Source of the DNA: Candidatus Tayloriibacteriota bacterium
Lineage (GTDB): Bacteria; Patescibacteriota; Minisyncoccia; Phycocordibacterales; PALSA-1337
DNA: 64,000 nucleotides
Reading direction: 5' to 3'
Assembly: GCA_903857825.1 (NCBI GenBank)
Contig: CAIOGI010000010.1
Coordinates: 46,542 to 110,541 of the forward strand
Below are positions 1 to 64,000 of this stretch, one piece after another. The translations under genes were made by a program, and so were the position numbers. The notes beneath the pieces were generated by a model. That model searched no databases. It saw nothing but the letters and a program-made list of their open reading frames with translations, and had not been told where the DNA came from. The number at the start of each line of letters is the position of its first letter. The first letter of the stretch is position 1.

Positions 1-86
1 TGAATGAACAAGGACCAATACCAAAAACAGTCGAGTCAGAAATAACAACAGAACAAATAATAGCTTTATCAAGGAAAGTTACTGTT

Positions 87-560
87 TTGATGACAAAGCC
101 GGAGAATACTGGTACCAAGGCGCCTTTGTTGTTATTTTTGAAAAATAAAGGGTTAAATGCCCTAAAATATAGATTTACTCTTGATGAAGATAGATTGAAT
201 AGTCTTTATCCTATGATGAAAGACTGGATTGCTACGGTTCAGATGGCCACTGAACAACACATGGAAGACAAAGAAGTTGAGGTGTTCTTGGTGACCTCTG
301 AAGATGGTGAATGTAAGGATGTTAGAGAAGAAGTGCTTAAGCTACGTGGATTGGATCGTGTAGCTTCGAATAATCCAGTTGGCACTTTGAGAAATGAGCT
401 TCCAGGACAAACAATATTTTATGCTGGCACTGAGGCTGATAGCACTGTTCAATACTCTAGAAACGGTTTCCACTGCTCAACTACACCAGAGGAAGTATTA
501 AGTAATTTAAAGACATTTGGTTTGCTTGATGAGGCGAAGAGGTTGGTGGGAGTGGAGTAA
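87..560 (+). CDS. hypothetical protein; GC-elevated relative to neighbours; reading frame is open back to position 1, so the gene may be 5'-truncated by the window edge (listed start is a TTG)
   Basis: ORF track; no stop codon in frame between nt 3 and 86; no recognisable motif; local GC visibly higher than flanking DNA. Confidence 0.4.
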   Translation: MMTKPENTGTKAPLLLFLKNKGLNALKYRFTLDEDRLNSLYPMMKDWIATVQMATEQHMEDKEVEVFLVTSEDGECKDVREEVLKLRGLDRVASNNPVGTLRNELPGQTIFYAGTEADSTVQYSRNGFHCSTTPEEVLSNLKTFGLLDEAKRLVGVE

Positions 561-576
561 TTTGCGTAAAAGAAAA

Positions 577-629
577 CCGGGCACTGCTGTCCGGCTTCGG
601 GGGGGGTCATGAACACGTCATTTTTTTTT
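577..629 (+). terminator. putative weak intrinsic terminator after ORF 87-560 (7-bp stem ccgggca/tgtccgg, a G8 run, short second stem, then T9)
   Basis: hairpins and T-run read directly; stem and T-run are not tightly juxtaposed. Confidence 0.3.
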
Positions 630-832
630 CTTATTCTCGAAGTAAGGCTGGAGTATCACGAAGAATATGATGACTACCGCGAATAGCACGATACCGCAAA
701 CCGTGTCGATTGTTCTCATACTTTGATAGTATATCATCTATTACCATATCTGTCAACCATTTTTAATACCCAAATACCCCATAAATACTGGGGTATTTTG
801 CTACTATTATTAGATAATCCTATCTATTGGTC

Positions 833-2242
833 TTACTTTTCCTCCTCCACTATCTCTATCCCCAATTCTTTCAATTGCTTATCCATTACCTTCCCTGGTG
901 CATTCATCATTGGATCTCTTCCTTCTCCGTTCTTTGGAAATGCTATTACTTCTCGAATATTCGGTTCTACTTCTAGGAAAGTCATAAGTCTATCAAATCC
1001 CCAAGCTATACCTCCGTGTGGTGGTGTGCCTGAACCTAGTGCATTTAACATGTGACCGAAGTTTCTTTCAATTCTCTCATCTTCATAACCCATGATTTTA
1101 AATACAGCCTTAAGAGCTTCTGGATTATGATTTCGTATACTTCCTCCACCGATTTCAGAACCATTGAGAACAATATCGTACTGAGTTGTAAAAATGTTCT
1201 CAATGTTCTTTTGATTCATCAAATCATCCATGAATTCTGGAGTAGGTGAAGAGAAAGGATTGTGTGTGAATGTCCAGCCTTTTGTATCAATATCCTTTTC
1301 AAAGAAAGGCCAGTCGATAACCCAAAGGAAAGCCAAAAGATCAGGATCATTCTTATCAGTACGAATATCAGGTTTATCAACACCATACTTTTCCATTACT
1401 TCTTTATAAGTCAATACTGGGAATGGAACTTGTTGAATCTTCTTGTTTGGATATAGAGTGGTAACAAGGTCTATAAGAATCTTTTCGTTTATCGCCATTA
1501 CATCTTTTCTTTCAACAAAACTCATTTCCATGTCCATTTGTGTGAACTCTGGCTGTCTATCACCGCGACTGTCCTCATCACGCATACATCTAGCAAATTG
1601 AAAATACTTTTCAAAGCCAGATGACATAAGAAGTTGTTTGTATTGCTGAGGACTCTGAGGAAGTGAATAGAATGAACCTCTCTCTAGACGAGAAGGAACA
1701 ATATAGTCTCTTGAACCTTCTGGTGTTGTAGCAGAAAGAAGTGGAGTTTCAATCTCGGTGAAGCCTTCTTTTGCTAAAGCATTTCTAACATGAAGCATGA
1801 CCTTGTGGCGATTTATAATATTCTTCTGAAGTCTAGGTCTTCTGAGATCCTGGTATCGATATTTTAGTCTCACCTCTTCATTAATTTCTTTTCCATCACC
1901 GCGAATATCAATAGGTGGAGTAGTGGCCTCATTTAGCACCTTGATTTCTAAAATCTCAAGCTCTATTTCCCCATTCTGCTTATCCTTCTGTACATTCTTT
2001 GGTGGTCGAGGATTTACTTTACCCTTAACGCAAACAACCCATTCTGGTCTTAGAGTAAAACCTACTTCATGAGCTGCTGTGGCATTTGGTAATATAACTC
2101 CTTGCACCTTTCCTGTGACATCGCGAAAATCAAGGAAAATAAGCTTTCCCTGATCTCGGCGAATATCAACCCAGCCTTTTATAGTTACTTCTTGTCCAAC
2201 TTTTGCACTTAAATCTTTAATATATGTTCTTTCCATGAACAT
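833..2242 (-). CDS. aspS: aspartate--tRNA ligase, compact form without the bacterial GAD insertion
   Basis: class II aaRS motifs: QSPQQYKQLLM, CMRDEDSRGDRQPEFTQMDMEMSF (AspRS-type motif 2), GGGSIRNHNPE; N-terminal OB anticodon-binding region; 469 aa. Confidence 0.85.
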   Translation of the reverse strand: MFMERTYIKDLSAKVGQEVTIKGWVDIRRDQGKLIFLDFRDVTGKVQGVILPNATAAHEVGFTLRPEWVVCVKGKVNPRPPKNVQKDKQNGEIELEILEIKVLNEATTPPIDIRGDGKEINEEVRLKYRYQDLRRPRLQKNIINRHKVMLHVRNALAKEGFTEIETPLLSATTPEGSRDYIVPSRLERGSFYSLPQSPQQYKQLLMSSGFEKYFQFARCMRDEDSRGDRQPEFTQMDMEMSFVERKDVMAINEKILIDLVTTLYPNKKIQQVPFPVLTYKEVMEKYGVDKPDIRTDKNDPDLLAFLWVIDWPFFEKDIDTKGWTFTHNPFSSPTPEFMDDLMNQKNIENIFTTQYDIVLNGSEIGGGSIRNHNPEALKAVFKIMGYEDERIERNFGHMLNALGSGTPPHGGIAWGFDRLMTFLEVEPNIREVIAFPKNGEGRDPMMNAPGKVMDKQLKELGIEIVEEEK

Positions 2243-2248
2243 ATCATA

Positions 2249-2479
2249 CTATATATCGAATTCATCTTCAAACTCGTCACTCATTTTTTCTACTGCCTTA
2301 TCTATATAGTGACTATTGTATTGTTTAAGCTCTGAAATATCAGCTCTTGCCTCATCTATATCTTCTTTCATATGGATGAGCTCAATTTTTACCTCTTGAA
2401 AACTCTCATTCATAATATCGACCTTTTTATCTATTCTTGCCAATGCCCCAAGCACAAAAGTATATTGTTCTTCTTGCAT
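2249..2479 (-). CDS. hypothetical small acidic coiled-coil protein
   Basis: ORF track; no motif recognised; sits between aspS and trpS on the same strand. Confidence 0.4.
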   Translation of the reverse strand: MQEEQYTFVLGALARIDKKVDIMNESFQEVKIELIHMKEDIDEARADISELKQYNSHYIDKAVEKMSDEFEDEFDI

Positions 2480-2588
2480 ATATAAATTACATTTTACAAA
2501 ATCCCTTTCGAGGATTTCTAATAATGTAGAAAGTATAGAAAAAAGTTATTAAGAAATTCTAAAGGAATTCTTAAGAAATGATAAAGAT

Positions 2589-3539
2589 TTAGTTTACGCC
2601 AATATTTTTCTTTACTGTCAAAAGCTTGGCATCAGCACGTGTCTTAGCTCGAGATGCTCCGTCTGCAAGAATGGCTTTAATTTCCTCAACATTTTTACTT
2701 AACTCTTCTCTCTTTTCTCTCAATGGTTTTATAAATGCGTCAAGGTCTTCTATAAGAGTTTCTTTCAATATTTTATACTTGCCCTTATTTTGATCATAAA
2801 TAGCCTTCAATTCCTCGTCTGAGCGTAGTAATTTATGAATGTTATATACATTTACCGGTGTCTCGCCACTTGAATCTGTGACAATGCTCATAACAGCTTT
2901 TGTTATTTCCTCTCGAGTAGCAAAAAGTGGAATTGTATTCTTATAACTCTTACTCATTTTCTGTCCATCTGTGCCGGGTACCACCGCAACCTCTTTCATT
3001 ATGAAAGGCTCAGGAAGTTTGAAAGTTTCTCCGAAGGTATTGTTGAACTTTTGAGCTGTATCGCGTGTATATTCTATGTGTTGTTTTTGATCCTGACCAA
3101 CTGGAACTGTGTCCACATCGTATAAGAGAATATCAGCAGCCATAAGCATAGGATAATTAAATGTACCAACACTAATCTCCTTATCCTTCGCTTCTGCGTC
3201 CTTGAAGGCATGCGCACGCATAAGGTAAGGCATGGTGGTGATAGTATCAAAGATCCAAGCTAGCTCAGTGTGTGCAGATACGTCTGACTGTTTAAAAATG
3301 GTTGAGGTTTTTGGATCAAGTCCAATGGCAAGATAATCCAAAATAAAATCTAAGGTATATTCGCGCATCTCCTTGGCGTTTTGAACAGTATTTAGAGCGT
3401 GATAATCAGCAATCATGAAGAAACAATCATACTTACCACTATTTTGTAATTCAACCATCTGTTTCATCGCACCAAAATAGTTTCCAATATGCAATTTACC
3501 TGATGGCTTTAATCCTGATAGTAATGTTTTTTTTGACAT
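2589..3539 (-). CDS. trpS: tryptophan--tRNA ligase
   Basis: class I HIGH-type motif GKLHIGN near N-terminus, GQDQKQH, KMSKS; 316 aa typical for TrpRS. Confidence 0.9.
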   Translation of the reverse strand: MSKKTLLSGLKPSGKLHIGNYFGAMKQMVELQNSGKYDCFFMIADYHALNTVQNAKEMREYTLDFILDYLAIGLDPKTSTIFKQSDVSAHTELAWIFDTITTMPYLMRAHAFKDAEAKDKEISVGTFNYPMLMAADILLYDVDTVPVGQDQKQHIEYTRDTAQKFNNTFGETFKLPEPFIMKEVAVVPGTDGQKMSKSYKNTIPLFATREEITKAVMSIVTDSSGETPVNVYNIHKLLRSDEELKAIYDQNKGKYKILKETLIEDLDAFIKPLREKREELSKNVEEIKAILADGASRAKTRADAKLLTVKKNIGVN

Positions 3540-3571
3540 GCATTAAATATAGCAGAAAAAGAAAAAGGGGG

Positions 3572-4453
3572 CTATAGCCCCTCCTTCTTCAATTCCTCAA
3601 TTAGTTTCTGGGCGGTTTTCGATACTTTCTTTGGCATTTCAACCTTTGTAACTATTAGCAAATCACCTCTCCGACCTCTTTCGTCCGGAACACCCTTTTG
3701 TCTAACTCTCAATATTTCATTATGCGTTGTTCCTGTTGGTATCTTCAATTCAATTTTTCCATCAAGTGTTTCAACATCCAATGTAGCTCCTAGTAGTGCC
3801 GTTGTAAGTTTGAGCTGTAATTCCATTACTATGTTGTAACCCTCTTTTCTAAATACAGAATGTTCCTCCACCCAGATACGCACAATGAGATCACCTTTTC
3901 CTCCAGGACCATCCTCGCCTTTTCCTTGAACTCTTAACCCCTGACCGTTCTCGATACCAGCAGGAATAGTAACGACTATTTTTTCTTTATTAATATTTAA
4001 TTCTTTCTCAAGTCCAAAAACTGATTCCTTGAAAGAGAGTTGCACATCTACAGTAATATTTGCTCCTCTACGAGGTCGTCTACCTCCTCCAAAAAAATCT
4101 CCGAATAGATCCCCAAGATCGAATTCAAAGCTTTGGCCTCCTCCTTGTGCTTGCTGTCTCGCAAATCCAGAAAAGTCGAAGCCACCGAATCCTTGACCTC
4201 CATTAAATCCATTGAAGCCACCTTGCCCACCACCGAAACCATTTGGTTCAGCTGGACCAAATGTATCGTACTGCTGTCGCTTCTGATCATCAGAAAGTGT
4301 TGTGTAAGCTTCGTTTATCTCTTTGAATTTCGCATCGTTTCCATTATTTTTGTCAGGATGATGTTCATGAGCAAGCTTTCTAAAAGCTTTCTTTATATCG
4401 TCTTTTGAAGCGCTCTTTTCAACGCCGAGTATTTTGTAATAGTCTTTTGACAT
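3572..4453 (-). CDS. dnaJ: J-domain chaperone of the DnaJ/CbpA class (J-domain, Gly/Phe-rich linker, C-terminal substrate-binding domains; no CxxCxGxG zinc finger)
   Basis: YYKILGV...HPDKN J-domain with HPD, long GGFGG/GF repeat linker, no cysteine repeats; 293 aa. Confidence 0.85.
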
Positions 4454-4486
4454 GGCTGTGATTATAGCAAAAATGAGGTTTTTTTG

Positions 4487-5233
4487 CTATTTCAACCCAT
4501 CAACATATTTTTCTGCAGACTTTAACACAGCTTCCAACATAAAATTCTCATAATCATCTTTACCTCCTCCAGTCTGAGCCTTTTCAAGTGATGTAACGTA
4601 AATCCTGCGATCTTCAGGATGAATGACTACTGGAGGATAATCGTTCTGCATTAGTATAAGGTTAAGCAATAGTCTAGCTGTTCTTCCATTGCCATCTGTA
4701 AACGGGTGTATGGAAACCAGGCGATAATGCGCTTCAATTGCTGTCAGCACAGGATGCTCAGTTGTTTTGCTAATCCATTTTACAAATTCTGTCATAAGAT
4801 CTGGTACTGAAGCTGGGTTTGGCATGATAGATGTAGAACCGGTAATGCGTACAGGTATTGTACGCAATCTTCCAGAGTTTACGTCGTCATTCTTTTGCAA
4901 AAGAATTCTATGTATATCGAGAATAACAGCCAGGGTAATATCACTTAGCTTTTTATTATTTTCAGCAAACTTTTTTATATATTCTACTGCTTCAGAATGA
5001 TTCTTTGCTTCTATAAGCTCTCTAAGTTGTTTACCTTCTATGCTTATATCCTTTTCTACTACTAAGGCTGTTTCTTGGCGAGATAGAGTGTTTCCTTCGA
5101 GAGCATTAGAAGTATAAGTAAGCTCAATACGATACCATTCATCTAGGTTCTTTACGAGTGCTGGGTCAATAATTCCATGACTAGCAATTTTTGCTTTAAT
5201 TTCATCGATTTTACTAAGTAATTCTTGTTTCAT
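4487..5233 (-). CDS. Fic family protein (canonical AMPylation motif)
   Basis: HPFTDGNGRTARLL matches Fic core HxFx(D/E)GNGRxxR; 248 aa. Confidence 0.85.
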   Translation of the reverse strand: MKQELLSKIDEIKAKIASHGIIDPALVKNLDEWYRIELTYTSNALEGNTLSRQETALVVEKDISIEGKQLRELIEAKNHSEAVEYIKKFAENNKKLSDITLAVILDIHRILLQKNDDVNSGRLRTIPVRITGSTSIMPNPASVPDLMTEFVKWISKTTEHPVLTAIEAHYRLVSIHPFTDGNGRTARLLLNLILMQNDYPPVVIHPEDRRIYVTSLEKAQTGGGKDDYENFMLEAVLKSAEKYVDGLK

Positions 5234-5323
5234 TTGACATTATCATAACAGATAAATGAAATTTAAATAACCCTTGACCTCATCGAGTATTTATGCTTAA
5301 ATAGAGTAAACAAGAACGGGGGG

Positions 5324-5572
5324 GTGATATGTTGTGATTACCCACTGTTCTTCACACAAACACACAACAAGAATTGGATTACCATGATAGCGTTTGGACT
5401 TTTAAACATCGGCTTCTCGATTATGGCTTTGGCCATATGTTTTGCGAATTTAGTGCGTAAATCGCAAGAACAGTTTGGGCCAATGCAAGTCGCATGTTTT
5501 GGTTTAACCTGCACAACTTTGTTACTGGTTTTGTGCAAGGGATGCTCAGTTGCGATGGATATTTGGCACTGA
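5324..5572 (+). CDS. GC-rich small Cys-rich hydrophobic ORF (62 aa from the internal ATG at 5384, 82 aa from the GTG at 5324); could instead be a structured ncRNA
   Basis: ORF track; two predicted hydrophobic helices, 8 Cys; about 47% GC in a roughly 30% GC context; followed immediately by a strong intrinsic terminator; no convincing RBS. Confidence 0.3.
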   Translation: MICCDYPLFFTQTHNKNWITMIAFGLLNIGFSIMALAICFANLVRKSQEQFGPMQVACFGLTCTTLLLVLCKGCSVAMDIWH

Positions 5573-5573
5573 C

Positions 5574-5617
5574 CGAAGTCGGCCCCCACTTACGTGGGAC
5601 AAGCCGGCTTCGTTTTT
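5574..5617 (+). terminator. intrinsic terminator (outer 8-9 bp stem cgaagtcg/ggcttcg enclosing inner stem cccac/gtggg, then T6)
   Basis: hairpin and T-run read directly from sequence. Confidence 0.6.
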
Positions 5618-5628
5618 TATATTTAGTA

Positions 5629-5883
5629 TTATGCATATTTTGCATAATACTCGTTTGTAATGTGCATTATTTGCACTTTCCTTTTGAACTTGTAGGGATT
5701 ACTTACAAGTTGAGTATGTTACAAATTGGAACTACCTTATACAAGTATTCCGGAATTTCCGGATAACTGCCGAACCGTTGCATTATTTGCAACAGTTGCC
5801 TGGGCCTCAACTTGTTCCAATATGGAAACAGTAGTAAAGGATTTCTTTACCACTCATCCAGTTGTTGCATTATTTGCAACAAC
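5629..5883. promoter_or_regulatory. array of four inverted repeats with core TGCA-N5-TGCA: ATGCA-tattt-TGCAT (5630-5644), GTGCA-ttatt-TGCAC (5661-5675), GTTGCA-ttatt-TGCAAC (5777-5793), GTTGTTGCA-ttatt-TGCAACAAC (5861-5883); operator-like
   Basis: read directly; the last site has perfect 9-bp arms; sites lie 110-370 bp upstream of the PemK/MazF-like gene; a TTGACA at 5926-5931 lies between the array and the gene. Confidence 0.5.
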
Positions 5884-5995
5884 TGAATCTTGCTAAAATA
5901 TATTCTATATGTTTGAATGCTGTTTTTTGACAAAATCTTTAGAACTTCTTAAGAACTTTTTGTTACATTATGCAAATTATTAGCATAATTTAAAT

Positions 5996-6385
5996 ATGAT
6001 GATTAAAAATTTTGATAAATGGAATAAAAACAAGAAGATTATTAATAACTCAAAAACATATCCACTGTATAATCAAAGAGAAATCTGGTGGTGTTCGCTC
6101 GGTGTAAATATTGGCTACGAACATGACGGGGACAAAGTAGAATATCAGAGGCCTGTACTTATATTGAAAGGTTTAAGTAAATATACGTGTTTTATAGTTC
6201 CTTTAACATCATCTTTACATAGGCATAAAATGAGAATCCCCTTAGGAATAATTAATGACAAAAGTGCTAGTGCTGTGATTTCTCAATTTCGAACTATTGA
6301 TACAAAGAGATTAACCGAGAAAATTTGCTATCTTGACGAAACTGTATTTGAATTAACGAGAAAAGCTACCAAAGACCTGCTCTGA
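5996..6385 (+). CDS. PemK/MazF-family toxin (endoribonuclease fold) with no adjacent protein antitoxin of 60 aa or more
   Basis: REIWWCSLGVNIGYEHDG...RPVLILKG...CFIVPLTS and C-terminal RTIDTKRL...ETVFELTRKATKDLL resemble PemK/Kid/MazF conserved blocks (RPxLVV, PRTID); 129 aa. Confidence 0.75.
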   Translation: MMIKNFDKWNKNKKIINNSKTYPLYNQREIWWCSLGVNIGYEHDGDKVEYQRPVLILKGLSKYTCFIVPLTSSLHRHKMRIPLGIINDKSASAVISQFRTIDTKRLTEKICYLDETVFELTRKATKDLL

Positions 6386-6525
6386 TAGCTTTTCCTCACT
6401 AATCCCCTCATTTAAGAGGTAAGCCCGAAGGCACTGTTTTTCTTTTCTCCCCTCTTTCGAGAGGCGTTTGCTCGCGTAGAGCATTTTATGACATTATATT
6501 ATCATATTTAACTCTAAACGCAACC

Positions 6526-8439
6526 CTACTTCTTTTCTTTGAATTCAGCATCCTTCACATCTCCCTCTGGTCCTTTTTGCTCGCCTGCTCCGCCTGTTGG
6601 ACCACCTGCTGGTGGTGTTTGCTTTGCTGCTTCAGCCTGAGCTTTTGATAGTATTTCACCTATCTTTGAAAGCTCACTTGAAAGTGCTTCTGTAGACTTC
6701 TTTAGTAAAGCTGGATCTGTTCCTTCCTTTGAAGTTTTTACATCAGCGATTTTGTCTTCAATGGACTTTCTCAAATCTGCTGGGACCTTGTCACCTGCGT
6801 CTTTCAATGATTTCTCTGAAGTATAGATGAGCTGCTCTGCAATATTCTTTGCTTCAATCATTTCTTTTTTCTTTGCATCTTCTACTGCATGCATTTCAGC
6901 TTCTTTTGTCATCTTTTCAACTTCTTCTTTTGAAAGACCTGAGCTTGCTGTGATCTTTATGCTATTTGTCTTTCCTGTTGTCTTATCCTTTGCAGTAACA
7001 GAAAGGATACCATTAGCATCTAGATCAAATGTAACCTCGACTTGTGGCATACCGCGAGGTGCAGGGGCAATACCATCAAGTATAAATCTACCTAGAGACT
7101 TATTATCACCTGACAATGGTCTTTCACCCTGAGTAATATGAATTTCTACGGATGTTTGATTGTCAGCTGCTGTAGAGAAGATTTGAGACTTCTGGGTAGG
7201 GATAGTAGTGTTCTTCTCAATGAGTTTTGTAGCAACTCCACCCATTGTTTCAATTCCTAGAGAAAGAGGAGTAACATCTAGTAGAAGTACGCCTTTTACG
7301 TCTCCTGCCAAGATACCTCCTTGAATAGCAGCACCCACCGCAACCACCTCGTCAGGATTTACACCAAGGTGCAACTCCTTTCCGAAGAAATCCTTCACAG
7401 CCTTTTGCATAGCCGGCATACGTGTCTGTCCTCCGACAAGAACAATCTCATTTATATCTGCAATCTTGAACGGAGAAGCTTCCATAGCTCTCTTGGTGAT
7501 TTCCATTGCACGATCAATGAACTCTTTTGTAAGTTCCTCAAGCTTTGCTCGAGTCATGGTAATAAGTAAGTGCTTTGGACCATCTGCGCCTGAAGTAAGG
7601 AATGGAATATTCACTTCTGTTTGAACTGCTGTTGAAAGCTCTATCTTTGCCTTTTCTGCTGCTTCATCTAGTCTCTGAAGTGCTAGTGCATCCTTTCTAA
7701 CATCAATTCCCTCTTGCTTCTTGAATTCATCTGCAAGCCAATTGATAATCTTCTGATCAATATCCTTTCCTCCAAGGTGTGCATCTCCGTCTGTAGACTT
7801 TACTTCCACTACATCATCTCCAACCTCTAGTACTGATATATCGAATGTTCCTCCACCGAAGTCAAAGACTACTATTTTCTCGTCCTTTTTCTTGTCGAAT
7901 CCATAAGCCAATGCTGCTGCCGTTGGCTCATTTATAATTCTTTTTACATCTAGTCCCGCTATCTTTCCTGCATCTTTTGTTGCTTGTCTTTGTGCATCGT
8001 TGAAGTATGCGGGTACAGTAATAACTGCCTCTGTGACTGGTTCTCCAAGACGTGACTCCGCATCAGCCTTTAGTTTTCCAATGATCATTGCTGAGATCTC
8101 CTCTGGTCTATACCATTTATCTCCCATCTTTACTTCTATTCCTCCTGATGCAGACTTTTGCATTTCGAAAGGTACAGAAGCTCTATCCTTTTGTACTGCA
8201 GGATCATCGAAGTTGTGACCGATGAATCTCTTGATCTGATAAATAGTATTCTTTGGATTTGTAACTCCTTGTCTCTTGGCTAATAGACCCACCATTCTAT
8301 CGCCTGTTTTTGATTGCGCGATAATAGACGGTGTGGTTCTAGCACCTTCTGCGTTTTCTAATATTTTAGGTGTACCAGCTTCCATCACAGCGACGGCAGA
8401 GTTGGTAGTACCTAGGTCGATTCCTATAATTTTGGACAT
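6526..8439 (-). CDS. dnaK: molecular chaperone DnaK (Hsp70)
   Basis: [22 protein letters not shown], full-length Hsp70 architecture, 637 aa. Confidence 0.97.
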
Positions 8440-8493
8440 GGTTAATTATTTGATTAATTTAGTAATTTTGCTATTGTTATCTTGAAGGAGGTG

Positions 8494-8499
8494 ATTATA
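8494..8499 (-). promoter_or_regulatory. candidate -10 box TATAAT for dnaK (minus strand), about 55 nt upstream of the dnaK ATG; same bases form an apparent GGAGGTGA SD on the plus strand
   Basis: minus-strand reading ...gtgattcaTATAATcacctcc...; a weak -35-like tgactg lies 15-18 bp upstream. Confidence 0.35.
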
Positions 8500-8618
8500 T
8501 GAATCACTGGACATCAGTCAGTTGGGCGCTACCTGTTGTGGCGCGCTACATGGTCGGAGCCATGCTTGGGCGAGGAAACCAGTCTGGGAGTACTCGCCCT
8601 TTATATTTATACTATTAG
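8499..8618 (+). other. GC-rich (about 55% GC) island upstream of the dnaK promoter: 39-aa ORF (MNHWTSVSWALPVVARYMVGAMLGRGNQSGSTRPLYLYY) with an apparent perfect SD GGAGGTGA; alternatively a structured regulatory element
   Basis: ORF hand-translated; 7-bp inverted repeat gggcgag(8568-8574)/ctcgccc(8593-8599); direct repeat ggcgctac x2; the apparent SD is the reverse complement of the putative dnaK -10, so the ORF may be fortuitous. Confidence 0.25.
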
Positions 8619-8917
8619 ACTACAAATGCCGGAGCTCTTGTTGGTTGACTCATAAAAAATTCTAATAAAAAGTAAGGTGAAAGTATTGATTCAAATTCAG
8701 CAAAGCTGGTTTCAATAATAACTTTACTTTCTTTAATGCATGGCAAGCAAATAACATCCTCAGCTGGCACTACGAACGGAATAGCGGAAATGATCTGAGC
8801 TTGGAATTTGCCATTTACTTCAACAACGGTAAAACGAATACGAACTAAAAGCCCGTTCTTGTCCTTAACAATTCTTTCAAAGATGCTATTAAGTTGTTTA
8901 TTTTGAAGGGATAGCAT
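8615..8917 (-). CDS. hypothetical protein, last gene of the HEPN/MNT operon
   Basis: ORF track; same strand and 25 bp downstream of the MNT gene; no motif recognised. Confidence 0.4.
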   Translation of the reverse strand: MLSLQNKQLNSIFERIVKDKNGLLVRIRFTVVEVNGKFQAQIISAIPFVVPAEDVICLPCIKESKVIIETSFAEFESILSPYFLLEFFMSQPTRAPAFVV

Positions 8918-8942
8918 ATTAATTAAGATATTATATTAAACT

Positions 8943-9257
8943 TTATTTATTATTCAAGTTTTTATAAAACAATTTTCCTTCTTCATCTATATGCTTCTTT
9001 AATTCAATATTTGAAATACTATTATAATCAAGAACATCAACTTTATATGGGAACCTTGGTGCATTATCAAGCATATTTCTAAAATCTGATGCTGTGTTTG
9101 TATTTAATATTCCTTTTAAGGCAATATCTATATCTGATGCAGGTTTATAATTTCCCATTGCTCTTGAACCAAAGATAATAAGTTCGTCAACATCTGGAAA
9201 GACTTGAACATATCTTGAAATAATTTCTAAAATATCATCATTTAATCCAAATTTCAT
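8943..9257 (-). CDS. minimal nucleotidyltransferase (MNT, HI0073-like) antitoxin-type protein
   Basis: Pol-beta-type NTase motif ...LIIFGSRAMGNYKPASDIDIAL... (GS-x9-DxD); 104 aa; start overlaps upstream HEPN gene by 4 bp. Confidence 0.8.
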   Translation of the reverse strand: MKFGLNDDILEIISRYVQVFPDVDELIIFGSRAMGNYKPASDIDIALKGILNTNTASDFRNMLDNAPRFPYKVDVLDYNSISNIELKKHIDEEGKLFYKNLNNK

Positions 9258-9652
9258 AGTGATTTCTTGAAATATACATAAAGATCAGCAAAAATCTTTG
9301 CGTACGATTCTCTAATTAGCTTCTCGGCCTTTATACTAAGTATTTCATCATAAATATGAGATAATTCGTTTCTCTTATCTAGTGCTTCTAACCACATTTC
9401 TCCATTTTCAATATAGCCTGTTTGTAAAGCTTGCTTAAGCGTATCGCGTGGAGTTTTTAATATAAATCCTTCAAATTCTAGTTTATCATTCATTGTTTTC
9501 CAGGATAATTCAAAAAGAAATTCAAATGTCTGAATTAGCGCAGCACGAAACAAGTCATCGTTTGTTGTATCTTGTTTTAGAGCTCTTAAAAATTGAGAAT
9601 ATGCTTTCTCAAAATTTGAAAATCTTTGTTTCCATCTTTTTTCATTTTTCAT
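9254..9652 (-). CDS. HEPN-domain protein of the HI0074 / nucleotidyltransferase-substrate-binding family (toxin-type partner of MNT)
   Basis: RNELSHIYD fits the HEPN Rx4-6H motif; 132 aa all-helical; ATGA 4-bp overlap with the MNT gene. Confidence 0.75.
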   Translation of the reverse strand: MKNEKRWKQRFSNFEKAYSQFLRALKQDTTNDDLFRAALIQTFEFLFELSWKTMNDKLEFEGFILKTPRDTLKQALQTGYIENGEMWLEALDKRNELSHIYDEILSIKAEKLIRESYAKIFADLYVYFKKSL

Positions 9653-9846
9653 ATCAATACTTTATTATAATTATTAGCTGGTAATACGTGCATAAATACT
9701 GCTTTATCTTGACACGTTTTTTTCTTTAAACTAATAAGAGACCCAGATGATGCAAGAATTTTTTTATAATCAATAGACAAAGCTACCCATTTATTTTCAT
9801 GAGATTTATTAATTAGGCTTAGATTTGGTGCTTTTACTAGTTCCAT
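9649..9846 (-). CDS. small hypothetical protein (65 aa), first gene of the HEPN/MNT operon
   Basis: ORF track; 4-bp overlap with HEPN gene start; family not recognised. Confidence 0.4.
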   Translation of the reverse strand: MELVKAPNLSLINKSHENKWVALSIDYKKILASSGSLISLKKKTCQDKAVFMHVLPANNYNKVLI

Positions 9847-9904
9847 GATGTTATATTATACTATTTTTCAAGTAATTTCAAGCCAAGTATGCTACACTTA
9901 CCTT

Positions 9905-10195
9905 ATGGAAAGCCTTATTCATGCAGACATATTCTTCTTCGTAACAACAGTTATTGTTATTATGCTTGGAATCATACTTGTAGTCATCCTTATCTACATT
10001 GCCATTATACTTGCTGATATTCGTGCAATATCACGTATCGCAAGATCTGAGAGTGCTGATATAGCAGATGATATACATATGATTCGAAGTGAAGTGCAAT
10101 CTGAACTTAGAAGAGGATCATCTGTTATCGCTTCCCTAGTGCGGGTTATTCGTGGTCTCTTTCGTCGAAGAAAGTCACGAATTAATAAAGGTTAA
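9905..10195 (+). CDS. small single-pass membrane protein (listed ORF starts at 9845; ATG at 9905 preferred)
   Basis: one strongly hydrophobic helix (FFFVTTVIVIMLGIILVVILIYIAIIL) then a charged helical tail. Confidence 0.4.
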   Translation: MESLIHADIFFFVTTVIVIMLGIILVVILIYIAIILADIRAISRIARSESADIADDIHMIRSEVQSELRRGSSVIASLVRVIRGLFRRRKSRINKG

Positions 10196-10247
10196 TTCTC
10201 TATTTAATATGAAAAAAGTAAATATAAAGGAAGCGGGAGGTCACAAG

Positions 10248-10580
10248 ATGGCCTTGGGTGTAGGTATTGCTGCAGCAGTAGCGGCTGCTGCAGGTGCATA
10301 CTTTCTGTATGGTTCAGCAAAAGGACCAGCTAGAAGAAAAGCAATCAAGACTTGGTCTATCAAGATGAAAGCAGAAGTAATGGAAGAAGTAGAAAAAATG
10401 CAGGATATAAGTGAGGAAGTATATCATTCAGCGATAGATAAGGTATCAAAGAAATATGCAGACATGAAAGGAATAGATGTAAAGGAGCTGGAGACTACGG
10501 TAAAGCAATTAAAGGGACATTGGAAGGATATAAAGAAGGAAGCGGAGAAGGCAATAAAGAAAGGAGCGAAGCTGGTCTAA
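10248..10580 (+). CDS. YtxH-like small membrane-anchored protein (Gly/Ala-rich TM helix plus coiled coil)
   Basis: MALGVGIAAAVAAAAGAYFLYGSAKGPARRK... resembles the YtxH N-terminus; strong SD gggagg 7 nt before the ATG at 10248 (listed ORF begins at 10152). Confidence 0.55.
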   Translation: MALGVGIAAAVAAAAGAYFLYGSAKGPARRKAIKTWSIKMKAEVMEEVEKMQDISEEVYHSAIDKVSKKYADMKGIDVKELETTVKQLKGHWKDIKKEAEKAIKKGAKLV

Positions 10581-10628
10581 ATATATATGTGCGACAAAAA
10601 ACAAGGCCTTATAATGAGGCTTTTGTTT

Positions 10629-11489
10629 TTACTTATCACTTTTCTTAACAAAATCCTTAGCGAAATTTACCAGATATGTGTATGAAGACTCTGACTCAGC
10701 TATAAATTCTTTTATCTTGTTGAATCTCAAGTCTAAATACTCATGCGCTAAGATGTTTCTAATTTTAGCAAATCTACCTAGAACTTTTGCTTTTTCAAGA
10801 TCAAATCCATTTACTTCAATTAAATTTTCTAATATCGATTTATAAGTATTTGGAATAAGCTTCTTTTCTGAAGCTAAAATAATCTTTGATATGTCGACAC
10901 TTGAATTTACAATATTTTCTACCCACCTTTCCATACTTCTTTTTACATCTCTATCTGTTTGATATTTTATTTGATCCACCTTTTTAAATTTTGAGAAATC
11001 TTTAATTTCTTGTTCTAAAAATTCCACGATCTTTATTAGTCTTTCCTTGTCTGTAAGGCTGAGTGAATTTGACCTCTCTTTGATTTTAATAAAATCATCC
11101 ATATAATCTCTATAATATTCTGCAGCTTCATTTATTACATTTGAAAATCTAGCAAAATATTTAGGGTCTTTCATTATAAGCAATTTCCCATCATTTATGA
11201 TTGAATCGGCAAGGGTTGAAGAAGCCCTATTGAGAACAACCATATCTGTTTTTATTTCAAGAATTTTCTCAATCTCAGACCAAAGCTCATCCTCGCCTTT
11301 ATATGATTTCTCTTCCTCATATTCAACGTCACTAGTCGTTGGCTTAAAATATACAGCAATATCAATATCTGACTCTCTATGCGTCATATCTTTTGCGTAA
11401 GAACCAAAGAGAAAAGCAGCTAGGACATTGTCTTGGGTCTCTAGAAATACTTTTAATTTATCTAGTTTTTCTAGGATTTCTTTGCTCAT
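10629..11489 (-). CDS. fused nucleotidyltransferase (MNT) + HEPN (DUF86/HepT-like) protein
   Basis: N-terminus LFGSYAKDMTHRESDIDIAV (NTase GS...DxD); C-terminus RNILAHEY (HEPN Rx4HxY); 286 aa. Confidence 0.75.
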   Translation of the reverse strand: MSKEILEKLDKLKVFLETQDNVLAAFLFGSYAKDMTHRESDIDIAVYFKPTTSDVEYEEEKSYKGEDELWSEIEKILEIKTDMVVLNRASSTLADSIINDGKLLIMKDPKYFARFSNVINEAAEYYRDYMDDFIKIKERSNSLSLTDKERLIKIVEFLEQEIKDFSKFKKVDQIKYQTDRDVKRSMERWVENIVNSSVDISKIILASEKKLIPNTYKSILENLIEVNGFDLEKAKVLGRFAKIRNILAHEYLDLRFNKIKEFIAESESSYTYLVNFAKDFVKKSDK

Positions 11490-11558
11490 AGTGTAATTCT
11501 ATCGTAATATCATTGTGCATAATAGCTTGACAAGTACTAAATACAGTGTATTATTTAA

Positions 11559-11783
11559 ATGTCAGAGTTCCAAGCAAAATACAATATCATGAAAAGAACA
11601 TTCGCTAATGTCCTACAAGAAGCCAAAGACAAGGGTGCAAAAGTGACAATTTGGTACGTTGCGGGTACGGGGTTGGATTATAGCAATACAATGGAGGTTG
11701 CCGAGGTCGGTAAGGATTTCTTCTCCTCCACTGAGGGTGTCTACATTCCATTCACGGCCATTGCACGCTTATATGTGATGTAA
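11559..11783 (+). CDS. hypothetical small protein (74 aa)
   Basis: ORF track only; no motif. Confidence 0.3.
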   Translation: MSEFQAKYNIMKRTFANVLQEAKDKGAKVTIWYVAGTGLDYSNTMEVAEVGKDFFSSTEGVYIPFTAIARLYVM

Positions 11784-11869
11784 AACTGTACAGGCTAGGT
11801 AACGATGCCTAATAACGAATTTTCGTTACTCGAGGGTGTGCCACATAGTGTGACCGCCTTTTCTTTTAC

Positions 11870-12460
11870 TCAATTTTTATTTCCTCCACCCCCCACCTTC
11901 ACCTTCGGTGCCTTTAGAACCTTACCGTTAAGCTCATATCCTTTTTGTATAACAGTCGTGACCGTATTATTTTTACTTTCATCATCCACCGGTTCATGCT
12001 CTATAGCCTCATCTCTCATTGGATCAAAAGGCTTGCCAGTAGGATCAATTTCTTTCAAACCAAATTCACCTAGAACCTTACTTAGTTGATTAGCTATATA
12101 CTCAACTCCCACTCTCCAATTCTTATCTACCTTTTCCCATACATCTTTATTCCCCATTGCCATATTGAAACTATCTAGAACAGGAATAAGCTCAGAAATT
12201 AAACTTTCATTTGAAAAACGAGCAAAGTCCTTTTGAGCTTCTTGATCTCTTCGGCGAGCATTCACAAATTCAGCCTTATCCTTTTGCCAATTATTAAGAT
12301 ACTCCTGCTTTTCTTCAGTAACTTTCTTTAGCTTTTCTTTTAGGCTTTTTATAACATCAAGACCAGTTTCTTCCTCAACTATTTCATCGACTTCCTTGTC
12401 CACTTCAGTATCTGGCTCTATCACTACATCATCACCATTTGTATTTTTATCTTTATTCAT
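11870..12460 (-). CDS. grpE: nucleotide exchange factor GrpE
   Basis: acidic N-terminus, long coiled coil, C-terminal ...FDPMRDEAIEHEP...VIQKGYELNGKVLKAPKVKV typical of GrpE. Confidence 0.9.
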   Translation of the reverse strand: MNKDKNTNGDDVVIEPDTEVDKEVDEIVEEETGLDVIKSLKEKLKKVTEEKQEYLNNWQKDKAEFVNARRRDQEAQKDFARFSNESLISELIPVLDSFNMAMGNKDVWEKVDKNWRVGVEYIANQLSKVLGEFGLKEIDPTGKPFDPMRDEAIEHEPVDDESKNNTVTTVIQKGYELNGKVLKAPKVKVGGGGNKN

Positions 12461-12623
12461 ATGTTTGTTCTTAGTATATCTATATAAGAAAAATCCGGCA
12501 AGTGCCGTGATTATTCTTTGAAAAGTAAAATTGGACTCGCTTGCTTGCGCTCGGGAGCACTTTATTTTTATACGCAGGCTAGTAAAAATAAAGTCTCCCT
12601 CACCGCGTCGAGTCTCAATTTTA

Positions 12624-13034
12624 CTATCTTTTACTCCACTGAGGAGATTTTCTTGCTTTCTTTAGACCGAACTTTCGGCGTTCCTTTGCTCTTGGATCTC
12701 TCATTAGAAGACCAGCTTTCTTCATTATACCTCTTAGCTCCTTATCGTATTCGATAATAGCTCTAGAAACTCCATGTCTGAATGCATCAGCCTGACCAGC
12801 TATTCCACCACCTTTAATTATTGCAGTAATAGAAAACTTTATTGTTGTAAGTTTTGATGTTGAATATGCTTCTGTTGCTGTATTTTGAAGTTCTTTTGTT
12901 GGAAAATATTCTTCAAGAGTCCTGCCATTTATTTCGTATGACATCTTTGCAGCTGGGGTAATTCTTATACGAGCTACCGCTGTCTTTCTTCGTCCAACTG
13001 TCTCTATGTATTTTTCTTCGTTATTTTTTATCAT
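12624..13034 (-). CDS. rpsI: 30S ribosomal protein S9
   Basis: C-terminus GGGIAGQADAFRHGVSRAI...RDPRAKERRKFGLKKARKSPQWSKR. Confidence 0.95.
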   Translation of the reverse strand: MIKNNEEKYIETVGRRKTAVARIRITPAAKMSYEINGRTLEEYFPTKELQNTATEAYSTSKLTTIKFSITAIIKGGGIAGQADAFRHGVSRAIIEYDKELRGIMKKAGLLMRDPRAKERRKFGLKKARKSPQWSKR

Positions 13035-13035
13035 A

Positions 13036-13404
13036 TTATTCAGTAATAGTTAAATTTTTCATTATTTCCTTCCTAAGGCTATTTGAAGGTAACATTCTGT
13101 ATACAGCTCTTTCGAATACTTCACTAAATCCCTTTCTAGCTATAAGGTCAGAAAGCTTTTCTGAATATATACCACCACGAAAACCAGTATATGTAACATA
13201 CTCTTTATCATTCTTCTTTTTTATATCAATATTTGCCTTTGATGTATTTACAATAGTTACCTTCACTCCAGAAACCTTATTTCTAACAAAAGATGTAGTT
13301 CTTTTTCCCATGAGCAAGGTAGCTGCTTCGCTAGCAACTCTTCCCAATTTCTTATCTTGTGCATCAATAGTATGATTCATAATATTTATTTTATACAAAT
13401 TCAA
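13036..13404 (-). CDS. rplM: 50S ribosomal protein L13 (true start probably the internal Met of MNHTIDAQ...)
   Basis: conserved L13 sequence; ORF track. Confidence 0.93.
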   Translation of the reverse strand: MNLYKINIMNHTIDAQDKKLGRVASEAATLLMGKRTTSFVRNKVSGVKVTIVNTSKANIDIKKKNDKEYVTYTGFRGGIYSEKLSDLIARKGFSEVFERAVYRMLPSNSLRKEIMKNLTITE

Positions 13405-13741
13405 TCACAGCCATCTCTGCTGCATCGAGCACTCGGCGTGAAGTCTTAATAATTCTAGTATAACCACCCTTTCTTTCCTTATACTTAGGTGCGATTGTTT
13501 CGAAAAGAACCTTTGTCTCTTTCTCTCCACCAATCTTCGAAATGACCAATCTTCTTGATGCTGGTGTGCCTGAAATAGCCTTAGTAACCAACTTTTCTAT
13601 ATATGGTCGCAATTCCTTTGCCTTAGCAAGGGTTGTTGAAATCTTACCCTCATTTACAAGATTTCTAGCAAGAGAACGCATCAAAGCGTTTCTCTGATCC
13701 TTCTTCAATCCAAATTTTCTTGTTACTGAATGATGTCGCAT
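13391..13741 (-). CDS. rplQ: 50S ribosomal protein L17
   Basis: MRHHSVTRKFGLKKDQRNALMRSLARNLV... L17 N-terminus. Confidence 0.95.
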   Translation of the reverse strand: MRHHSVTRKFGLKKDQRNALMRSLARNLVNEGKISTTLAKAKELRPYIEKLVTKAISGTPASRRLVISKIGGEKETKVLFETIAPKYKERKGGYTRIIKTSRRVLDAAEMAVIEFV

Positions 13742-13752
13742 GTTATTTAATA

Positions 13753-14721
13753 TTATTTAAGCGTAATACCATAATTAGACAAAACTTTCTTTATTTCCTG
13801 AACCCCCTTACCTCCCAAACCTTCAACATCAAGAATATCAACTTCCTTCTTGCGTGCTAGTCCTCCAACCGTTCTAATATTAGCATTTGAAAGTGCCTTT
13901 ACTGTCCTTGGTGAAAGACCTATAGCATCAATTCTTGTTTTTAAAAATTCAACATCAAGTTCTGGCTTAGTCTCCTCATCTACTGGACTCTCTATGCTTT
14001 CCTCTTTTTCTGAAACAACAACTTCTTCCTCCTTAAATCCAACCATTGCCTTTAGTTGATGAATCATTAGAGTAATTGATTCCTCCAATGCTACCTTTGG
14101 TGTAATAGTACCATCTGTCTCTACAGTTATGCGTAGACGATTGAAATCTGTTCTGTCTCCAACACGCATATTTTCAACTTCGTAGTTTGCCTTCTTTATG
14201 GGTGTAAAAGTAGCATCAAGAGAAATAGTTCCAATATCCACTCTATCTTTTCTTAAAATGTCTTTAGAAACATATCCTAGACCCTTTTCTAATGTTACTT
14301 CAATATCAACATCTGAATTTTTATCTGTAAGTTCAACAATGTGTAGTTCTGGATTCAATATTTCTACTTGACCTGGGATTTCAGCATCTCCTGCTGTTAG
14401 TTTCTTTACACCCTTTGCCTTTAAAGTGATTGTTTGAGGCTCATCTGTGATAAGTTTGATTCTCAATTTCTTAAGATTCAAAAGAATAGTAATAACGTCC
14501 TCCTTTACACCATCAATAGAAGAGAATTCATGCTCAACTCCCTTTATTTTTACTTGTGTTACAGCTGCACCAGGAAGAGAAGAAAGAATTATTCTTCTAA
14601 GAGAATTTCCTAAAGTGTGCCCATAGCCAGGATAAAGACCATCAATTTCATAAGTACCAATAAAGCCATCTTCTCTAATGACCTTTGGTTTTGACGGAAC
14701 TACAATAGCATGATTTGACAT
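13753..14721 (-). CDS. rpoA: DNA-directed RNA polymerase subunit alpha
   Basis: N-terminal alpha dimerisation domain and C-terminal alpha-CTD; 322 aa; position between rpsD and rplQ. Confidence 0.95.
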   Translation of the reverse strand: MSNHAIVVPSKPKVIREDGFIGTYEIDGLYPGYGHTLGNSLRRIILSSLPGAAVTQVKIKGVEHEFSSIDGVKEDVITILLNLKKLRIKLITDEPQTITLKAKGVKKLTAGDAEIPGQVEILNPELHIVELTDKNSDVDIEVTLEKGLGYVSKDILRKDRVDIGTISLDATFTPIKKANYEVENMRVGDRTDFNRLRITVETDGTITPKVALEESITLMIHQLKAMVGFKEEEVVVSEKEESIESPVDEETKPELDVEFLKTRIDAIGLSPRTVKALSNANIRTVGGLARKKEVDILDVEGLGGKGVQEIKKVLSNYGITLK

Positions 14722-14750
14722 ATATTTTTTATTAAAATTAATTATTTATT

Positions 14751-15356
14751 TTAACGGCTATAAAATTCCAAGACTGCACCAGGACTAAATAGGAGTTCTG
14801 AATTTGCAACCTGAGGTAAACCGTCTATTACAATTTCTTTCTTTTCAAAGTTTAATTTTAACCATGCGGGAATCTTTACTATTTTTAGTCTTTCATCAAG
14901 ATTAGCGAATAGACCTTTTTTCTTACTACCTTCTCTGATACTTATAACATCACCAACTTTTACTTGATATGAAGGAATAGTAACAATCTTACCGTTGATT
15001 GTTAGATGACCGTGACATGTCATTTGTCTTGCTGCTTGTCTAGTCGTAGCAAATCCAGCACGAAGAGCAACATTGTCAAATCTACTCTCAAGTAAGGTAA
15101 CAAGTAATTGAGCTGAGTTTCCCTTTTTTTCTGTGGCTTTGTTTACGTAATTTGTAAATTGCTTACTAGTTATTCCATAGCTATATCTTGCCTTTTGTTT
15201 TTCCATTAGACCTATACCGTAATCACTCTTTGCCTTTGGCTTCTTTTTTGAAAATGTTTTATTCTCTGATCTCAAAGCAAACTTCTGAGTTTGAGTTTTC
15301 TCAAATACTGGTGCTCCTAATCTTCTTGCTATCTTGTATCTTTTTTTGATTATCAT
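14751..15356 (-). CDS. rpsD: 30S ribosomal protein S4 (start taken at MIIKKRYKIARRLG, nt 15356; listed ORF runs to 15428 and overlaps rpsK)
   Basis: S4 N-terminal RYxxxxxRRLG motif and S4 domain. Confidence 0.9.
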   Translation of the reverse strand: MIIKKRYKIARRLGAPVFEKTQTQKFALRSENKTFSKKKPKAKSDYGIGLMEKQKARYSYGITSKQFTNYVNKATEKKGNSAQLLVTLLESRFDNVALRAGFATTRQAARQMTCHGHLTINGKIVTIPSYQVKVGDVISIREGSKKKGLFANLDERLKIVKIPAWLKLNFEKKEIVIDGLPQVANSELLFSPGAVLEFYSR

Positions 15357-15372
15357 ATAAAAATGTAATTTA

Positions 15373-15801
15373 TTATACTCTTCGTGGCTTCTTTGGCTGA
15401 GGACCATTAAATGGTACTGGAGTTTCATCCTTTATTGATGAAATAGTAACTCCTTTTGATATAAAACCTCTTATTGCTGATTCTCTTCCTGAACCAACAC
15501 CTTTAACTACTACGTCTATTTCTCTTAGACCTAGAAGTGCAGCCTTAACAGCCAATACCTCTCCGACTTTAGCAGCTGCAAATGGTGTGCCTTTCTTTGC
15601 ACCCTTAAAACCTAATGTTCCGCTAGATGACCACATGACGATATTGCCCTGTTTGTCACCTAACTGTACTTTTGTATTGTTATAAGTAGATTGAACAAAA
15701 AGAATTCCTGTATCTAGATTTTTACGAGAAGAAGAGGTCTGCTTTGGTGCAGATTCTTTTTCTGTCTTATTTTCTTTTGTTGCAATTACTTTTTTTGCCA
15801 T
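15373..15801 (-). CDS. rpsK: 30S ribosomal protein S11
   Basis: conserved S11 core ...GILFVQSTYNNTKVQLGDKQGNIVMWSSSGTLGFKGAKKGTPFAA... Confidence 0.95.
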   Translation of the reverse strand: MAKKVIATKENKTEKESAPKQTSSSRKNLDTGILFVQSTYNNTKVQLGDKQGNIVMWSSSGTLGFKGAKKGTPFAAAKVGEVLAVKAALLGLREIDVVVKGVGSGRESAIRGFISKGVTISSIKDETPVPFNGPQPKKPRRV

Positions 15802-15845
15802 TTTATTTATCTGTGTGTTTTTAGTTATAATTCAATCATTTTAGA

Positions 15846-16226
15846 CTATTTCTTCTCTTCCTTCTTTCTTCCAGATCCCATTGTCTTTCTTGTATTTCCA
15901 CGAATAGTTCTAGAATTAGTCTTTGTTCTCTGTCCTCTAGCGGGTAACCTTTTTGCATGTCTAGATCCTCTATATGTTTTAATGTCCTTTAATCTTTTTA
16001 TATTTGAAGCCACTTCACGTTTCAAGTCGCCCTCTATTTTTAGAGACTCAATAATTTTTCTTATATCATTTTCCTGATCAACTGTTAGATCCTTTGCTTT
16101 TATAGATGGATCAATTTTTGCTTTCTTTAAAATATCAATAGCTCTAGATCTACCTATACCATATAAAGTGGTGAGTGAAATCTCTAATCTTTTTGTATCT
16201 GGAATTGTTATACCTAGTATTCTCAT
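15846..16226 (-). CDS. rpsM: 30S ribosomal protein S13
   Basis: MRILGITIPDTKRLEISLTTLYGIGRSRA... S13. Confidence 0.95.
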   Translation of the reverse strand: MRILGITIPDTKRLEISLTTLYGIGRSRAIDILKKAKIDPSIKAKDLTVDQENDIRKIIESLKIEGDLKREVASNIKRLKDIKTYRGSRHAKRLPARGQRTKTNSRTIRGNTRKTMGSGRKKEEKK

Positions 16227-16240
16227 AAAATTATTATTAA

Positions 16241-16357
16241 TTATCCTTGTCTTTGTTTATGACGAGGGTTTGATTTACAAATTACAAAAATGCAGTTCTT
16301 TCTTCTAACTACACTGCACTTAGGACAAATTTTTTTTACTGAAGCTTTTACTTTCAT
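16241..16357 (-). CDS. rpmJ: 50S ribosomal protein L36 (38 aa; below the ORF-track length cutoff)
   Basis: hand translation of the minus strand: [38 protein letters not shown]; canonical position between infA and rpsM. Confidence 0.85.
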
Positions 16358-16378
16358 TCTTAAATATTATTATAAAAA

Positions 16379-16618
16379 TTATAAACGCTTTACAATACGA
16401 GCTCTACCCCCATAAGAATCTAAAGTAAGCTCTACTTTATCTCCTATTAAAACCCTTATTCTATGCATCCTCATCTTACCAGCTAAATATGCAAGGACAA
16501 TCTCATCTTTACCATCAAGCTTTACTCTAAACAATGTATTTGGCAGTGCCTCTGTTACTACTCCAAATGTATTTTGAACAGTACTTTGCTTTATGTTATT
16601 AATTGTGTTTTTGTCCAT
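16379..16618 (-). CDS. infA: translation initiation factor IF-1 (start at MDKNTINN...; listed ORF extends to 16666)
   Basis: ...[45 protein letters not shown]... S1-like IF-1 fold. Confidence 0.9.
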
Positions 16619-16708
16619 TCTTTTGCTCGTTAGAACATAGTAGCAGAAATACCATAATAAAGTCAATACCCCTTGCCATATAATGCAGTTAAATATTGTA
16701 TACCTTTT

Positions 16709-18067
16709 CTATTTATAGTCAATCGTAATATTGTCTGATGAATTTGGAAAACTACGCATCCAGAAGGGTGTGAGTAGAACTTTGACATATTTTATTGACG
16801 GATCATCTTTAATAACAGAGTCAACTTCCTTTAATTTAAGGCCAAGAAGCTTGTTCTTTAGTGTATCTTCTTTAATTATTCCAATTACATTGGCAGGGCC
16901 AGTAAGAGTAAAGCTTAGTGCTGTACCTTTCTTAGCAGAAAAGTCTTTTGTGTTTATTATTGTAAACTTTAGTGACTCCAGACCCTCTATTTTATAATCA
17001 ATTAAACCACTTGTCTGTATCTCTTTTTTAGCAATATAGTTTATTAAGGATTTAGTATTAAATACTACAGCATAAAGAGTACCTTTTGATCCTATATCTG
17101 CAGTATTATCTTGAGCTGTACTTGTTGATGTTTGCAGATACTCAATATTATATGCATTATCAAACATTACAAAACCACTCGGGATTATTGTCTTGATCTT
17201 ATTCAACAACATGGTTTTTAAAGTATTTTCTACTTCTACCATTGTTGATTTTGCTAATTCAGGAGAAATAGTTTTCTTTTTTCCTGAATATCCTCCAATT
17301 ATATCAGTTTTTAATTTTGCGCTAAAAGTATCGTACTTGCTTGTCCCTTTGTATCCTATAAATTTATATGTATCACCTGTGGATACTTTGGCATTATATT
17401 GTTCACCATATTGGTCAGCAATAACTACGACAGAAATTGCTCCTGGAGTTACTTTACCTTGTATTGTTTTCTTACCTGGTATGGTAACTGATGTTAGTGT
17501 TTTATATATGAGTCCATTGCTCGATGACAATCTCGATCCAGCTACAATCTTTTGAGTGGTTGTGCTGTATGAATTGTACAATATAACAGTTCCTTTGGCT
17601 TTTGTTTGTACTAATGCACCATCTACAGCTGGTATTTTCTTATGGAATTCATCAGTTATCGTTATTACCTGATATCCTAGTAAATCTGTATTATTTATGT
17701 CTTTTTTTGCAATAAATTTGCCATCAATATTTAAACTTAACTTTTCTGAAGTTATTGTCACTATAGCTTTAGAATATATAAGTGACAGAGCAAACCCAAT
17801 CATTACAATACATGCTAAGATTCCAAGAAAAATAAATAATTTTTTGAATCTTTTAAGAGGTTTTTCAGAGGACTTTTCTCTTGCTAATGGCTTTAAGCTA
17901 GATATTTTTACTTTTTCCTCTTTACTTAACTCTATTTCATCAAGAGTATCGTCCTCTATCTCGTGTTTTTTTATTTTTTTTCTATCTTCTGTATTCGTCA
18001 ATGGAACCAATCTTATCGATCGTCTTGATGAAGGAATAATATCTTGTACAACTCTTTTTGGTACCAT
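16709..18067 (-). CDS. hypothetical membrane-anchored protein (charged N-terminus, one TM helix, large Ser/Thr/Lys-rich extracytoplasmic domain)
   Basis: ORF track; TM segment LFIFLGILACIVMIGFALSLIY; occupies the position where secY-adk-map usually precede infA. Confidence 0.5.
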   Translation of the reverse strand: MVPKRVVQDIIPSSRRSIRLVPLTNTEDRKKIKKHEIEDDTLDEIELSKEEKVKISSLKPLAREKSSEKPLKRFKKLFIFLGILACIVMIGFALSLIYSKAIVTITSEKLSLNIDGKFIAKKDINNTDLLGYQVITITDEFHKKIPAVDGALVQTKAKGTVILYNSYSTTTQKIVAGSRLSSSNGLIYKTLTSVTIPGKKTIQGKVTPGAISVVVIADQYGEQYNAKVSTGDTYKFIGYKGTSKYDTFSAKLKTDIIGGYSGKKKTISPELAKSTMVEVENTLKTMLLNKIKTIIPSGFVMFDNAYNIEYLQTSTSTAQDNTADIGSKGTLYAVVFNTKSLINYIAKKEIQTSGLIDYKIEGLESLKFTIINTKDFSAKKGTALSFTLTGPANVIGIIKEDTLKNKLLGLKLKEVDSVIKDDPSIKYVKVLLTPFWMRSFPNSSDNITIDYK

Positions 18068-18076
18068 ATTATTTTA

Positions 18077-19228
18077 TTATATCATACCATCTAGTGCGTA
18101 CGCATACATTTCTATTAATTGATTTTTATCTGAGGTCTTTTCATAAGATATAGCTGAATTAATTTTCTCAATTGCGAAATCAGTTATTCGTATTTCGTAT
18201 CCAATTTTAGTGTTTAATATATCTTTATATATTTCTATATGACTGTGTGTTGATAGGAAATAGATTCTAGGTATGTTAGTTGCTATATCTGCCACCTCTA
18301 ATGTCTTTTTGTACTGTGAAAACCATTCTTCTGAATAATCTCCTATTATCCTTCCTATTTTTTTCTCTTCTAAGCTTTCTAGTTTTTTCCCTTGATACAA
18401 AGAGATCATCGAGTCTGTAACTGTATCATTCTGAGTCATTCTTCTTGATATTTTTCTAATAAGATTTGCTGTACCGATGGGAAAAGATGAAAAATGTGAA
18501 CAAAGACCTTTCTGAACAACGATTATATCTGTTAGTTCACTATGTACATGCATATAAACATAATTATTTATATCAGGCATTATTTTCCTTAAGGCAATAT
18601 AATTGAGAAGCAAGCCTGAACTGAACTTTATTTCTTTTGCTTTGATAAATCTACTTATAACCTTATTGAGTCTATTCAATATAATCTTTGAACTTAATGT
18701 CATAGAGAATGAAACTTCAATATCTCTAGCTTTTTTACCAATATAATCACTTATCTCATATCCATTGAGCTTAACATCAAAAACTTTTTGTTCTATGTAT
18801 TGTAGATCAGAATAAATATTTTCGGTTGTATCAATATCTGATTTTTTATATATATCTTCTAGCTTATTTCTTTCATCATCTATTATTTTTAATACCATTT
18901 CTTCTGTGACTTCTTTCTCGTCAGTAAAATCAATTTTTATAGTTTTGGAATGAGATAGTATCCATGGTGATGATAATATTATATTGATTGATTCCACATG
19001 ATTTGTCTCAGTAAGCATGTGCATTATCTCAGAAAATGTTTTGAGCATCATCTTATTCAAATAATGACTATTGGTATGATTCTTTCTTGGAATATCTCTT
19101 GTGATTAGTTTTGAAATAACTGGATTGCTATTTTCTTTCTGAGATATGAGACATCCTCTAATAAGTCCACTTTGAATATCAATAAGTAGTGAAGTCTTTT
19201 CTTTTTCTTTTTTAAAGAATGAGAACAT
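18077..19228 (-). CDS. hypothetical protein, possibly a divergent actin-like ATPase (FtsA/PilM/MreB superfamily)
   Basis: N-terminus LLIDIQSGLIRGCLIS and later IIVVQKGLCSHFSSFPIGTANLIRKI loosely resemble the phosphate-1 and phosphate-2 motifs of actin-fold ATPases; weak. Confidence 0.35.
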   Translation of the reverse strand: MFSFFKKEKEKTSLLIDIQSGLIRGCLISQKENSNPVISKLITRDIPRKNHTNSHYLNKMMLKTFSEIMHMLTETNHVESINIILSSPWILSHSKTIKIDFTDEKEVTEEMVLKIIDDERNKLEDIYKKSDIDTTENIYSDLQYIEQKVFDVKLNGYEISDYIGKKARDIEVSFSMTLSSKIILNRLNKVISRFIKAKEIKFSSGLLLNYIALRKIMPDINNYVYMHVHSELTDIIVVQKGLCSHFSSFPIGTANLIRKISRRMTQNDTVTDSMISLYQGKKLESLEEKKIGRIIGDYSEEWFSQYKKTLEVADIATNIPRIYFLSTHSHIEIYKDILNTKIGYEIRITDFAIEKINSAISYEKTSDKNQLIEMYAYALDGMI

Positions 19229-19231
19229 GAT

Positions 19232-19285
19232 AAATTATTATACCACAAGGGTACTTCTATTTCACTAATTCGCTGGGTACAGCTC
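19232..19285 (-). promoter_or_regulatory. 54-bp repeated promoter / 5'-leader module, copy 1 (minus strand carries TGGTATAAT extended -10 about 12 nt before the ATG of ORF 18077-19228)
   Basis: 52/54 nt identity with 28383-28436; both copies end 3-4 nt from a minus-strand start codon. Confidence 0.5.
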
Positions 19286-19336
19286 ATGTGAAATAAGTCG
19301 TACCATCAATATTTGTTTTATGTTTGTTGGGCTGTT

Positions 19337-19369
19337 GAAAAAAAAGAAACGTAGCGGGGGGCTACGTTT
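19337..19369 (-). terminator. intrinsic terminator of the alaS transcript (9-bp stem aaacgtagc/gctacgttt, G5 loop, then T-run on the minus strand)
   Basis: read directly; on the minus strand the A-run 19337-19345 becomes the poly-U tract. Confidence 0.6.
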
Positions 19370-19496
19370 AGATACCGAGGATGGTGCGCTTGATACCATC
19401 CTTCACTGATACTCCGACTGCCATAAGAATAGCTCTTAGTACCATGAAGGCATGACCAAACACAACCAATGCATTGACAAAATTATTGTTTTTCAT
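19368..19496 (-). CDS. possible 42-aa hydrophobic small protein (MKNNNFVNALVVFGHAFMVLRAILMAVGVSVKDGIKRTILGI) between alaS and its terminator
   Basis: hand-translated; stop codon lies inside the terminator stem; no RBS evident. Confidence 0.2.
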   Translation of the reverse strand: MKNNNFVNALVVFGHAFMVLRAILMAVGVSVKDGIKRTILGI

Positions 19497-19543
19497 TGTG
19501 TGCTATTAATATTTTTATCACAAATATGTCACATTTACAAGTA

Positions 19544-21340
19544 CTATTGAAGCACTCCCTTTATTCTCCTCACTCCTTGAGATGAAGCTTCCTCCTTTTG
19601 GATTTTAAACATGGCCTTCCCTTCTGGACCAGCTAATTCTGAAGTGTTTTTCACATGAGGTCCTCCACAAAATTCTTTTGAAAATGCATTTTCTAAAGTG
19701 TCACCAATATAGTAAATAGAAATTTCATCACCATACTTTTCACCAAAGAAATGTCTAGCACCAGTTTTTTCTGCTTCTACTCTAGGCATTAATACCTGAT
19801 TTACAGGCAAAGCCTTCTTGATTTGCTCATTTACAATTTCTTCAACATTTTTCTTCTGCTCATCAGTCATCTTTGAATCATAGGAAAAGTCGAAGCGAAG
19901 ACGTTCAGGTGTAATATTTGATCCTTTTTGACCAACTCCATCACCAAGCACAATGTGCAATGCTTGATGCAATAAGTGAGTAGCTGTGTGGTATTTAATA
20001 ACCATAGGATCATTGGCGTCTGCTAAACCACCTTTGAACTTCTGTTCTGCGCCCGTACGAGAAAGCTCCTGATGCTTCTTGAACTCCTCATTGAACTTAT
20101 CCACATCTATCTTTATTCCCTTTTCCTTGGCGAGTTCTAGAGTAAGCTCAATTGGAAAACCATAACTTGAAAACAAGACGAAAGCATCTGTTCCTTTTTC
20201 AAATTCTTTTAAACCTTTTTCTAATGTTTTTCTGAATCTTTCTTCTTCAAGATTTATCTCATTTTTTATTATCTCAAGCTTTTCTGCAATATTTGGATAT
20301 ATTTCTTTATAGACTTCTGCGTAGATACTTACAAGTTCCTTCAATGTAAACTCGGCCATTTGCATGCCGTTAGCATTTACTATTGCTTTTCTCAATAGTC
20401 GTCGCAAAATGTAACCTCTGTCAGTATTACTTGGAATAACTCCATCACCAATCAAAAATATTGATGAACGAATATGGTCTGCGACTATCCTTGCTGATTT
20501 TAAATTCCAATTTTTAGATAATTCCTTGATCTTGTTCATTGCAGTCATGTGCAGATCAGTATCATAAATATTATCCACACCCTGAAGTGTCATGAGTAAA
20601 CGCTCAAGTCCAGCTCCAGTATCCACAGAAGGCTTTGGTAATTTACCAACTATCTTTCCATCTACTTTCGCGTATTGCATAAACACATCATTCCACACCT
20701 CTAGAACATCTCTAACATCATCTGCCTTAACAAATTCTTCATGTGTAAGACCTCTCCCATTAAATTTATTCAGTACGTCATAAAACATTTCAGAATCTGG
20801 ACCACATGGACCATTATCACCTGCTTGCCACCAATTATTCTCTGCTGGTAAATAGAAAATTCTATTACCTTCAATTTTATTTTTATCAAAAATTTCCTGC
20901 CATATCTTAGCAGCCTCCTCATCTCTTGGTGCCACATCATCACCTTCAAATACAGTTACGTGGAGACGCTTTGGATCTAAACCGAGTCCTTCACTTTTAT
21001 CAGTTAAAAATTCATAACTCCAATTTATCGCTTCTTTCTTGAAATAATCTCCAAGTGACCAGTTACCCAACATCTCAAAAAACGTCGCATGAGTATTATC
21101 ACCTATACCATCAAAATCAACTGTTCTAAGGCATTTTTGAACGTCTGCAAGGCGTGTACCCTGTGGATGTGGTTCCCCGAGAAGATATGGTATCAATGGC
21201 TGCATCCCTGCAGTATTAAAAAGTGTAGAGTTTGTAACTCCTTTACTATCAGGTGTCACAAGAGAAGCGGAAGGAATGATGACATGTCCCCTTTTCTCAA
21301 AAAACTTTAAAAACCTTGATCTAATATCTGATGATTTCAT
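19544..21340 (-). CDS. alaS: alanine--tRNA ligase, short form (catalytic, tRNA-recognition and editing domains present; no C-terminal C-Ala domain)
   Basis: class II AlaRS N-terminus (...FNTAGMQPLIPYLLG..., WNDVFMQY), editing-domain HTATHLLHQALHIVLG and CGGPHV; 598 aa versus about 870 for canonical AlaS. Confidence 0.9.
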   Translation of the reverse strand: MKSSDIRSRFLKFFEKRGHVIIPSASLVTPDSKGVTNSTLFNTAGMQPLIPYLLGEPHPQGTRLADVQKCLRTVDFDGIGDNTHATFFEMLGNWSLGDYFKKEAINWSYEFLTDKSEGLGLDPKRLHVTVFEGDDVAPRDEEAAKIWQEIFDKNKIEGNRIFYLPAENNWWQAGDNGPCGPDSEMFYDVLNKFNGRGLTHEEFVKADDVRDVLEVWNDVFMQYAKVDGKIVGKLPKPSVDTGAGLERLLMTLQGVDNIYDTDLHMTAMNKIKELSKNWNLKSARIVADHIRSSIFLIGDGVIPSNTDRGYILRRLLRKAIVNANGMQMAEFTLKELVSIYAEVYKEIYPNIAEKLEIIKNEINLEEERFRKTLEKGLKEFEKGTDAFVLFSSYGFPIELTLELAKEKGIKIDVDKFNEEFKKHQELSRTGAEQKFKGGLADANDPMVIKYHTATHLLHQALHIVLGDGVGQKGSNITPERLRFDFSYDSKMTDEQKKNVEEIVNEQIKKALPVNQVLMPRVEAEKTGARHFFGEKYGDEISIYYIGDTLENAFSKEFCGGPHVKNTSELAGPEGKAMFKIQKEEASSQGVRRIKGVLQ

Positions 21341-21374
21341 GGAAAGCAGTTTAGCATATTTGCTTAATAATTTC

Positions 21375-23150
21375 CTATTTTATCAACCTCTCCAGCCTCT
21401 TTATATCCTCAGCAATTTGGTCGATTCCTTCCTGGAAAAGCTGTCCCGAAGTAACGTCTATGCCTATTTCTTTTAATATGTTCTCAGGTGTGTCCTTTCC
21501 GCCAGCTGAAAGGAATTTTTCGATTGATTTTATGAAGCCCTTGTCCTTCTTGTATCTTCTAAGAAGAGCTTTACTTACTAATTGTCCATACGCATATGAA
21601 TACACGTAAAAGAATTGTCTAATGTGCCACCATTGAACGAAAGAATATCCATCGTCATGATTCATCTTAAATACTGGTCCAAGATATGCCTTCATGTTCT
21701 TGTTGTGTAAGTCAGCCAATTCTTCCTTTGAAATATATCCATTTTTTCTAACTATATTATGTATATCGTTTTCAAAGTTAAAACATGCAACTTGTCTAAA
21801 TATCGTAGAAATATCATCATCAATTTGATTGTGAAGTGCAATAACTCTCTGTTTTTCTGGAAGACTTTCCACAATTTCTTCGAATGCCAGTGATTCAAAA
21901 AATGTACTTGCCGTTTCTGCAAGTGAGAAAGAGTAGGACGAATATATCGGTCCTTGTGGTTTTGATAGCTCAGTATGAAATGCATGTCCCATTTCATGAG
22001 CGATGGTCAAGTAGCTATGCAAACTATTGGTATGATTCAACAAGACAAAGGTTGGGGTTTGGAATGTTCCCCAACAATACGCACCACCCATCTTTCCTTT
22101 CTTTGCATACACATCGATTTGTCCATTTTTAATATAGTTTTTCAATATTTCTGAATATTTGCTGTCAAAATTACCAAAAGTTTTAGTCAGTGATTTTATT
22201 GAGCTTTCAAAGGGAAAATCACCATTCACTTTTGCATACTTTGCACTTCTGTCTGAGTAGCTCAGCGTTTTAAGTTTAAGAAGCTTGGCCTTTAACTTAT
22301 AAAATTTTTGTGGGACATTAAAACTTTTTGTAACTATTTCAACAAGTTTTTCTACCGTTTTTGGATCGTTGCGATATCTCCTAATAGTATCATCATACGG
22401 CCTAGTATATCCTCTTAACTCATCATCAATCTTTTTATTTGTCACTAGGGCATTCATTTCAGCCTCTGAAAACACTGAAATCTTTTTCAGTTCAGTAGCA
22501 ATAAGTCCCGATAGGCTATCTCTGTTTTTTTTATTACTCTCTCCAACCATGCCTTGTGCCTGTGCAAGTGGTATATCCTTACCTTTCCATTTAATGGTAA
22601 CTGAGGTTAGTATTTTATTGTGTCCGATATCCCACATTTGTGATGCAGGAAGGCTTTTCAAGTTCATTATTCTCTCCTCAGCTTCAGAAAGATTGTACTT
22701 TGCATCAGAAAACACACAAGTCAAAAAGAATTTATATTTTGCTAATTGAGGATCACTTAAAAATTCGCTCTGCTTGTTAATTGAAATTTTGCCAAGATCG
22801 ATATAATAAAATGCGAGCTTGTTTAATGCTTTAGTTGCTCTGTTATTCATCAAGTTCAAAAGTGATTGGGCCTTAATATTTGAACTGTCTTTGTGAATAG
22901 TGAAAGTCAAGAACATGATGGGTTTTGGTGTAAGTAGTCCATCAATTCCATCAATATAGAAAAACTTCTCTAGTGACTCAACAAGCTCCTTCTTGTCAGT
23001 TAAAAACTTTCTATCCGCAGTCGCATACTTTTTATTAAAATCTTCACAAAGATTTTCAAGACTCGTCATGTCCTTCTCGATTTGTTTGTCGTTTATTGAT
23101 GAATACAATAACCCTAGATTCCACTCATTCTTTTTAAATTTATTAGTCAT
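21375..23150 (-). CDS. pepF: M3B-family oligoendopeptidase F
   Basis: HEMGHAFH zinc-binding HExxH, about 590 aa, PepF-like layout. Confidence 0.85.
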   Translation of the reverse strand: MTNKFKKNEWNLGLLYSSINDKQIEKDMTSLENLCEDFNKKYATADRKFLTDKKELVESLEKFFYIDGIDGLLTPKPIMFLTFTIHKDSSNIKAQSLLNLMNNRATKALNKLAFYYIDLGKISINKQSEFLSDPQLAKYKFFLTCVFSDAKYNLSEAEERIMNLKSLPASQMWDIGHNKILTSVTIKWKGKDIPLAQAQGMVGESNKKNRDSLSGLIATELKKISVFSEAEMNALVTNKKIDDELRGYTRPYDDTIRRYRNDPKTVEKLVEIVTKSFNVPQKFYKLKAKLLKLKTLSYSDRSAKYAKVNGDFPFESSIKSLTKTFGNFDSKYSEILKNYIKNGQIDVYAKKGKMGGAYCWGTFQTPTFVLLNHTNSLHSYLTIAHEMGHAFHTELSKPQGPIYSSYSFSLAETASTFFESLAFEEIVESLPEKQRVIALHNQIDDDISTIFRQVACFNFENDIHNIVRKNGYISKEELADLHNKNMKAYLGPVFKMNHDDGYSFVQWWHIRQFFYVYSYAYGQLVSKALLRRYKKDKGFIKSIEKFLSAGGKDTPENILKEIGIDVTSGQLFQEGIDQIAEDIKRLERLIK

Positions 23151-23155
23151 ATTTA

Positions 23156-23656
23156 TTATCTTAAATTTAATGCTTTTATTAAAAGTTCCTTTGATAAATA
23201 CTTTTTTTCAATTCCCCATCTTTCACAATTTTCATTTTCCCACCTTGCACTTGTTGATGATTCCCAATTATGGATAAAGTGAAGGACTTTAACCTTACCA
23301 CTTGAAAATAGCGGTTCATAAAAGTCATCAAGTATTGGTCTACAATATTTCTCGTTTGGATTATTCTTGAACCATTCCTTATACAATTTAACCATTTTCT
23401 CCTCGAAAGGCATTTGGCTAAAAATATTAATCCCTTGATCCTTTATTAGTATTTCTATAATATTTGCAAATACTTTTCCATTACCCTCGACGGTTCCGAC
23501 TCCTCCTGTTGATATAGGACCAGAAACCATATGTGCGTCTCCAGTCATCCTAGAAATAATCGCTAAGGCTATATTTACCAATTGCTTAAAATCAGTAGCG
23601 TCATCGAGGGCCTTTTTATCTTCCATATTCCATAATTTCCATTGTATTTCATTCAT
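23156..23656 (-). CDS. hypothetical protein, possibly a nucleoside 2-deoxyribosyltransferase-like (DUF4406-like) fold
   Basis: MVSGPISTGG...EGNGKVFANIIEIL recalls the NDT/DUF4406 ISGPxTG motif; weak, motif-level only. Confidence 0.35.
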   Translation of the reverse strand: MNEIQWKLWNMEDKKALDDATDFKQLVNIALAIISRMTGDAHMVSGPISTGGVGTVEGNGKVFANIIEILIKDQGINIFSQMPFEEKMVKLYKEWFKNNPNEKYCRPILDDFYEPLFSSGKVKVLHFIHNWESSTSARWENENCERWGIEKKYLSKELLIKALNLR

Positions 23657-23662
23657 AAAGTT

Positions 23663-24556
23663 TTATACTTGCAATCCGCAAACCTCCTGTATTTCTGCAA
23701 TGACAGCTTTCTCTTCTACTTCCCCCATTCCAATCTCCTTTAATAGGGATAGACTTTTGTAAATATCTGTACACAAAACAACTCCTTTATTTAGTAATGC
23801 TCTTTTGTGCTGATTAGACAATGTCATCAAACAAGTAAATGGGTGTAGTCTATGTTCCTCTATAATGTCTTGCAAATTACCTTTTGCTGGATAATTCCAT
23901 CCGATCATCTTTATCCCCTGACACTCTCCATAGCGAATAGCTTGCTCTGTGAACTTTGTATTCGTGATTATCCATCCTTCGTCAAGCCTCCTCACTATTC
24001 CTCCATAATTAAACATATTTCCTCGTAGGTCATCGAAACGAGCTTTCATATATAATGCAACTTTCACATCTGATTTCATACCAAGCTCATTATGAAATTT
24101 TGCCTCTGCCATCATGAGTTTGTCCTTATTCCACGCCACAACATCTACCTCATGAGTAACACAAGCTCCTAGTATGGTTTGATCAGTTAAAGTCTCGTAT
24201 CCCCATGATTGAAATATTCTGGCTACATATTTTTCAAAAGGGAAACCATCTGGCCCAAGTTCTGAAAGGGCTCGGCGAAGTGAATACTTGATAGCCATTG
24301 GCATTGAGTGCTTTCTAAGTAAAGTAAAAGCATGCCCATATATCTCGCTTGTAGGCATACCGTCTTTCATTTCAGACTCAACTTTAGTCAAAATTTGCTC
24401 GATAATTTCCTCACTTCCGCCTGCATTTTGAAGCGATTCTATAAGCTTACTCTCTTCGAAAAGCTCTCTTGTTCCATCAGCTTTTGTTATTGTTATTAAA
24501 TGATTCATACTTAGTATATTAGATGTAATAGTATATCTATGCAAATCGTGATTCAA
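23663..24556 (-). CDS. ATP-cone domain fused to a PD-(D/E)xK (Mrr-like) nuclease domain
   Basis: N-terminus ITKADGTRELFEESKLIESL...EEIIEQILTKVESEM (ATP-cone as in NrdR/RNR); then GFPFEKYVARIFQSWGYE...HEVDVVAW...MAEAKF (D...ExK nuclease core). Confidence 0.7.
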   Translation of the reverse strand: MNHDLHRYTITSNILSMNHLITITKADGTRELFEESKLIESLQNAGGSEEIIEQILTKVESEMKDGMPTSEIYGHAFTLLRKHSMPMAIKYSLRRALSELGPDGFPFEKYVARIFQSWGYETLTDQTILGACVTHEVDVVAWNKDKLMMAEAKFHNELGMKSDVKVALYMKARFDDLRGNMFNYGGIVRRLDEGWIITNTKFTEQAIRYGECQGIKMIGWNYPAKGNLQDIIEEHRLHPFTCLMTLSNQHKRALLNKGVVLCTDIYKSLSLLKEIGMGEVEEKAVIAEIQEVCGLQV

Positions 24557-24980
24557 GACGTATTACTCTCTTTTTTACATCCAAAAGCTCAGTTTTATCT
24601 GCTTTCTCCTTTAATGTTTCTTTGATATTTAAAACATCTCCGCCTATTAATGTCAGCTTATGATCCATCTTTGAAAAGTCAATTTGTAGACTAGAAACTT
24701 TTTCATCTATAGAAGCAACGTGATCACATACGCCCCTTATCTTTTCATTAAAACCAGAAGTAAGGTCAGTTACATGTCGCTTAAAGTCTGTCTCCATTAA
24801 TTCAAGATCAGCTTTTGTTGCGTACTTTTTATCAGCATCATCAAATCTCTTATCGACTTGTTCAAATCTCTTATCTATATGCTTTCTAAACTCTTTAAAA
24901 TATGCCGGTTCATAATTCTCGATTTTATTATCGATATGCTTTCTAAACTCTTTGAAATATAGTGGTTCTTTTTCTGGCAT
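24537..24980 (-). CDS. hypothetical coiled-coil protein with internal duplication (YFKEFRKHID x2)
   Basis: ORF track; 20-bp overlap with the nuclease gene start; tandem DNA duplication atatgctttctaaactcttt(a/g)aaatat at about 24880-24960. Confidence 0.4.
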   Translation of the reverse strand: MPEKEPLYFKEFRKHIDNKIENYEPAYFKEFRKHIDKRFEQVDKRFDDADKKYATKADLELMETDFKRHVTDLTSGFNEKIRGVCDHVASIDEKVSSLQIDFSKMDHKLTLIGGDVLNIKETLKEKADKTELLDVKKRVIRLESRFA

Positions 24981-25096
24981 AATATATTATTTGTTAATAT
25001 TTATTAATGATTAGTTGTAATTTATAAAAGAAATTATACTCCTCCAAATATGCTTGTGAAGTTCCAAAAGATAATTTTTTGTGTTGTACTTATTAA

Positions 25097-26149
25097 TTAG
25101 ACAATAATTCCTCCACCAAGACAAATATCTCCATCATAGACCACCAATGACTGCCCAGGGGATAGCGTATATTGTGGTTTAGAAAAAGTAACTTTATTGT
25201 CGACAGAAATAGTAATTTCTTGCAATTCCTCTCTGTATCGTGAACGAGCCCTTAACAACAATCCAGAGGGCACACTTCCTTGATTCCAATTTACGTCTTT
25301 CAATTCAATTTCATTTTTTGCACATGGCAAATACCCTTCTATATCTTTATTCGCGACCGTTATTGTATTTTTATCAATATCTTTGGAAACTATATAATAC
25401 GGTTCCTCATTTGGAGTTTTCTTTGTTATATTGAACCCATGTCTTTCACCAATAGTAAAGAAATATGAGCCATTATGTTCTCCAATAATCTCACCCGCCT
25501 CATTTAGCACATCTCCCATTTTGTGATCAATATAATGTGACAGAAATTCCTTTACATCAATTTTTCCAATAAAGCAGAGACCTTGGCTATCTTTTTTTTC
25601 TGCTGTTGGAAGACCAAATTTCTTGGCAAGCTTTCGAACTTCAGGTTTAATAATATTCCCAATAGGAAAAAGTGTTTTAGAGATTTGCTCGGCAGTTAAT
25701 GTCCAAAGAAAATATGACTGGTCTTTATTCTTATCATGTCCTGCTATTAATCTACCATTTTTAATCTGAGCGTAATGTCCTGTAGCCACAAAGTCAGCAC
25801 CATTTTTCATTGCCCAATCATAAAAGCCGCCAAACTTTACATGACGATTACACATAACATCAGGATTTGGAGTCTTACCAGCTTTATATTCTCTTATCAT
25901 ATAATCGACAACCTCTTCTTTGTATTCCTTTTCTAAATCAAGTGTTATAAATGGAATATCAAGCTTTGCAGCGACTCTCATTGCATCTATCCTTTCTTCT
26001 TTCCATGTGCATTTTATCCAATCAGGTTGCCATACCTTTATAAATACACCAGTTACATCATAACCAGCCCTTATTAATAAGGCGGCAGAAACTGAGCTAT
26101 CTACTCCGCCTGACATGCCTATATATACTTTTTTATTTTTATTAATCAC
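25097..26149 (-). CDS. mnmA: tRNA-specific 2-thiouridylase MnmA
   Basis: PP-loop SGGVDSSV at N-terminus; MnmA-like length and layout. Confidence 0.9.
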   Translation of the reverse strand: MINKNKKVYIGMSGGVDSSVSAALLIRAGYDVTGVFIKVWQPDWIKCTWKEERIDAMRVAAKLDIPFITLDLEKEYKEEVVDYMIREYKAGKTPNPDVMCNRHVKFGGFYDWAMKNGADFVATGHYAQIKNGRLIAGHDKNKDQSYFLWTLTAEQISKTLFPIGNIIKPEVRKLAKKFGLPTAEKKDSQGLCFIGKIDVKEFLSHYIDHKMGDVLNEAGEIIGEHNGSYFFTIGERHGFNITKKTPNEEPYYIVSKDIDKNTITVANKDIEGYLPCAKNEIELKDVNWNQGSVPSGLLLRARSRYREELQEITISVDNKVTFSKPQYTLSPGQSLVVYDGDICLGGGIIV

Positions 26150-26150
26150 C

Positions 26151-27107
26151 TTAATTCAAATATATATTTTTATTTTGAATATGTCCATCATACGTAGAAG
26201 CATATCTCATCTTGCCATCTTTACCTGTTAAATAAAAATAATATTTTGTTTTTACAGGATTGATAGCGGCCATTATAGATTCGAGTCCAGGATTGCTAAT
26301 AGGCCCCTTGGTTAAACCTTTATAGAGGTAAGTATTGTAAGGTGAATCAATTTTTAAATCATCAAGTGTAAATGAACCTTTCTTTGCTGTTAAGTAATAA
26401 AATGGAGCATCTACTTGTAATAACATATTATCGTCCAATCTTTTCCACAAGATACCTGCTACTATCTTTTTATCTTCCAATCCCCTGGCTTCTTCTTCTA
26501 CTATCGATGCCATTATTATTATATCTTTTAATGTTCTACCTCCTGGCTTTGTATCTAGAGTTAATGTACTAATTTTTTTGTCGAAATTTGCACGCATTTC
26601 TTTTATTATTGCTTCAGGCTTTGTATTTGAAAAAAAGAAATAAGTATCTGGGAATAGGTAGCCCTCTTCTCTTAATGCTAAAGCAACAAATTTAGGAGCA
26701 TTAAAATTTGTAAGTTTAGTTAAATATATATATGCCATATCATACACATTTGTACCTTCTGGAATAGTAATTTTAACTTTAGGTAATCCATGCTGACCGG
26801 CAGTTAACCTACTTGCTATAGTAAACGCGTTCTGTCCTTCCGTAAATCGATAATCTCCAGCAAATATTCCATCTCCCCCTCCAAATATTACTATCAAAAC
26901 TTTAAATAAAAAGGGTGAGCTAATTATCCTTTTTGATTCTAGTTTATTACTTATATTGTCTAATGAACTACTTAGTGGAATATTGATATCAAATTGTCCA
27001 ATTGGAAAATTCTTTGGCACACGACTTGCTGCTACTATCATACCTATTAATGTAATTAAAAAAAAGAAACCTAAACCAAATATGAATTTTTTTGTAGAAA
27101 TCGTCAT
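26151..27107 (-). CDS. mltG: endolytic murein transglycosylase MltG (YceG family)
   Basis: N-terminal TM, YceG-like domain with conserved ...LQVDAPFYY...GLYKGPISNPG... block. Confidence 0.8.
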   Translation of the reverse strand: MTISTKKFIFGLGFFFLITLIGMIVAASRVPKNFPIGQFDINIPLSSSLDNISNKLESKRIISSPFLFKVLIVIFGGGDGIFAGDYRFTEGQNAFTIASRLTAGQHGLPKVKITIPEGTNVYDMAYIYLTKLTNFNAPKFVALALREEGYLFPDTYFFFSNTKPEAIIKEMRANFDKKISTLTLDTKPGGRTLKDIIIMASIVEEEARGLEDKKIVAGILWKRLDDNMLLQVDAPFYYLTAKKGSFTLDDLKIDSPYNTYLYKGLTKGPISNPGLESIMAAINPVKTKYYFYLTGKDGKMRYASTYDGHIQNKNIYLN

Positions 27108-27110
27108 GTA

Positions 27111-28379
27111 TTATATAGGTAAATTTGAAGGGGCTTGGCCTTTCTTTGAAGGAACACGATAAAGAGTAGGTGCAGCAGCCACCTGACCAGGAAAATGAAA
27201 GATTGTGGCAAGTTCTTCTGAATTTAATACAAAATACTTTTCTACATATGGTTCATAGAAATATGCTCTTCTCTTGTATGCTTCTAGAGCTAGTTTTGAA
27301 ATTCTATTGTATCTGAAACTATTATAATCCTGCCAAGGGTAATTCATTTTTGGATGATGTTTTTTTGCATCAGGAATAATAGTATTTAAATGTTCAGATC
27401 CAAATTGTTTAAAGCTTCCTAGAATGCCACCTTTATTTGAAGCATCAAAAAATTCTTTCTTTGCTATATACATAACTCTTATACCGACATCGAATGCCAT
27501 TTTTGTAATACTTCTTTCTAATGCCTCTACTATATCTTGCTCTCCTTTAGAAATACTTGGCAATTTTGTAAATCCCGTAGCTTCATCCTTTGCTCCAGCA
27601 ACCTTTGTCTTCGGATCTCGCAATAATATTTTATTAACCTCAGCCCTCGCTTGATCTTTCCACTTATCTTCTTTACTAAAAGTCAATAAAAAGCCTTTTT
27701 GTTCAACTCTATGCGATCTAACTAATATTTGTATCCAAACCTGTTGATTATATCCAACACCACCAAGATACTCTATGAGTGGTGCAAGTGGATCAACTTT
27801 GTACTCTTCCTTTGGGTCTTTATCTAGACCGTAATCAACATACGTCTTTATAGGATATGGATCTGGATTCAATAATTTCATCGTAGCCGTCCATATCTTT
27901 GTCTCTTTTGGATCAAAATGTACTGATTTTGCATAATCTTCAGCCTCAGCAACTTCTATTCCAGGAAATTGCGCGTAAAGACTACTTTGAACAAAGTTTT
28001 TTTGATCTGCTCTTGTCCATATGTAAAATCGTACTTGACCTTCTATTGATACCATTTCAAGGGAATACCATGGTCTAGTACCACCACCCCATATTCTATC
28101 AAATGCATTACCCTCACCAGCCCACTGACTTAGTGAAGTTATAAAGAGTTCCATTGCCATCGGAGACTTGATAGTTTCCTTTGGCAATTTGATTTCTAGC
28201 AAAACCGTTTTCTTCTTGAAAATTGCTTCTGATCTAACATAGTTTATCCACAATGGCCAAAAAATAATAAAAAGAATAATAACCAAAATTACAGGAGAAA
28301 AAGTTATTAAAAATAAATATATAGTTCGTATTACTCCAGGATCAATCTGAGATGATAATAATGAAAAAAAGTCACTCAT
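27111..28379 (-). CDS. hypothetical membrane protein (N-terminal double TM plus large soluble domain)
   Basis: ORF track; preceded by copy 2 of the 54-bp promoter module. Confidence 0.5.
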   Translation of the reverse strand: MSDFFSLLSSQIDPGVIRTIYLFLITFSPVILVIILFIIFWPLWINYVRSEAIFKKKTVLLEIKLPKETIKSPMAMELFITSLSQWAGEGNAFDRIWGGGTRPWYSLEMVSIEGQVRFYIWTRADQKNFVQSSLYAQFPGIEVAEAEDYAKSVHFDPKETKIWTATMKLLNPDPYPIKTYVDYGLDKDPKEEYKVDPLAPLIEYLGGVGYNQQVWIQILVRSHRVEQKGFLLTFSKEDKWKDQARAEVNKILLRDPKTKVAGAKDEATGFTKLPSISKGEQDIVEALERSITKMAFDVGIRVMYIAKKEFFDASNKGGILGSFKQFGSEHLNTIIPDAKKHHPKMNYPWQDYNSFRYNRISKLALEAYKRRAYFYEPYVEKYFVLNSEELATIFHFPGQVAAAPTLYRVPSKKGQAPSNLPI

Positions 28380-28382
28380 ACG

Positions 28383-28436
28383 AAATTATTATACCACAGA
28401 GGCACTTCTATTTCACTAATTCGCTGGGTACAGCTC
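28383..28436 (-). promoter_or_regulatory. 54-bp repeated promoter / 5'-leader module, copy 2 (TGGTATAAT about 12 nt before the ATG of ORF 27111-28379)
   Basis: 52/54 identical to 19232-19285. Confidence 0.5.
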
Positions 28437-28446
28437 ACTTCTCTCT

Positions 28447-29499
28447 TTATTTTACTGCTGATGTCATTGAGTCTAAGAGGTGATACTTACTATCCTTGTC
28501 TTTCTTAAAGTATTTCTGATTCTGTAAATTAACCATTATTGTATTATCCTTTACATATCTTTCCTTTAATACCTTTTCAATAATTTCATCTTTTGTTAGT
28601 GGACCATACTTTTCTATAATGTTTTTTATAACATCTTTGACAACTCCTGCCATATATCCCCATTCCTTTAGAGCATAAAGACCTCGTCCTACCAAAACAA
28701 ATCTCTTATCTTTTATTAATTCATTATGAGTTGTGGCTACATGAGCTTTCTTTTTGAAGATCTGAGTGATTTGCTGTGCTACTTCCTTGAAGTGTATAGG
28801 TGAACCATGCTTTCTAATAACTAGGAAAGCGTAATCTCTCATACCTTTTGTCTTCACATTTGATGAACTAGCAACACCCCACTCTCCCATAGCATTCTTT
28901 CCTATCATTTTTGATATAGACAACCATCTTTTTATGATTTCTTGATTTTTGTATTTTTCTGAAACACCCTCTAGATGTTCTAGAAACTTGTTGACAATTT
29001 CTGATTCTAAAAGTAGATCCTGATCTGAAAGATTTGAATATAATTTCTTTAATGAAGACTCTACATTCATTGCCAATTCTTCATTCAAATGCCATCTATG
29101 TTTGAACTCTGTATCCTCTTTTCTTTTTTCAAATATATCACCAATAACCAATATAAAATGAATATGATTTTGTAATGATTTATCCTTTGATACATGTCCC
29201 AAAAAATCATCCTCAACGACAATTCCACCCAGTGTATGCAACAGTTCCTCAACTTCTGCGAAAGTAGCCTTCTCACCCTTATATGCATCAGATTTTCTTA
29301 TATTTGCTAGAGCATAATTTTCTATTTGGCGAACACGTTCACGGGTTATTCCGTAAACTTTCCCTATAGAATCAAGGGTCATTTTTTCTGTTTTCTTTCC
29401 AAGTCCGTATCTACTTATAAGAACCTCCTTAGCACGATCTGGTAAGACTGAGAGTAGTCTCTTTGTTGTTTGTTTTGGCTTGAATTGAATTGTTGCCAT
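28447..29499 (-). CDS. sigma-70 region-4-like HTH DNA-binding protein
   Basis: N-terminus ...RAKEVLISRYGLGKKTEKMTLDSIGKVYGITRERVRQIENYALANIRK resembles sigma-70 region 4.2; rest unassigned. Confidence 0.6.
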   Translation of the reverse strand: MATIQFKPKQTTKRLLSVLPDRAKEVLISRYGLGKKTEKMTLDSIGKVYGITRERVRQIENYALANIRKSDAYKGEKATFAEVEELLHTLGGIVVEDDFLGHVSKDKSLQNHIHFILVIGDIFEKRKEDTEFKHRWHLNEELAMNVESSLKKLYSNLSDQDLLLESEIVNKFLEHLEGVSEKYKNQEIIKRWLSISKMIGKNAMGEWGVASSSNVKTKGMRDYAFLVIRKHGSPIHFKEVAQQITQIFKKKAHVATTHNELIKDKRFVLVGRGLYALKEWGYMAGVVKDVIKNIIEKYGPLTKDEIIEKVLKERYVKDNTIMVNLQNQKYFKKDKDSKYHLLDSMTSAVK

Positions 29500-29561
29500 G
29501 ATTTTTGTTTGATTAATGATTAGATATTACATCAGTACCAATATATTGTCAATAGAACCCC

Positions 29562-32468
29562 TTAAATGACTATATTTATAAGTTTTCCTTTGATAAAAAT
29601 AACCTTTTTTATCTCTTTATCCACAAGCCACTTATTAATCTCTGAAATTTTCTTTATCTCCTCTCTTACAAAACTTTCATCTGCTTCTATATTCGCCTCT
29701 ATCATTCCCCTCACTTTACCATTAATTTGTACCATTATTGACACTGTGTCGCTTACAAGTTTCTTCTCATCATACTTTGGCCATTTTTCAGTGTGAATTG
29801 ATTTTTTGTTTTTTAGATTTGCCCATATTTCTTCTGTAAAATGTGGGGCAAATGGTGATAACAGTCTTAGTAATATTTCATAATGCTCTTTGCTTACAGC
29901 TTTTCCCTTTTCTATTTCATTTACAAGTATCATCATTCCACTAATTGCTGTATTAAACTTCATGTCCTCAATATCTTCAGTGACTTTCTTTATAGTTTTA
30001 TGAACTAATATATTCAGACTATCACTGTGTCCTCTCAGCGACAATGGATCTGTCTTCGTGGCATAGCCAGTCGACAGACCATAGTCGCTTGCGGACACAT
30101 TACCAAATACAACTTTTTCCTGCAATTTCCAAACCTTTTCTATAAATCTTCTTGCTCCTGCTATGTTATTTGTATCCCAAGCAATAGCTTGATCGAAGGG
30201 TCCCATAAACATTTCATATATTCTCAAGGTATCCGCTCCGACAGTCTTAACAATATCATCTGGATTTATTACATTTCCTCGAGATTTTGACATTTTCTCA
30301 CCCCCCTCAGCTAGAATCATACCGTGAGATGTGCGCTTTTTGTACGGCTCACTGGTAGGTACTAGACCTTGATCAAAAAGGAATTTATGCCAAAAACGAG
30401 AGTATAACAAGTGTAGTGTTGTATGTTCCATACCACCGTTATACCAGTCTACCTGACCCCAATATTTCAACTTTTTCTTGTCTGCAAAAGCCTTATTATT
30501 TTTCGGATCCATATAGCGTAAATAGTACCAGCTTGAGCCTGCCCAATTTGGCATTGTATCTGTTTCTCTCTTTGCCTTTCCTTTACACTTTGGGCACTTC
30601 GTATTTACCCATTTATCAATTGATGCGAGCGGACTCTCACCACTCTCTGTTGGTGCATAATTTTTAACCTTTGGTAATTTCAAAGGTAATTCTTTGTCTG
30701 GCAATGGAACAATCCCACATTTTTCACAATGAACAACAGGAATAGGCTCACCCCAATAACGTTGACGTGAGAATATCCAGTCGCGGAGTTTAAATTTGGT
30801 AACCCACTTACCTCCGACAAATTCGGTGATTTCTTGCTTTACTGACTCAGAATCCTTGCTGTTGAATTTGCCAGAATTAATTAAAAGACCTTTTTCAGTA
30901 CTCGCATTATTTAGATTGTTTAAGCGGTGTAACCAAATATCTAACTCTCCACAACGCATTGTGTCTGGACGAATATCTTTTAGATCTAGCCAAATTGGCT
31001 CATGTTTTTCAGATTCATCTTTACTTACAGTTCCAGAAGCATCGCCGTCCAATTCGAACAATGCAACATTAAAATATGCCACTCTATTTTCATCCTTATG
31101 CGCGGCGAAGAATTCACTTTTTACTGGACCACCAAGTATTCTAATGAATTTTAAATCTTTAATTCCAGTCTCTTCCAATATTTCTCTTCGAGCCGCTGTT
31201 TCAACGTTTTCACCTTCCTCAACTCCCCCAACAACAAAAGTGGTCCATGGTTGCTTTTTCCACTTCAGACACAAGATTTTGCCATTTTTAGGGTTTCTAA
31301 TTATTGCTTGAATGGCTTTTCTTTCTACAACTTTCTTTCCAGCAACATGAGGATTTATATAATCAATTCTTACTGGCATTACTACGTCTCGTATTTCAAG
31401 TCTATATTTCTTCGCAAAGTCCCAGTCTCTTTCATCATGTGCTGGTACAGCCATTACTGCTCCCGTTCCGTAGTCTGCTAAAACATAGTCAGCAAGCCAA
31501 ACTGGCACCTCTTCATTGTTTGCTGGATTTATAGCTTTTACACCCTTTAGTTCAACTCCAGTTTTTTCAGTCTTTGCATCTGTTCTATCAATTTCACTCT
31601 TTGTCTTTGATTCTTTAATATATTTTTCAACATCAGCCTTGTTCGAAACTTTAGCAATTAATTCACCAACAAATTCATGTTCTGGTGCAAGAACTACATA
31701 AGTAACTCCAAACAACGTATCTGGCCTAGTCGTAAATACCTTAATTTTTTTATCATTACCTTTTATTTGAAAGTCAATTTCAGCTCCCTCACTCTTTCCT
31801 ATCCAATTCCTCTGCTGTATCTTTATCTTTTCAAGAAAATCTGTTTCATCTAGGTCTTTATCAAGTCTTTCGGCGTATTTTGTAATAGCAAGCATCCATT
31901 GCTCCTTTTCCTTTTTCTCTACTTTCGTTCCACATCGCTCACAGCAACCATTTATAACCTCTTCATTAGCAAGACCAGTCAAATCCTTTGGACACCAATT
32001 GATAGTCATTTTTTTCTTGTAAGCCAAACCTGCTTTCAAGAATTGTAAGAAAATCCACTGTGTCCATTTATAGTATTTTGGATCAGTAGTATCTATTTCA
32101 CGAGACCAGTCAAAAGAAATACCGAGAGATTTTATTTGCTTTTTAAATGTATCAGAATTTTTCTTTGTAATTATTGCAGGGTTAATACCTGTCTTTATCG
32201 CATAATTCTCTGCTGGCAAACCGAAAGCATCCCAACCTATCGGGTACATTACATTAAGACCCTCTGCACGCTTTTTGCGGGCAATAATATCCATTCCCAC
32301 GTATGATCTAGGATGTCCTATATGAAGTCCTGCTCCAGAGGGATAAGGAAACTCAATCAGGGCATAAAACTTTTTCTTTTTGCTATCCTCTTTGACTTTA
32401 TTTGGCTTTTTCTTCTCCCAAACTTTCTGCCATTTCGTTTCTATTTTTTTATGATCATATTCATTCAT
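29562..32468 (-). CDS. leuS: leucine--tRNA ligase carrying an inserted Nudix hydrolase domain
   Basis: HIGH (GLHIGHPRSY), editing-domain TTRPDT and GTGAVMAVPAHD, KMSKS; Nudix box GGVEEGENVETAARREILEETGI at residues about 414-436. Confidence 0.95.
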   Translation of the reverse strand: MNEYDHKKIETKWQKVWEKKKPNKVKEDSKKKKFYALIEFPYPSGAGLHIGHPRSYVGMDIIARKKRAEGLNVMYPIGWDAFGLPAENYAIKTGINPAIITKKNSDTFKKQIKSLGISFDWSREIDTTDPKYYKWTQWIFLQFLKAGLAYKKKMTINWCPKDLTGLANEEVINGCCERCGTKVEKKEKEQWMLAITKYAERLDKDLDETDFLEKIKIQQRNWIGKSEGAEIDFQIKGNDKKIKVFTTRPDTLFGVTYVVLAPEHEFVGELIAKVSNKADVEKYIKESKTKSEIDRTDAKTEKTGVELKGVKAINPANNEEVPVWLADYVLADYGTGAVMAVPAHDERDWDFAKKYRLEIRDVVMPVRIDYINPHVAGKKVVERKAIQAIIRNPKNGKILCLKWKKQPWTTFVVGGVEEGENVETAARREILEETGIKDLKFIRILGGPVKSEFFAAHKDENRVAYFNVALFELDGDASGTVSKDESEKHEPIWLDLKDIRPDTMRCGELDIWLHRLNNLNNASTEKGLLINSGKFNSKDSESVKQEITEFVGGKWVTKFKLRDWIFSRQRYWGEPIPVVHCEKCGIVPLPDKELPLKLPKVKNYAPTESGESPLASIDKWVNTKCPKCKGKAKRETDTMPNWAGSSWYYLRYMDPKNNKAFADKKKLKYWGQVDWYNGGMEHTTLHLLYSRFWHKFLFDQGLVPTSEPYKKRTSHGMILAEGGEKMSKSRGNVINPDDIVKTVGADTLRIYEMFMGPFDQAIAWDTNNIAGARRFIEKVWKLQEKVVFGNVSASDYGLSTGYATKTDPLSLRGHSDSLNILVHKTIKKVTEDIEDMKFNTAISGMMILVNEIEKGKAVSKEHYEILLRLLSPFAPHFTEEIWANLKNKKSIHTEKWPKYDEKKLVSDTVSIMVQINGKVRGMIEANIEADESFVREEIKKISEINKWLVDKEIKKVIFIKGKLINIVI

Positions 32469-32515
32469 AAGTAGACAATATCATACAATACTTTTTGAAA
32501 AATTAAAAGAAAAAA

Positions 32516-32539
32516 CCCGGTAGCTGTGAGCTGTCCGGG
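32516..32539 (-). terminator. minus-strand intrinsic terminator located upstream of leuS (stem cccgg...ccggg then T-run on the minus strand)
   Basis: read directly; no annotated minus-strand gene ends just upstream, so the terminated transcript is unknown. Confidence 0.45.
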
Positions 32540-32940
32540 TGTCAATGTAGGAATACTGACAAATGGGTTCCGACCCATAAGAGTATTATGAAGGGAAACC
32601 AGATTTTACTACTCATTTGTTATTTCTACCACACTATTTACATTAATCATAATCTTAGTCATAATTACACCATCTATTGACAGACTTGTAAATGAGGTAT
32701 ACTCTTATGTTAGATATATTCTATATAGCTTTTTGACATCAGGCTCGTCTGTCTCAATGTACATCTCTCTGTATGTAACACAGTCTTTTTTCGGAAAGGC
32801 GCACATCGAGACAGGCAAGCTAATAAAGATCCTTAGATCCTAAGGCTACTTTTGCAGTGTCAACTAGCTTGATAATGTCACGTATCAAGTTGGTAGAAAA
32901 AAACTAAAAAATACAGAGTGACGAGAACACGGTAATACAG

Positions 32941-34092
32941 ATGAATAAAAACATGCATTTGGTCCTCTCTCTACTGCCCATGCTGATTGCGGCGGGAATT
33001 CTTTTTTTTGGTAAGTTTGAAAGCAGCAGCATGATGATGGGCATTATGGGAATCATAATAGGTATAGCTGGGCTATCAGGAACAGCGATCATCTACTTCA
33101 AACCAAAATGGTTGAAAATCCCAATAATAATTTTTCTGTGTTCGTTTTTTGCGATCTACTCCCCTAGCGGGATGGGTCAGCAAATCCAACAGAGATCAAT
33201 TGATAGCAGCAAGAGTACCATTGTGAATGAAAGCGTTCCTGTTTCCTTCACGATGCTATCTCATCCTACCAATTCGGTAGTGATTACTAGTCTCGACAAT
33301 ACAAACAACACTCGCGTCATCGATGCGGGAGCAGAAGTAATTCAATCAGCAGATGGTGTAATTCAGGTCTTGGTATCTAGGGACGTCACATACACCATCC
33401 TCAGTATTGATGGGGAATCAATATTCCTGATAGATGACGTCACAAATGAGGTCTTCAGGGGACCGAAGGTAGATCTATGCAAGGTCTTGTTCTTGCTGAT
33501 AGTGATCGCCGCTGGAGTCTATGTGCTTGTGAAGGTTGTGAAATGTGGTAGTAGGGTTGTTTCAACTTATGTATCAAACCTGAATAAAGCAATGTTGGAT
33601 CCAGAAGATTGCCCTCCACCAAAACAACCTCCGCTCACTAACAGCACAATGACCCTGATAACACCTGCAGGATTTGTTGCAATGATTGATGAAGATGGTG
33701 GGGACTATTACCACACGACGACCAGTGTAACAAATGGTGCAGTTGACTGGCGCGGAAATCCGATTCTCTACAAGATCGGCACGGCTATAGGGCCAAATGC
33801 GATTGTGGCCGTTGATGCCATGGGAAATATGCACCCATATCCTACGTGTTATTCCACCAACAACACTGATTGGAAGAAAATCGGGCCACAATACCATGTC
33901 TCATGGCTTGGATATTCCACCAATCTCGAGGATGTGGTCACGCACACGACAATCAGCTTCACAAGCGAATGTAAAGCTTTTTCCACAAATTGGTTTTGGA
34001 AAGTCAACGGTGCTTGGAGGGAAATGCGAGTAGGTGACCTAAGGAATTATTTTCCCAAAAGTCCCCAAATGTACTTCAGGGCTGGCCAGTGA
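32941..34092 (+). CDS. hypothetical multi-pass membrane protein, GC-elevated (probable horizontally acquired gene)
   Basis: three N-terminal TM helices, a fourth TM near residue 185, Cys/Trp-containing C-terminal domain; local GC about 45-48% versus about 30% flanks; sits between terminators. Confidence 0.55.
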   Translation: MNKNMHLVLSLLPMLIAAGILFFGKFESSSMMMGIMGIIIGIAGLSGTAIIYFKPKWLKIPIIIFLCSFFAIYSPSGMGQQIQQRSIDSSKSTIVNESVPVSFTMLSHPTNSVVITSLDNTNNTRVIDAGAEVIQSADGVIQVLVSRDVTYTILSIDGESIFLIDDVTNEVFRGPKVDLCKVLFLLIVIAAGVYVLVKVVKCGSRVVSTYVSNLNKAMLDPEDCPPPKQPPLTNSTMTLITPAGFVAMIDEDGGDYYHTTTSVTNGAVDWRGNPILYKIGTAIGPNAIVAVDAMGNMHPYPTCYSTNNTDWKKIGPQYHVSWLGYSTNLEDVVTHTTISFTSECKAFSTNWFWKVNGAWREMRVGDLRNYFPKSPQMYFRAGQ

Positions 34093-34118
34093 GAGCCAAC
34101 CTTCTGAGAACCAACACG

Positions 34119-34150
34119 CGCTTCGGAACTCTTCCGAAGCGTGCTTTTTT
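34119..34150 (+). terminator. strong intrinsic terminator (10-bp stem cgcttcggaa/ttccgaagcg, loop ctc, then tgcTTTTTT)
   Basis: read directly. Confidence 0.7.
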
Positions 34151-34165
34151 ATACAAAAAAATAAA

Positions 34166-34184
34166 GGGGAGTTTAAGCTCCCCC
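34166..34184 (-). terminator. intrinsic terminator for the zinc-ribbon gene (stem ggggag/ctcccc then T-run on the minus strand)
   Basis: read directly; forms a bidirectional terminator pair with 34119-34150. Confidence 0.55.
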
Positions 34185-34192
34185 GTTCCGTG

Positions 34193-34390
34193 TCATGTCT
34201 TACAAATCCAATTTAGAGACCTTTCTCTAACCTTAGATTTTCGAAGTTCTTCAGACTCAGCATACTGACCAGCACAATCATCATCACAAAATGCTTTCCC
34301 TCCTTTGTTACGAACATGATGCTCACCCAAATTCTTACCGCAATTTACACAACCAAACTTAGTTCTAGAGAATGAATAATGTCGTATCAT
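34193..34390 (-). CDS. small zinc-ribbon protein (CxxC...C...C)
   Basis: GCVNCGKNLGEHH...AFCDDDCAGQY; 65 aa. Confidence 0.45.
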   Translation of the reverse strand: MIRHYSFSRTKFGCVNCGKNLGEHHVRNKGGKAFCDDDCAGQYAESEELRKSKVRERSLNWICKT

Positions 34391-34648
34391 ACTTTCCTTT
34401 CTGTTTATATATTATACACAAGCCCAAAATATATACAAAAAAGGCGAGAAGAAGGCGACGTGTCCTCCAACTCGCCCAAAGGTTTACGAGCCTACCGAAC
34501 ACTCGTTCAATCCTTTCTCCTTAAGCAACTAGGGAAATCGTGTGAGCGCACAGTTCCGATTTCTTATTCCTGATTTCTGAGACAAAGCGAACTGTCTTGT
34601 CCGTTCAGGAACGCTGCTAGTTAAATTGTAACATTAAAGTAATTAAAT

Positions 34649-34667
34649 CCTAAACTCCATCACATCC
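34649..34667. repeat. 19-bp direct repeat ctaaactccatcacatccc (left copy; 22/23 when extended), a duplicate of the ychF 3' end, immediately downstream of the Fic gene
   Basis: exact 19-mer also at 35829-35847, where it encodes the ychF C-terminus (DGDVMEFRI*). Confidence 0.75.
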
Positions 34668-34688
34668 CGTAAAATAATTCTTCGTATT

Positions 34689-35753
34689 TTAACTTTTTGC
34701 AATAACCGCATAATTCTTTGCAGCAAAAATATATTGCTCTATAAATATCTTTTTAAACGAGATTAAAGAATTTAATTCGTAAAATACTAATATCGCTTCT
34801 TTGTACTCATTCTCATCGACACTACGATATGATAGTGGAGCAAATCCATGAGCAAGTAAAATTGAATTCGCTATCAATCTTGAAGTTCTTTTATTTCCAT
34901 CCTCGAATGGCTGAATGTAACTCAAACCAAGTAACATTACTAAGGCCTTTGAATATGGAGACTTCATTTTATTCACTATCTCACAGAGTGTTTCAATAGC
35001 TTCTTTTATTTGATGAATATTATCAAGTGGTCTATATATGGAACCTGTAACTCCAACAGCTTTATTACGAAGACCATGATCAATATTTAAGTCCTTTATC
35101 AAAATTTTATGTATTTCTTCTATTACTGACAATTTAATATTCATAAATTCATGAATATTTTCTCTTATTTTTTTAAATGCATACTTATGATTAAGAATCA
35201 TCGAAGCCTCAAGCTTATTATGACCCTCTGCTTCTATGCCCTTACTTATAAGTTTCTCAGTGTCTAATAATGTATATGTATTTCCTTCTATTTTTGAAGA
35301 TTTCCATGATAGTTCAATAATAAATCTCTCTAGCTCTTTCTCCTCGAGTGTATTTGAAATCGACTTTATATTATTTTTATATATTTCTGTAGCTTTATTT
35401 AATTCATCTATTTCAAAGTCTAGAAAAATATCCTCATTGATATGGTTAAATAAATCAAAATTATAGCTCTTTAGACCAATTCGTTTATCTGGTTCAATAT
35501 TACAATATTCATGAGCATTAAGATTCGAATATATCCTACCCTTTGTACTTATTGAATACACAATTGACCGACCTGCACCAGATAATGCTAAGAGATTGAG
35601 TGATTTTAATTCAGTCAATTCACGCTTGACTGTAACAAGCGAAACTTCACTTTTACTTTCAAGTAGTTTGTTGTAAACATCAGACGAAGACAACTCTTCA
35701 TTATTAAGAAAAAAACTCAATATTATTTGTTGATTTTGAGCAATTTTTATCAT
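34689..35753 (-). CDS. Fic family protein with N-terminal winged-HTH-like region and a degenerate Fic motif (QPFEDGNKRTSRL: Gln replaces the catalytic His, Lys replaces the second Gly)
   Basis: motif read from translation; start preferred at MIKIAQ (35753) because the operator palindrome would otherwise lie inside the longer ORF-track coding region (to 35786). Confidence 0.7.
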   Translation of the reverse strand: MIKIAQNQQIILSFFLNNEELSSSDVYNKLLESKSEVSLVTVKRELTELKSLNLLALSGAGRSIVYSISTKGRIYSNLNAHEYCNIEPDKRIGLKSYNFDLFNHINEDIFLDFEIDELNKATEIYKNNIKSISNTLEEKELERFIIELSWKSSKIEGNTYTLLDTEKLISKGIEAEGHNKLEASMILNHKYAFKKIRENIHEFMNIKLSVIEEIHKILIKDLNIDHGLRNKAVGVTGSIYRPLDNIHQIKEAIETLCEIVNKMKSPYSKALVMLLGLSYIQPFEDGNKRTSRLIANSILLAHGFAPLSYRSVDENEYKEAILVFYELNSLISFKKIFIEQYIFAAKNYAVIAKS

Positions 35754-35798
35754 AATCGTATCATTTAATACTCTTAATCGTATCAAAATGATACGATT
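35754..35798. promoter_or_regulatory. operator-like element: perfect palindrome AATCGTATCA-aaa-TGATACGATT (35776-35798) plus an extra half-site AATCGTATCA (35754-35763) abutting the Fic start codon
   Basis: read directly; 10-bp arms; lies between the Fic gene start and the ychF stop. Confidence 0.55.
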
Positions 35799-35820
35799 AG
35801 TGCAATGTCCAATATTTGGT

Positions 35821-36918
35821 TTATATTCTAAACTCCATCACATCCCCATCTTTCACTATATATTCCTTCCCTTCTGTCCTTAGCAACCCTTTCTCCCTTG
35901 CAGCACCAAAAGATCCTGACTCTATCAACTTATCCCATTCTATAACTTCAGCTCGTATAAATTTATCCTTAAAGTCTCCATGAATAGCCGTTCCTGCTTC
36001 TGGTGCTGTCCAACCACGTCCAATAGTCCATGCGCGAGTTTCCTTTTCACCAGTTGTAAAATATGTAATCAAATTCAAAAGCTCATAACCTTTCTTTATT
36101 AAGTCATCAATACCATCATCCTTAGCGCCCAGTCCTTCTCGTAACTCCTTTTTTTCACTGTCATCAATATCTTTTAGCTCATGCTCTATACCAGCATCAA
36201 CTATGACCCACTTGGCTTTGTTTTCATCAAAAAAATTCATTAGAGCTTGATATCTTTCGTCTTTAATTTCATCAAGGTTCTTTCCTCCTGCTTTTTTATT
36301 CAAAATATACATGAAAGGCTTAGAAGTAAGCAGGTGTAGAGACTTTATAAATGGTTTTTCAAACTCATCTGCAATCACAGTAGAAGCTAGTCTTCCCGCA
36401 TCAAGAGCTGTCTTTATTTTCTCAAGCAAACCATTTTCGATAATTGCCTCCTTTTTTGCTTGTTGTATTTCTCTTCCGAGATTTGAAAGACGCTTCGTGA
36501 CAGTTTGTAGGTCAGCAAGTATAAGCTCAAGGTTAATAACTTCAATGTCCTTCAATGGATTAATCTTTCCATCAACGTGGATAATATTGTCATCTTCAAA
36601 AATACGAACCACTTCTGCGATAGCATCAGTCTCGCGAATATTTGTTAAAAATTGATTACCAAGACCTTCACCATCAGAGGCACCTTTCACGAGTCCAGCA
36701 ATATCTACGAACTCTACAACAGCCGGTACAGTCTTTTGTGTCTTAGAAAAGTCAGAAAGCTTGTATAGTCTATCATCAGGAACAGCCACAACACCCACAG
36801 ACGGGTCAATAGTTGCAAAAGGATAATTAGCAACAAGTACACTCTTTTTTGTAAGAGCGTTGAATAATGTACTTTTCCCCACGTTTGGTAAACCTACAAT
36901 TCCAATTGAAAGTGACAT
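35821..36918 (-). CDS. ychF: ribosome-binding ATPase YchF (Obg-family GTPase)
   Basis: [18 protein letters not shown] (G1), ...[10 protein letters not shown]..., C-terminal TGS domain; 365 aa. Confidence 0.9.
35829..35847. repeat. 19-bp direct repeat (right copy) within the 3' end of ychF
   Basis: identical to 34649-34667. Confidence 0.75.
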
Positions 36919-36972
36919 ACTAGAAATCTAACATGAAATAAGTCAAAATAAAAGTTAATTATATTATTTAAA

Positions 36973-37362
36973 CTATTCGGCTAACTTTTTCTTTATTTTC
37001 TCAATCACCTGCTCTAGCTTAACTTCAGACTTAATATAATATTCAAATGATTCATGATCATTTATCTCTGCCATTTGCATAGCTAAGAACAGATGATCTA
37101 TATCATTTACATTTGTCAAAATAATGAAATGTGCTTTTTTACCCCATTCGTCCTTTCGTAGTTCTTTCAACATCGCCAAACCATTCATTTTTGGCATTAA
37201 AATATCAACTAAAATTAAATCTGGATGCTCCTTTAATGAAATATTTAAACCTTCTTCACCATTTTTTGCATCAAAAACCGTAAAACCTTCGTTTTTCAAC
37301 TTTATATGCAATGCATTTCTTAGAGACTGATCATCTTCTGTAATTAGTACAATTTTTTTCAT
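36973..37362 (-). CDS. response regulator receiver-domain protein (CheY-like, stand-alone)
   Basis: ITEDD...LILVDILMPKMNG...receiver fold, 129 aa. Confidence 0.8.
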   Translation of the reverse strand: MKKIVLITEDDQSLRNALHIKLKNEGFTVFDAKNGEEGLNISLKEHPDLILVDILMPKMNGLAMLKELRKDEWGKKAHFIILTNVNDIDHLFLAMQMAEINDHESFEYYIKSEVKLEQVIEKIKKKLAE

Positions 37363-37363
37363 A

Positions 37364-37747
37364 TTATTTTATGTTTGAAAGAGTTGATAATACTTTCTCG
37401 AGAACAGTATCGATTTTCCAATCTGTTTTCACTAAATAATCTATAATGCCAAGCTTTTTTGCTTCTTCTAATCTTGATGAATCGCTAAGATTACTCAACA
37501 TTATAATTTTAGAATTTTTTCCCCATTCATCATTTCTCAATCTAGTTAATACCTCTATACCATCCATTTTAGGCATTATTATGTCCAATAAAATTAGATC
37601 TGGATGTTGTTCTAATGCTATCTTAAGACCTTCCTCCCCATTCCTTGCTTCTATACATGAGAAATTTTGTCCACTAAATTTTTCTCTCATTATTTTCATC
37701 AATGATGATTCATCTTCGATTATTAACACTCTTTTTATATTATTCAT
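37364..37747 (-). CDS. response regulator receiver-domain protein (CheY-like, stand-alone)
   Basis: IIEDE...LILLDIIMPKMDG..., 127 aa. Confidence 0.8.
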   Translation of the reverse strand: MNNIKRVLIIEDESSLMKIMREKFSGQNFSCIEARNGEEGLKIALEQHPDLILLDIIMPKMDGIEVLTRLRNDEWGKNSKIIMLSNLSDSSRLEEAKKLGIIDYLVKTDWKIDTVLEKVLSTLSNIK

Positions 37748-37756
37748 ATTTTTTAA

Positions 37757-38251
37757 TTATAAAGTGGTTATTATATCTACTAAACCATTTTTAAGATTGA
37801 AGGTAATCGCTTTTCCTGAATTACCACCCGTGTCTTCATTGTCTATTCTTATACCATTTTTTTTAAGCTGGTTCCTGGCGGATTCTATATTTTGGAAGCC
37901 AATACCATTTTTATCACCCATCAACTTTCTAAACATAGAAGCACCTCCAACAAGCTTAGCTTCCATATTCTCTATTTTAGCACCTATTTTTTTTAAACCG
38001 TATATCAGATTATCCACAGATTCATCGGCATATTTACCAGAGGTATTATGTGGGCTGAAATCAACAGAACCTAATTCAACTTTTTGACTATCTCTTCTCG
38101 TTGGTAGCATGGAATGCGCTAGACCTCCTATTTTAGCCTCCTTATCGTATATACATATAACTATACAGGACCCTATACTACCTGTCCTTATAATTTTATC
38201 ATCTCTTTCTACAATCAATTCACCAGTTTTTATTTGAATTTCATTTTCCAT
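37757..38251 (-). CDS. cheD: chemoreceptor glutamine deamidase CheD
   Basis: ...IRTGSIGSCIVICIYD...GGLAHSMLP... CheD conserved Cys/His block; 164 aa. Confidence 0.8.
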   Translation of the reverse strand: MENEIQIKTGELIVERDDKIIRTGSIGSCIVICIYDKEAKIGGLAHSMLPTRRDSQKVELGSVDFSPHNTSGKYADESVDNLIYGLKKIGAKIENMEAKLVGGASMFRKLMGDKNGIGFQNIESARNQLKKNGIRIDNEDTGGNSGKAITFNLKNGLVDIITTL

Positions 38252-38259
38252 TAAGAATA

Positions 38260-38877
38260 TTACTTAATTTTAATTTTTATCATTTCAAGTATCTTTGAAC
38301 TAGAAACTGGATCAAAAAGATAAAAGAAATCGCCTTCCATATTTTCTTCTTTTATATCTAGTTTAACCTTAAATACCAAGATATCTCCACTAACTGAACC
38401 CATTTCAGCAAGAACACTATCTAGCACCGCTCCAGATCTATCTATTGATATATCTGGAATTGAATGTATCAAATTTAAATTTAAAAATTTATTTATAGCT
38501 GTAATAGAAGCACCCAAAAGAATATTGCCCATTTCCTGCAATGCTGATTTATCATTTTCACTAATTCCTTCTACATTATCATTTTTTGAATTATTTAAAA
38601 TACTTATAAAATTTAATGCACTCTTTGGAGAAAGTATCATTACCATTGCACCTTTAAATTCACCTGTAAACTTTAGAAAAGTTGCAATGACTTTTTCATC
38701 ACTTTTTCCTATTATTCTCTGTACCTCCTCTATTCCACCTGTATATGATTCTGGGACTGTCATTGTGACTTTTTTCCCAATCATTGTAGAAAGTGCTGTG
38801 GAAGCGTTACCTATTCCTATGTTGGTAATCTCTTTTAATTGATCATTCTCTTCCTCAGTTAATATTTGTTTAATCAT
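38260..38877 (-). CDS. cheC: CheY-P phosphatase CheC (CheC/CheX/FliY family)
   Basis: two CheC-type repeats (...EITNIGIGNASTALSTMIG... and ...QEMGNILLGASITAINKFL...). Confidence 0.75.
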   Translation of the reverse strand: MIKQILTEEENDQLKEITNIGIGNASTALSTMIGKKVTMTVPESYTGGIEEVQRIIGKSDEKVIATFLKFTGEFKGAMVMILSPKSALNFISILNNSKNDNVEGISENDKSALQEMGNILLGASITAINKFLNLNLIHSIPDISIDRSGAVLDSVLAEMGSVSGDILVFKVKLDIKEENMEGDFFYLFDPVSSSKILEMIKIKIK

Positions 38878-38905
38878 ATAAGTTTATTAATATTATAATC
38901 AAATT

Positions 38906-40621
38906 CTACAAAAAGCTAGTTGCATCTAAAATCAAAATAGTATCTCCATCTCCCAATATTGTAGAGCCAGAGAAGCCTTTTGCACCTTTTAATACTGATG
39001 GTAATGGTCTTACAATAATTTCCTCTTCGCCAATGAGCTTATCTATTATCAAACCAGCTGTTTCATTACCTTTTTCTATTAAAACTGCAAGTCTTTTTTT
39101 ATCTTGAGTATTTGAATTTTCGACTGAAATTGAAAGTATTTTTTTTAAAGATATAAGAGGAATATCATTACCATCTATTACAGCCATATCTGTTTCAGCA
39201 ACACTTTTAATATCGGAATTATCAATATATACAGAACGAATAATACTTGAAAAGGGAATTGCAAAAGTCGAATTATTTATTTTAACCAATAAAACTTTTA
39301 TAATAGCGAGTGTTAAAGGTAAATTTAATGTAAATCTAGTACCACCATTATTATTTACGGGAGAAACAACTTCAATATCGCCACCTATTTGATCCACAAA
39401 TTCCTTAATAACGCTAGTTCCAACTCCCCTTCCTGAAGTTTCAGTCACGCTATCATTTGTTGATAATCTAGGATTATATAGTAAATCCTTCTCTAAAATC
39501 GGTTGCCAGATACTTTGAGGATTCATTTCAATTGAAGACAAGTATTCATTACTTTTTTCTGCATTAATTATTTCTCTTTTGAGAGCTGCATTTACTAATT
39601 CTTTCCATCTTATACCAAAGCCATTATCCTCAATAATGATAGAAGCATGGTCCTTACTATGCTTGGCTTCAAGTCTAATAATTCCTTTTTCTTGAATGCC
39701 ATGATCAACTGCATTTCTCAATAAATGCCCTAGTGGTTCTGCAAGCTTATCGATTATACTTCTATCCATTTCTATATCTTCTCCAGTGATGATAAGGTCA
39801 ATTTCCTTATTTGACTTGTTTGCTAAATCACGAATCATTCTAGGAAATCTAGCAAAGATTTGTCCTGCTGGAACAAGTCTTGATTGCATTACCGAATATT
39901 GTAAATTAGAAATTAATAAGTTTAAATGTTCTACTGCAGGTTTTAATGAGCTTAGTATATCCTCTTTATTTAAAAATGATGAATTTTCAATTTTTGAATC
40001 TAAAATGGAATTTAATCTCATCTTCTCTGCTAATAATTCTTCACTGAGGTCCATTAAACTATCTAACCTTTTTATAGGAACCTTTACATGAGAAATATTT
40101 TCAGTCTCATTAGATTTTATTTTATAAACAGGAATGTCTGTTTCTTTTTTTATACTTTCATCCTTTTTTATATCTTGGACCTTTTTTACTTTAACCATCT
40201 CATCTGTTTTTGTACCAAATAATTCTTTTATTCTTAGTGAGTAACTCTCCAAATCAGATTCTATATTGTTATCTTTAATATTCCTTAAAGATTCAGAAAG
40301 CATATCAACAGACTCGAATATAACTTCGAAGGTATCTACTGATATTTTAGATATTCCATTTCTTACATTATCAAAAACATCTTCTAGAACATGTGTTAAA
40401 AAAGCCATTTTTGTATAGCCCATTGTTGCCGAGGAACTTTTCAATGTATGTGCAGAGCGCATAAGTGAATCAAAAACTTCTCTATACTTTTTCTCATCAA
40501 CTTGATCACCTGCCTGTTTTTGCTTTAAAAGTTTTTCTCCAAGTAAAAGATTTTCATTAATTTTTTGTAAATTATCTTCTACTTCACTTATAAAAATATC
40601 TTTAAACTTGTTTATGTCCAT
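38906..40621 (-). CDS. cheA: chemotaxis histidine kinase CheA
   Basis: Hpt domain (RSAHTLKSSSATMG), dimerisation region, HATPase_c (IIEDNGFGI ... GRGVG), C-terminal CheW-like domain. Confidence 0.9.
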   Translation of the reverse strand: MDINKFKDIFISEVEDNLQKINENLLLGEKLLKQKQAGDQVDEKKYREVFDSLMRSAHTLKSSSATMGYTKMAFLTHVLEDVFDNVRNGISKISVDTFEVIFESVDMLSESLRNIKDNNIESDLESYSLRIKELFGTKTDEMVKVKKVQDIKKDESIKKETDIPVYKIKSNETENISHVKVPIKRLDSLMDLSEELLAEKMRLNSILDSKIENSSFLNKEDILSSLKPAVEHLNLLISNLQYSVMQSRLVPAGQIFARFPRMIRDLANKSNKEIDLIITGEDIEMDRSIIDKLAEPLGHLLRNAVDHGIQEKGIIRLEAKHSKDHASIIIEDNGFGIRWKELVNAALKREIINAEKSNEYLSSIEMNPQSIWQPILEKDLLYNPRLSTNDSVTETSGRGVGTSVIKEFVDQIGGDIEVVSPVNNNGGTRFTLNLPLTLAIIKVLLVKINNSTFAIPFSSIIRSVYIDNSDIKSVAETDMAVIDGNDIPLISLKKILSISVENSNTQDKKRLAVLIEKGNETAGLIIDKLIGEEEIIVRPLPSVLKGAKGFSGSTILGDGDTILILDATSFL

Positions 40622-40626
40622 TATGA

Positions 40627-41670
40627 TTATTTTACCAGACTTATTATACGATTAGAAATTTCTTTTGGTGTCAAGATTTCATCTGCCAATCCTTCATCAA
40701 TTATTGCCTTAGGCATAGAATCTATCACTGTAGTCTCTGGAGTTTGAGCTATTATTATACCACCAGCTTGCTTTATTTTCCTTGCACCTAGAAGACCATC
40801 ATTACCCATACCGCTTAAAATAATACCAACAACTTTATCTTTATAAACTTTTACCACAGATTCCATTACAAAATTAATACAAGGTCTTGCACCACCATAA
40901 CTACTTTTTTTATTTAATTTTAATCTTTTACTTTCTAACATCTCAAATTCAAAATCGGTTGGAACAACATATACTCTCTTTGTAATCATATAGTCACCAT
41001 CCTTTGCTTCTACAACTTGCAAAGGACTTATCTTATTTAAACGTTCTGCAAACTTGGGTATAAAATATGCTGGCATATGCTGTACTACAATAATAGTAGA
41101 GAGAAGATCATTTGGAAGTAATCTAATAATGTCTTCAACTATAGGAGGACCTCCGGTAGATGAACCTATAACTATTACTTTTTCAGAAAGAACCAGTGAG
41201 TCTTTTTTTGTTTCTGATACTTTGTGTATACCTTTAGAGTAAACTTTTACATTTGCCAGTGAAGCAACGTGCACCTTTAATATAATCTCATCTTTAATTG
41301 AATCAATATCTATAGATATTTCCCCTGAAGGTTTAGTAATAAAGTCAATTGCTCCAGCTCTAAGGCTATCTAATACAATATCAGAACCGGCTAATGCATG
41401 AGCTGATATCATTATTATTGAGGGCTTCTTAAGATTAGAAAAAGAAAAAATCTCAGTTATTGTATCAATACCATTTCTATCTGGAAGATTATAATCCATA
41501 GTTATCACGTCTGGTGATAATTGTTTACTTTTTACCACTGCCTCATCGCTATTTTGTGCCGTACCAACAACTTCTATCTGATTATCAGATTCCAAAATCT
41601 CCCTCAAGAGTTTCCTCATGAAAAAAGAATCGTCAACAACTAAGACGCGAATTTTATTTTTTAGAGACAT
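40627..41670 (-). CDS. cheB: chemotaxis response regulator protein-glutamate methylesterase CheB
   Basis: N-terminal receiver (VLVVDDS...VITMDYNLP) plus C-terminal CheB methylesterase (VIGSSTGGPP..., ...HMP...). Confidence 0.9.
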   Translation of the reverse strand: MSLKNKIRVLVVDDSFFMRKLLREILESDNQIEVVGTAQNSDEAVVKSKQLSPDVITMDYNLPDRNGIDTITEIFSFSNLKKPSIIMISAHALAGSDIVLDSLRAGAIDFITKPSGEISIDIDSIKDEIILKVHVASLANVKVYSKGIHKVSETKKDSLVLSEKVIVIGSSTGGPPIVEDIIRLLPNDLLSTIIVVQHMPAYFIPKFAERLNKISPLQVVEAKDGDYMITKRVYVVPTDFEFEMLESKRLKLNKKSSYGGARPCINFVMESVVKVYKDKVVGIILSGMGNDGLLGARKIKQAGGIIIAQTPETTVIDSMPKAIIDEGLADEILTPKEISNRIISLVK

Positions 41671-41683
41671 TTTGTCTTACATA

Positions 41684-42046
41684 TTATCCTAATATCTTCA
41701 GTATCTCGTCTTCAACCTGACGATTATCAAATGGCTTAACAAGATAACCTTTTGCTCCAAGCTTCATAGCTTCTTCTATTATCTTTTCCTGACCTACAGC
41801 GCTAATCATGATTACTTTTGTACTTGTACCTATCTCCTTTAGAACATCCATTCCCCCTTTTTCAGGCATTATAATATCCATTAAAACTAAATCAGGTTTT
41901 TCAGAACTAATCTTCTCGATCGCCTCATTACCATTTGCTGCTTCAATAAAGTTTTTACATCCTACATTTTCAAGAATATTCTTTAGAACTGTTCTCATGA
42001 AAGCAGAGTCGTCAACTATAAGTATTTTTTGAGTTATTGTATTCAT
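41684..42046 (-). CDS. cheY: chemotaxis response regulator CheY
   Basis: KILIVDDSAFMR...LVLMDIIMPEKGG...KGYLVKPF; 120 aa. Confidence 0.85.
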   Translation of the reverse strand: MNTITQKILIVDDSAFMRTVLKNILENVGCKNFIEAANGNEAIEKISSEKPDLVLMDIIMPEKGGMDVLKEIGTSTKVIMISAVGQEKIIEEAMKLGAKGYLVKPFDNRQVEDEILKILG

Positions 42047-42049
42047 TTT

Positions 42050-42637
42050 TTATTTATAAATTTCTATTAATTTTGCAATGTTCTTATTGAAAAGAATATA
42101 GAGCTGAGCGTTTATCTGATGTTTTGCTATTTTTAGTACAGTCTTAAAGACCAAGACACTATCTCCATTATCAATATTTTTACCCTTAAGATCTAGTATA
42201 ATATTTTCTATATTACTTGCAGTCATCATATATGGCTCCCCAAACATCAGATTCATCTCGGTATTCTTTGATAGATAATTTAAATATGAATTTGATAAAA
42301 TATTTAATGTTTCCTTTACGGCTGATTTATCGAGATCCATAAGTACTCCAGTAGTTCCAATTTCCTTTTGATTTAGCAAATCTACAAGAGTTAGGGCAAC
42401 CTCTCTAGGCATGAGCAGCATAGAAACACCCTCGGAATTACCAATTGTCTGCGTATATGTAATAATAGCTTGCTCATGTCCATCTTTTAAACTATTAATT
42501 AAAAAGTCATATGACATCACTTCTAGGACGGCAGTTTCAACACTTACATTTTCTCTTGATAGTTTTGAAAAAGCACGAGAGACCTCTTCACTACCATTTT
42601 TAGCAACTTTTTCTAAGAGTTCTTTTGAAAAAATCAT
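42050..42637 (-). CDS. second CheC/CheX-family protein (divergent)
   Basis: ...ETLNILSNSYLNYLS... CheC-like repeat; 195 aa; weaker match than 38260-38877. Confidence 0.5.
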   Translation of the reverse strand: MIFSKELLEKVAKNGSEEVSRAFSKLSRENVSVETAVLEVMSYDFLINSLKDGHEQAIITYTQTIGNSEGVSMLLMPREVALTLVDLLNQKEIGTTGVLMDLDKSAVKETLNILSNSYLNYLSKNTEMNLMFGEPYMMTASNIENIILDLKGKNIDNGDSVLVFKTVLKIAKHQINAQLYILFNKNIAKLIEIYK

Positions 42638-42646
42638 AATATATAA

Positions 42647-43204
42647 TTAATTATTCGCCTTAATAACAGAACCTAATGTTAATAAATCCTTATCTGACAA
42701 TAACTTCATTAAGTTTAACATGATAATTATTCTCGAGCTAGTTCCATCTTTACCCTCAAGAACTACCACACCATCAATATATTCTGCATGAATTTTATTT
42801 GATATAAGCTCGGGAGCTGTCTTTATATTTGTGACTGGAACATGCAAAACCTCTTTAACTCTATCGACAACAACACCAAAATCATTATTTTCTACTTCTG
42901 TAATAATAATATGCTTAGGACTAAGTTTATTGTTGCGTGAAAAGTTAAAACGTTTTTCCAAATCAACTGTAACAATTATCTTGCCTCTGAGATTGAATAT
43001 TCCCCTTATAAATTCAGGCGAATTTGGTATTGGTGTTATATTAGGAATATTAATAATCTCTCTAAGATCATTAATTTTCAATGCATATTCTTCATTATCT
43101 AATTCAAAAACAACTATTTGAATCTGCTCAATAATCTCCTTATTATTTTTATTGTTATTCGTACTTACACTATGAATTATATTTTGTATGTTTTCATCAT
43201 TCAT
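42647..43204 (-). CDS. cheW: chemotaxis coupling protein CheW
   Basis: single CheW-like domain (...IVVFELDNEEYALKINDLREI...IRGIFNLRGKII...). Confidence 0.85.
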   Translation of the reverse strand: MNDENIQNIIHSVSTNNNKNNKEIIEQIQIVVFELDNEEYALKINDLREIINIPNITPIPNSPEFIRGIFNLRGKIIVTVDLEKRFNFSRNNKLSPKHIIITEVENNDFGVVVDRVKEVLHVPVTNIKTAPELISNKIHAEYIDGVVVLEGKDGTSSRIIIMLNLMKLLSDKDLLTLGSVIKANN

Positions 43205-43220
43205 ATATTGTAATAATTAA

Positions 43221-45008
43221 TTATTCTTTTTTATCATCTTGTATTTTGACATCAGATATCTTTTTTGACTTTATAGCATTGCTTAATGAACTATGAACTA
43301 TTGTTTTTTGATTTTTAACAACTCCAGCAAGTACCTGTAGGTCTAGTGATAATGCTTCTAGTTGTTGCGCTGATGCTGCTATTTGCTGATTTGCAGCACT
43401 TTCTTGTTGAGTAGAAGCGGAGAGTTGCTGTGCTCCTGAAGAGTTTTGTTCTGCAACCGCAGCGATAGAGTCCATAGTTTTTGCAATTTGCTTTATTGAT
43501 GCAGCTTGTTGCTGTATAGCTGCTGCCACTTCTTGAATTTTACTAGAGACTTCTTGAGTTGATTTGAAGGTTCCAGTCATTGATGTGTCTATTTGATTTA
43601 CAATATTTCTAATCTCCCCAGCAGAAACCGATGATGTTTCTGCCAACTTTCTAACTTCGTCTGCAACAACAGCGAAACCTCTACCAGCTTCTCCTGCTCT
43701 AGCTGCTTCTATAGCTGCATTGAGGGCCAACATATTCGTTTGCTCGGCTATAGTCGTGATTGTTTGTACCATTTGGCCTATTTTTTCTGCATCTTGCCCA
43801 GTTTTCTGCATTAGTTGAGAGGAATTTGATGCTGCTGATGAAACCTCTTGTGCAGATGCTGACATTTGTTGTATTGCTGCTGACATTTGAGAAATGGCTT
43901 GTGATATTTCCTCAGCTTGTTTGGATTGTTGTGTAGCTCCTGATGCCACTTGTTGAGATATAGAAGCATTCTGCTGTGATGAAGCAGATGATTGTTGTGA
44001 TGTTGCGGATAGTTGAGTGGCTGCATTACTTAATTGCTCGACTATTTTTCTAATAGGTCTCTTTATGAATTCACCCATTGATTTTGATGCAAAAATTGAT
44101 ACCAATGCAACAAGAACCAAAGTAATAAATAGTATAAATAAAATAATATTAAGTAACTGGGCAGTTGAAGCAAATGCTTCATTGCTATTTATTTCTGAAA
44201 CTATACACCAATTTTTACCTAAACTATTTTTTACATGAGTATTTGAATAACTACCGACAACCTCATTGCCCATATAATCAGTTGTAATGCCAGAAAATTC
44301 TGTACCCGCCAAGCAATCTGCAACGGCCCTGGATGAATTTTTGGTCTTTAGAATTGCATCATTAATATATTTTGAATTAGTAATGAAATAACCATCACTA
44401 TTAATAATATATGTTTCTTTTGTCTTTAGTTCACCAGTATACTTTACAACATCAGATAATCTACTATTCTTCGATCGAGCAGCGATAACTCCGACAAATT
44501 CACCTGTTTTTGTATATATTGGAGCAGAAACAACATATCCAATTTCATTTGTTGTTTCTGATAAATATGTATCCTTCAAATATGCTTTTTTCGTGAGAAA
44601 TGGCTTACTAAATAATAAATCGTCGTATTTATTCAAACCAACATTTTTTAACTCTGTAGATGCAACAATTTTACCAGATGAATTCATTAAAAATATCTCA
44701 AAAAAATTTGAATTATCAGCAAATATTTTATCAATGCTGGAATTGATTACCGCTAAATTTGTCAAATTAAGAAATGCATCGTTATGAGCCAGAATATCAA
44801 TCATGCCCAGTTCGCCATTAAAAAATATTGTCGTAATATGTTCTAATTCTTCAGAAGTGAATTTTGCAGTATCGACTGTCTTTGTCTGAAGTGCTTTTTG
44901 TGAGGAGTTGTAACTCAAGTAACTGATTACTAGAGTTGGTATAAGACCTATAAACAAAAACCAACCTAAGAAACGACCAGTTAGACCTAAATTTTTAAAT
45001 GACTTCAT
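43221..45008 (-). CDS. methyl-accepting chemotaxis protein with periplasmic Cache-type sensor
   Basis: N-terminal TM, sensor, TM, HAMP, then MCP signalling domain (...[36 protein letters not shown]...). Confidence 0.85.
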
Positions 45009-45072
45009 TTCAATGATATTTAATAAATAATAATATTTAATATTAACTCAATTATTATAACACATTCTTATT

Positions 45073-47886
45073 TTATACACCTATCGGCTTACTTCCACTT
45101 TTAGGTTTCATTCCATTTTTTGGTAAAGTAAAGTAGAAAGTCGTACCTTTATTTTCTATAGACTCAAACCATATTTTACCACCACTCGATTTCTCAATAA
45201 TTGATTTGATAATATATAAACCTAGACCAGTACCAGAAGTATCATTTGCTTTCGCATTATCAGCACGGAAAAGCTTTGTGAAGATCTCTCCTTGTTGACT
45301 TTGTGGTATACCATAACCATTATCAGATACAGAGACTAGTAAATCATCTTTTACTATTTTTATTTCTAATACAATACTTCCACCTTCATTTGTATACTTT
45401 AATGCATTGGTAAGTAAGTTTTGAAAAACCATCCTTATTAATTTACCATCTAAACTAATCTTCTCTAATCCTTTCTCATAGATAGCTTTAACCTTCATTT
45501 TCTTTTCAAGGATGATTGGTTTAAGTTCATTCAATACACTTTCTGAAATTTCAGTAATATCTGACATAGTAGGCTCCACTGCGAATGTACCTAATTCAAT
45601 TCTCGAGACATTTAATAATGATCCCACCAAATCAATCATATGCTTATTACCTATATATATTTCATCTATAAACTCTTTTTGTTTTTTATTTAATTTTCCA
45701 GCATCACCAGAAAGAAGCATTTCTGAATACCATCCGATGGTAGAAAGAGGTGTTCTAAGCTGATGAGAAGCAAGCGAAACGAATTCAGTCTTTGCTTTGT
45801 CAATATCCTTCTCAATCGTAACATCTCTAAACACCTCTATTGTTCCTATTATTTTACCGTTAAAAAGAAACGGGGTTACTGTAGAATTTATAGGGAATTT
45901 AGAACCATCCTTTCTACAATAGTAATGCGATTGACCACTAGGTGTTACGGTTTTTTCTCCTGTTGACAGAGCCATGATAACAGGACGACGAGATAGTGGT
46001 ATGTCTTGATTATTTTCATCTACTGTTCGAATAATATTTATAATTGGCTTATCTATAAGTTCTTCACTGGCATACCCCAGCATTTGCATTGTAGAATTAT
46101 TTGCAAATGCAATTATACCATCTTGATTTGTTGTTATAACTCCATCTCCTATACCAGCCAATACAGCTTCATCTTTAGCTTTTTCTATAGTCAATTTTTG
46201 AGCCTGCTCTTGCATACTATTTAATACTTTTCTAATTTGATCTTCAGCTTCTATTCTTTCTGTTATGTCTCTTTCAATTGCCACAAAGTATATAACTTCA
46301 CCCTTATCATTTAAAACTGGAGAAATACTTATCATAGCTGTGTATGATTCACCATTTTTTCTCTTATTTTTTATCTCACTTATAAATGGCTTCTTGTCTA
46401 TTTTAATAGTATCCCAAAGCTTTTTGTAATACTCAACTGGCATCGGAAGTCTCCAAAGAACTGCAGCTTTTTTTCCAAGTGCCTCCTCGGGCTTGAAACC
46501 GGTAATTTTTTCTACTGTACTGTTTCCATAAATAACTATACCCTCTGGATCTGTTATGACTACTTGATCTGAAGCATTATCTACTGCCAGTTTAAATTTT
46601 TGCAAATCATTTGCTAAATTTTCTACATTTTTCTTCTCCTTTTGTATATCCTCAAGAACATTGAGCATGGCAATTTGCCTTCCATGAAGTTCCAAGGCCT
46701 TATTATTGATATCTTTTGTCTGTTCAGCTACTTTTGCATCGACTTCTTTCTTCGATTCTCTTACAGATATCATCATATCATTAAATGCCCTAGAGACGTC
46801 TGCAATTTCATCTTTAGTATCAATAATTAAGCTGTAATTTAAATTGCCATTTTTTATATTTTCAGCAGCTATTCTCAAATACTTTATTGAACGAGTAATC
46901 TTTTTTGACAAAAATAAGCCAATAACATAGTACATGAGTATCGCAATTAAAAAGATAATCGCAAATATTTTCAGCATATCAATTCTAAAGGACATCAAGT
47001 CAGCTTTGTCGGCTTTTGTAATCAAACACCAGCCAGTTTCTGGTATATATGCGTGAGTTGTTATTACATCTATATTTCTATAGTCTTTTGATTCTATAAT
47101 TTCGTTACTGCCAAGAAAATTATTTAATCCTGAATATCCATTTTCTTTTACATAATTCACTAACCTGTCACTGAAGCAATTCCTAGCATTTTCAGTATCA
47201 TTTTTTTCTTTTAGAATAACCTCATTACCCAAAAAGATTGATGGGGTAATAAAATATTTATCTTTATTTATTAAAAAATTCTCCTCAGTTCTTCCAAGCC
47301 CATTTTCATTCTTAACAATATTAAAAAAGTATTCTGGTGAATATACAAGTACAGATAATCCTATAAAATTGCCACTATCATCTTTAACTGGAGCTGAGAT
47401 TGCGAAGTTCAAATCTTTATTTGGCTCTGAATAATTCAAGTCTTTTATGTATACGCCGTTTTTTGCCTGCGTAAAGTACAAATCATTCGACTTGTCTAAA
47501 CCCTCATTTTCTGGATTTGATGAGGCTATTATCTTACCCTTCGAGTCAATAATCATCGACTCAATAATTTGTTTTTGAATTTGTGTATTACTTATCAGAC
47601 GTTTGGTTGCTTTTTGCTTTATCTCCGAATACAGCTTGCTAGTTGTAGACTCTTTTAACAGCTCTCTATACACAACACCGACAGAAAGGATCTCAGCGGT
47701 TTTTATTTGTTCCTGTATAAAGGTTCTTATGTGCTCTGCTCTAGCTCTATTACTTGAACTTAGATACGAATCAATATTCTTTCTCACAAGATTTGTAGAA
47801 TATGAACTTAGAAATATAGCCAACAGAATCAAAATGACTATGAAGGTTGTTAAGTAGCTAAAATTAATTTTATTTCTAATTCTCAT
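45073..47886 (-). CDS. multi-sensor histidine kinase (Cache sensor, HAMP, 2 x PAS, HisKA, HATPase_c; no receiver)
   Basis: ...FVSLASHQLRTPLSTI... H-box; ...DNGYGIPQ...GTGLGLYI... ATPase; 937 aa. Confidence 0.85.
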   Translation of the reverse strand: MRIRNKINFSYLTTFIVILILLAIFLSSYSTNLVRKNIDSYLSSSNRARAEHIRTFIQEQIKTAEILSVGVVYRELLKESTTSKLYSEIKQKATKRLISNTQIQKQIIESMIIDSKGKIIASSNPENEGLDKSNDLYFTQAKNGVYIKDLNYSEPNKDLNFAISAPVKDDSGNFIGLSVLVYSPEYFFNIVKNENGLGRTEENFLINKDKYFITPSIFLGNEVILKEKNDTENARNCFSDRLVNYVKENGYSGLNNFLGSNEIIESKDYRNIDVITTHAYIPETGWCLITKADKADLMSFRIDMLKIFAIIFLIAILMYYVIGLFLSKKITRSIKYLRIAAENIKNGNLNYSLIIDTKDEIADVSRAFNDMMISVRESKKEVDAKVAEQTKDINNKALELHGRQIAMLNVLEDIQKEKKNVENLANDLQKFKLAVDNASDQVVITDPEGIVIYGNSTVEKITGFKPEEALGKKAAVLWRLPMPVEYYKKLWDTIKIDKKPFISEIKNKRKNGESYTAMISISPVLNDKGEVIYFVAIERDITERIEAEDQIRKVLNSMQEQAQKLTIEKAKDEAVLAGIGDGVITTNQDGIIAFANNSTMQMLGYASEELIDKPIINIIRTVDENNQDIPLSRRPVIMALSTGEKTVTPSGQSHYYCRKDGSKFPINSTVTPFLFNGKIIGTIEVFRDVTIEKDIDKAKTEFVSLASHQLRTPLSTIGWYSEMLLSGDAGKLNKKQKEFIDEIYIGNKHMIDLVGSLLNVSRIELGTFAVEPTMSDITEISESVLNELKPIILEKKMKVKAIYEKGLEKISLDGKLIRMVFQNLLTNALKYTNEGGSIVLEIKIVKDDLLVSVSDNGYGIPQSQQGEIFTKLFRADNAKANDTSGTGLGLYIIKSIIEKSSGGKIWFESIENKGTTFYFTLPKNGMKPKSGSKPIGV

Positions 47887-49202
47887 AGAGCTTTCTTTGA
47901 TGACTTTAATTCTTCAATCTCCTTCTTTAGTTTTATCATTTCCAACTCTCTTCCAACCATGAGTTTGTTGGTACGCTCAGATTCAGATAAATTATTTTTT
48001 AATTCAATCTCCTTTTTACTTAATTCTTCAGTTCTTTCTCTAACCTTATTGTCAAGATTATTATAAAGATCAGCCAATTTACTTGCCATTATATTAAATG
48101 ATCCAGCAAGTTCTGAGAATTCATCATTCTGACCAACATCAATCTTTTTATTGAAATTACCATCACTGATCTCTTTAGAAAAAACTTTTAACTTGTTTAG
48201 CGGACTAATAATCCTAGTAACAGTTTTGAATATAATCAAAATCATAGCTATAAGACCAATGAGAATGAGGACTATGAGCATTATGGTTATATTTATGACT
48301 GTACCTGTTATGCTTTCAATTCCTATTTCAGTTACCAAAAAAAACGGAAGATTGTTTATTCTAGAAACACTGATGATTTCATCCTCGCTTTCTTTTTCAT
48401 CATAAATCTTAATGGTTGTTGGTGCTTTATAATTACGCACAAGCTCCTGCGCCTCGGTATATTGAATGGGGAGTATTTCTTTTCCAAGATATTTATCCGT
48501 CTTAGATATTTTTTCTTTTTCTATATCTGATAATTCACCAAGACTCTTTAGAAATCTTTTTTCTTTATTAGAATAAATAATAACTCCATTTTCATCTGTA
48601 AGCATAACTGTACTTTCTTTTGCAGCCTCACTGTACATGAGAGAATTATTTATTTCCTTTACATCAACTTTGACAACCATTACACCCAGAACATCTTTAT
48701 TTTTGTTAATGACAGGATAGGAGAAATAATAGCCAAATTCATTTGTAGTTTTTCCAAGAAAATGATCTACGAAATGTTCGCCTTTAAGGCCTTTTTTGAA
48801 ATAATCTCTAAAAGAGTAGTTTTGACCACTCAGACGTGGATCTGTAGATATAAGAGTATTGCCCTCTTTATCTAATAAATATATTGATAAGTACTTTTTA
48901 TCATCAGAAGCATAATCAGAAAATATTCCAAGAAGTTCAGTTCTTTTTGCCTCTGTTTTGTTTAAAAGATATTCCAATACCCTTGTACGAGTTCCTAGCA
49001 TTTTCACAAATAGTTCATTATTTGTGAAAATCTGAGCAGACTCATGTGTCTGTTCTATGTTTAATTGTCCTATAGACTTTATTTTTTGTTCTATAAGTAC
49101 ATTATTCAAATAAAAATAAGTAGAAAAGCTAAAAATAATACAAAATAGTAAAGAAATTAATGATAATGATATTATAATCTTTTTTCTTATTGTATATTTC
49201 AT
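47883..49202 (-). CDS. Cache-sensor + HAMP + coiled-coil protein with no output domain; 4-bp overlap with the downstream histidine kinase gene
   Basis: TM, sensor, TM, HAMP (ISPLNKLKVFSKEISDGNFNKKIDV...DEFSELAGSFNIM...), then coiled coil; 439 aa. Confidence 0.6.
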   Translation of the reverse strand: MKYTIRKKIIISLSLISLLFCIIFSFSTYFYLNNVLIEQKIKSIGQLNIEQTHESAQIFTNNELFVKMLGTRTRVLEYLLNKTEAKRTELLGIFSDYASDDKKYLSIYLLDKEGNTLISTDPRLSGQNYSFRDYFKKGLKGEHFVDHFLGKTTNEFGYYFSYPVINKNKDVLGVMVVKVDVKEINNSLMYSEAAKESTVMLTDENGVIIYSNKEKRFLKSLGELSDIEKEKISKTDKYLGKEILPIQYTEAQELVRNYKAPTTIKIYDEKESEDEIISVSRINNLPFFLVTEIGIESITGTVINITIMLIVLILIGLIAMILIIFKTVTRIISPLNKLKVFSKEISDGNFNKKIDVGQNDEFSELAGSFNIMASKLADLYNNLDNKVRERTEELSKKEIELKNNLSESERTNKLMVGRELEMIKLKKEIEELKSSKKAL

Positions 49203-49237
49203 TTTTTTAAATTAACTTTAACCATTATACCAAGATA

Positions 49238-49645
49238 TTAAATTTCTTGCCATGAAGATATAACCAGTGGATTGAATGAGCTCGTATTTATATTTAATTT
49301 CCTTATGACACCAGCAGATTCTCCGGATATAACTATACTTCTTGTGCCTCCACCTGTATTGATTATATTGTAATTACAAGAATCACCATCTAAAGTGATA
49401 TTATCAGTACCAGTATAATTGTTATTTTCTCTGATAGTTTCTAGAGCAACTTCAGCACACGCCATTGTCAAACTTTTTGCCTTGTTAGCATTTTTTGTAT
49501 CAGTACTTCCTTTTATTGACCAGAGACTACTGGTTGATAGTGTTAAGGCTAATGACAGTGCAACGGTTCCGATGATAATAACTATAAATAAAGTAGAAAA
49601 ACCTTTTTTGTTTATAAAGTTATTATATTTTTTAGTGTTAATCAT
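49238..49645 (-). CDS. pilin-like protein (prepilin-type N-terminal hydrophobic segment, lacks Glu+5)
   Basis: KKGFSTLFIVIIIGTVALSLAL; 135 aa; in the pilus gene cluster. Confidence 0.5.
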   Translation of the reverse strand: MINTKKYNNFINKKGFSTLFIVIIIGTVALSLALTLSTSSLWSIKGSTDTKNANKAKSLTMACAEVALETIRENNNYTGTDNITLDGDSCNYNIINTGGGTRSIVISGESAGVIRKLNINTSSFNPLVISSWQEI

Positions 49646-49660
49646 ATATAAATTTGTATA

Positions 49661-50176
49661 TTATTTTCTCAATCCCCCACTACCGAAGAAAGTAAAGGAG
49701 TAAGCTCCTCCAGGACTAGTAGTTGTCGATATGCTAGAAAGTTTAAAGGAAATTTTAATAATATTTGGAGTACTAGGTCGTGATAAGTTTGAAAATATTA
49801 AATCACTAGCTATAACCTTGTTATTAGTTAAAGCAATCTCTGCTCCAGATCCTTCTTTCATATAAATAACTCCGTTGTTTTCAGAAAATATGGTTGGATT
49901 TTTAATTGATGTATATGTTACTAAATTTAAATTTAATGCTGTATTCCCTATTGTAGGACTATTTACCTGACTTGCATTACGTAATGTCTGAGTAATAGTC
50001 TTCATTACTCTCGCACCTTGATCATTTACTTCAAGTACTATTTGATTGTGCAATCTCGAAGAGGATAAACTACTCATAAAAGTAGTAACCGAAAGTATGA
50101 AGATAGAAAATATGCTTATATATATAAGTGTTTCAACTAAACTAATTCCTTTTTTGAATTCAAATGTTTTAAACAT
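49661..50176 (-). CDS. type IV pilin / pseudopilin (prepilin-type cleavage and methylation N-terminus)
   Basis: KKGISLVETLIYISIFSIF (G^xxxxE); 171 aa. Confidence 0.6.
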   Translation of the reverse strand: MFKTFEFKKGISLVETLIYISIFSIFILSVTTFMSSLSSSRLHNQIVLEVNDQGARVMKTITQTLRNASQVNSPTIGNTALNLNLVTYTSIKNPTIFSENNGVIYMKEGSGAEIALTNNKVIASDLIFSNLSRPSTPNIIKISFKLSSISTTTSPGGAYSFTFFGSGGLRK

Positions 50177-50186
50177 ACATTTTCAA

Positions 50187-52328
50187 TTATTGTGGCCTTA
50201 GATTAACACCGAATGCGTGTTTTACAGTAGTTCCACTCGTACCTATACTATCAATATCACCTATCACACCAGTATTTGAAATAAACTTTCTATATCCTGC
50301 CCTTGAAAAGTCAGAACTAGTATTTCCATGGTCATAGTCCTCGGTCCAGCCGCCAGACTGCGTAAGCGGTGCAGCAAATGTTCTAACTGTTGTTGTATAC
50401 ATACTCGGGAACATCAAAACAGTTGAACTTGCAAACGATGCATTTATCGAAGCTGCTCTATATGTTGTATTATTTGCTACATACTCTACATTTGTTGATG
50501 TCGCAATTGGATTTGCTGTGTTGAAGCATCCTCTATATGCAGATATTGTCACTGCTAATTTTGAACTTGAAGTCAGACCAAATGTATAATTTGAACCCTC
50601 TCCAGCCTGAGCAACTTTATAATACAAAGCTTGATTATTTACATTATTTTTATGACGTCCTATTAATGTCCAACCTGCTGGTATAGTAGAAAGTCGGTCA
50701 GAAGAATTTGAATGCAGAATATGAGCAAACATAATATCATTGGTTGTGACACCTGTAGGTTTATTAACAATTGCTGATGTGGCTCCAGATGAATCAAATA
50801 ACGTAGGTGTACCAACCAAAGCTGAGGCAACCGAACATGATGGGGCTACTATTTGTTCATTTGTAATTAAACAGCTTTTAGAACTTCCAGCAATAAGCGT
50901 TACTGCGCCACTAGAATTACAATCCCCAGTAAATGTTCTTGTATAATTTGCATCATTTGCCTCAGAAACTGAATATGTGCCTGAGTCCATTAATGTTGAT
51001 GCTGCTAGAGTAACTGTAGTCGTTCCATTTGCATTTCCAACTCTAAACGGAGCAAAGTCAGAAGCAACTTTTGTACCTCCATGATTTATAACAGTTTTGT
51101 TTACCGTGATGTATGCTGGTTTTTCTTCATTAATTAATGTGCAGTATTTTGTCGCTCCAGATGTTAAAACCACCGTACTTGTCGCATTACAATCACCACT
51201 AAAACTGAGTGAGTAAAGTGTGCTTGTAGCTTCAGATACCACATGAGATCCAGAATCTAGTGTTGTGGTTGCGCCTAGTGTAACCGTATTTCCATCAATC
51301 TTATATGGAGCAAAGTCTGCTGCAACTTTTGAGCCTCCATGATTTATAACAGTTTTATTTAAAACAATTGAAGAAAGTTTCTCTTCGTTTGTTATAGTGC
51401 AGTTTTTTGTATTTCCTGCTGTCAGAGTTACCAGTCCACCAGAATCACAATCACCACTAAATGATCTATCGTATAGTGAATCATTTACTTCAGAAACTGT
51501 ATGTAGTCCTGAATTAAAAGTATTAAGCGCTCCAGAAATAACAGGGTTAGAATCAATCAGTAGTGTAAAATCAGAGGCGATTTTGGAAAGTCCATGATTA
51601 ATAACAGATTTAGTGACCACAATTTTAGATGGTTTTTCTTCATTTGTTATAGTACATGAGTTTGTTGTACTTGCGACTAGATTGATGTCACCATTTGTAT
51701 CACAATCACCACTAAACGTAGTTGTGTAACTCGCATCGTTTGATTCAGAGATACTATATACACCTGGTGGGAATTCATTGGCAATACCGATATTTACTGT
51801 CGTTGTACCTACTTGATATGGAGCAAAGTCTGCTGCTACCTTAGAAGCTCCATGATTAATAACACTTTTGTTTACTGTTAACCCAGCATTTGTATTCAAA
51901 ATTGCACGCCAATTGGTTAGATATGTACTTAGCTTTAAAGTATTAGTCGCAGATATTTGATCTGCCCAGTTTATAGTCACATCAACTCTTTTTTGATTAT
52001 CATTTATTGTAGTAATATTCAATGTCCTGCTAAAAATATCACTTAGATCAGAAACTCCAGAAAAGCTCCACTGATTAGTCGATGTAGATAGTCCGTATGT
52101 ACCGTCAATTAGATTGTTAAAATTTTCATCTCTTATATTTCTAGATGCCTCTATCGCTTCTTCTGCAAGTACCGCTGCCCTTTGTTTGTTTGCAGAGTTT
52201 CTGACCTCCTTACTTACATTACCTGTAACATTTGTAGTAGCTATAATAAATACAAGAAAAATAGAGACCGATACTAGTAATTCTACCAGTGAAAAACCTT
52301 TTTTAATATGTAACAGTTCCTTTTTCAT
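50187..52328 (-). CDS. large type IV pilin-like protein (713 aa) with four tandem ~85-aa Cys-pair repeats
   Basis: KKGFSLVELLVSVSIFLVF prepilin N-terminus; repeats VINHG(A/G/L)(S/T)K(V/I)A(A/S)DF...FSGDC...C(T/L)ITNEEK at residues ~151-234, 235-320, 321-404, 405-492. Confidence 0.65.
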   Translation of the reverse strand: MKKELLHIKKGFSLVELLVSVSIFLVFIIATTNVTGNVSKEVRNSANKQRAAVLAEEAIEASRNIRDENFNNLIDGTYGLSTSTNQWSFSGVSDLSDIFSRTLNITTINDNQKRVDVTINWADQISATNTLKLSTYLTNWRAILNTNAGLTVNKSVINHGASKVAADFAPYQVGTTTVNIGIANEFPPGVYSISESNDASYTTTFSGDCDTNGDINLVASTTNSCTITNEEKPSKIVVTKSVINHGLSKIASDFTLLIDSNPVISGALNTFNSGLHTVSEVNDSLYDRSFSGDCDSGGLVTLTAGNTKNCTITNEEKLSSIVLNKTVINHGGSKVAADFAPYKIDGNTVTLGATTTLDSGSHVVSEATSTLYSLSFSGDCNATSTVVLTSGATKYCTLINEEKPAYITVNKTVINHGGTKVASDFAPFRVGNANGTTTVTLAASTLMDSGTYSVSEANDANYTRTFTGDCNSSGAVTLIAGSSKSCLITNEQIVAPSCSVASALVGTPTLFDSSGATSAIVNKPTGVTTNDIMFAHILHSNSSDRLSTIPAGWTLIGRHKNNVNNQALYYKVAQAGEGSNYTFGLTSSSKLAVTISAYRGCFNTANPIATSTNVEYVANNTTYRAASINASFASSTVLMFPSMYTTTVRTFAAPLTQSGGWTEDYDHGNTSSDFSRAGYRKFISNTGVIGDIDSIGTSGTTVKHAFGVNLRPQ
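50853..51878. repeat. four tandem ~255-bp DNA repeats inside the giant pilin gene
   Basis: recurring blocks e.g. ...ctccatgat(t/a)(t/a)ataaca(g/c)(t/a)ttt(g/a)tt... at about 51100, 51340, 51600, 51850. Confidence 0.6.
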
Positions 52329-52764
52329 TTATATTAATATTTTTACTACCATATTCATTTGTAAGGGTCATTGTACCTGTCATACTTGTTTCTCCATTTA
52401 GCTTTTCAAATACAATTTCAGAAAGACCGCCGTTACTCATATTACCAGAGAAACTTAATGATTGTTCGAAATCCAAATCTCTACTATCGTAACTATCACC
52501 CTTAAAAACCAAAACCTTATCTGCAAACACTTTTACCCCCCATTTCGAATCAAATTTTCCAGACTCTGCACTTGCTTGTGCAAAACGTATTGCTTCCACC
52601 AAACCATTGGTGGCCAATTCTAAATTTGTATGTGACTTATAATTATAATATGAAGCAGTAGATATACTTGCGACAATAGCAAAAATACCAATAACAATTA
52701 GTACTTCCAAAAGAGAAAAACCCTTTTTATGAGATTTGTTCTGATAAACCATATATTGGTCCAA
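52303..52764 (-). CDS. type IV pilin / pseudopilin (GspH/FimT-like)
   Basis: KKGFSLLEVLIVIGIFAIV prepilin N-terminus; 153 aa. Confidence 0.6.
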   Translation of the reverse strand: MDQYMVYQNKSHKKGFSLLEVLIVIGIFAIVASISTASYYNYKSHTNLELATNGLVEAIRFAQASAESGKFDSKWGVKVFADKVLVFKGDSYDSRDLDFEQSLSFSGNMSNGGLSEIVFEKLNGETSMTGTMTLTNEYGSKNININEKGTVTY

Positions 52765-53869
52765 TTACTGCTAATACAATAAATCCTACAACTATTCCCA
52801 CAACTATTAATATTATTGGTTCAAGGACCGTCGCCAAGTCTCTAGACATGGCTTCAGTTTTTTCTTCAAAGATCACGCCAACCTTTATGGATGTTTCGGA
52901 CAAGCGACCTGATTTTTCTGCAGAAAGAATTAATTGTTGAATAGGTATCGGAACAAATCTCTCAGGCTTGTGATAGCTTGCTAAGGCAAGTTTAAATGAA
53001 TCACCATTCAATATAGATTCTTGTAAATGATTATAAAACTTTCTATATTGTGCATACGTTGTTCCTTTCTTCACTGATTCGAGGGCTTCATTTACTTGAA
53101 ATCCTGCTTGGAGTAATACTCCGAAAATATAGCCAAATCTTGCAAGCTCAACTCCTTGTATAAGATTTTTGACTCCTGGTATAGAAAATAGTATATAATC
53201 GCCGATAAATTTGGTTTTTTTAAATACAAAAACTAAATACACTAAAACAAATAAACCTACAATCACAGCAGGTACAGCCACAACTCCATAAACAGTAAGG
53301 AAATTACCAATCCAAAGCAAAATTCTTGTTGATACTGGCAATGTACCACTAGATGCTTGGAACATGGAAACCAGTCTTGGTAATACTACCCAGGAGCTTA
53401 CAACTCCCACAACAAATGCAAGTATCAATACTATGCCAGGATATAGAAGTGCAGAACGTAATCTAGAATTAAACATCTTTTCTTTGTGTTGCTGAAGGGT
53501 AACTAGATTTAGATGTTCAGGCAATCTACCTCCTTCTTCACCAGATCTTATGAGAGAAACAACTCTCTCAGAAAGAAAATTTGTCGCTTCAAAAGCTTTC
53601 CATAATGGTATCCCGTCATTTACCATATTTTCAATAGCTAATGTAGTTTTTTTCAAGGCTCTTCCTTTTATAGAAAGATTTAATGCTGAAAGTGCATTTG
53701 AAATACCCATACCAGAAGCTACGAGCAAACTAAGATTTTCAATAAAATAATCCTGTTCATCTCCAAATCCAATACTGATATATGGCCAGTCTGGTCTATA
53801 CTCAAAAACTGGCCTACTAAAACCTTTTTTTTCAAATGACTCTCTTAATTCAATCTTTCTATTTTGCAT
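52727..53869 (-). CDS. pilC: type IV pilus / T2SS platform protein (PilC/GspF family)
   Basis: two T2SS-F repeats, three TM segments, about 380 aa. Confidence 0.85.
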   Translation of the reverse strand: MQNRKIELRESFEKKGFSRPVFEYRPDWPYISIGFGDEQDYFIENLSLLVASGMGISNALSALNLSIKGRALKKTTLAIENMVNDGIPLWKAFEATNFLSERVVSLIRSGEEGGRLPEHLNLVTLQQHKEKMFNSRLRSALLYPGIVLILAFVVGVVSSWVVLPRLVSMFQASSGTLPVSTRILLWIGNFLTVYGVVAVPAVIVGLFVLVYLVFVFKKTKFIGDYILFSIPGVKNLIQGVELARFGYIFGVLLQAGFQVNEALESVKKGTTYAQYRKFYNHLQESILNGDSFKLALASYHKPERFVPIPIQQLILSAEKSGRLSETSIKVGVIFEEKTEAMSRDLATVLEPIILIVVGIVVGFIVLAVIGPIYGLSEQIS

Positions 53870-53896
53870 AATATTATTAAAATTAACGCATTAGAA

Positions 53897-55546
53897 TTAT
53901 TGAGGAACTACTACTCTCAAGAGTTCTTCAATTGTAGTTACTCCTTCCTTAATTTTATCTACCCCATCTTCAAACATTGTTTTAAATCCCTGACTTCTAA
54001 CAAGGGTGTATACGTCTTTTGTTGAAGGACTCTTACCGATCAAATCTTGTAATTCTGGAGATGTTTTCAAAAACTCAAATACTCCTATACGCCCCTTAAA
54101 GCCTGTATGTGAGCAAGAATCACATCCCTTTCCTTTATAAAAGTTAAATGTCTTGCCAACAAAATATTTACTTACCTCTGGTCCAAATTTACTGATTTTG
54201 CTTTGTGTATATGACTGACTAACCTTGCAAGAATCACATATTTTTCTAACCAATCTTTGTGCTATCAATAATTCTATTGTAGAACCCGCTAGAAATGGTT
54301 CAATTCCCATATCAATAAATCTTGGTATTGCTGCTGTGGCATTATTGGCATGAAAAGTAGACAAAAGTAGGTGCCCAGTAAGCGCTGCATTTACAGCTAT
54401 ATCTGCAGTTTCAAGATCTCGAATTTCACCTACGAATATTGTATTTGGATCCTGTCTGGTAATAGCTCTCAGACCTTTTGCAAAAGTAAGATTTGTTTGT
54501 TGATTTACTTGAATCTGATTTATACCTTGAATCTTATATTCAACTGGATCCTCGATCGTGGTAATGTTTGTTCTTTGGGTGTTAATAACTTTAATTATTG
54601 AGTAAAGGGTAGTTGTCTTTCCAGATCCAGTAGGACCGGTGACCAAAATCATTCCAAAAGGTTTCTTAGAGCTTACCTCGATCTGATCTTGTAGGCTTTT
54701 TGATAATCCAATGTCACTTAATGTTAGATCACGAACGTATGATGACAAGACGCGTATAGCGACTTTCTCTCCATCCAGCGTTGGGACAATTGATACTCGC
54801 AGATCAACTGGATGTGGATAGTTTTTTGAAATATAACGAATAGCTCCGTCTTGGGCACTAAAATGTTCATCTATGCGAAGTTTTGCCTGAACTTTTATAC
54901 GATTTACAATGTTTTCATAATATTCTTTTGGTAATTCACCAGCATCATGTAGTATTCCATCAATTCTAAAACGAATAGCAACTTTATTTTCTTGTGGTTC
55001 ACAGTGTATGTCTGAAGTTTTAAGCAATAAAGCATCTTCGAAAATCTGATCAAGTATTTCTGGTGCGACTCGCCCTTTTGACTCAATTATTTTTGAAAAT
55101 TTAGTTTTTAGTCCTTGTTGATAATTTACAAAAATAGAATCGATTTCATCAGACAATGCATAGGTGATTTTTATCTTTTTCCCAGGAAAAATAGGTGAAA
55201 GTCCCTCCACCAATGCCTTGTTTAAAGGATCATCAGTTGCTATCACTATTTCAGAATTTGTTTGAGAGAAAACAATAACACGAAGCTTTCTAGCGATTTC
55301 TTCAGGTATTAGCAATACCTGCTCTCTATTTGGTTGTTTTATACTTAAATCTGAATATTGAATTTTTAAAGATTCAGCAATTGCTTGACCAATAATATCT
55401 GTACTAGTAAGTCCTTCTAATAACAAATATTCTGTTGGCAACACTCTATGATCTTCAGCATAGTCTCTCGCTTTTTTAATATCTTCTTCAGTAATATAAT
55501 TTCCATCTAGTAGAATCTTTATTATTGTTTCTTGATCAAATTTCAT
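53897..55546 (-). CDS. pilB: type IV pilus assembly ATPase (PilB/GspE family)
   Basis: Walker A GPTGSGKTTT, Asp box, His box, tetracysteine CDSC...CSHTG; 549 aa. Confidence 0.9.
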   Translation of the reverse strand: MKFDQETIIKILLDGNYITEEDIKKARDYAEDHRVLPTEYLLLEGLTSTDIIGQAIAESLKIQYSDLSIKQPNREQVLLIPEEIARKLRVIVFSQTNSEIVIATDDPLNKALVEGLSPIFPGKKIKITYALSDEIDSIFVNYQQGLKTKFSKIIESKGRVAPEILDQIFEDALLLKTSDIHCEPQENKVAIRFRIDGILHDAGELPKEYYENIVNRIKVQAKLRIDEHFSAQDGAIRYISKNYPHPVDLRVSIVPTLDGEKVAIRVLSSYVRDLTLSDIGLSKSLQDQIEVSSKKPFGMILVTGPTGSGKTTTLYSIIKVINTQRTNITTIEDPVEYKIQGINQIQVNQQTNLTFAKGLRAITRQDPNTIFVGEIRDLETADIAVNAALTGHLLLSTFHANNATAAIPRFIDMGIEPFLAGSTIELLIAQRLVRKICDSCKVSQSYTQSKISKFGPEVSKYFVGKTFNFYKGKGCDSCSHTGFKGRIGVFEFLKTSPELQDLIGKSPSTKDVYTLVRSQGFKTMFEDGVDKIKEGVTTIEELLRVVVPQ

Positions 55547-55576
55547 AATATTTATTATATAAAAGAACTTTACTAA

Positions 55577-55957
55577 TTATAATGTTTTTATTCTTTGTTT
55601 AATCTTTTCAACAACCTCAGAAATTGGTGTGTTTGATTTAATAAAAAATTCAACAGCTCCCAGCTCTCTCACTCTTTTTTCATCTTCACTTTGGCTTAAA
55701 TTTGTCAAAACAATAACGGGGATCTTTATATTTTTATCTTTTAGTAATTGAAGAACTTGGAATCCATCAAATCTAGGCATCAACATATCACAAACAATTA
55801 ATTGACAATTAACGCTATTCAATGTTGACTCAAAATCTTCACCATTTGATAAAACTTTTACATCAAAACCTTCATGGGTAAGTTTCAGCTCTAATGCGCG
55901 AGCTAATGGCCTCTCATCTTCTAATACAATTATGATTTTCTTTTTTATTGATTCCAT
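55577..55957 (-). CDS. response regulator receiver-domain protein (PilH/CheY-like)
   Basis: IIIVLEDE...LIVCDMLMPRFDG...; 126 aa. Confidence 0.8.
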   Translation of the reverse strand: MESIKKKIIIVLEDERPLARALELKLTHEGFDVKVLSNGEDFESTLNSVNCQLIVCDMLMPRFDGFQVLQLLKDKNIKIPVIVLTNLSQSEDEKRVRELGAVEFFIKSNTPISEVVEKIKQRIKTL

Positions 55958-56013
55958 TATTTTAAGATTTCAGTATTTTGCATATTTATTATACTACATA
56001 AAACGTAACAAGC

Positions 56014-56241
56014 CTACTTCCCCATCACAGTCTTCAATTCTTGCTCATGTGCTTTCATTACAGCCATCATAGCATCTTGCTGAGACATACCTCCTTGTAT
56101 CTTTTCTTGAGCTTCCTTTGCAATTTTCATAAAAAAATCAGGATTCTTTTCAATCATAGCAAAGATCTGATCTTGCTGTTCCTGGGGCACACCCTTCATT
56201 TGCTTCTTCAACATTGTTTTCATCAAAAAGTTTTGAAACAT
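56014..56241 (-). CDS. hypothetical small Met/Gln-rich helical protein
   Basis: ORF track only. Confidence 0.35.
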   Translation of the reverse strand: MFQNFLMKTMLKKQMKGVPQEQQDQIFAMIEKNPDFFMKIAKEAQEKIQGGMSQQDAMMAVMKAHEQELKTVMGK

Positions 56242-56271
56242 CGTATTTATATTAAATATTAATTTTAATGA

Positions 56272-57654
56272 TTATATCACATCTACAGAACCCCTTTTAT
56301 ATATTCCTAGCGGCACAGAACTCCAATTGGATATTATAGATGTTATATACTTCCATGAATATATGACTTCATCTGTACTCGCGAACAATGTTTGATCTCC
56401 GATAATTGCATCGTGCAATACTCTTTCATACGCATCAGGAATTACCAGAAATGATTTTGAATCAGCATACTTAAACTTTAGATTTTTTGGTTCAACATTC
56501 ATACCAAATCCGGGTGACTTAACCAAAAATCTTATTTTAATACCTTCATCAGGCTGAATTCTAAATGTAAGCACATTTTGTCCATTTTCTTCATTATCCT
56601 TATTTATGTTTTTAAAATATATGTCAATTTCAGTCTTTGATTCAGCCAAAGCCTTACCACTTTCTAGATAAAAAGGTACATTTTTCCATCGAAGATTATC
56701 TATGTAGGTCTGAAGTCTAAAATACGTCTCTGTATGAGTATGCTGTCGAACACCAAATTCATTTTTGTACCCTTCGTATTGAGCCCTTACCACATTATTC
56801 ATCACAGTCTTTTTATTATTTAATTTCAACACTTGAAAAACCCTTGCACGCTCTTTTCTAAGTGAATTTGAATTGAAATTTTTTGGTCTTTCCATTGTTA
56901 CCAAAGATAACATCTGCAATAAATGATTTTGTCCTACATCTCTCAATGCACCAATATGATCATAAGTAGAACCCCTATTATCCACTCCATTCTTTTCAAA
57001 AAGCTTAATATGAACCTTCTCTATATGATTTCTATTCCATAATGGTTCAAAGAGTGAATTTGAAAATCTAAAAGCAAGAATATTCTGTAAGGCTTCTTTT
57101 GCTAAATAATGATCAATTCTAAAAATTTGACTTTCATTGAACAGTTGACCTAGCTTTTTATCAAGCTTTTTTGCTGTTTCTATATCATATCCAAAAGGTT
57201 TTTCTATTAAAACTCTTGTCCAACCACCATTTCCACCGCAGGGGATTGTTAAACCTGATACTGATAGATTTTCAAGTATACCTTCGTTTAGAGTGGGTGG
57301 GATGGATAAATGAAATAATTTATTTGAACAAGAGTTGAAACCGTCATCAATTTTCTTTAATCTTAATGCAAGATTTTTATATGATTCCGGCTTGTCGAAA
57401 AATCCTTGTTCATAATATATATGATCAATAAAATGCTTAACATCTTCTTCTCTATATTGACCCATCTTAATTTCCATATGATCACGTATTAGTTCTCTGA
57501 ATTCCTCTCTATCAAAATGTCTACGTGAAAAACCAACAATAGCAAACTTTGATGGTAATTGTTTGTTTACATACAAGTTTAAAATTGCTGGAAGTACCTT
57601 TTTACCAGCTAGATCACCTGTAATCCCGAAAATTATAAACGTTGTTGGTAACAT
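56272..57654 (-). CDS. zwf: glucose-6-phosphate 1-dehydrogenase
   Basis: FGITGDLAGKKVLPA (NADP-binding), RIDHYLAKE active-site motif; 460 aa. Confidence 0.9.
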   Translation of the reverse strand: MLPTTFIIFGITGDLAGKKVLPAILNLYVNKQLPSKFAIVGFSRRHFDREEFRELIRDHMEIKMGQYREEDVKHFIDHIYYEQGFFDKPESYKNLALRLKKIDDGFNSCSNKLFHLSIPPTLNEGILENLSVSGLTIPCGGNGGWTRVLIEKPFGYDIETAKKLDKKLGQLFNESQIFRIDHYLAKEALQNILAFRFSNSLFEPLWNRNHIEKVHIKLFEKNGVDNRGSTYDHIGALRDVGQNHLLQMLSLVTMERPKNFNSNSLRKERARVFQVLKLNNKKTVMNNVVRAQYEGYKNEFGVRQHTHTETYFRLQTYIDNLRWKNVPFYLESGKALAESKTEIDIYFKNINKDNEENGQNVLTFRIQPDEGIKIRFLVKSPGFGMNVEPKNLKFKYADSKSFLVIPDAYERVLHDAIIGDQTLFASTDEVIYSWKYITSIISNWSSVPLGIYKRGSVDVI

Positions 57655-57678
57655 ATATGCATTCTATCTTAAATATCA

Positions 57679-58356
57679 TTATTTTGCCTTAAAGTCATTT
57701 ATTATCTTGCCATCAGAAAGTTCTATGACTCTATCGGTCAAAGATGCATAATCTTTCTCATGTGTGACCATAACTATAGTCTGTCCTTCTTTGTGAAGTT
57801 TAATAAATACCTCAAAAACCATAGCGGATGTCTCTGTATCAAGATTTGCTGTAGGTTCATCTGCAAAAATTATCCTAGGCTCATGCGCAATAGCACGAGC
57901 AATAGCAACTCTTTGCTGTTGACCTCCAGAAAGCTGGGATGGATAATTCCCCGTTTTATCTATCAGTCCCACTCTTTCGAGAGCGTACTCAGCTTTAATT
58001 TTTGCATTTTTTGAATCAACTCCTATCATTAACAATGGTAGCATTACATTTTCAACGGAGGTTAAAGATGGCAAAATTGCATAATCCTGAAATACATAAC
58101 CCAATTCAGAAAGTCTCATATATGTTCTTTCTTCTTCTGACATAGCGAGTACATCATGACCTTCTATATGAATTGATCCAGAATTCGGCCGATCCAGAAG
58201 ACCCAATTGATATAGTAAGGTACTTTTTCCTGATCCCGAACGGCCTGTAATAGCTAGAAATTCACCCTCTTTTAATTCAAAAGACACATTATTCAGAGCA
58301 ATCAATTCCCCTGCACCGCTTTTATATTTCTTTGTAAGATTATGTGTTTTTATCAT
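57679..58356 (-). CDS. ABC transporter ATP-binding protein (FtsE/LolD/MacB-type)
   Basis: Walker A GRSGSGKST, signature LSGGQQQR, Walker B IFADEPT; 225 aa. Confidence 0.85.
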   Translation of the reverse strand: MIKTHNLTKKYKSGAGELIALNNVSFELKEGEFLAITGRSGSGKSTLLYQLGLLDRPNSGSIHIEGHDVLAMSEEERTYMRLSELGYVFQDYAILPSLTSVENVMLPLLMIGVDSKNAKIKAEYALERVGLIDKTGNYPSQLSGGQQQRVAIARAIAHEPRIIFADEPTANLDTETSAMVFEVFIKLHKEGQTIVMVTHEKDYASLTDRVIELSDGKIINDFKAK

Positions 58357-58361
58357 GGTAT

Positions 58362-59651
58362 TTATCTTCCTAGTATTGCATCTAATGTATTTTGTTTTAC
58401 AACAATTCTTGCAGGAATATAACCCGCAATCAAGGTTGCAATAAATAATATTATTCCTCTAACTACGGTACCTATAAAAGTGGCGACGAGTATACCATCA
58501 CTAAAAGGAAAGTCTATGGGGTTTGCTGCTAGATATGGTTTTAATACAAGAAAGACTAGAATTGAGCCGAGAATTATTCCAAATAGTGCATAAAATAGTG
58601 ATTGTATAATATATGAAATTTCAATAACTGAAGCCCTAATACCAATTCCTTTTAATATACCTATGTATCTTCGACGAGTAATAGCATTCACAAAGATAAT
58701 AATAAATATGGTAATGGAAGCTACTACAAGACCTATAGAACCGATAATATTACCCAGCAAACCAAATGTCTTTTTCATATCATCTAGAAACTTTGGTTGT
58801 GCATCAATATATGTCTGAACTTTAGCATATTGGTCTATACCTTGATTAATTAAGTCTTGTTTTAATACATTCGGATCTGTATTTGCCTTCATCTTTACTG
58901 CAAAAAAATCTACATTATTATCGTCTCTACCTATTATTTTCTTTAGTTCCCTACCATTCATAAAAATTCCCTGATCAAGATCTGCTTTGCTCTTTATTAT
59001 TCCTTTTACCGTCATTTCTCTTGTGGTACCTGATACTACAACTCTAACCTTAGAACCGACTTCAACATTTTTTAAAGTAGAAAATCCTGGGGCTTCTATT
59101 GGAGTATATTTAAATAGTAAATTTGCTCCGAGAAGAATCTTATCAGTATCAGATGGGTCTAAATATTCACCTTCTATAAGATACTTTGAAATATTTGTAA
59201 CTTTGTCTTCAGCAACAGGATCAATTCCAAAAACAGATCCTCCTGCAGTATCCACAGCGTCAGTAAGTCTTGTTCGATTTTTGTAATTTGCCTCTATTGC
59301 TCCACCTTCTTGATATCGCATTGAGAAATTTTCAACATAAGGGTGATTCTCCAATAGGCTTCTAATATAGTCACTTCTTTCAATATAGGTTTTCTTTTGT
59401 AATGTAGAAATCAATAACTCTCCAGTATATCTATTTTTATTTGCATCTGTTGCGCCCTCAAGGAGGCCCACTAATATTCCACTAACCACTATTAGATTTA
59501 GAAACGTCAAACTCATAACCACAATAATCAATAATGTAGTCCATTTATTAGCCTTTTTTATCTCTCTAAATGCAAGGAAAAAACCAATTTTGATAGACTG
59601 TAACAAATTTAATATCTTATGTTTATTTGTAGGGTAAAGTCCTTGTTTCAC
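58362..59651 (-). CDS. ABC transporter permease, FtsX/MacB-like (N-terminal TM, large extracytoplasmic domain, three C-terminal TM helices)
   Basis: topology and conserved C-terminal FtsX-like TM bundle; 429 aa. Confidence 0.8.
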   Translation of the reverse strand: MKQGLYPTNKHKILNLLQSIKIGFFLAFREIKKANKWTTLLIIVVMSLTFLNLIVVSGILVGLLEGATDANKNRYTGELLISTLQKKTYIERSDYIRSLLENHPYVENFSMRYQEGGAIEANYKNRTRLTDAVDTAGGSVFGIDPVAEDKVTNISKYLIEGEYLDPSDTDKILLGANLLFKYTPIEAPGFSTLKNVEVGSKVRVVVSGTTREMTVKGIIKSKADLDQGIFMNGRELKKIIGRDDNNVDFFAVKMKANTDPNVLKQDLINQGIDQYAKVQTYIDAQPKFLDDMKKTFGLLGNIIGSIGLVVASITIFIIIFVNAITRRRYIGILKGIGIRASVIEISYIIQSLFYALFGIILGSILVFLVLKPYLAANPIDFPFSDGILVATFIGTVVRGIILFIATLIAGYIPARIVVKQNTLDAILGR

Positions 59652-59673
59652 AATACGATAATAATATCATACT

Positions 59674-60825
59674 TTATTTAAACTTTTTTAATTTTTGGGA
59701 AATCGTCTTGGCAATATTTCTATCAAGCACGCTTGGCAGTATCTTATTAACATTCAATTCACTTTTTTTAATATAACCAGCAAGTGTCTCTGCAACTGCA
59801 ATCTTTATCTCATCTGTGACAATTTTAATTTTATTATCAAGTAGCCCTCTGAATAATCCTGGGAAAGCCATTACATTGTTGATTTGATTTGGGAAATCAC
59901 TTCTTCCAGTACCGACTATATATGCACCAGCTTTCTTTGCTATATCTGGCATTATCTCTGGTGTCGGATTGGACATGGCAAAGATAATTGGTTTATCTGA
60001 CATTGTCTTTATGAATTCTGGTTTAAAGACTCCAGGAGCGCTAACACCGACAAACACATCCGCATCTCTGACTGCTTCAGCCAAATCCCCGCTTTTGTTT
60101 TCTGGATTTGTAAACTCCAGCATCTTTAGTTTTACCTCATTCAAATTTGTTCTATCTCTCGAAACAATACCTTTTGTATCTACAAGTAGAATGTTTTTTA
60201 CTCCGTACTTTAGCAGAAGTCTCGTGATAGATATACCAGCTGCACCCGCACCACATACTACAACCTTCACTTTTTCTTTTTGTTTTTTAGCAAGCTTCAG
60301 ACTATTTATCATAGCAGCAAGTACCACTATAGCAGTACCATGTTGATCGTCATGAAAGACTGGAATATCCAATTCCTTTATTAATCTTTCCTCAATCTCA
60401 AAACATCTAGGTGAAGAAATATCTTCTAGATTTATACCACCAAATGTTGGCGAAATTGCCTTTACAATTTTTATTATCTCTTCCGTGTCTTGGGTATTTA
60501 ATACTATGGGATATGCATCAACTCCACCAAATTCTTTAAATAGCAGAGCTTTACCCTCCATTACAGGCAAAGCGCCGTACGGACCAATATTTCCTAAGCC
60601 AAGCACAGCAGAACCATCAGAAATAACGGCGATGGTATTGCCCTTTATAGAATATTCATTAGCCTTGGCTGGATTCTTGGCTAAAAACGACGATACTTCT
60701 GCCACCCCGGGAGTATATGCCACACTTAGGTCATCTCGATTCTTCAATGGTGGGAATTTGCTTTTTATTTCAATTTTTCCCTTATACTTTAAATGTCTTT
60801 TCAGCGATTCTTTTTTGTAGTCCAT
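59674..60825 (-). CDS. NAD(P)-dependent malic enzyme (short, MaeB N-domain type)
   Basis: ...YTPGVAEV..., ...GSAVLGLGNIGP..., ...FHDDQHGTAIV..., ...VVCGAGAAG... malic-enzyme blocks; 383 aa. Confidence 0.85.
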   Translation of the reverse strand: MDYKKESLKRHLKYKGKIEIKSKFPPLKNRDDLSVAYTPGVAEVSSFLAKNPAKANEYSIKGNTIAVISDGSAVLGLGNIGPYGALPVMEGKALLFKEFGGVDAYPIVLNTQDTEEIIKIVKAISPTFGGINLEDISSPRCFEIEERLIKELDIPVFHDDQHGTAIVVLAAMINSLKLAKKQKEKVKVVVCGAGAAGISITRLLLKYGVKNILLVDTKGIVSRDRTNLNEVKLKMLEFTNPENKSGDLAEAVRDADVFVGVSAPGVFKPEFIKTMSDKPIIFAMSNPTPEIMPDIAKKAGAYIVGTGRSDFPNQINNVMAFPGLFRGLLDNKIKIVTDEIKIAVAETLAGYIKKSELNVNKILPSVLDRNIAKTISQKLKKFK

Positions 60826-61083
60826 GTTTTTTGTGATTAGTTAGTATGAGGGTATTTTAACATATTAATAGGGTCAGTATACAAAAATACCACAGCTTTA
60901 AACTATGGTATTTTTGTTTGATTGCTATTACATCTTCCTAAAAATCCTCTCCCCACTTCTCCCATCTTGGATACATGGTTGTGGCAACAAAAACACAAGG
61001 TAGTATGAATATTGCACCAAGAGCCCAAAAGAAGAAGTTGATAATTTTCATTTTAGTAATTTCGCAAAATTACTGATAATCAA

Positions 61084-63069
61084 TTAAAGAATAAAAGAAA
61101 CAATAAGTAGCGCAACAATGTTTAGAATCTTGATCATTGGGTTGATAGCTGGTCCAGCTGTATCCTTGTAAGGATCTCCTACTGTATCTCCAGTAACAGC
61201 AGCCTTGTGTGCATCTCCACCCTTTCCACCATGATTACCCTGCTCAATATGCTTCTTAGCATTGTCCCATGCACCTCCTCCAGATGTCATTGAGATAGCC
61301 ACGAACAATCCAGTAACTATAGAACCTACTAGCAAACCTCCTAGAGCAACTGGACCAAGGATAAATCCTACAAGTATAGGAACGACGACTGGAATAAGAG
61401 CTGGAACTATCATTTGCTTTATAGCAGCAGAAGTAACAATATCTACACAACGAGCATAATCAGGCTTAGCAGTTCCTTGCATAATTCCTGGAATCTCTCT
61501 GAACTGTCGTCTAACCTCTTCTACAACCTGACCAGCAGCCTTACCTACAGCTTCCATTGATAGAGCAGCGAAATAGTATGGTAGAAGACCTCCGATAAAT
61601 AGACCGACGATGACCAATGGATCTCCAAGTTCAAATTTCAAACCGTGAGTTTCCTGTGTGTATGATGCGAAGAGCACTAGAGCTGCGAAACCAGCAGAAC
61701 CAATGGCATAACCCTTTGTAACTGCCTTTGTAGTATTTCCAACAGCATCTAGAGGATCAGTAACATCTCGAACCTCCTTTGGCATATTTGACATCTCTGC
61801 AATACCACCAGCATTATCTGTGATAGGACCATAAGCATCAATAGCGACGATAATACCAGCCATTGAAAGCATACTCATAGCTGCGACTGCAATACCGTAA
61901 AGACCAGCAAGATGATATGTAGCAAGAATACCAACTACTATAGAAAGTAGAGGCCAAGCTGTAGACTTCATTGAAATAGCTAGACCTTGAATAATATTTG
62001 TTCCGTGACCAGAGTTTGAAGCCTCAGCGATAGACTGAACTGGAGCATATTTTGTAGATGTATAATATTCAGTAATCAATACTAGAGCAGCAGTTACTAG
62101 TAAACCAACTATTGCACAACCGAACAAATTTAGAACTGAGAATTGTCCATTTCCTGCCATCATAAACCTAGTAACAAAGTAAAATGCTATAGCTGAAAGA
62201 ATACCTGCGATTGCAAGACCTTTGTACATTGCTCCCATAATATCTTTTGACTTACCAAGCTTCACAAACCATGTACCGATAATTGAAGCGATGATAGCTA
62301 CACCTCCTAATACTAGTGGGTATAGAATTGCATTTGTATAATCAGCCCCGAAAGTAACTACAGCGAGCATCATAGCTGCGATAGTCGTAACAGCATAAGT
62401 TTCGAATAGATCAGCTGCCATACCTGCACAGTCACCGACATTGTCTCCAACGTTATCAGCGATAACTCCTGGGTTTCGAGGATCATCTTCTGGAATATTT
62501 GCCTCTACCTTACCTACTAGATCTGTACCAACATCGGCTGCCTTTGTGAAAATACCTCCACCAAGTCTAGCAAATACTGAAATAAGAGAGGAACCGAATG
62601 CAAGACCAATCAAAGATCCTACATCGTGTGTAATAGCGTAGAAACCAGATACTCCAAGAAGAGCTAGGCCTACTACAAGAAGTCCTGTAACCGCCCCTCC
62701 ACTAAAAGCTAGTGATAGTGCCTGAGATAAACCAGATCTAGCTGCTTCAGCAGTACGAATATTTGCTCTGACTGAGACATTCATACCGATATAGCCTGCA
62801 AGTGCTGAGAAAACTGCACCAACTAGAAATCCGATAGCAGTCTCAATTCCTAGTGCTGGTATAAGAATAATAAATAATATGATAGCTATGATAGCAATAG
62901 TCTTGTATTGTCTATTGAGATAAGCCTTTGCACCTTGCTGAATAGCGAGAGCAATTTCCCTCATTTTGTCGTTTCCATCTGACTTTTTTAAAATTTTTCT
63001 AGCCAAAAGTAGTCCGTAAACAATAGCAAGAACAGAACAAACAATCGCAAAAATTATCGAAGCATTCAT
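61084..63069 (-). CDS. hppA: membrane-bound proton (or sodium)-translocating pyrophosphatase
   Basis: 16-TM V-type PPase with conserved GGG..DNAKK..., ...DNVGDNVGD..., ...[14 protein letters not shown]... motifs; 661 aa. Confidence 0.95.
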
Positions 63070-63194
63070 ATTTAAATTTAATTATCTAATACACTATTAA
63101 TAATATCAGGATACTAGCATATATATAGCCGTATTTCAATACATAACATACATACATAACATACAATTTTTATTTTACAATTTTGTATTTTGAA

Positions 63195-64000
63195 TTATTT
63201 ATTACTGAAATTATCCTGATCATATTGCTCCAAATATGTTGTAAGTTGTCTATTAACCCTAACGAACGTCGCTCTCTTTGAAAATTCCTTTAACTTTCTT
63301 GCTCCTATATATGTGCCAGCACTTCGTATACCTCCAAACAAGTCTTGGATAAATGGATGAATGCTTCCTTTGTGTGGCATAAGAACATATCGCCCCTCGG
63401 ACGCTCTATGAGAGTCTTTCTTACCATAAAATTCCTCAAGTGCTTTATTTGAAGATGATCCAAAGTATTCTTTATACTTTTTACCATTTCTTTCTACTGT
63501 TTCTCCTCCGCTTTCTTCAAAACCAGAGAACAGTGATCCACAAAGGTTAAAATCCGCCCCGGCACAAAATGCCTTTACCACACAGGCTGGATCTCTCTGA
63601 CCGCCATCCGCTATCACCAAGCCACAATTCCCTTTTTCATTTGAAATACCATGAGCAGCATCTGCACATTCAATAACTGCACTTATTTGTGGATATCCAA
63701 CCCCAGTCATTCTTCTTGTAAGGCATGCAGATCCACAACCGATACCGACTTTTACTATATCTGCTCCACATAAAATTATTTCTTCTGCCATCTCATTTGT
63801 CACAACATTTCCAGCAATAATTATATGACTTGGGCAGAGAGAGCGAACTAGTTTTATAGTTTCTACAAATCTTTGCAAATATCCATTAGGCACATCAATA
63901 CATATAAAAGAAAAGTTATTAATCAACTTTTTCTTTATCATTATCTTCAACTTCTTTATATCATCTTCACGTATACCAAGTGTGTATACAATAAAATCTG
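63195..64000 (-). CDS. guaC: GMP reductase / IMPDH-family enzyme, 5'-truncated by the window edge (frame stays open through nt 64000)
   Basis: ...FICIDVPNGY..., IIAGNVVT, ...VKVGIGCGSACLTR...GVGYPQISAV... align with the GuaC catalytic core; no in-frame stop between 63950 and 64000. Confidence 0.8.
   Translation of the reverse strand, partial: DFIVYTLGIREDDIKKLKIMIKKKLINNFSFICIDVPNGYLQRFVETIKLVRSLCPSHIIIAGNVVTNEMAEEIILCGADIVKVGIGCGSACLTRRMTGVGYPQISAVIECADAAHGISNEKGNCGLVIADGGQRDPACVVKAFCAGADFNLCGSLFSGFEESGGETVERNGKKYKEYFGSSSNKALEEFYGKKDSHRASEGRYVLMPHKGSIHPFIQDLFGGIRSAGTYIGARKLKEFSKRATFVRVNRQLTTYLEQYDQDNFSNK

Follow-up and report, generated by a model that had tools for sequence, protein, structure and literature searches.

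The window, the whole 64-kb stretch of DNA analyzed here, contains a gap of 3.35 kb between ychF and leuS. This gap holds an HTH-Fic gene with a probable operator, a zinc-ribbon ORF, and an orphan ORF on the opposite strand (Table 1). The order of ychF then leuS is conserved in the clade, and the ychF orthologues found upstream of leuS in relatives have 57–91% identity. The gap between the two genes is hypervariable: its length runs from about 450 bp up to over 5 kb, and its contents are unrelated. In the window, it shares nothing with those of relatives except its two ends; similarity ends at the ychF stop codon and resumes about 20 nt upstream of the leuS start.

Table 1. Features of the ychF–leuS region of the window.
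Feature	Position	Strand	Basis or remark
ychF, Obg-family GTPase, 365 aa; target gene with the proximal site at its 3' end	35821..36918	-	Pfam MMR_HSR1, YchF-GTPase_C
Proximal site (attL-like), last 9 codons and stop of ychF, GATGGGGATGTGATGGAGTTTAGAATATAA	35821..35850	-	Contains the 19-mer (35828-35846)
Probable operator and promoter of the Fic cassette	35753..35799	-	Three copies of the half-site TAATCGTATCA
HTH-Fic gene, 354 aa; sole cassette gene	34689..35753	-	ATG start as in public gene calls
Distal site (attR-like), non-coding copy of the ychF terminus, CGGGATGTGATGGAGTTTAGGATTTAA	34643..34668	-	19-mer at 34650-34668
Non-coding stretch between distal site and zinc-ribbon gene, without recognizable bounding site	34391..34642	-	Composition
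Zinc-ribbon ORF, 65 aa; lineage-specific cargo of the gap	34193..34390	-	Weak Pfam zinc-finger matches below cut-off
Orphan ORF, 383 aa, opposite strand; lineage-specific gap content	32941..34092	+	G+C about 0.44-0.49
leuS, conserved downstream neighbor closing the variable gap	29562..32468	-	ychF-then-leuS synteny in most Patescibacteria loci

For the part of the gap beyond the distal site, the content is specific to this lineage. The orphan ORF has no match in Pfam, NCBIfam, or PADLOC and was found in same-species contigs alone. A terminator-like hairpin (34165–34184) lies 3' of the zinc-ribbon ORF. The non-coding stretch next to it has a G+C content of 0.38–0.43 (vs. about 0.28 in Fic), with no Rfam match even at relaxed E-values and no similarity to relatives. 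The initial annotation had advised looking for relatives with an empty site, in which ychF is followed by the zinc-ribbon gene. This arrangement was not found because the zinc-ribbon gene is missing from all relatives examined; the conserved neighbor of ychF is leuS.

The duplicated end of ychF

The 19-mer CTAAACTCCATCACATCCC has exactly two matches in the window, both on the plus strand. This count agrees with the initial annotation, but the coordinates given there were one base off. The same two matches are the only ones when up to three mismatches are allowed. In 100 dinucleotide-preserving shuffles, the expected mean was 0.02 matches and two matches were never obtained (0/100), which bears out the earlier judgment that the recurrence is unlikely by chance. 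The repeat grows leftward to 26 nt (34643–34668 vs. 35821–35846, 24/26 identical), and identity breaks off at 34669/35847. On the minus strand, the codons of the ychF copy are GAT GGG GAT GTG ATG GAG TTT AGA ATA TAA and those of the distal copy are TTA CGG GAT GTG ATG GAG TTT AGG ATT TAA. Each copy therefore reads ...DVMEFRI-stop in frame, and the proximal one does encode the last codons of ychF as had been proposed. Both mismatches (AGA/AGG and ATA/ATT) are synonymous changes, and the two copies share the stop codon. The distal copy starts 20 nt past the Fic stop codon and lies within no ORF of 40 aa or more, consistent with its earlier description as a sequence just downstream of Fic that has no coding role. 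It is a non-coding duplicate of the ychF terminus, and it is identical to the functional ychF terminus of the relative L006 at 27/27 positions.

A site profile built from 88 related sites matches the proximal site (35820–35855, E = 7e-8) and the distal site (E = 5e-4), which are its sole matches in the window; within the ychF–leuS gap, it detected no further degenerate site at the borders of the zinc-ribbon gene or the 383-aa ORF. An assembly artifact does not account for the arrangement, since an identical YchF is encoded by 13 or more contigs, which come from several samples and sources, and Fic lies behind ychF in every place shown. For an RNA gene as the target, ARAGORN found no tRNA or tmRNA in the window and Rfam was empty at gathering thresholds. 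At relaxed E-values, the Rfam searches of the window gap, the gaps of relatives, and the recombinase loci described below returned unrelated families with chance-level matches only.

The Fic gene and its counterparts in relatives

The Fic protein matches the Pfam Fic domain (4e-13) and has an N-terminal FUR-like wHTH (2e-5). Its best PDB match is FICD (2e-10, with the alignment covering the Fic core), and its best PADLOC family match is SoFic (1e-19), a defense candidate. Similar to class II Fic proteins (FICD/HYPE type) and SoFic, it combines the Fic fold with an inhibitory S-x-x-x-E-G motif N-terminal to the core, conforming to the class II pattern S/T-x-x-x-E-G/N; this motif, SSKIEG, is found in the window Fic and in 98/120 homologues. 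The protein also resembles SoFic in being a single-gene module. Unlike these proteins, it has a non-canonical active-site motif, QPFEDGNKRTSR, of the form QPFxDGNKRxxR rather than HxFx(D/E)GNGRxxR, with a Doc-like NKR and Gln in place of the catalytic His. The Gln and Lys of this motif are kept in 118/120 homologues. Since the whole family has Gln at the position of the catalytic His, the chemistry is likely to be unusual.

Two further differences from class II Fic and SoFic are the added N-terminal wHTH and the gene's own palindromic operator. The half-site TAATCGTATCA is located at 35753–35763 (overlapping the ATG), 35775–35785, and, inverted, 35789–35799. The inverted repeats are 100% complementary, and the putative operator palindrome is TAATCGTATCA-N3-TGATACGATTA; a weak promoter-like match lies at 35777–35749. 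The same palindrome is present upstream of the Fic homologues in L006, L115, L117, and L118. These patterns suggest that Fic may be autoregulated via its wHTH. The wHTH with a palindromic operator, together with the inhibitory helix motif, suggests that Fic is probably an autoregulated toxin-like or defense-like effector.

Homologous HTH-Fic cassettes with this kind of repeat at their borders are located behind ychF in at least three other lineages; the initial annotation had proposed a search for such copies. Behind the Fic cassette of L006, about 55 nt of the ychF end of the same genome recur. L118 likewise repeats at least 45 nt of its own ychF end after the cassette, and another cassette and site come next. 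L115 has Fic in the second cassette of an array, flanked by a class A site on one side and a partial site on the other. In all four cassettes, including that of the window, the operator is located 6–36 nt past the left site, and 0–40 nt separate the Fic stop codon from the next site. Fic is absent in the nearest relative by YchF (L092/L111, 91% identity), which has a ychF–leuS gap of 572 bp, and also in L007, L009, and L011. Other cassettes occupy the ychF site in L007, L009, L010, and L014. Between the window and L006, YchF is 90% identical and Fic is 74% identical, while distant pairs have 70–73% identity for YchF and 67–71% for Fic. By these values, Fic does not co-diverge with YchF.

Taken together, these comparisons support the interpretation of the Fic cassette as an insertion. 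The repeats flank the insert, one of them rebuilds the 3' end of the target gene such that ychF is intact, and relatives lack Fic at the site or have other cassettes there. Fic is the sole ORF between the repeats, so that, as noted earlier, no integrase or transposase is encoded there; integrase genes or fragments were likewise absent in the ychF–leuS gaps of about 40 relatives. All contigs of the species carry the cassette, with no strictly empty site among them, and no excised circle was observed. The original proposal of a site-specific insertion into the ychF 3' end is thus largely supported by the Fic-less relatives and by the Fic cassettes at the same site elsewhere. Repeats with unrelated content in relatives, which the initial annotation had regarded as evidence against this proposal, do occur, but they generalize the idea rather than refute it.

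The 30-mer site family and the recombinase locus

The repeat is a 30-mer that resembles a recombination site and stands between mini-cassettes of many different kinds. Many relatives have one to four extra ychF-end-like 30-mers downstream of ychF (L007, L009, L010, L014, L018, L023, and most metagenome loci with ychF in range). These 30-mers set apart cassettes of about 200–650 bp, each with its own promoter and terminator; as read from the sequences, the promoters are of the TTGACA type, the terminators are hairpins, and both orientations occur. Some mini-cassettes carry genes for small proteins, and the ORF-less ones are probably small-RNA genes. In the GTDB loci, the sites are found downstream of ychF only and on the ychF strand, except for L092/L111 with two sites upstream of ychF. 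The 30-mer is a conserved linear sequence and neither a hairpin nor a terminator. No dif-like dyad was found among 89 sites (best arm complementarity 0.46), and the internal-site pattern had no matches in viral contigs. A CCxCCATC hairpin is enriched at cassette ends (6/43 vs. 0.9% background); as a component of every cassette end it was rejected, being present in just 6/43.

A metagenome scan with an internal-site variant of the 30-mer as the query returned 26 loci. The match is beside ychF in 17 of these, downstream in 15 and upstream in L092/L111, while L107 starts too near its match to show the upstream content. The other eight loci lack ychF, and each has a tyrosine recombinase gene that ends about 350 bp upstream of a site; these genes are 90–96% identical. 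Away from ychF, the scan found the 30-mer only about 350 bp downstream of this conserved Xer-like gene, and the same spacing was observed in 10 contigs. The best matches of the recombinase are the XerA, XerC, and XerD models, all below their cut-offs. Conservation of the recombinase locus halts exactly at the end of the site. Beyond this point are cassettes and more sites (L088, L103, and L108), phage-like genes directly (L113, L114, and L122), or a chromosomal gene (L087). Rather than a host Xer, the recombinase might be part of an integrated element or phage, given the phage-like genes directly behind it in L113, L114, and L122. The site is specific to this clade, since a distant Xer homologue (L120, 59% identity) has no ychF-like site beside it.

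The two kinds of arrays, behind ychF and behind the recombinase gene, share cassette families, and cassettes that are related turn up in different loci and at different places within an array. In sequence, internal sites follow the recombinase-proximal consensus, not that of the resident ychF. As a counterpoint, the distal copy in the window is of the ychF type and not of the recombinase-proximal type. With regard to a cognate integrase elsewhere, for which the initial annotation had advised a search, a candidate linked to the same 30-mer exists in related genomes. It is not in the window, where the Pfam tables list no recombinase gene in the repeat interval or in about 6.5–64 kb. The Xer-like gene is known from related metagenome contigs only, never on one contig with ychF.

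The distribution of the 30-mer bears on an alternative in which no mobile element is involved: the ychF end would have been duplicated locally, both copies would serve as a regulatory or terminator motif, or their similarity would be due to chance. Such an origin would fit the uniform arrangement in all contigs of the species and the lack of an observed excised form. However, none of the shuffles produced two copies, the copy keeps the ychF frame and stop codon, the 30-mer has no hairpin or terminator character, and the profile finds no third place in the window. Moreover, in relatives the 30-mer is confined to arrays beside ychF or behind the recombinase gene, and related cassettes differ in array position and locus. 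A non-mobile origin is therefore highly improbable.

Origin of the cassette

The explanation that we favor, with a probability of roughly 0.6, is that the Fic unit is an integrase-less, cis-mobilizable cassette that a trans-acting recombinase inserted into the attachment site at the ychF end. The duplication and the cassette boundaries are directly visible in the window. HTH-Fic with its own operator and promoter would be a one-gene cassette without a recombinase, and it would have entered by site-specific recombination at an attachment site corresponding to the last 30 nt or so of ychF, with a putative crossover position in this site. After integration, one site copy would end ychF without damage to the protein, and the other would lie behind the cassette. 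In related Patescibacteria, the same site gathers mini-cassettes in tandem, all of them equipped with a promoter and a terminator. A trans-acting recombinase is most likely, the candidate being the conserved chromosomal Xer-like tyrosine recombinase, with the same 30-mer about 350 bp past its gene and with insertions of cassettes or phage-like genes directly behind this 30-mer. Based on this linkage, we infer that the candidate may catalyze these events; it is presumably present in this genome, and the cassette may still be able to move.

As another counterpoint, L006 and L118 have long duplicated segments (about 55 nt and at least 45 nt, respectively) with variants specific to the resident genome (e.g., GTGGTGGAG in both L118 copies), a pattern that homologous (Campbell-type) recombination or gene conversion would also yield. 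Under the former, a circle carrying Fic and about 30–60 nt of the ychF 3' end would have been integrated through a RecA-dependent single crossover that duplicated the homologous segment, with no site-specific recombinase. The lack of a recombinase-type dyad in the site is also in line with this process. Nevertheless, the long duplications in L006 and L118 have their left ends at nearly the same place (at ACnGAAGG), and the same conserved 30-mer closes every cassette, even those of about 300 bp that are unrelated. Furthermore, the resemblance of internal sites to the recombinase-proximal site is not predicted by homology to the resident ychF, and every ychF-less locus has a tyrosine recombinase gene in tight linkage with the 30-mer. 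We consider Campbell-type integration unlikely.

Alternatively, a larger integrative element or prophage with its own integrase may have inserted at the ychF 3' end and was later reduced to Fic and the distal att site, as the initial annotation had suggested alongside a minimal cassette. Pipolins, integrative elements with large serine recombinases, are known to target ychF elsewhere (PMC11551731). The phage-like blocks directly after the same site and near an integrase gene in L113, L114, and L122 are compatible with this scenario, as is the further lineage-specific DNA of odd composition beyond the distal site of the window. However, four independent Fic cassettes have the same tight boundaries, and relatives hold arrays of complete units of about 200–650 bp with promoter and terminator. 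Compact units, one-gene or gene-less, are therefore the norm at this site and not decay products. In addition, none of the ychF–leuS gaps has integrase fragments. A remnant is thus the less likely of the two suggestions, and we regard it as rather improbable.

Patescibacteria (CPR) have very small genomes, and the acquisition and exchange of their accessory genes are poorly understood. A defined 30-nt site with a candidate recombinase would offer a concrete and testable route of gene flow in these bacteria, and the recurrent arrays of tiny self-contained cassettes, which include toxin-like and defense-like genes, are part of this picture. The 30-mer may also serve as a simple marker for accessory genes in CPR metagenomes, both behind ychF and behind the Xer-like gene, and it may explain assembly breaks at these places. 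The cargo is of interest as well because it includes a large Fic subfamily with Gln for the catalytic His.

More tentatively, and with less confidence than in the favored explanation, it is conceivable that this clade of Patescibacteria has an undescribed gene-capture system. Such a system would consist of the Xer-like recombinase, a primary site next to the recombinase gene, and a similar secondary site at the ychF end, with arrays of self-expressed mini-cassettes at both places and with the same site used by phages. The cargo would possibly include small proteins, putative small RNAs, and toxin-like or defense-like genes such as Fic. No prior description in CPR was found in a limited search of open-access text. 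If true, this would represent an integron-like or IMEX-like platform in tiny-genome organisms with few known mobile-element mechanisms.

Comparison with known systems

Integrons also have a tyrosine recombinase gene, a primary site, and an array of small cassettes that each end in a related site. However, integrons are defined by an IntI-type integrase at attI and by promoterless cassettes with attC hairpins, whereas the cassettes described here have their own promoters and terminators, occur in both orientations, and are bounded by conserved 30-mers. The second array at ychF is also away from the recombinase gene. Moreover, the recombinase scored 52.7 bits against the integron integrase model TIGR02249 (cut-off 265) and 27.5 against NF011946 (cut-off 435).

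The dif (pdif) modules of Acinetobacter are bounded by 28-bp XerC/XerD sites in alternating inverted orientation on plasmids (PMC6449649; PMC13141974). Similar to the cassettes here, these modules are small and recombinase-less, with one or few genes that often encode toxin-antitoxin systems or resistance; short Xer-type sites mark their boundaries, and they are shuffled between replicons. The sites described here differ in being chromosomal 30-mers in direct orientation that lack XerC/XerD-type arms, and one such site coincides with a gene terminus.

Integrative mobile elements exploiting Xer (IMEX), such as CTXphi and TLCphi of Vibrio cholerae (PMC4246890; bioRxiv 10.1101/2021.09.09.459576), are closer in several respects. 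These elements lack their own integrase and have sites in direct orientation that are recognized by a host-encoded Xer-type tyrosine recombinase (for which there is a candidate here by linkage). Tandem accumulation with the site repeated between units and phage-like genomes at the same site are also shared features. In contrast, the targets here are the coding 3' end of ychF and a site near the recombinase gene, and the cassettes are far smaller (0.2–1.2 kb). A dif site has two inverted arms of about 11 bp with a 6–8 bp spacer and is located at the replication terminus. The 30-mer lacks this 11-6-11 dyad, and the window locus lacks the strand-bias switch typical of the terminus; genes and GC skew have the same polarity on either side of ychF.

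Finally, the cassettes may be compared with CIMEs and satellites of tRNA-targeting integrative elements, including the tycheposons of Prochlorococcus and cargo-only arrays (bioRxiv 10.1101/2020.12.28.424599). The target here differs from a tRNA or tmRNA gene, being the protein gene ychF and a recombinase-adjacent non-coding site. The units are single-gene or ORF-less, and the candidate recombinase looks chromosomal and Xer-like rather than element-borne. As in CIMEs, the Fic cassette is bounded by att-like sites and lacks recombination genes, and a candidate for a recombinase in trans is linked to the same site in related genomes. In both cases, a conserved gene survives integration at its 3' end because this end is duplicated, and successive insertions leave a trail of partial gene ends in arrays. 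Many units have no integrase and rely, here putatively, on one in trans, and the hosts have streamlined genomes.

Repeat pair and Fic cassette at the ychF end

The window contains exactly two copies of the 19-mer CTAAACTCCATCACATCCC, and no others appear with up to three mismatches permitted. None of 100 dinucleotide-preserving shuffles of the window gave this two-copy outcome. The initial annotation had reported the pair; its count is confirmed, and its coordinates are corrected by one base. The match extends to 26 nt, of which 24 are identical. On the minus strand, the ychF terminus reads GAT GGG GAT GTG ATG GAG TTT AGA ATA TAA, and the distal copy, 20 nt past the Fic stop codon, reads TTA CGG GAT GTG ATG GAG TTT AGG ATT TAA. 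Both encode DVMEFRI-stop and their two differences are synonymous, which makes the distal copy a non-coding duplicate of a ychF terminus. It is also identical (27/27) to the functional ychF terminus of the related locus L006. The G+C content of the Fic gene (~0.28) is lower than that of ychF (~0.38). Identical YchF is encoded by at least 13 contigs from various samples and sources, and Fic follows ychF wherever this region is shown, which rules out an assembly artefact.

Features of the window and of loci of related Patescibacteria (L numbers)
Feature	Source	Position	Strand
ychF	window	35821-36918	minus
HTH-Fic gene	window	34689-35753	minus
leuS	window	29562-32468	minus
19-mer, distal copy	window	34650-34668	
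19-mer, proximal copy	window	35828-35846	
26-nt match, distal	window	34643-34668	minus
26-nt match, proximal	window	35821-35846	minus
383-aa orphan and adjoining non-coding DNA	window	32941-34600	opposite (orphan)
Nucleotidyltransferase/HEPN-type cluster	window	~8500-11500	
Two sites upstream of ychF	L111	5852-6165	
GIY-YIG nuclease-like ORF	L022	7858-8118	minus
ORF-less cassette	L007	7099-7323	
ORF-less cassette	L009	7099-7513	
ORF-less cassette	L014	7764-8260	
ORF-less cassette	L094	7256-7421	
KGG-type ORF and non-coding stretch	L087	4270-4650	
CACCACC(G/A)TC past site	L113	1199-1240	
CACCACC(G/A)TC past site	L122	2134-2162	

The earlier reading of a Fic cassette inserted at the ychF 3' end is supported and can be extended, as homologous cassettes occupy the same site in three more lineages: L006 (YchF and Fic 90% and 74% identical to those of the window), L118 (70% and 69%), and L115 (71% and 69%; second in an array). 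Every Fic cassette opens with the palindrome TAATCGTATCA-N3-TGATACGATTA, 6-36 nt past the left site, and the next site lies 0-40 nt beyond the cassette end. A ~55-nt copy of the resident ychF end, with synonymous differences, follows the cassette in L006, and the equivalent copy in L118 spans at least 45 nt; the distal copy in the window looks like a shortened form of such a duplication. RecA-dependent Campbell integration or gene conversion would also fit, given that the duplications beside Fic cassettes are long and of the resident type. Of the models considered, conservative site-specific integration (B-O-P' ... P-O-B') into the end of ychF, with the recombinase supplied in trans, has the strongest support. 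New cassettes would enter beside ychF, and older ones would be pushed toward leuS. The annotated parts of the window contain no recombinase gene, the site has no dif-like dyad, and no excised cassette form was observed.

The window Fic protein combines an N-terminal winged-helix domain with a class II Fic core (inhibitory motif SSKIEG; active-site motif QPFEDGNKRTSR). Structurally it is closest to FICD, and among defence families it best matches SoFic. The family is very large in Patescibacteria (7987 matches) and has the motif QPFxDGNKRxxR rather than HxFx(D/E)GNGRxxR, with the catalytic His replaced by Gln and a Doc-like NKR, alongside a retained SSKIEG. The Gln and the NKR are kept in 118 of 120 homologues (P0121-P0240), a conservation indicating that the gene is under selection and unlikely to encode a standard AMP-transferase. 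Three putative operator half-sites surround the Fic start codon, which suggests autorepression.

Variable ychF-leuS gap and cassette arrays

The window derives from a patescibacterial genome, and among GTDB loci the closest belong to MAGs that carry a Saccharibacteria or Patescibacteria label. In ~40 related loci, leuS comes next after ychF, with an intervening gap of ~450 bp to >5 kb whose contents are unrelated. Only the ychF end and leuS start of the 3.35-kb window gap are common to relatives. Fic is absent from the closest relative by YchF (L092/L111; 91%), in which the gap is 572 bp, and from L007 and L009 (about 90%) and L011 (85%). Identity in Fic does not follow that in YchF (a YchF pair at 90% has Fic at 74%; pairs at 70-73% have Fic at 67-71%). 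This mismatch and the patchy distribution of Fic point to its repeated gain and loss rather than simple vertical descent.

Fic is the only cassette in the window gap with recognisable sites on both sides. The other 2.2 kb is lineage-specific and comprises a higher-G+C non-coding stretch, a zinc-ribbon ORF, and a 383-aa orphan. The orphan and its adjoining DNA have a G+C content of 0.42-0.49 (0.28-0.39 nearby), with no family match and no homologue beyond their own species, and are probably foreign DNA of an origin separate from the Fic cassette. A more distant relative has a small GIY-YIG nuclease-like ORF in this gap. L092 and L111 have two sites upstream of ychF and lack the ~19-kb block with pilus and chemotaxis genes that separates the G6PD gene from ychF in the window, which may reflect rearrangement between sites. 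The window leucyl-tRNA synthetase (968 aa) has an inserted NUDIX domain according to Pfam tables; this insertion is present in L014 and L115 and apparently missing in L011 and L012. Elsewhere in the window, small NTP_transf_2, HepT-like, and NTase_sub_bind genes form a cluster between grpE and dnaK that resembles a further hotspot of accessory or toxin-antitoxin genes.

Many relatives (e.g., L007, L009, L010, L014, L018, and L023) have one to four extra ychF-end-like 30-mers downstream of ychF, always on the ychF strand in GTDB loci. These internal sites (consensus gAA GATGGTrGTGnnATAGAGTTTAAGATTTAG) are closer to each other than to the resident ychF end (consensus GAtGGnGAtGTgATnGAG...). In L014, L009, and L010, they divide units of ~200-650 bp, which were assigned to two types by reading the sequence. 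The first has a TTGACA-type promoter right past the left site, a 40-150-aa ORF, and, ahead of the following site, a hairpin terminator. The second is ORF-less and G+C-rich, and its units are probably small-RNA genes because the TTGACA box and terminator lie on the opposite strand; they have no Rfam match. Such ORF-less cassettes, whose cTTGACA box, hairpin, and T-run all lie on the non-ychF strand, also occur in L109 and other loci, and one family takes first place in the arrays of L007, L094, and L109.

Xer-like recombinase associated with the internal site

Among 26 metagenomic loci found by scanning for the internal-site variant, 17 have the match beside ychF (downstream in 15, again as arrays; upstream in L092/L111). 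L107 starts too near its match to reveal upstream content. The eight loci without ychF all carry a tyrosine recombinase gene (~310 aa; 90-96% mutual identity) whose end is ~350 bp upstream of a same-strand site. The product matches Pfam Phage_integrase (6e-26), and its best NCBIfam matches are XerA, XerC, and XerD, all under the cut-off. Homologues at 50-60% identity occur on long contigs of many Patescibacteria classes, and the upstream neighbours (TrpR-like and PRTase-like genes) are constant in five contigs and diverge far faster (43-84%) than the recombinase (90-94%). From these patterns, we infer a conserved chromosomal Xer-like gene; an element-borne integrase is a possible alternative. 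The Xer-like gene and ychF were never seen on one contig.

The recombinase-to-site interval contains a short ORF for a basic protein and a non-coding stretch that is conserved and structured, and conservation halts exactly at the site end. Both features are seen in L087, L096, L112, L113, L099, L090, L108, L088, and L103 (alignments A1 and A2), and each has a TGnTATAAT promoter. The ORF is KGG-type. The non-coding stretch (~170 nt) runs precisely up to the site and folds into a long hairpin supported by a few compensatory changes; it has no Rfam match. Past the site are more cassettes and sites (L088, L103, and L108), phage-like gene blocks (L113, L114, and L122), or a chromosomal gene (L087). 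In L113 and L122, CACCACC(G/A)TC directly past the site, with phage-like genes next, is an inverted copy of the left part of the site, GATGGTGGTG, giving a 10-20-10 dyad. Cassette families are common to recombinase-proximal and ychF arrays (first cassettes of L088 and L115: 69% over 325 nt), and both loci are thus supplied from a single pool of cassettes.

Comparison with known systems

The ychF gene has been reported as a target of pipolins with large serine recombinases (PMC11551731), and the gap upstream of ychF contains the attB of one pneumococcal prophage (PMC8637289). A limited literature search found no description of cassette arrays in Patescibacteria or of their link to an Xer-like gene. 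The closest analogues are IMEX elements, Acinetobacter dif modules, and integrase-less CIMEs or satellites of elements targeting gene 3' ends, including tycheposon arrays. IMEX elements are defined by a dif target and dif modules by inverted 28-bp sites on plasmids; neither feature was recovered in tests here. The likeness to integrons is in layout only, as tests for the defining IntI, attC, and promoterless cassettes were negative here. The sole class adopted for the Fic unit is that of a putative integrase-less, cis-mobilisable cassette with a gene end as its attachment site.

Follow-up and report, generated by a model that had tools for sequence, protein, structure and literature searches.

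A Fic protein with a conserved Gln/Lys active-site signature, an N-terminal winged helix and a probable self-repressing operator, carried as an accessory cassette in Patescibacteria

The window analysed here is a 64,000-nucleotide stretch of a contig from a Candidatus Tayloriibacteriota bacterium. The gene discussed below lies on its minus strand, opens with an ATG at 35753-35751, and encodes a product of 354 aa that we call the wHTH-Fic(Q/K) protein (Table 1). Another Fic gene of the window, also on the minus strand (4487-5233), carries HPFTDGNGRTAR and keeps the canonical motif, just as a preliminary description of this DNA had stated. Structurally, the wHTH-Fic(Q/K) protein belongs to the Fic/Fido superfamily by both fold and profile, as residues 207 to 299 match Fic/DOC (PF02661) with an E-value of 3.9e-13 and a score of 50.5 bits against a cutoff of 24. 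The AlphaFold model (pLDDT 88, pTM 0.89) is matched to FICD by Foldseek with a probability of 1.0 and a TM score of about 0.56 to 0.61. Sequence searching of the PDB and Foldseek together place FICD and C. elegans Fic-1 as the nearest solved structures, followed by BT_2513 and by 7xux (E=2.7e-7 in the PDB search), which is probably the structure of CccR. The phmmer match to FICD has an E-value of 2e-10, and no Doc structure was among the PDB sequence matches at E<=1. The N-terminal region gives a weak match to the FUR-type winged helix (PF01475, residues 3-57, E=1.8e-5), and in the model residues 6 to 68 form three helices followed by two strands (H6-17, H23-32, H39-51, E55-58, E65-68), which is the arrangement of a winged helix; an HTH-like region had been suspected here from the outset. 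The recognition helix spans roughly residues 39 to 51 (SLVTVKRELTELK), and in an alignment of 44 close homologues T41, K43, and R44 of this region are invariant or almost so. The protein therefore joins a Fic fold and a DNA-binding domain on a single chain, as CccR-type proteins do.

Table 1. Features of the wHTH-Fic(Q/K) locus (window positions)
Feature	Position	Strand	Basis
CDS, wHTH-Fic(Q/K) protein	34689..35753	-	ORF, Pfam; start backed by homologue alignment and upstream in-frame stops
Winged helix-turn-helix, N-terminal, residues 1-75	35529..35753	-	Pfam FUR (E=1.8e-5) and AF2 model
Class-II inhibitory-helix motif SSKIEGN, residues 152-158 (Glu156)	35280..35300	-	aligned to FICD TVAIEGN/Glu234
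Flap-like segment preceding the motif, GLRNKAVGVTGSIYRPLDN (residues 227-245)	35019..35075	-	aligned to FICD pre-motif segment
Variant Fic active-site motif QPFEDGNKRTSR, residues 281-292	34878..34913	-	aligned to FICD HPFIDGNGRTSR
Perfect palindrome, main candidate operator, TAATCGTATCA-TTT-TGATACGATTA	35775..35799	.	11-nt arms 100% complementary
Third half-site AAATGATACGATT (copy TGATACGATT at 35763-35754), adjoining the ATG	35754..35766	-	starts 22 nt from the start of the right arm
-35-like hexamer TTGCAC, adjoining the left arm on its upstream side	35800..35805	-	conserved TTG; putative promoter element
Extended -10-like TGATACGAT (TGn + TACGAT), within the right arm	35777..35785	-	sequence reading; 17 nt from the -35-like hexamer
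Inserted cassette, comprising promoter/operator, gene and a tail of about 20 nt	34669..35820	-	between two repeat copies
Upstream direct-repeat copy, the true ychF 3' end (…GDVMEFRI*)	35821..35846	-	24/26 identical to the other copy
Downstream direct-repeat copy, orphan ychF 3'-end remnant	34643..34668	-	20 nt past the Fic stop codon

The catalytic histidine is a defining feature of Fic enzymes, and the active-site motif here departs from the canonical HxFx(D/E)GNGRxxR by lacking it. In the phmmer search of the PDB, the segment 'yiQPFEDGNKRTSRL' is paired with 'yiHPFIDGNGRTSRL' of FICD, and Gln281 therefore occupies the position of the catalytic His and Lys288 that of the second Gly. Both replacements had been proposed from the first reading of the sequence, and the match to the Fic/DOC profile likewise sets Gln at the His position. 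The F, D, G, N, R, and R of the canonical motif are kept, among them Asp285, Asn287, Arg289, and Arg292. Judged as a Doc-type kinase, the protein has the Lys at motif position 8 (…NKR, Lys288), the residue by which Doc inverts ATP and acts as a kinase (PMC4177925). It has Gln281 in place of the catalytic His at position 1, and with 354 aa in three parts it is not a small single-domain toxin with an adjacent gene for a Phd-type antitoxin. The sequence QPFEDGNKR does fit Qx[F/Y]x[D/E][G/V]NKR, a motif class that Khater and Mohanty catalogued in 2015 as 'clade D2 of the Doc subfamily', comprising 45 sequences that were mostly single-domain by that study and for which no function, operator, or context was given (PMC4454073).

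The variant motif is common to a large family. Q-x-F-x-D-G-N-K-R-x-x-R is found in 117 of the 118 motif-bearing cluster representatives (E<=1e-38, down to about 30% identity), and Q..KR in about 116 of 120 close homologues. Across the 44 aligned sequences D285, G286, N287, K288, R289, and R292 are invariant, and Q281 is nearly so (at least 90%). On these alignments the Q/K motif is a conserved family signature and not a product of decay; to call it "degenerate", as was done at first, is misleading, since it is strictly conserved in a large family and was catalogued in 2015. At E<1e-30 the family comprises 292 clusters, and relatives were confirmed at 502 places in a one-genome-per-species collection, with hundreds of Patescibacteria species represented. 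Members are also present on plasmids of Bacteroides and Alphaproteobacteria, and the plasmid homologues of Sulfitobacter and Cereibacter, which align over their full length at about 30% identity, carry a QxFxDVNKR variant. Phage records gave only partial similarity to the Fic domain, at less than 32% identity. Cluster members are named 'Fic family protein' or not at all, and our literature search returned no paper joining Fic, Patescibacteria, and AMPylation.

N-terminal to the Fic core, the same chain carries SSKIEGN, which conforms to the (S/T)xxxE(G/N) motif of class-II Fic proteins; its docking on Arg292 is a prediction, and the AF2 pLDDT falls below 50 at the very segment presumed to dock. 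S152, S153, E156, G157, and N158 are invariant in the 44 sequences, and SS[KR]IEG is found in 112 of 120 close homologues. The preliminary description had held both an inhibitory helix and an antitoxin partner to be absent. It was wrong about the helix, as the alignment with TVAIEGN (Glu234) of FICD and the invariant S-x-x-x-E-G-N make clear, and right about the partner, as no gene is conserved alongside. Between this motif and the active site lies a flap-like segment with invariant R229, G234, G237, S238, P242, L243, and D244, which, by analogy with the Fic literature, is probably the target-docking flap. The Fic domain keeps all of the residues that would hold Mg-NTP (Asp285, Asn287, Arg289, and Arg292). 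Canonical AMPylation is not expected because the general-base His is lost (Gln281) and a Doc-type Lys288 is present. The likeliest state would be a Doc-like, inverted mode of nucleotide binding, coupled either to a non-canonical phosphoryl-transfer or hydrolysis activity gated by Glu156, or to a role solely in nucleotide or target binding, and we would weight these two options about equally. The strict conservation of the flap, Glu156, and the phosphate-binding residues is hard to square with a dead domain, and the loss of the His is hard to square with any known Fic chemistry.

Directly upstream of the gene, the palindrome first described as 10-3-10 proves to be an exact 11-3-11, with TAATCGTATCA at 35799-35789 and TGATACGATTA at 35785-35775 on either side of the TTT, and the third half-site reported to abut the ATG is indeed there. 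Within the 64-kb window there are three exact copies of the 10-mer, all at this gene, and matches with one mismatch elsewhere in the window are no more frequent than in shuffled sequence. The search for operator sites covered 64 kb of the window genome and 7 kb of each other genome. Allowing two mismatches, the operator ATCGTATCAnnnTGATACGAT is present in 78 of 80 homologous loci, where TTGnnnTAATCGTATCAnnnTGATACGATTA-(12)-TGATACGA-ATG stands out as a consensus of near-maximal information content within flanks that are otherwise unalignable. The spacing to the third site is 22 nt in 72 of the 78 loci, and this half-site touches the ATG in 44 of 76. In distant subfamilies the arms and the third site change jointly (GTCTCA/TGAGAC, GTGCCAA/TTGGCAC, GCTCA/TGAGC, GTAACA/TGTTAC, GTAGCA/TGCTAC), and the 22-nt spacing is kept there as well. 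The recognition-helix sequence also differs among subfamilies that have different operator cores. Upstream of the plasmid homologues from Alphaproteobacteria (QxFxDVNKR, about 30% identity) there are repeats of ATCGTTTCA or ATCGTGACA. A scan of viral contigs for the 21-nt palindrome gave three exact matches, none adjoining a Fic gene, which are uninformative since by a rough estimate about one match is expected by chance. A literature search with the half-site strings returned unrelated primer or oligo matches only. A longer reading frame from a TTG at 35786 would make the palindrome coding, a concern raised at the outset. This start was rejected, as the distances from the third half-site to the ATG differ among homologues by numbers that are not multiples of 3, and at 42 of 76 loci a stop codon in the same frame interrupts the stretch from palindrome to ATG; by these frame breaks and stops the palindrome is non-coding.

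The palindrome also appears to overlap the gene's own predicted promoter, made up of a -35-like TTG and an extended -10. At least 55 of 78 loci have this TTG at a distance of 8 nt on the upstream side of ATCGTATCA (0.9-1.4 bits). In subfamilies with a single palindrome, TTGACn-17/18-TACGAT is placed 7 to 10 nt before the ATG, a leaderless geometry, and other genes of the organism have TGnTATAAT near the ATG and almost no SD (2 of 36 genes). Between the operator sites there is another -10-like element, TATTAA (35765-35770). A generic sigma-70 scan did not pick TTGCAC-17-TACGAT.

The gene and its operator form an accessory cassette of 1.15 kb that is inserted at many different chromosomal sites. 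Here it would have inserted at the 3' end of ychF (ORF 35821-36918), a feature that the preliminary description overlooked, and the flanking host sequence seems often to be duplicated on insertion. The cassette occupies the same site in the window and in a second locus, L001, whose YchF is 90% identical, and the downstream repeat copy of the window is identical over 25-27 nt to both copies of the ychF end in L001. A metagenome population with 100% identical YchF is represented by 23 contigs. At the level of gene order the cassette is absent from five lineages with YchF 91-95% identical to that of the window. In these cassette-free relatives the DNA between genes has diverged too far for the junction to be aligned (for ychF, DNA identity is about 81%), and no nucleotide-exact empty site could therefore be obtained among them. 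Around the cassettes, 274 neighbouring ORFs fall into 239 clusters with no conserved neighbour, and some cassettes have AbiEii, Doc-like, canonical Fic, or RhuM-Fic genes nearby. Flanking direct repeats are found at 15 of 73 cassettes compared with 5 of 116 control genes, and host sequence is likewise duplicated on both sides of the window locus; of 57 in an independent metagenome set, just 3 reached the same repeat score. The enrichment in repeats is modest, and some control genes are repeat-flanked as well. By analogy, the distribution of the cassette resembles that of toxin-antitoxin and defence genes.

Our preferred reading, which we put at slightly better than even odds (about 0.55), is that a single gene here forms an accessory module that is self-contained and represses itself. 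This reading is built on what the sequences yield by computation, namely the architecture, the conservation of motif and operator, their co-variation with the protein, the promoter overlap, the missing synteny, the patchy presence, and the flanking repeats. The protein would combine a winged helix at the N-terminus with an inhibitory helix acting in cis (Glu156) and a Fic fold of class II like that of FICD and SoFic. In the proposed mechanism a dimer would bind through its winged helices to the 11-3-11 palindrome, which fills the spacer and extended -10 of the gene's own promoter, and the third half-site would be occupied by another subunit or dimer, covering the transcript start and the start-codon region. 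Occupancy of the palindrome and the third site would thus keep transcription low through the gene's own product, the mode of regulation of the Fic protein CccR and of toxin-antitoxin operons. The gene very probably represses itself, since a conserved palindromic operator overlaps its own predicted promoter. Autoregulation had been suggested on first inspection and now has strong comparative support, with the operator in 78 of 80 loci, the promoter overlap, and half-sites that change together with the recognition helix. Binding of DNA by the protein is itself suggested by co-occurrence and co-variation, which phylogeny alone may partly explain. Nucleotide binding, any chemistry, and a toxic or defence role are likewise predictions of this reading. 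Overall, the initial interpretation of the locus is partly supported.

Alternatively, the Fic domain may be a non-catalytic sensor, with the protein acting as a ligand-responsive transcription factor of a wider regulon and not as a toxin-like module. The loss of the catalytic His throughout the family would fit such a role, as would the conserved DNA-binding domain and operator, and the nucleotide-contacting residues, all of which are kept, would suit a nucleotide sensor. We consider it unlikely, as the 64-kb window holds no further operator copy, the gene is accessory, patchy, and absent from close relatives, which is unusual for a housekeeping regulator, and the invariant flap and inhibitory Glu are features tied to target docking and catalytic gating.

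It is less probable again that the palindrome and third repeat act as RNA rather than as a protein-bound DNA operator, whether by forming a hairpin in the 5' UTR or in a read-through transcript, or through alternative A:B and A:B' pairings that would hide the start codon. In its favour, the complementarity of the arms is perfect over 11 bp, their co-variation between subfamilies would also suit a stem, both downstream copies are possible pairing partners of the left arm (14 nt and 11 nt), and the same strand has ychF 67 nt upstream, no terminator having been found. Against this, within a subfamily the arms are conserved as sequence and not as pairs, as 49 of 66 non-Watson-Crick cells are of the transversion type, with no preference for G:U over A:C (11 vs 6). 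The fixed-register TTG and the extended -10 in the right arm would put the left arm upstream of the transcript, a third site in the same orientation at 22 nt suits protein binding on the same face, and the half-site and recognition helix change together. A hairpin was set aside as a candidate, as the mismatches show no bias to RNA-compatible wobble and no terminator is predicted at the palindrome. Rfam gave nothing at the gathering threshold over the whole window, or at E<=1 over 34350-34700.

The link between protein and site being drawn by inference, the operator could also be bound by another, host-encoded regulator, leaving the winged helix a different role. This is very improbable, as the site travels with the gene through more than 70 genomes in unrelated contexts with no other conserved gene nearby, changes when the recognition helix of the protein changes, and in the tightest junctions lies just 5-9 nt inside the cassette boundary. 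The cassette is a discrete unit without other genes, found at many different sites with target duplications of variable length, and the protein might for these reasons be taken for its transposase or recombinase, with the half-sites as element ends. We give this almost no credence, as a half-site is found at the cassette 3' end in 3 of 79 loci (<=1 mismatch), below the shuffled expectation, and unrelated accessory genes nearby have similar host repeats, in one case (L023) a third copy of the same repeat, which points to a general, host-level insertion process. Transposon-like ends were rejected on the same missing 3' half-site, and no Fic fold is known to cut or join DNA. Lastly, the two departures from HxFx(D/E)GNGRxxR and the canonical Fic gene in the same window might suggest a mutational relic of an ordinary AMPylase, or an ordinary active one misaligned, which is scarcely credible given a Q/K signature fixed over hundreds of clusters at 30-97% identity in full-length ORFs with many other invariant residues, a Gln that falls on the His position in the Pfam profile as well as in the phmmer alignment to FICD, and a motif that offers no alternative His.

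Beyond the self-repressing module, we tentatively advance two proposals, with the odds against them: that the Q/K Fic fold is a repurposed module coupled to a DNA-binding domain, and that the 1.15-kb unit spreads through Patescibacteria genomes by an insertion process not previously described. The repurposed fold may serve in nucleotide binding or in base-independent phosphoryl transfer gated by Glu156; if so, it would amount to a 'pseudoenzyme' switch of the Fic type, or to a Fic chemistry that is new, in the form of a toxin-antitoxin or defence unit on a single chain. The insertion process may duplicate stretches of 20-230 nt of the host DNA, in many cases the end of a gene or a terminator, so that interrupted genes stay intact. 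A large and strongly conserved family has replaced the catalytic His and kept the rest, which was noticed in 2015 and never explained. The fused DNA-binding domain, an exact co-evolving operator from which specificity rules can be read, and plasmid members in the culturable strains Sulfitobacter sp. S190 and Cereibacter azotoformans SY5 now provide handles on it. A nucleotide-gated switch or a base-independent chemistry, if true, would extend the repertoire of the Fic fold, and the insertion signature bears on how the streamlined genomes of Patescibacteria gain accessory genes without disrupting their neighbours.

Among known systems, Doc of the phd-doc module of phage P1 shares the Lys at motif position 8 and a selfish, mobile distribution. 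It also offers a parallel to the regulation predicted here, as palindromic operators control phd-doc expression and are bound by a DNA-binding moiety linked to an inhibitory helix, both in Phd. Doc differs in keeping the catalytic His, in being a small single domain, and in having a separate antitoxin. The class-II Fic proteins FICD/HYPE, SoFic (SO_4266), and BT_2513 resemble the wHTH-Fic(Q/K) protein in fold, in the N-terminal in-cis S/TxxxE(G/N) motif, and in their single-gene organisation, whereas they keep HxFxDGNGR, AMPylate or deAMPylate, and have their winged helix, if any, at the C-terminus. SoFic is also the top PADLOC model (E=1.2e-19), although the match is limited to residues 118-304, which cover positions 32-217 of the 361 in the model; the similarity is that of Fic domains in general, and the His needed for AMPylation by SoFic is missing here. 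Clade D2 has the same active-site signature, and its V variant recurs in the Sulfitobacter and Cereibacter plasmid homologues; the family studied here differs in its winged helix, its class-II inhibitory motif, a scaffold that is FICD-like and not Doc-like, and its co-evolving operator (PMC4454073). A parallel in design is CccR of Yersinia pseudotuberculosis, a Fic and HTH toxin/transcription factor that acts on palindromes at -35/-10 to repress its own promoter (PMC9755527). Both proteins fuse a Fic fold to a DNA-binding domain, the inverted repeats at -35/-10 have a match in those at the predicted promoter here, and the dimer and repression of CccR would have their counterparts here. CccR differs in that its HTH is C-terminal and not an N-terminal winged helix, its 10-bp repeats are 26 bp apart where the arms here are 3 nt apart and joined by a third site, and it has a canonical catalytic His192 where His is replaced by Gln and Gly by Lys. 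It is also a T6SS effector that AMPylates FtsZ, whereas the present host belongs to the Patescibacteria and offers no secretion context. It is doubtful that the wHTH-Fic(Q/K) protein is toxic without the catalytic His; by analogy, its working mode is probably like that of CccR or of a fused toxin-antitoxin module.

The N-terminal region previously described as HTH-like is a winged helix by both Pfam, as a weak FUR-type match (residues 3-57, E=1.8e-5), and AlphaFold, in which residues 6-68 form three helices and two strands followed by an all-helical Fic body. The model, made with an input alignment of 44 homologues, is confident (pLDDT 88, pTM 0.89), and the Fic/DOC domain of this winged-helix Fic (wHTH-Fic) protein is found by Pfam at residues 207-299 (E=3.9e-13). 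Foldseek ranks FICD/HYPE and C. elegans Fic-1 nearest among solved structures (E about 1e-7, 20% identity), followed by BT_2513, 7xux, SO_4266, and others, and no member of the wHTH-Fic(Q/K) subfamily is among the solved structures. The phmmer alignment pairs 'yiQPFEDGNKRTSRL' with 'yiHPFIDGNGRTSRL' of FICD, which places Gln281 at the catalytic His and Lys288 at the second Gly, just as the preliminary description had them; Asp285, Asn287, Arg289, and Arg292 are retained. The first Fic gene of the window is indeed canonical; it is of class-II type, with the inhibitory motif SNALEGN, and is without an N-terminal winged helix.

Coordinates of features in the window
Feature	Position	Strand	Remarks
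wHTH-Fic gene	34689-35753	minus	354 aa; ATG at 35753
First Fic gene	4487-5233	minus	canonical, motif HPFTDGNGRTAR
-35-like TTGCAC	35805-35800	minus	followed by 17-nt spacer (left arm + loop)
Extended -10-like TGATACGAT	35785-35777	minus	TGn + TAnnnT, after the 17-nt spacer
Second -10-like TATTAA	35770-35765		between palindrome and third site
Repeat copy	35821-35846		true ychF 3' end (…GDVMEFRI*)
Repeat copy	34643-34668		orphan, 20 nt past Fic stop
Gene-free stretch	34420-34640	minus	between Fic cassette and 65-aa ORF
leuS	29562-32468	minus	968 aa

The Q/K motif had been called degenerate, a label that does not hold, as the pattern of conservation points to a signature and not to decay. Searched exhaustively with HMMER, 1.84 billion cluster representatives yielded 3540 clusters at E<1e-3, of which 292 reach E<1e-30. 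A recognizable motif is present in 118 of the best 150 representatives, and in 117 of these 118 it reads Q-x-[F/Y]-x-D-[G/A]-N-K-R-x-x-R, at identities to the query as low as about 30%. Among the 120 best homologues (57-97% identity), QPFEDGNKR is found in 109, with 7 more deviating solely at the fourth motif position, and SS[KR]IEG in 112. The 44-sequence alignment shows no variation at D285, G286, N287, K288, R289, R292, E156, G157, or N158, and hardly any at Q281 (at least 90% conserved) or at many flap and core residues. The preliminary description also missed an inhibitory helix, which it had reported absent: 'SSKIEGNT' (residues 152-159) pairs with 'TVAIEGNT' of FICD in the phmmer alignment and is the class-II inhibitory-helix motif, present in cis, with Glu156 equivalent to FICD Glu234. 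A separate antitoxin partner is absent, as stated, with no partner gene present and no neighbor conserved across 80 genome loci, whose 274 flanking ORFs fall into 239 clusters.

The protein carries the consensus of a published class, Qx[F/Y]x[D/E][G/V]NKR or 'clade D2', described from 45 sequences without an assigned function (Khater & Mohanty 2015; PMC4454073), to which the wHTH-Fic family probably corresponds. The motif is QAFADVNKR in plasmid homologues from Sulfitobacter and QPFEDVNKR in those from Cereibacter, which align over their full length at about 30% identity, and QPFADGNKR in a Bacteroides finegoldii plasmid copy (44% identity), so the family reaches beyond Patescibacteria. The alphaproteobacterial QxFxDVNKR homologues, 446-458 aa in length, are from culturable hosts, on a plasmid of Sulfitobacter sp. 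S190 (L177; L-numbers denote fetched loci) and on plasmid p1 of Cereibacter azotoformans (L178). Triple ATCGTTTCA-type or ATCGTGACAT-type repeats lie upstream of these copies (L177 ~2290-2450; L178 ~2380-2440), which adjoin ParDE, HipA, and integrase genes. Both strains are tractable systems for studying the family.

In Doc, Lys at motif position 8 forces inverted ATP binding, resulting in transfer of phosphate and not AMP (PMC4177925). The wHTH-Fic domain would still bind nucleotide, probably in a Doc-like inverted orientation because of Lys288, and as the canonical His general base is unusable, the protein is presumably not a standard AMPylase. Beside the fixed Q/K, the protein keeps the inhibitory Glu and every residue for phosphate and Mg binding, and two readings of these sequences are about equally plausible. 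It is possible that the protein is a non-canonical enzyme gated by Glu156, consistent with the invariance of the flap, Glu156, and phosphate-binding residues. Alternatively, it may have a non-catalytic binding or sensing role, which would suit a Fic domain that has lost its one known catalytic base.

In the 67-nt gap after ychF, the gene strand reads …TTGCAC-TAATCGTATCA-TTT-TGATACGATTA-AGAGTATTAAA-TGATACGATT-ATG. The perfect palindrome and third half-site reported at the gene start are both present, with perfectly complementary 11-nt arms and, beside the ATG, a third copy that matches the left arm over 14 nt; the exact 10-mer occurs three times in the 64-kb window, each time in the operator. 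Relatives turned up at 502 places in a one-genome-per-species scan, from which 80 loci were fetched; operators were counted over 80 entries, made up of 79 usable fetched loci and the window's own locus. Upstream of the gene, 78 of the 80 entries match the 18 specified bases of ATCGTATCAnnnTGATACGAT with at most two mismatches, 53 of them without any mismatch, and nothing further can be aligned upstream of the operator among the 80 loci. The consensus of the 78 loci, TTGnnnTAATCGTATCAataTGATACGATtA…tAAATGATACGAa, has an information content of 1.5-2.0 bits at the core positions of each palindrome arm, compared with 1.3-1.8 bits over the third half-site. The right arm lies 22 nt from the third site in 72/78 loci, and TTG is found 8 nt upstream of ATCGTATCA in at least 55/78. 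The third site touches the ATG in 44/76 loci and is shifted by 1-14 nt elsewhere, breaking the frame, and an in-frame stop precedes the ATG in 42/76; these offsets and stops show the palindrome to be non-coding and count against the longer start.

Exact copies of ATCGTATCAnnnTGATACGAT are also present in three IMG/VR viral contigs with no Fic gene nearby (L093 4471-4491, L094 950-970, L095 810-830), which by a rough estimate is close to the chance number. Two of the three matches extend to TAATCG…CGATT, and the copy in L093, a phage-like contig, is intergenic, 17 nt before a 72-aa ORF. Ahead of a metagenomic Fic gene with canonical HPFVDGNGR and no winged helix (L126), a 12-1-12 near-palindrome, AAGTGTAGAGCA-a-TGCTCTACGCTT, lies 8 nt from the ATG.

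The putative promoter overlaps the palindrome, so that palindrome binding would occlude it, and protein bound to the third site would lie over the transcript start and the region of the start codon. The TTGCAC/TACGAT pair was absent from the output of a generic promoter scan. Single-palindrome subfamilies (L097, L118, L120) show TTGACn, 17-18 nt, and TACGAT, 7-10 nt before the ATG, which is leaderless-transcript geometry. A Shine-Dalgarno-like sequence precedes 2 of the 36 long genes (ORFs of at least 200 aa) in the whole window, and TGnTATAAT ends 6-9 nt before the ATG in many window genes, which suggests that this organism normally makes mRNAs with a very short leader or none.

Distant relatives at 80 metagenome loci (31-49% identity to relative P0224, itself 34% identical to the query) keep the operator layout, though not always its sequence. 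The half-sites are GTCTCA/TGAGAC in L117 and L124, TTCGTGCCAA/TTGGCACGAA in L151 and L156 (where a third TTGGCACGAA follows downstream at exactly 22 nt), GCTCA/TGAGC in L146, L166, L170, and L175 (the 22-nt spacing recurring in L170), GTAACA/TGTTAC in L104, and GTAGCA/TGCTAC in L145. Among predicted recognition helices, SLVTVKR goes with GTATCA, SKAT..R with GTCTCA, SERTLKR with GTGCCA, SIATLKR or SYATVKR with GCTCA, and SRFTVLR with GTAGCA. This correlation is the pattern that a self-recognized operator would predict, and phylogeny may account for part of it. Co-variation of the two arms would also be expected of an RNA stem, but the close subfamily keeps the arms as sequence, and its 66 non-Watson-Crick cells are 49 transversion-type versus 11 G:U and 6 A:C, giving no sign of selection for pairing. 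For a self-recognized operator, we propose that a protein dimer occupies the palindrome through its winged helices and that another copy sits on the third site, which together would result in tight negative autoregulation. A precedent is CccR of Yersinia pseudotuberculosis, a Fic protein with a C-terminal HTH, which represses itself via inverted repeats at its -35 and -10 boxes (PMC9755527). The autoregulation first suggested from the palindrome is supported by the recurrence of the operator in 78 of 80 entries, its co-variation with the protein, and its overlap with the predicted promoter, with binding itself predicted from sequence.

The gene is flanked by a 26-nt direct repeat (24/26 identical). 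At 15/73 testable loci, the host sequence immediately before the operator is repeated immediately after the stop codon; flanking repeats were found for 5/116 control genes after removal of two artefacts. An independent metagenome set gave 3/57 at the same repeat score, plus weaker cases, several of which are duplicated terminators. Repeat lengths of 21-227 nt are greater and more variable than an ordinary transposase would leave as target-site duplications; copies are 75-100% identical, and the sequence varies from site to site. Examples of their source are the ychF 3' end in the window and L001 and terminator hairpins at other loci; that of L057 reads like the 5' end of a gene of methionyl-tRNA synthetase type. 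At the tightest junctions (L006, L034, L036, L038), 5-9 nt separate the left end from the ATCGTATCA that follows it, and the right end falls 1-10 nt past the stop. Host-repeat-flanked single-gene cassettes are seen in the window, L001, L006, L023, L036, L038, L041, L057, L062, L064, L068, L148, and L158; the duplications are often gene ends or terminator hairpins, and the neighboring gene stays intact after insertion.

Five lineages with YchF 91-95% identical to that of the window have NUDIX, ycaO, or leuS after ychF and no Fic gene, and the cassette occupies the same site in a 100%-identical population and in L001 (YchF 90%, Fic 74% identical). This gene order supports insertion after ychF; divergence of the intergenic DNA precluded alignment of a nucleotide-exact empty site. 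That the protein is the transposase of its own cassette is unlikely, as there is no half-site at the cassette 3' end and unrelated accessory genes nearby carry the same kind of repeat. Serial insertions at one site are suggested by L023 (4257-4296 and 5681-5720), where the gene that immediately follows the cassette encodes an AAA_14-DUF4143 ATPase and has at its border a third copy of the host repeat that flanks the cassette. In L086 (2334-2580; YchF 95% identical), an insert of ~230 nt with no called gene follows the ychF 3' end and is bounded by a second GAGTTTAGGATTTAGG; in this lineage, insertions seem to recur at the ychF 3' end, as at a hot spot. Some cassette neighbors are AbiEii, Doc-like, canonical Fic, and RhuM-Fic genes, and the best PADLOC model for the protein is SoFic, company that appears to be that of toxin-antitoxin and defense genes.

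Beyond the cassette, the G+C-richer gene-free stretch of the window ends in a hairpin and U-run (…GGCGAG…CTCGCCTTTTTT; folding z-score -2.2), has no Rfam match even at E<=1, and is possibly an unclassified small RNA. The window's leuS encodes a NUDIX domain inside leucyl-tRNA synthetase, and the identical protein in L081 and L082 has the Pfam order tRNA-synt_1…NUDIX…tRNA-synt_1. L083-L085 have a 798-aa leuS without NUDIX and a separate NUDIX gene beside ychF, and L090 a leuS with NUDIX and HAD_2.

No description of the winged-helix-fused family, its operator, or its cassette behavior was found in the literature searched; variant Fic motifs, autoregulating Fic-HTH proteins, and mobile TA-like genes are already known. 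The unit offers a testable handle on a motif class unexplained for a decade. It resembles an antitoxin (DNA-binding domain and inhibitory helix) fused to a toxin (Fic) in one chain, and is proposed to work like phd-doc and FicTA modules and like the autorepressing Fic-HTH protein CccR. With Doc it shares the hallmark Lys at motif position 8, but its scaffold is FICD-like and not Doc-like, and no Doc chain is among the PDB sequence matches at E<=1. It lacks the catalytic His that defines canonical Fic AMPylases and Doc kinases, and has the inhibitory motif of class-II Fic proteins.

Follow-up and report, generated by a model that had tools for sequence, protein, structure and literature searches.

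How the episymbiotic members of the Patescibacteria (CPR) find and hold their hosts is an open question, and in the literature this group is generally taken to lack machinery for motility and chemotaxis (PMC11974145, PMC7143001, PMC11809585). The locus analysed here, which is part of a 64-kb stretch of DNA from a patescibacterium with a tiny genome (the window), raises the question of whether such bacteria may govern a pilus by a chemosensory pathway, and how this pathway would adapt when no gene for the methyltransferase CheR is found beside it.

ORF calls and Pfam searches defined 19 tightly packed genes within positions 36973-55957, all of them on the minus strand, which comprise a chemosensory set and a type IV pilus set. 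Neighbouring genes are separated by -38 to +64 bp, which makes the layout operon-like, and the GC content of the cluster matches that of the remaining window. The order of transcription is: a receiver, PilB, PilC, four prepilin-like proteins, a dCache-HAMP sensor, a dCache-HAMP-PAS kinase, a dCache chemoreceptor (MCP), CheW and a CheC-like protein of 195 aa, followed by CheY, CheB, CheA, CheC, CheD and two receivers, the second of which ends at position 36973. Every gene listed in an earlier, sequence-only reading of this DNA was found where it had been placed, on the same strand. The statement made there that flagellar genes are missing also held in a Pfam scan of the ORFs of at least 110 aa in the window; neither flagellar nor archaellar genes were present in these ORFs or in the related CPR loci.

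The first gene of the cluster encodes a single-domain receiver (RRp; 55577-55957; Pfam Response_reg, E 1.4e-19). It is followed by the gene for a PilB-type assembly ATPase with an MshEN N-terminal domain (53897-55546; T2SSE, E 7e-115; MshEN, E 3e-11) and by that for a PilC/GspF-type platform protein (52727-53869; Pfam T2SSF in two stretches; NCBIfam GspF/PilC/ComGB). The four prepilin-like proteins all carry a class III signal of the KKGFS/ISL(L/V)E type. The first (52303-52764) is an ORF of 153 aa, or 149 aa from the first Met, as it also stands in public gene calls (L088); it has the signal KKGFSLLEVLIV (N_methyl, E 4.6e-8) and is GspH/ComGD-like according to NCBIfam. The second (50187-52328; N_methyl motif; signal KKGFSLVELLV) is a giant of 713 aa and a possible tip or adhesin pilin, with orthologs of 642-810 aa at the corresponding place in two related loci (L086 and L087) and a 646-aa protein there in a third (L109). 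The third (171 aa; 49661-50176; signal KKGISLVETLI) gives a weak N_methyl match and has orthologs in L086 and L087. The last (135 aa; 49238-49645), which lacks Glu5, begins with KKGFSTLFIVIIIG and has no Pfam match; its orthologs in L086 and L087, at the same position, have 135-162 aa.

An assembly ATPase, a platform protein and prepilins with a class III signal peptide are features of a type IVa-like pilus. The sequence-only reading had recommended a search for pilM/N/O, pilT and a prepilin peptidase in the vicinity. No PilT, PilD or PilM/N/O domain was detected in the ORFs of at least 110 aa of the 64-kb window; PilM was found after the orthologous module in L087, L109 and L110, and the missing genes may be encoded elsewhere in the genome. 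With PilT, PilD and PilM absent from the window, the pilus may serve motility, adhesion or DNA uptake. The PilB-PilC-pilin module might even form a competence- or secretion-type pseudopilus (Com/T2SS-like), serving DNA uptake or host-contact adhesion instead of motility, with its assembly gated by the sensory system. Such a role would agree with the resemblance of the four pilins to minor pseudopilins (GspH, ComGD, ComGE and Ppd in NCBIfam), with the about equal scores of PilB against the NCBIfam PilB and GspE models (each under its cut-off), with the GspF/ComGB-type match of PilC and with the lack of the retraction ATPase PilT in the window; CPR pili have, moreover, been proposed to serve DNA uptake and host interaction (PMC7143001). 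However, the PilM gene that follows the module in the three related loci is arranged as in type IVa-like pili, PilT may lie elsewhere, and for on/off gating a pathway of the taxis type, complete with phosphatases and adaptation enzymes, would be over-elaborate. We consider the pseudopilus unlikely.

The association of the two gene sets extends well beyond the window. The che core is kept in about 20 CPR relatives. The CPR origin of the cluster is supported by the named homologs of CheA and CheW, which belong to Magasanik-, Uhr-, Wolfe-, Pace- and Gracilibacteria and to the "Patescibacteria group". Orthologs of all 19 genes are present in L086, and of most of them in L087 and other CPR loci, which shows that the genes have not come together by chance. 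In at least nine CPR lineages the PilB, PilC and pilin genes adjoin the che core, in three arrangements: with the pil block upstream of the che genes, as in the window; with the pil block downstream of CheD or of the receivers (L086, L087, L095, L105, L109 and L110); or with the pilins upstream and PilB downstream (L100 and L107). The retention of this linkage across three arrangements argues for functional coupling, and a functional link between the chemosensory and the pilus genes, as envisaged in the sequence-only reading, is on these grounds likely.

The adjacency might also be ascribed to the dense packing of a small genome, in which case the chemosensory output would be a different one, of the "alternative cellular function" type. 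The che core has no adjacent pil genes in at least seven CPR lineages (L082, L084, L092, the P0011 locus, L108, L002 and L003), and the output regulators are all single-domain receivers with no identifiable target. This explanation is nevertheless quite improbable, given that the linkage has survived three independent rearrangements with the RRp-PilB pair intact and that none of the clusters encodes another kind of output domain, such as a DNA-binding or GGDEF domain. RRp is the reciprocal best match of the third receiver adjoining PilB in L086 (112 bits) and L087 (105 bits), and in all three loci this family lies directly upstream of PilB. Its closest solved structures are HisKA-partner receivers, e.g. 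T. maritima RR468.

The sensing core consists of the dCache chemoreceptor, which has no HAMP domain (43221-45008; Pfam MCPsignal), CheW (42647-43204; E 6e-34) and a P2-less CheA (571 aa; 38906-40621). The latter has the architecture P1(Hpt)-P3-P4-P5 (Pfam Hpt, H-kinase_dim, HATPase_c and CheW), with P1 and P3 joined only by a linker of 48 aa and with no Response_reg domain. CheY (41684-42046; Response_reg, E 2e-28) possesses the DD, D, S and K-P residues and shares 58-72% identity with the CheY proteins at the same position in CPR relatives. CheB (40627-41670) combines a receiver with a methylesterase/deamidase domain (327 bits against the NCBIfam CheB model, with a cut-off of 293); among 15 CPR CheBs its Ser/His/Asp motifs are invariant and the receiver aspartates are conserved, save for one Asp-to-Glu change in the acidic pocket (L093). 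Both CheY and CheB are canonical phosphoacceptors. CheD, the receptor deamidase (37757-38251; Pfam CheD; T. maritima CheD 2F9Z, E 5e-27), has a catalytic Cys and His that are invariant in 13 CPR CheDs, and the CheC-CheD pair resembles the structure 2F9Z.

CheC itself (38260-38877; Pfam CheC in two stretches) contains both D/S-x3-E-x2-N-x22-P active-site motifs. The 195-aa protein (42050-42637) is a CheC-fold paralog, since an alignment with T. maritima CheC 1XKR spans its entire length (E 6e-5) and it matches the NCBIfam model CheC_Thtogales (E 2e-10). Its site 1 is destroyed (Glu to Lys, Asn to Lys), and site 2 (S-x3-E-x2-N-x22-P) is intact and invariant in four orthologs, which corresponds to a CheX-like logic. 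This one-site paralog is kept in CPR clusters. As judged from the intact motifs, both proteins are predicted CheY-P phosphatases.

These parts permit an assignment to a class. The pathway is best read as derived from the F1 class, reportedly defined by Wuichet and Zhulin in 2010; this reading rests on the best non-CPR relatives of CheA and on the gene order of archaeal and Firmicutes F1 systems. In similarity searches, these relatives belong to Firmicutes, Archaea and Thermotogae (Paenibacillus, Lachnospiraceae, Halobacteriota, Methanobacteriota and Thermotogaceae); the top NCBIfam model is the haloarchaeal CheA_Halo and the top solved structure T. maritima CheA. A classical CheA (a single Hpt, dimerisation, kinase and CheW-like domains, with no fused receiver) and CheC, CheD and a one-site CheC paralog encoded beside the core are F1 features; of the CheB/CheR methylation pair of this class, CheB is present in intact form. 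The flagellar or archaellar motor output of F1 systems is not matched, the neighbours being bacterial PilB, PilC and prepilin genes. The association with type IV pilus genes and the CheY-like single-domain regulators (four such receivers in the cluster) are Tfp-type features. Tfp systems contain PilK (CheR) and ChpB (CheB) and are not known to have CheC, CheD or CheX. The Chp/Tfp class was rejected, as CheA contains just one Hpt and lacks a C-terminal receiver, no CheR was found, and CheC, CheD and the CheX-like protein are present. The "Chp-like" control of the sequence-only reading can therefore be retained as an analogy, but not as a class.

Comparison with known systems places the cluster closest in order to the archaeal F1 loci (e.g. 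the Halobacterium and Thermococcus che genes, which control the archaellum): its core order CheY-CheB-CheA-CheC-CheD corresponds to the archaeal CheY-CheB-CheA-(CheR)-CheC-CheD. In both, CheC and CheD are present, the che genes adjoin a filament ATPase gene (in L015 that of a PilB-like ATPase, upstream of CheY), and the output, as suggested here by the neighbouring genes, would be a filament of the type IV pilus superfamily and not a flagellum. That archaeal che clusters have the same order suggests that, in both domains, F1 systems and the filaments of this superfamily are evolutionarily connected. Unlike the archaeal loci, the cluster encodes bacterial PilB/PilC and G-F-S-L-x-E prepilins instead of archaellins, a CheA without P2, an additional one-site CheC paralog, an additional HisKA kinase branch and a shortened receptor with almost only Gln at its modification sites; no CheF-type adaptor was noted in it. 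The parts list CheA/CheW/CheY/CheB/CheC/CheD(/CheX) is that of B. subtilis and T. maritima. These systems differ in their output, a flagellar switch, and in their receptors, which have HAMP and mixed Glu/Gln sites; their genomes contain CheR. In Firmicutes the order is CheB-CheA-CheW-CheC-CheD, in what we take to be the flagellar operon. The Pil-Chp system of Pseudomonas aeruginosa and Tax/Pix of Synechocystis, whose genes likewise adjoin pil genes, would be similar in that single-domain CheY-like regulators act on the pilus motor, but Pil-Chp is not homologous at the class level, since kinases of the ChpA type possess several Hpt domains as well as a C-terminal receiver.

The absence of cheR from the window, pointed out in the sequence-only reading, was confirmed: no CheR domain was found by Pfam in the ORFs of at least 110 aa, and a CheR HMM built in this study gave no match in six-frame translations of the window. 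Nor does the gene lie just outside, i.e. in about 10 kb on the left and 2.3 kb on the right, which would have made the cluster a conventional one. With these flanks of 12 kb, about 76 kb of this genome were covered. CheR was also missing from the Pfam tables of 10 relatives and, in an HMM search of six-frame translations, from about 490 kb of DNA of related CPR loci, which amounts to about half a CPR genome in total. The HMM recovered a CheR of L052 that had been left out of its building.

A conventional F1 pathway with cheR elsewhere, as in Bacillus, in which CheD/CheB deamidation is followed by ordinary methylation and demethylation and only the pilus output is unusual, is possible, though the less probable account. 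In Firmicutes F1 systems cheR is normally far from cheA, and none of the Firmicutes F1 loci fetched (e.g. L005, L008 and L012) had it nearby; absence from the neighbourhood is for this reason weak evidence. The modest genome coverage leaves room for such a gene. CheB, moreover, is intact and strictly conserved and, its best-known role being demethylation, could equally mean that methylation exists. Finally, the receptor sites match the canonical consensus, [AST]-x-x-Q-Q-x-x-[AST], which is also the CheR recognition motif. On the other hand, among relatives with the gene order of the CPR clusters, CheR is encoded in or beside the block in six of eight archaeal loci, as against none of about 20 CPR clusters.

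The receptor itself also speaks against this account. The check for methylation-site heptads proposed in the sequence-only reading revealed 14 consensus sites in the window MCP (10 QQ, 3 QE, 1 EQ and no EE). In 19 cluster-linked CPR MCPs the sites were QQ in 158 cases, QE/EQ in 51 and EE in one, compared with 7 QQ, 28 mixed and 19 EE in 10 non-CPR MCPs (QQ versus EE, Fisher's test, p about 1e-18 for the first 14 CPR MCPs), and 150 cluster representatives gave the same split. Gln occupies nearly every site column in 12 CPR orthologs that are 36-59% identical to the window MCP. If the Glu residues were methylatable, encoded Glu should be tolerated, as in CheR-containing lineages. This abundance of Gln is peculiar to the receptor, as Q accounts for 15% of the MCP cytoplasmic domain and 2.7% of the other window proteins. 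Taken together, the all-Gln sites and the empty CheR slot, compared with archaeal clusters of the same order, appear to favour an unusual mode of adaptation over a cheR gene located elsewhere. The arms of the window MCP comprise about 18 heptads, and the region around its tip aligns without gaps with TM1143 of T. maritima, a receptor of the 44-heptad (44H) class expected for F1 systems, the tips being nearly identical; in CPR paralogs from L100, L104 and L105, extra segments of 28 residues (4 heptads), placed symmetrically, bring the receptor to the 44H length.

The explanation that we prefer, and regard as reasonably probable, is that the cluster is one long operon in which an F1-type pathway of archaeal-type order is coupled to a PilB-PilC-pilin module and controls the pilus, probably with deamidation-only adaptation. 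Phosphorylated CheY and/or RRp would target the pilus motor (PilB, PilC or PilM) directly and bias pilus extension towards surface movement or host-cell attachment, by analogy with the control exerted by Pil-Chp in Pseudomonas or by Che proteins over the archaellum in Archaea, although with components of the F1 type. Newly made receptors would contain about 10 Gln-Gln pairs as mimics of methylated Glu; CheD and CheB-P would convert these Gln residues irreversibly to Glu, with the CheC-CheD-CheY-P loop providing fast feedback. Because there would be no CheR to re-neutralise the Glu residues, reset would require fresh receptor synthesis. That Patescibacteria possess a pathway without any methyltransferase, in which "pseudo-methylated" all-Gln receptors, one-way deamidation by CheD/CheB and a memory reset by turnover steer a type IV pilus to find or hold a host, we propose tentatively, at slightly less than an even chance.

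If this is true, no earlier natural case of adaptation by deamidation only would exist, the textbook picture in which CheR/CheB methylation cycling forms the core of chemotactic memory would have to change, and a group generally regarded as having no chemotaxis would show directed behaviour. Such methylation-free adaptation is suggested by the predominance of Gln and the near-absence of Glu-Glu at the receptor sites, together with the intact CheB and CheD and the lack of a CheR in the vicinity, and a conserved pilus-linked sensory pathway is a concrete candidate for the control of host seeking or attachment.

The cluster also contains a second input branch, formed by two sensors and, besides RRp, by the two receivers at its end. 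A dCache-HAMP-coiled-coil sensor with no output domain (47883-49202; Pfam dCache_1 and HAMP) has a stop codon that overlaps by 4 bp the start of the gene for a 937-aa histidine kinase of the dCache-HAMP-PAS-HisKA-HATPase type (45073-47886; Pfam). The single-domain receivers RR1 (37364-37747; Pfam; Spo0F-like in a PDB search) and RR2 (36973-37362; Pfam), the latter with an insertion, belong to the DEWGK family according to the receiver family comparison. Orthologs of the kinase lie upstream of the MCP in L084, L086, L092, L093 and L094, and in L084 the ortholog of RR1 is located directly upstream of the kinase.

All items of the gene cluster described in the sequence-only reading, a combination of chemosensory and type IV pilus genes, were borne out by assignments with Pfam and NCBIfam. 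The cluster (36973-55957) comprises 19 genes, all on the minus strand and spaced by -38 to +64 bp. In order of transcription, it opens with a single-domain receiver (RRp), PilB (MshEN+T2SSE), PilC (two T2SSF domains) and four prepilin-like genes (153/149, 713, 171 and 135 aa) with KKGFSL(L/V)E-type signals, that of the 135-aa protein lacking Glu5; by NCBIfam, these pilins look like minor pseudopilins. They are followed by a dCache-HAMP-coiled-coil sensor, a dCache-HAMP-PAS-HisKA-HATPase kinase, a dCache-MCP, CheW, a 195-aa protein, CheY, CheB, CheA, CheC, CheD and two further receivers (RR1 and RR2). Scans for promoters and terminators found sites no commoner than in shuffled sequence, which leaves gene spacing as the only basis for the transcript boundaries. 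The neighbours are housekeeping genes, YchF and Fic at one end and G6PD, an ABC transporter, malic enzyme and H+-PPase at the opposite end. The GC content of the cluster equals that of the surroundings, which makes its origin as a horizontal island unlikely. Just upstream of RRp lies a 75-aa Met/Gln/Lys-rich helical ORF (56014-56241, minus strand) without a family match; other assemblies of this organism have it among their gene calls.

The absence of flagellar genes was likewise confirmed for the 64-kb window, in which Pfam detected no flagellar, PilT, PilD (prepilin peptidase) or PilM/N/O domains. The proposed Chp-like control was not supported beyond an analogy, since CheA has one Hpt domain and neither P2 nor a receiver, which rules out a Tfp-class kinase of ChpA/PilL architecture. 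The homologs of CheA and CheW (40-69% identity) belong, where named, to Patescibacteria/CPR (Magasanik-, Uhr-, Wolfe-, Pace- and Gracilibacteria, “Patescibacteria group”), and the exact proteins of the window recur in many assemblies. When 185,579 species genomes were searched with a CheA alignment, two CPR loci were among the 80 matches listed, while the same genome-contig search with the window CheA alone as query gave no match. The closest non-CPR relatives among the matches listed came from Paenibacillus, Lachnospiraceae, Selenomonadales, Thermotogaceae and several Archaea; the top NCBIfam model was haloarchaeal CheA and the top solved structure that of Thermotoga maritima CheA. Archaeal loci have the order CheY-CheB-CheA-(CheR)-CheC-CheD(-CheR)-CheW, whereas those of Firmicutes are arranged as CheB-CheA-CheW-CheC-CheD. 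By this comparison, the CPR core CheY-CheB-CheA-CheC-CheD has the archaeal-type F1 order with an empty CheR slot. The system is thus best filed as an F1-derived, pilus-linked chemosensory operon of Patescibacteria, a variant not previously described in the literature searched. Full F1 che clusters were also seen in the DPANN archaea Nanobdellota (L011; CheY x3-CheB-CheA-CheC x2-CheD-CheR-CheW) and Woesearchaeota (L050), whose similarity to CPR CheA is about that of other archaea.

The association of che with pil genes was followed in approximately 20 CPR loci (two from the genome search, eight CheA-homolog loci or gene tables, and the rest from a metagenome search with an alignment of the 195-aa protein family). 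One of them, L086, contains orthologs of all 19 cluster genes, with the block RRp-PilB-PilC-pilin-giant pilin-pilin-small pilin placed downstream of CheD-RR-RR; in the window the pil block precedes the sensor genes, so that the two arrangements are cyclic permutations. The downstream arrangement recurs in L087, L095, L105, L109 and L110 (PilM then follows in three of the five), and in L100 and L107 the pilins lie upstream and PilB downstream. The receiver that abuts PilB in L086 and L087 and the RRp of the window are reciprocal best matches. Retention of the linkage through three rearrangements argues for functional coupling of che and pil genes. The earlier interpretation was therefore partly right: chemosensory control of the pilus is favoured by the conserved linkage, but not in its Chp-like form. 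The linkage is not universal, as the che core has no pil neighbours in at least seven CPR lineages.

RRp, RR1 and RR2 are similar to receivers that pair with HisKA kinases (RR468, Spo0F), and in L084 an RR1-type receiver directly precedes the kinase; a classical two-component system thus probably acts as a second branch on the same output. In L082 (P0008 lineage), the “CheY” (8577-8933) looks chimeric, with an RRp-like N-terminal and a CheY-like C-terminal half, and MCP, CheW and the 195-aa protein are not adjacent to the che genes; no second che locus of this lineage was seen among CheW homologs. In L109, receiver and PilB are separated by an inserted gene (13447-14283) with a Bro-N domain, as is characteristic of phages and mobile elements, and another Bro-N gene is found upstream in this locus.

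The statement that no CheR, the receptor methyltransferase, is visible in the window was upheld by Pfam, and none was found just outside it (approximately 10 kb to the left, 2.3 kb to the right), where its presence would have refuted the sequence-only reading, or in the Pfam tables of the loci of CPR relatives. An HMM built from 11 archaeal and bacterial CheRs of the fetched loci found nothing in about 490 kb of six-frame translated CPR DNA (best E 0.024); the CheR of L052, left out of model building, was recovered at 2e-50. In archaeal relatives with the same gene order, CheR lies within the cluster in six of eight cases. The cheR gene of Firmicutes F1 systems is normally encoded away from the che cluster, and the CPR DNA scanned equals only about half a CPR genome; for these reasons, the lack of CheR in the CPR loci is no more than suggestive of a CheR-free system.

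The possibility that a hidden or non-canonical methyltransferase resides within the cluster was rejected, as all 19 genes could be assigned, including the sole unannotated one, encoding the 195-aa protein. The latter aligns over its full length with CheC of T. maritima (1XKR, E 6e-5) and also matches NCBIfam CheC_Thtogales. Of its two active sites, the first has been lost through substitutions (Glu to Lys, Asn to Lys) and the second (S-x3-E-x2-N-x22-P) is invariant in four orthologs; the canonical CheC of the cluster keeps both sites. Judged by these motifs, the protein is a one-site CheC paralog with CheX-like logic and not a methyltransferase. A TrmA-like enzyme encoded upstream of the MCP in L110 was also dismissed as a CheR candidate, being a non-conserved tRNA/rRNA U5-methyltransferase.

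Another line of evidence came from the receptor modification sites (consensus [ASTG]-x-x-[EQ][EQ]-x-x-[ASTG]), a check proposed in the sequence-only reading. The window MCP has 14 matches (10 QQ, 3 QE, 1 EQ and 0 EE, where the letters denote the central residue pair). Summed over 19 cluster-linked CPR receptors, there were 158 QQ, 51 QE/EQ and 1 EE; over ten non-CPR receptors of the fetched loci, 7, 28 and 19, respectively (Fisher's test of QQ vs EE with the first 14 CPR receptors only, p ~1e-18). In an alignment of 12 CPR receptors (36-59% identical to the window MCP), most site positions are Gln in 11-12 of 12. A wider survey (150 representatives from 1.8 billion proteins) gave mostly 4-13 QQ and 0-1 EE, with a few exceptions, for receptors of CPR-type geometry (no HAMP; membrane-to-tip distance of 127/131 or 155/159 residues), and 0-3 QQ and mostly 3-7 EE for HAMP-containing 44H-type receptors. 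A proteome-wide Gln bias was rejected as the source of the QQ sites, since Gln makes up 15% of the receptor cytoplasmic domain vs 2.7% of other window proteins. In CheB, the catalytic Ser/His/Asp do not vary among 15 CPR orthologs and the aspartates of the receiver are retained save for one Asp-to-Glu change in L093; in CheD, Cys/His are unchanged throughout 13 CPR orthologs. If Glu could be re-neutralised by methylation, one would expect Glu to be accepted at these sites, as it is elsewhere; the strictness with which Gln is kept is the pattern expected where only the amide can supply a neutral side chain, as would be the case without CheR. On this argument, adaptation may be CheR-free and proceed by deamidation only. 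In one CPR lineage (L108, 9288-9956), CheB (222 aa) keeps the methylesterase domain and lacks the receiver.

The window MCP lacks HAMP and has arms of approximately 18 heptads. It aligns without gaps around the tip with the 44H receptor TM1143, and MCP paralogs in L100, L104 and L105 carry symmetric extra segments of 28 residues in both arms. The window type would thus seem to derive from a 44H receptor by shortening.

A mechanism may be sketched around the observed parts, motifs and conserved che-pil linkage. A ligand at the dCache domain would modulate CheA. Pilus assembly would be biased by the action on PilB, PilC or PilM of CheY-P, of receivers (above all RRp) that the HisKA kinase feeds, or of both. 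CheY-P would be drained by CheC and its one-site paralog. CheD and CheB-P would deamidate Gln sites irreversibly, causing slow one-way desensitisation, with fast feedback provided by a CheC-CheD-CheY-P loop. The filament may function in twitching, in attachment to a host or in the uptake of DNA. CPR have been reported to lack chemotaxis machinery (PMC11974145, PMC7143001, PMC11809585). The literature searched, which did not extend to subscription journals or to MiST and similar databases, gave no account of a che-pil cluster in CPR or of whether CPR have CheR; prior knowledge is possible.

Several other genes of the window, all on the minus strand unless indicated, deserve mention. The leucyl-tRNA synthetase (29562-32468, 968 aa) has a NUDIX hydrolase domain (residues 383-502, Pfam) inserted after the editing domain, and the alanyl-tRNA synthetase (19544-21340) has only 598 aa, ending right after the tRNA_SAD domain. 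In a 350-aa protein (28447-29499), Sigma70 region 4 occurs together with a HARE-HTH domain; its neighbour (27111-28379, strand not specified) is a 422-aa ORF with no Pfam match. The MNT nucleotidyltransferase and HepT normally form a two-gene toxin-antitoxin pair; here, a single 286-aa ORF (10629-11489) encodes both, as an MNT/Pol-beta nucleotidyltransferase joined to a HepT-like RNase. Finally, two Fic-domain proteins are encoded (4487-5233 and 34689-35786); the second carries a FUR-like winged helix at its N-terminus and is encoded immediately downstream of the che cluster.
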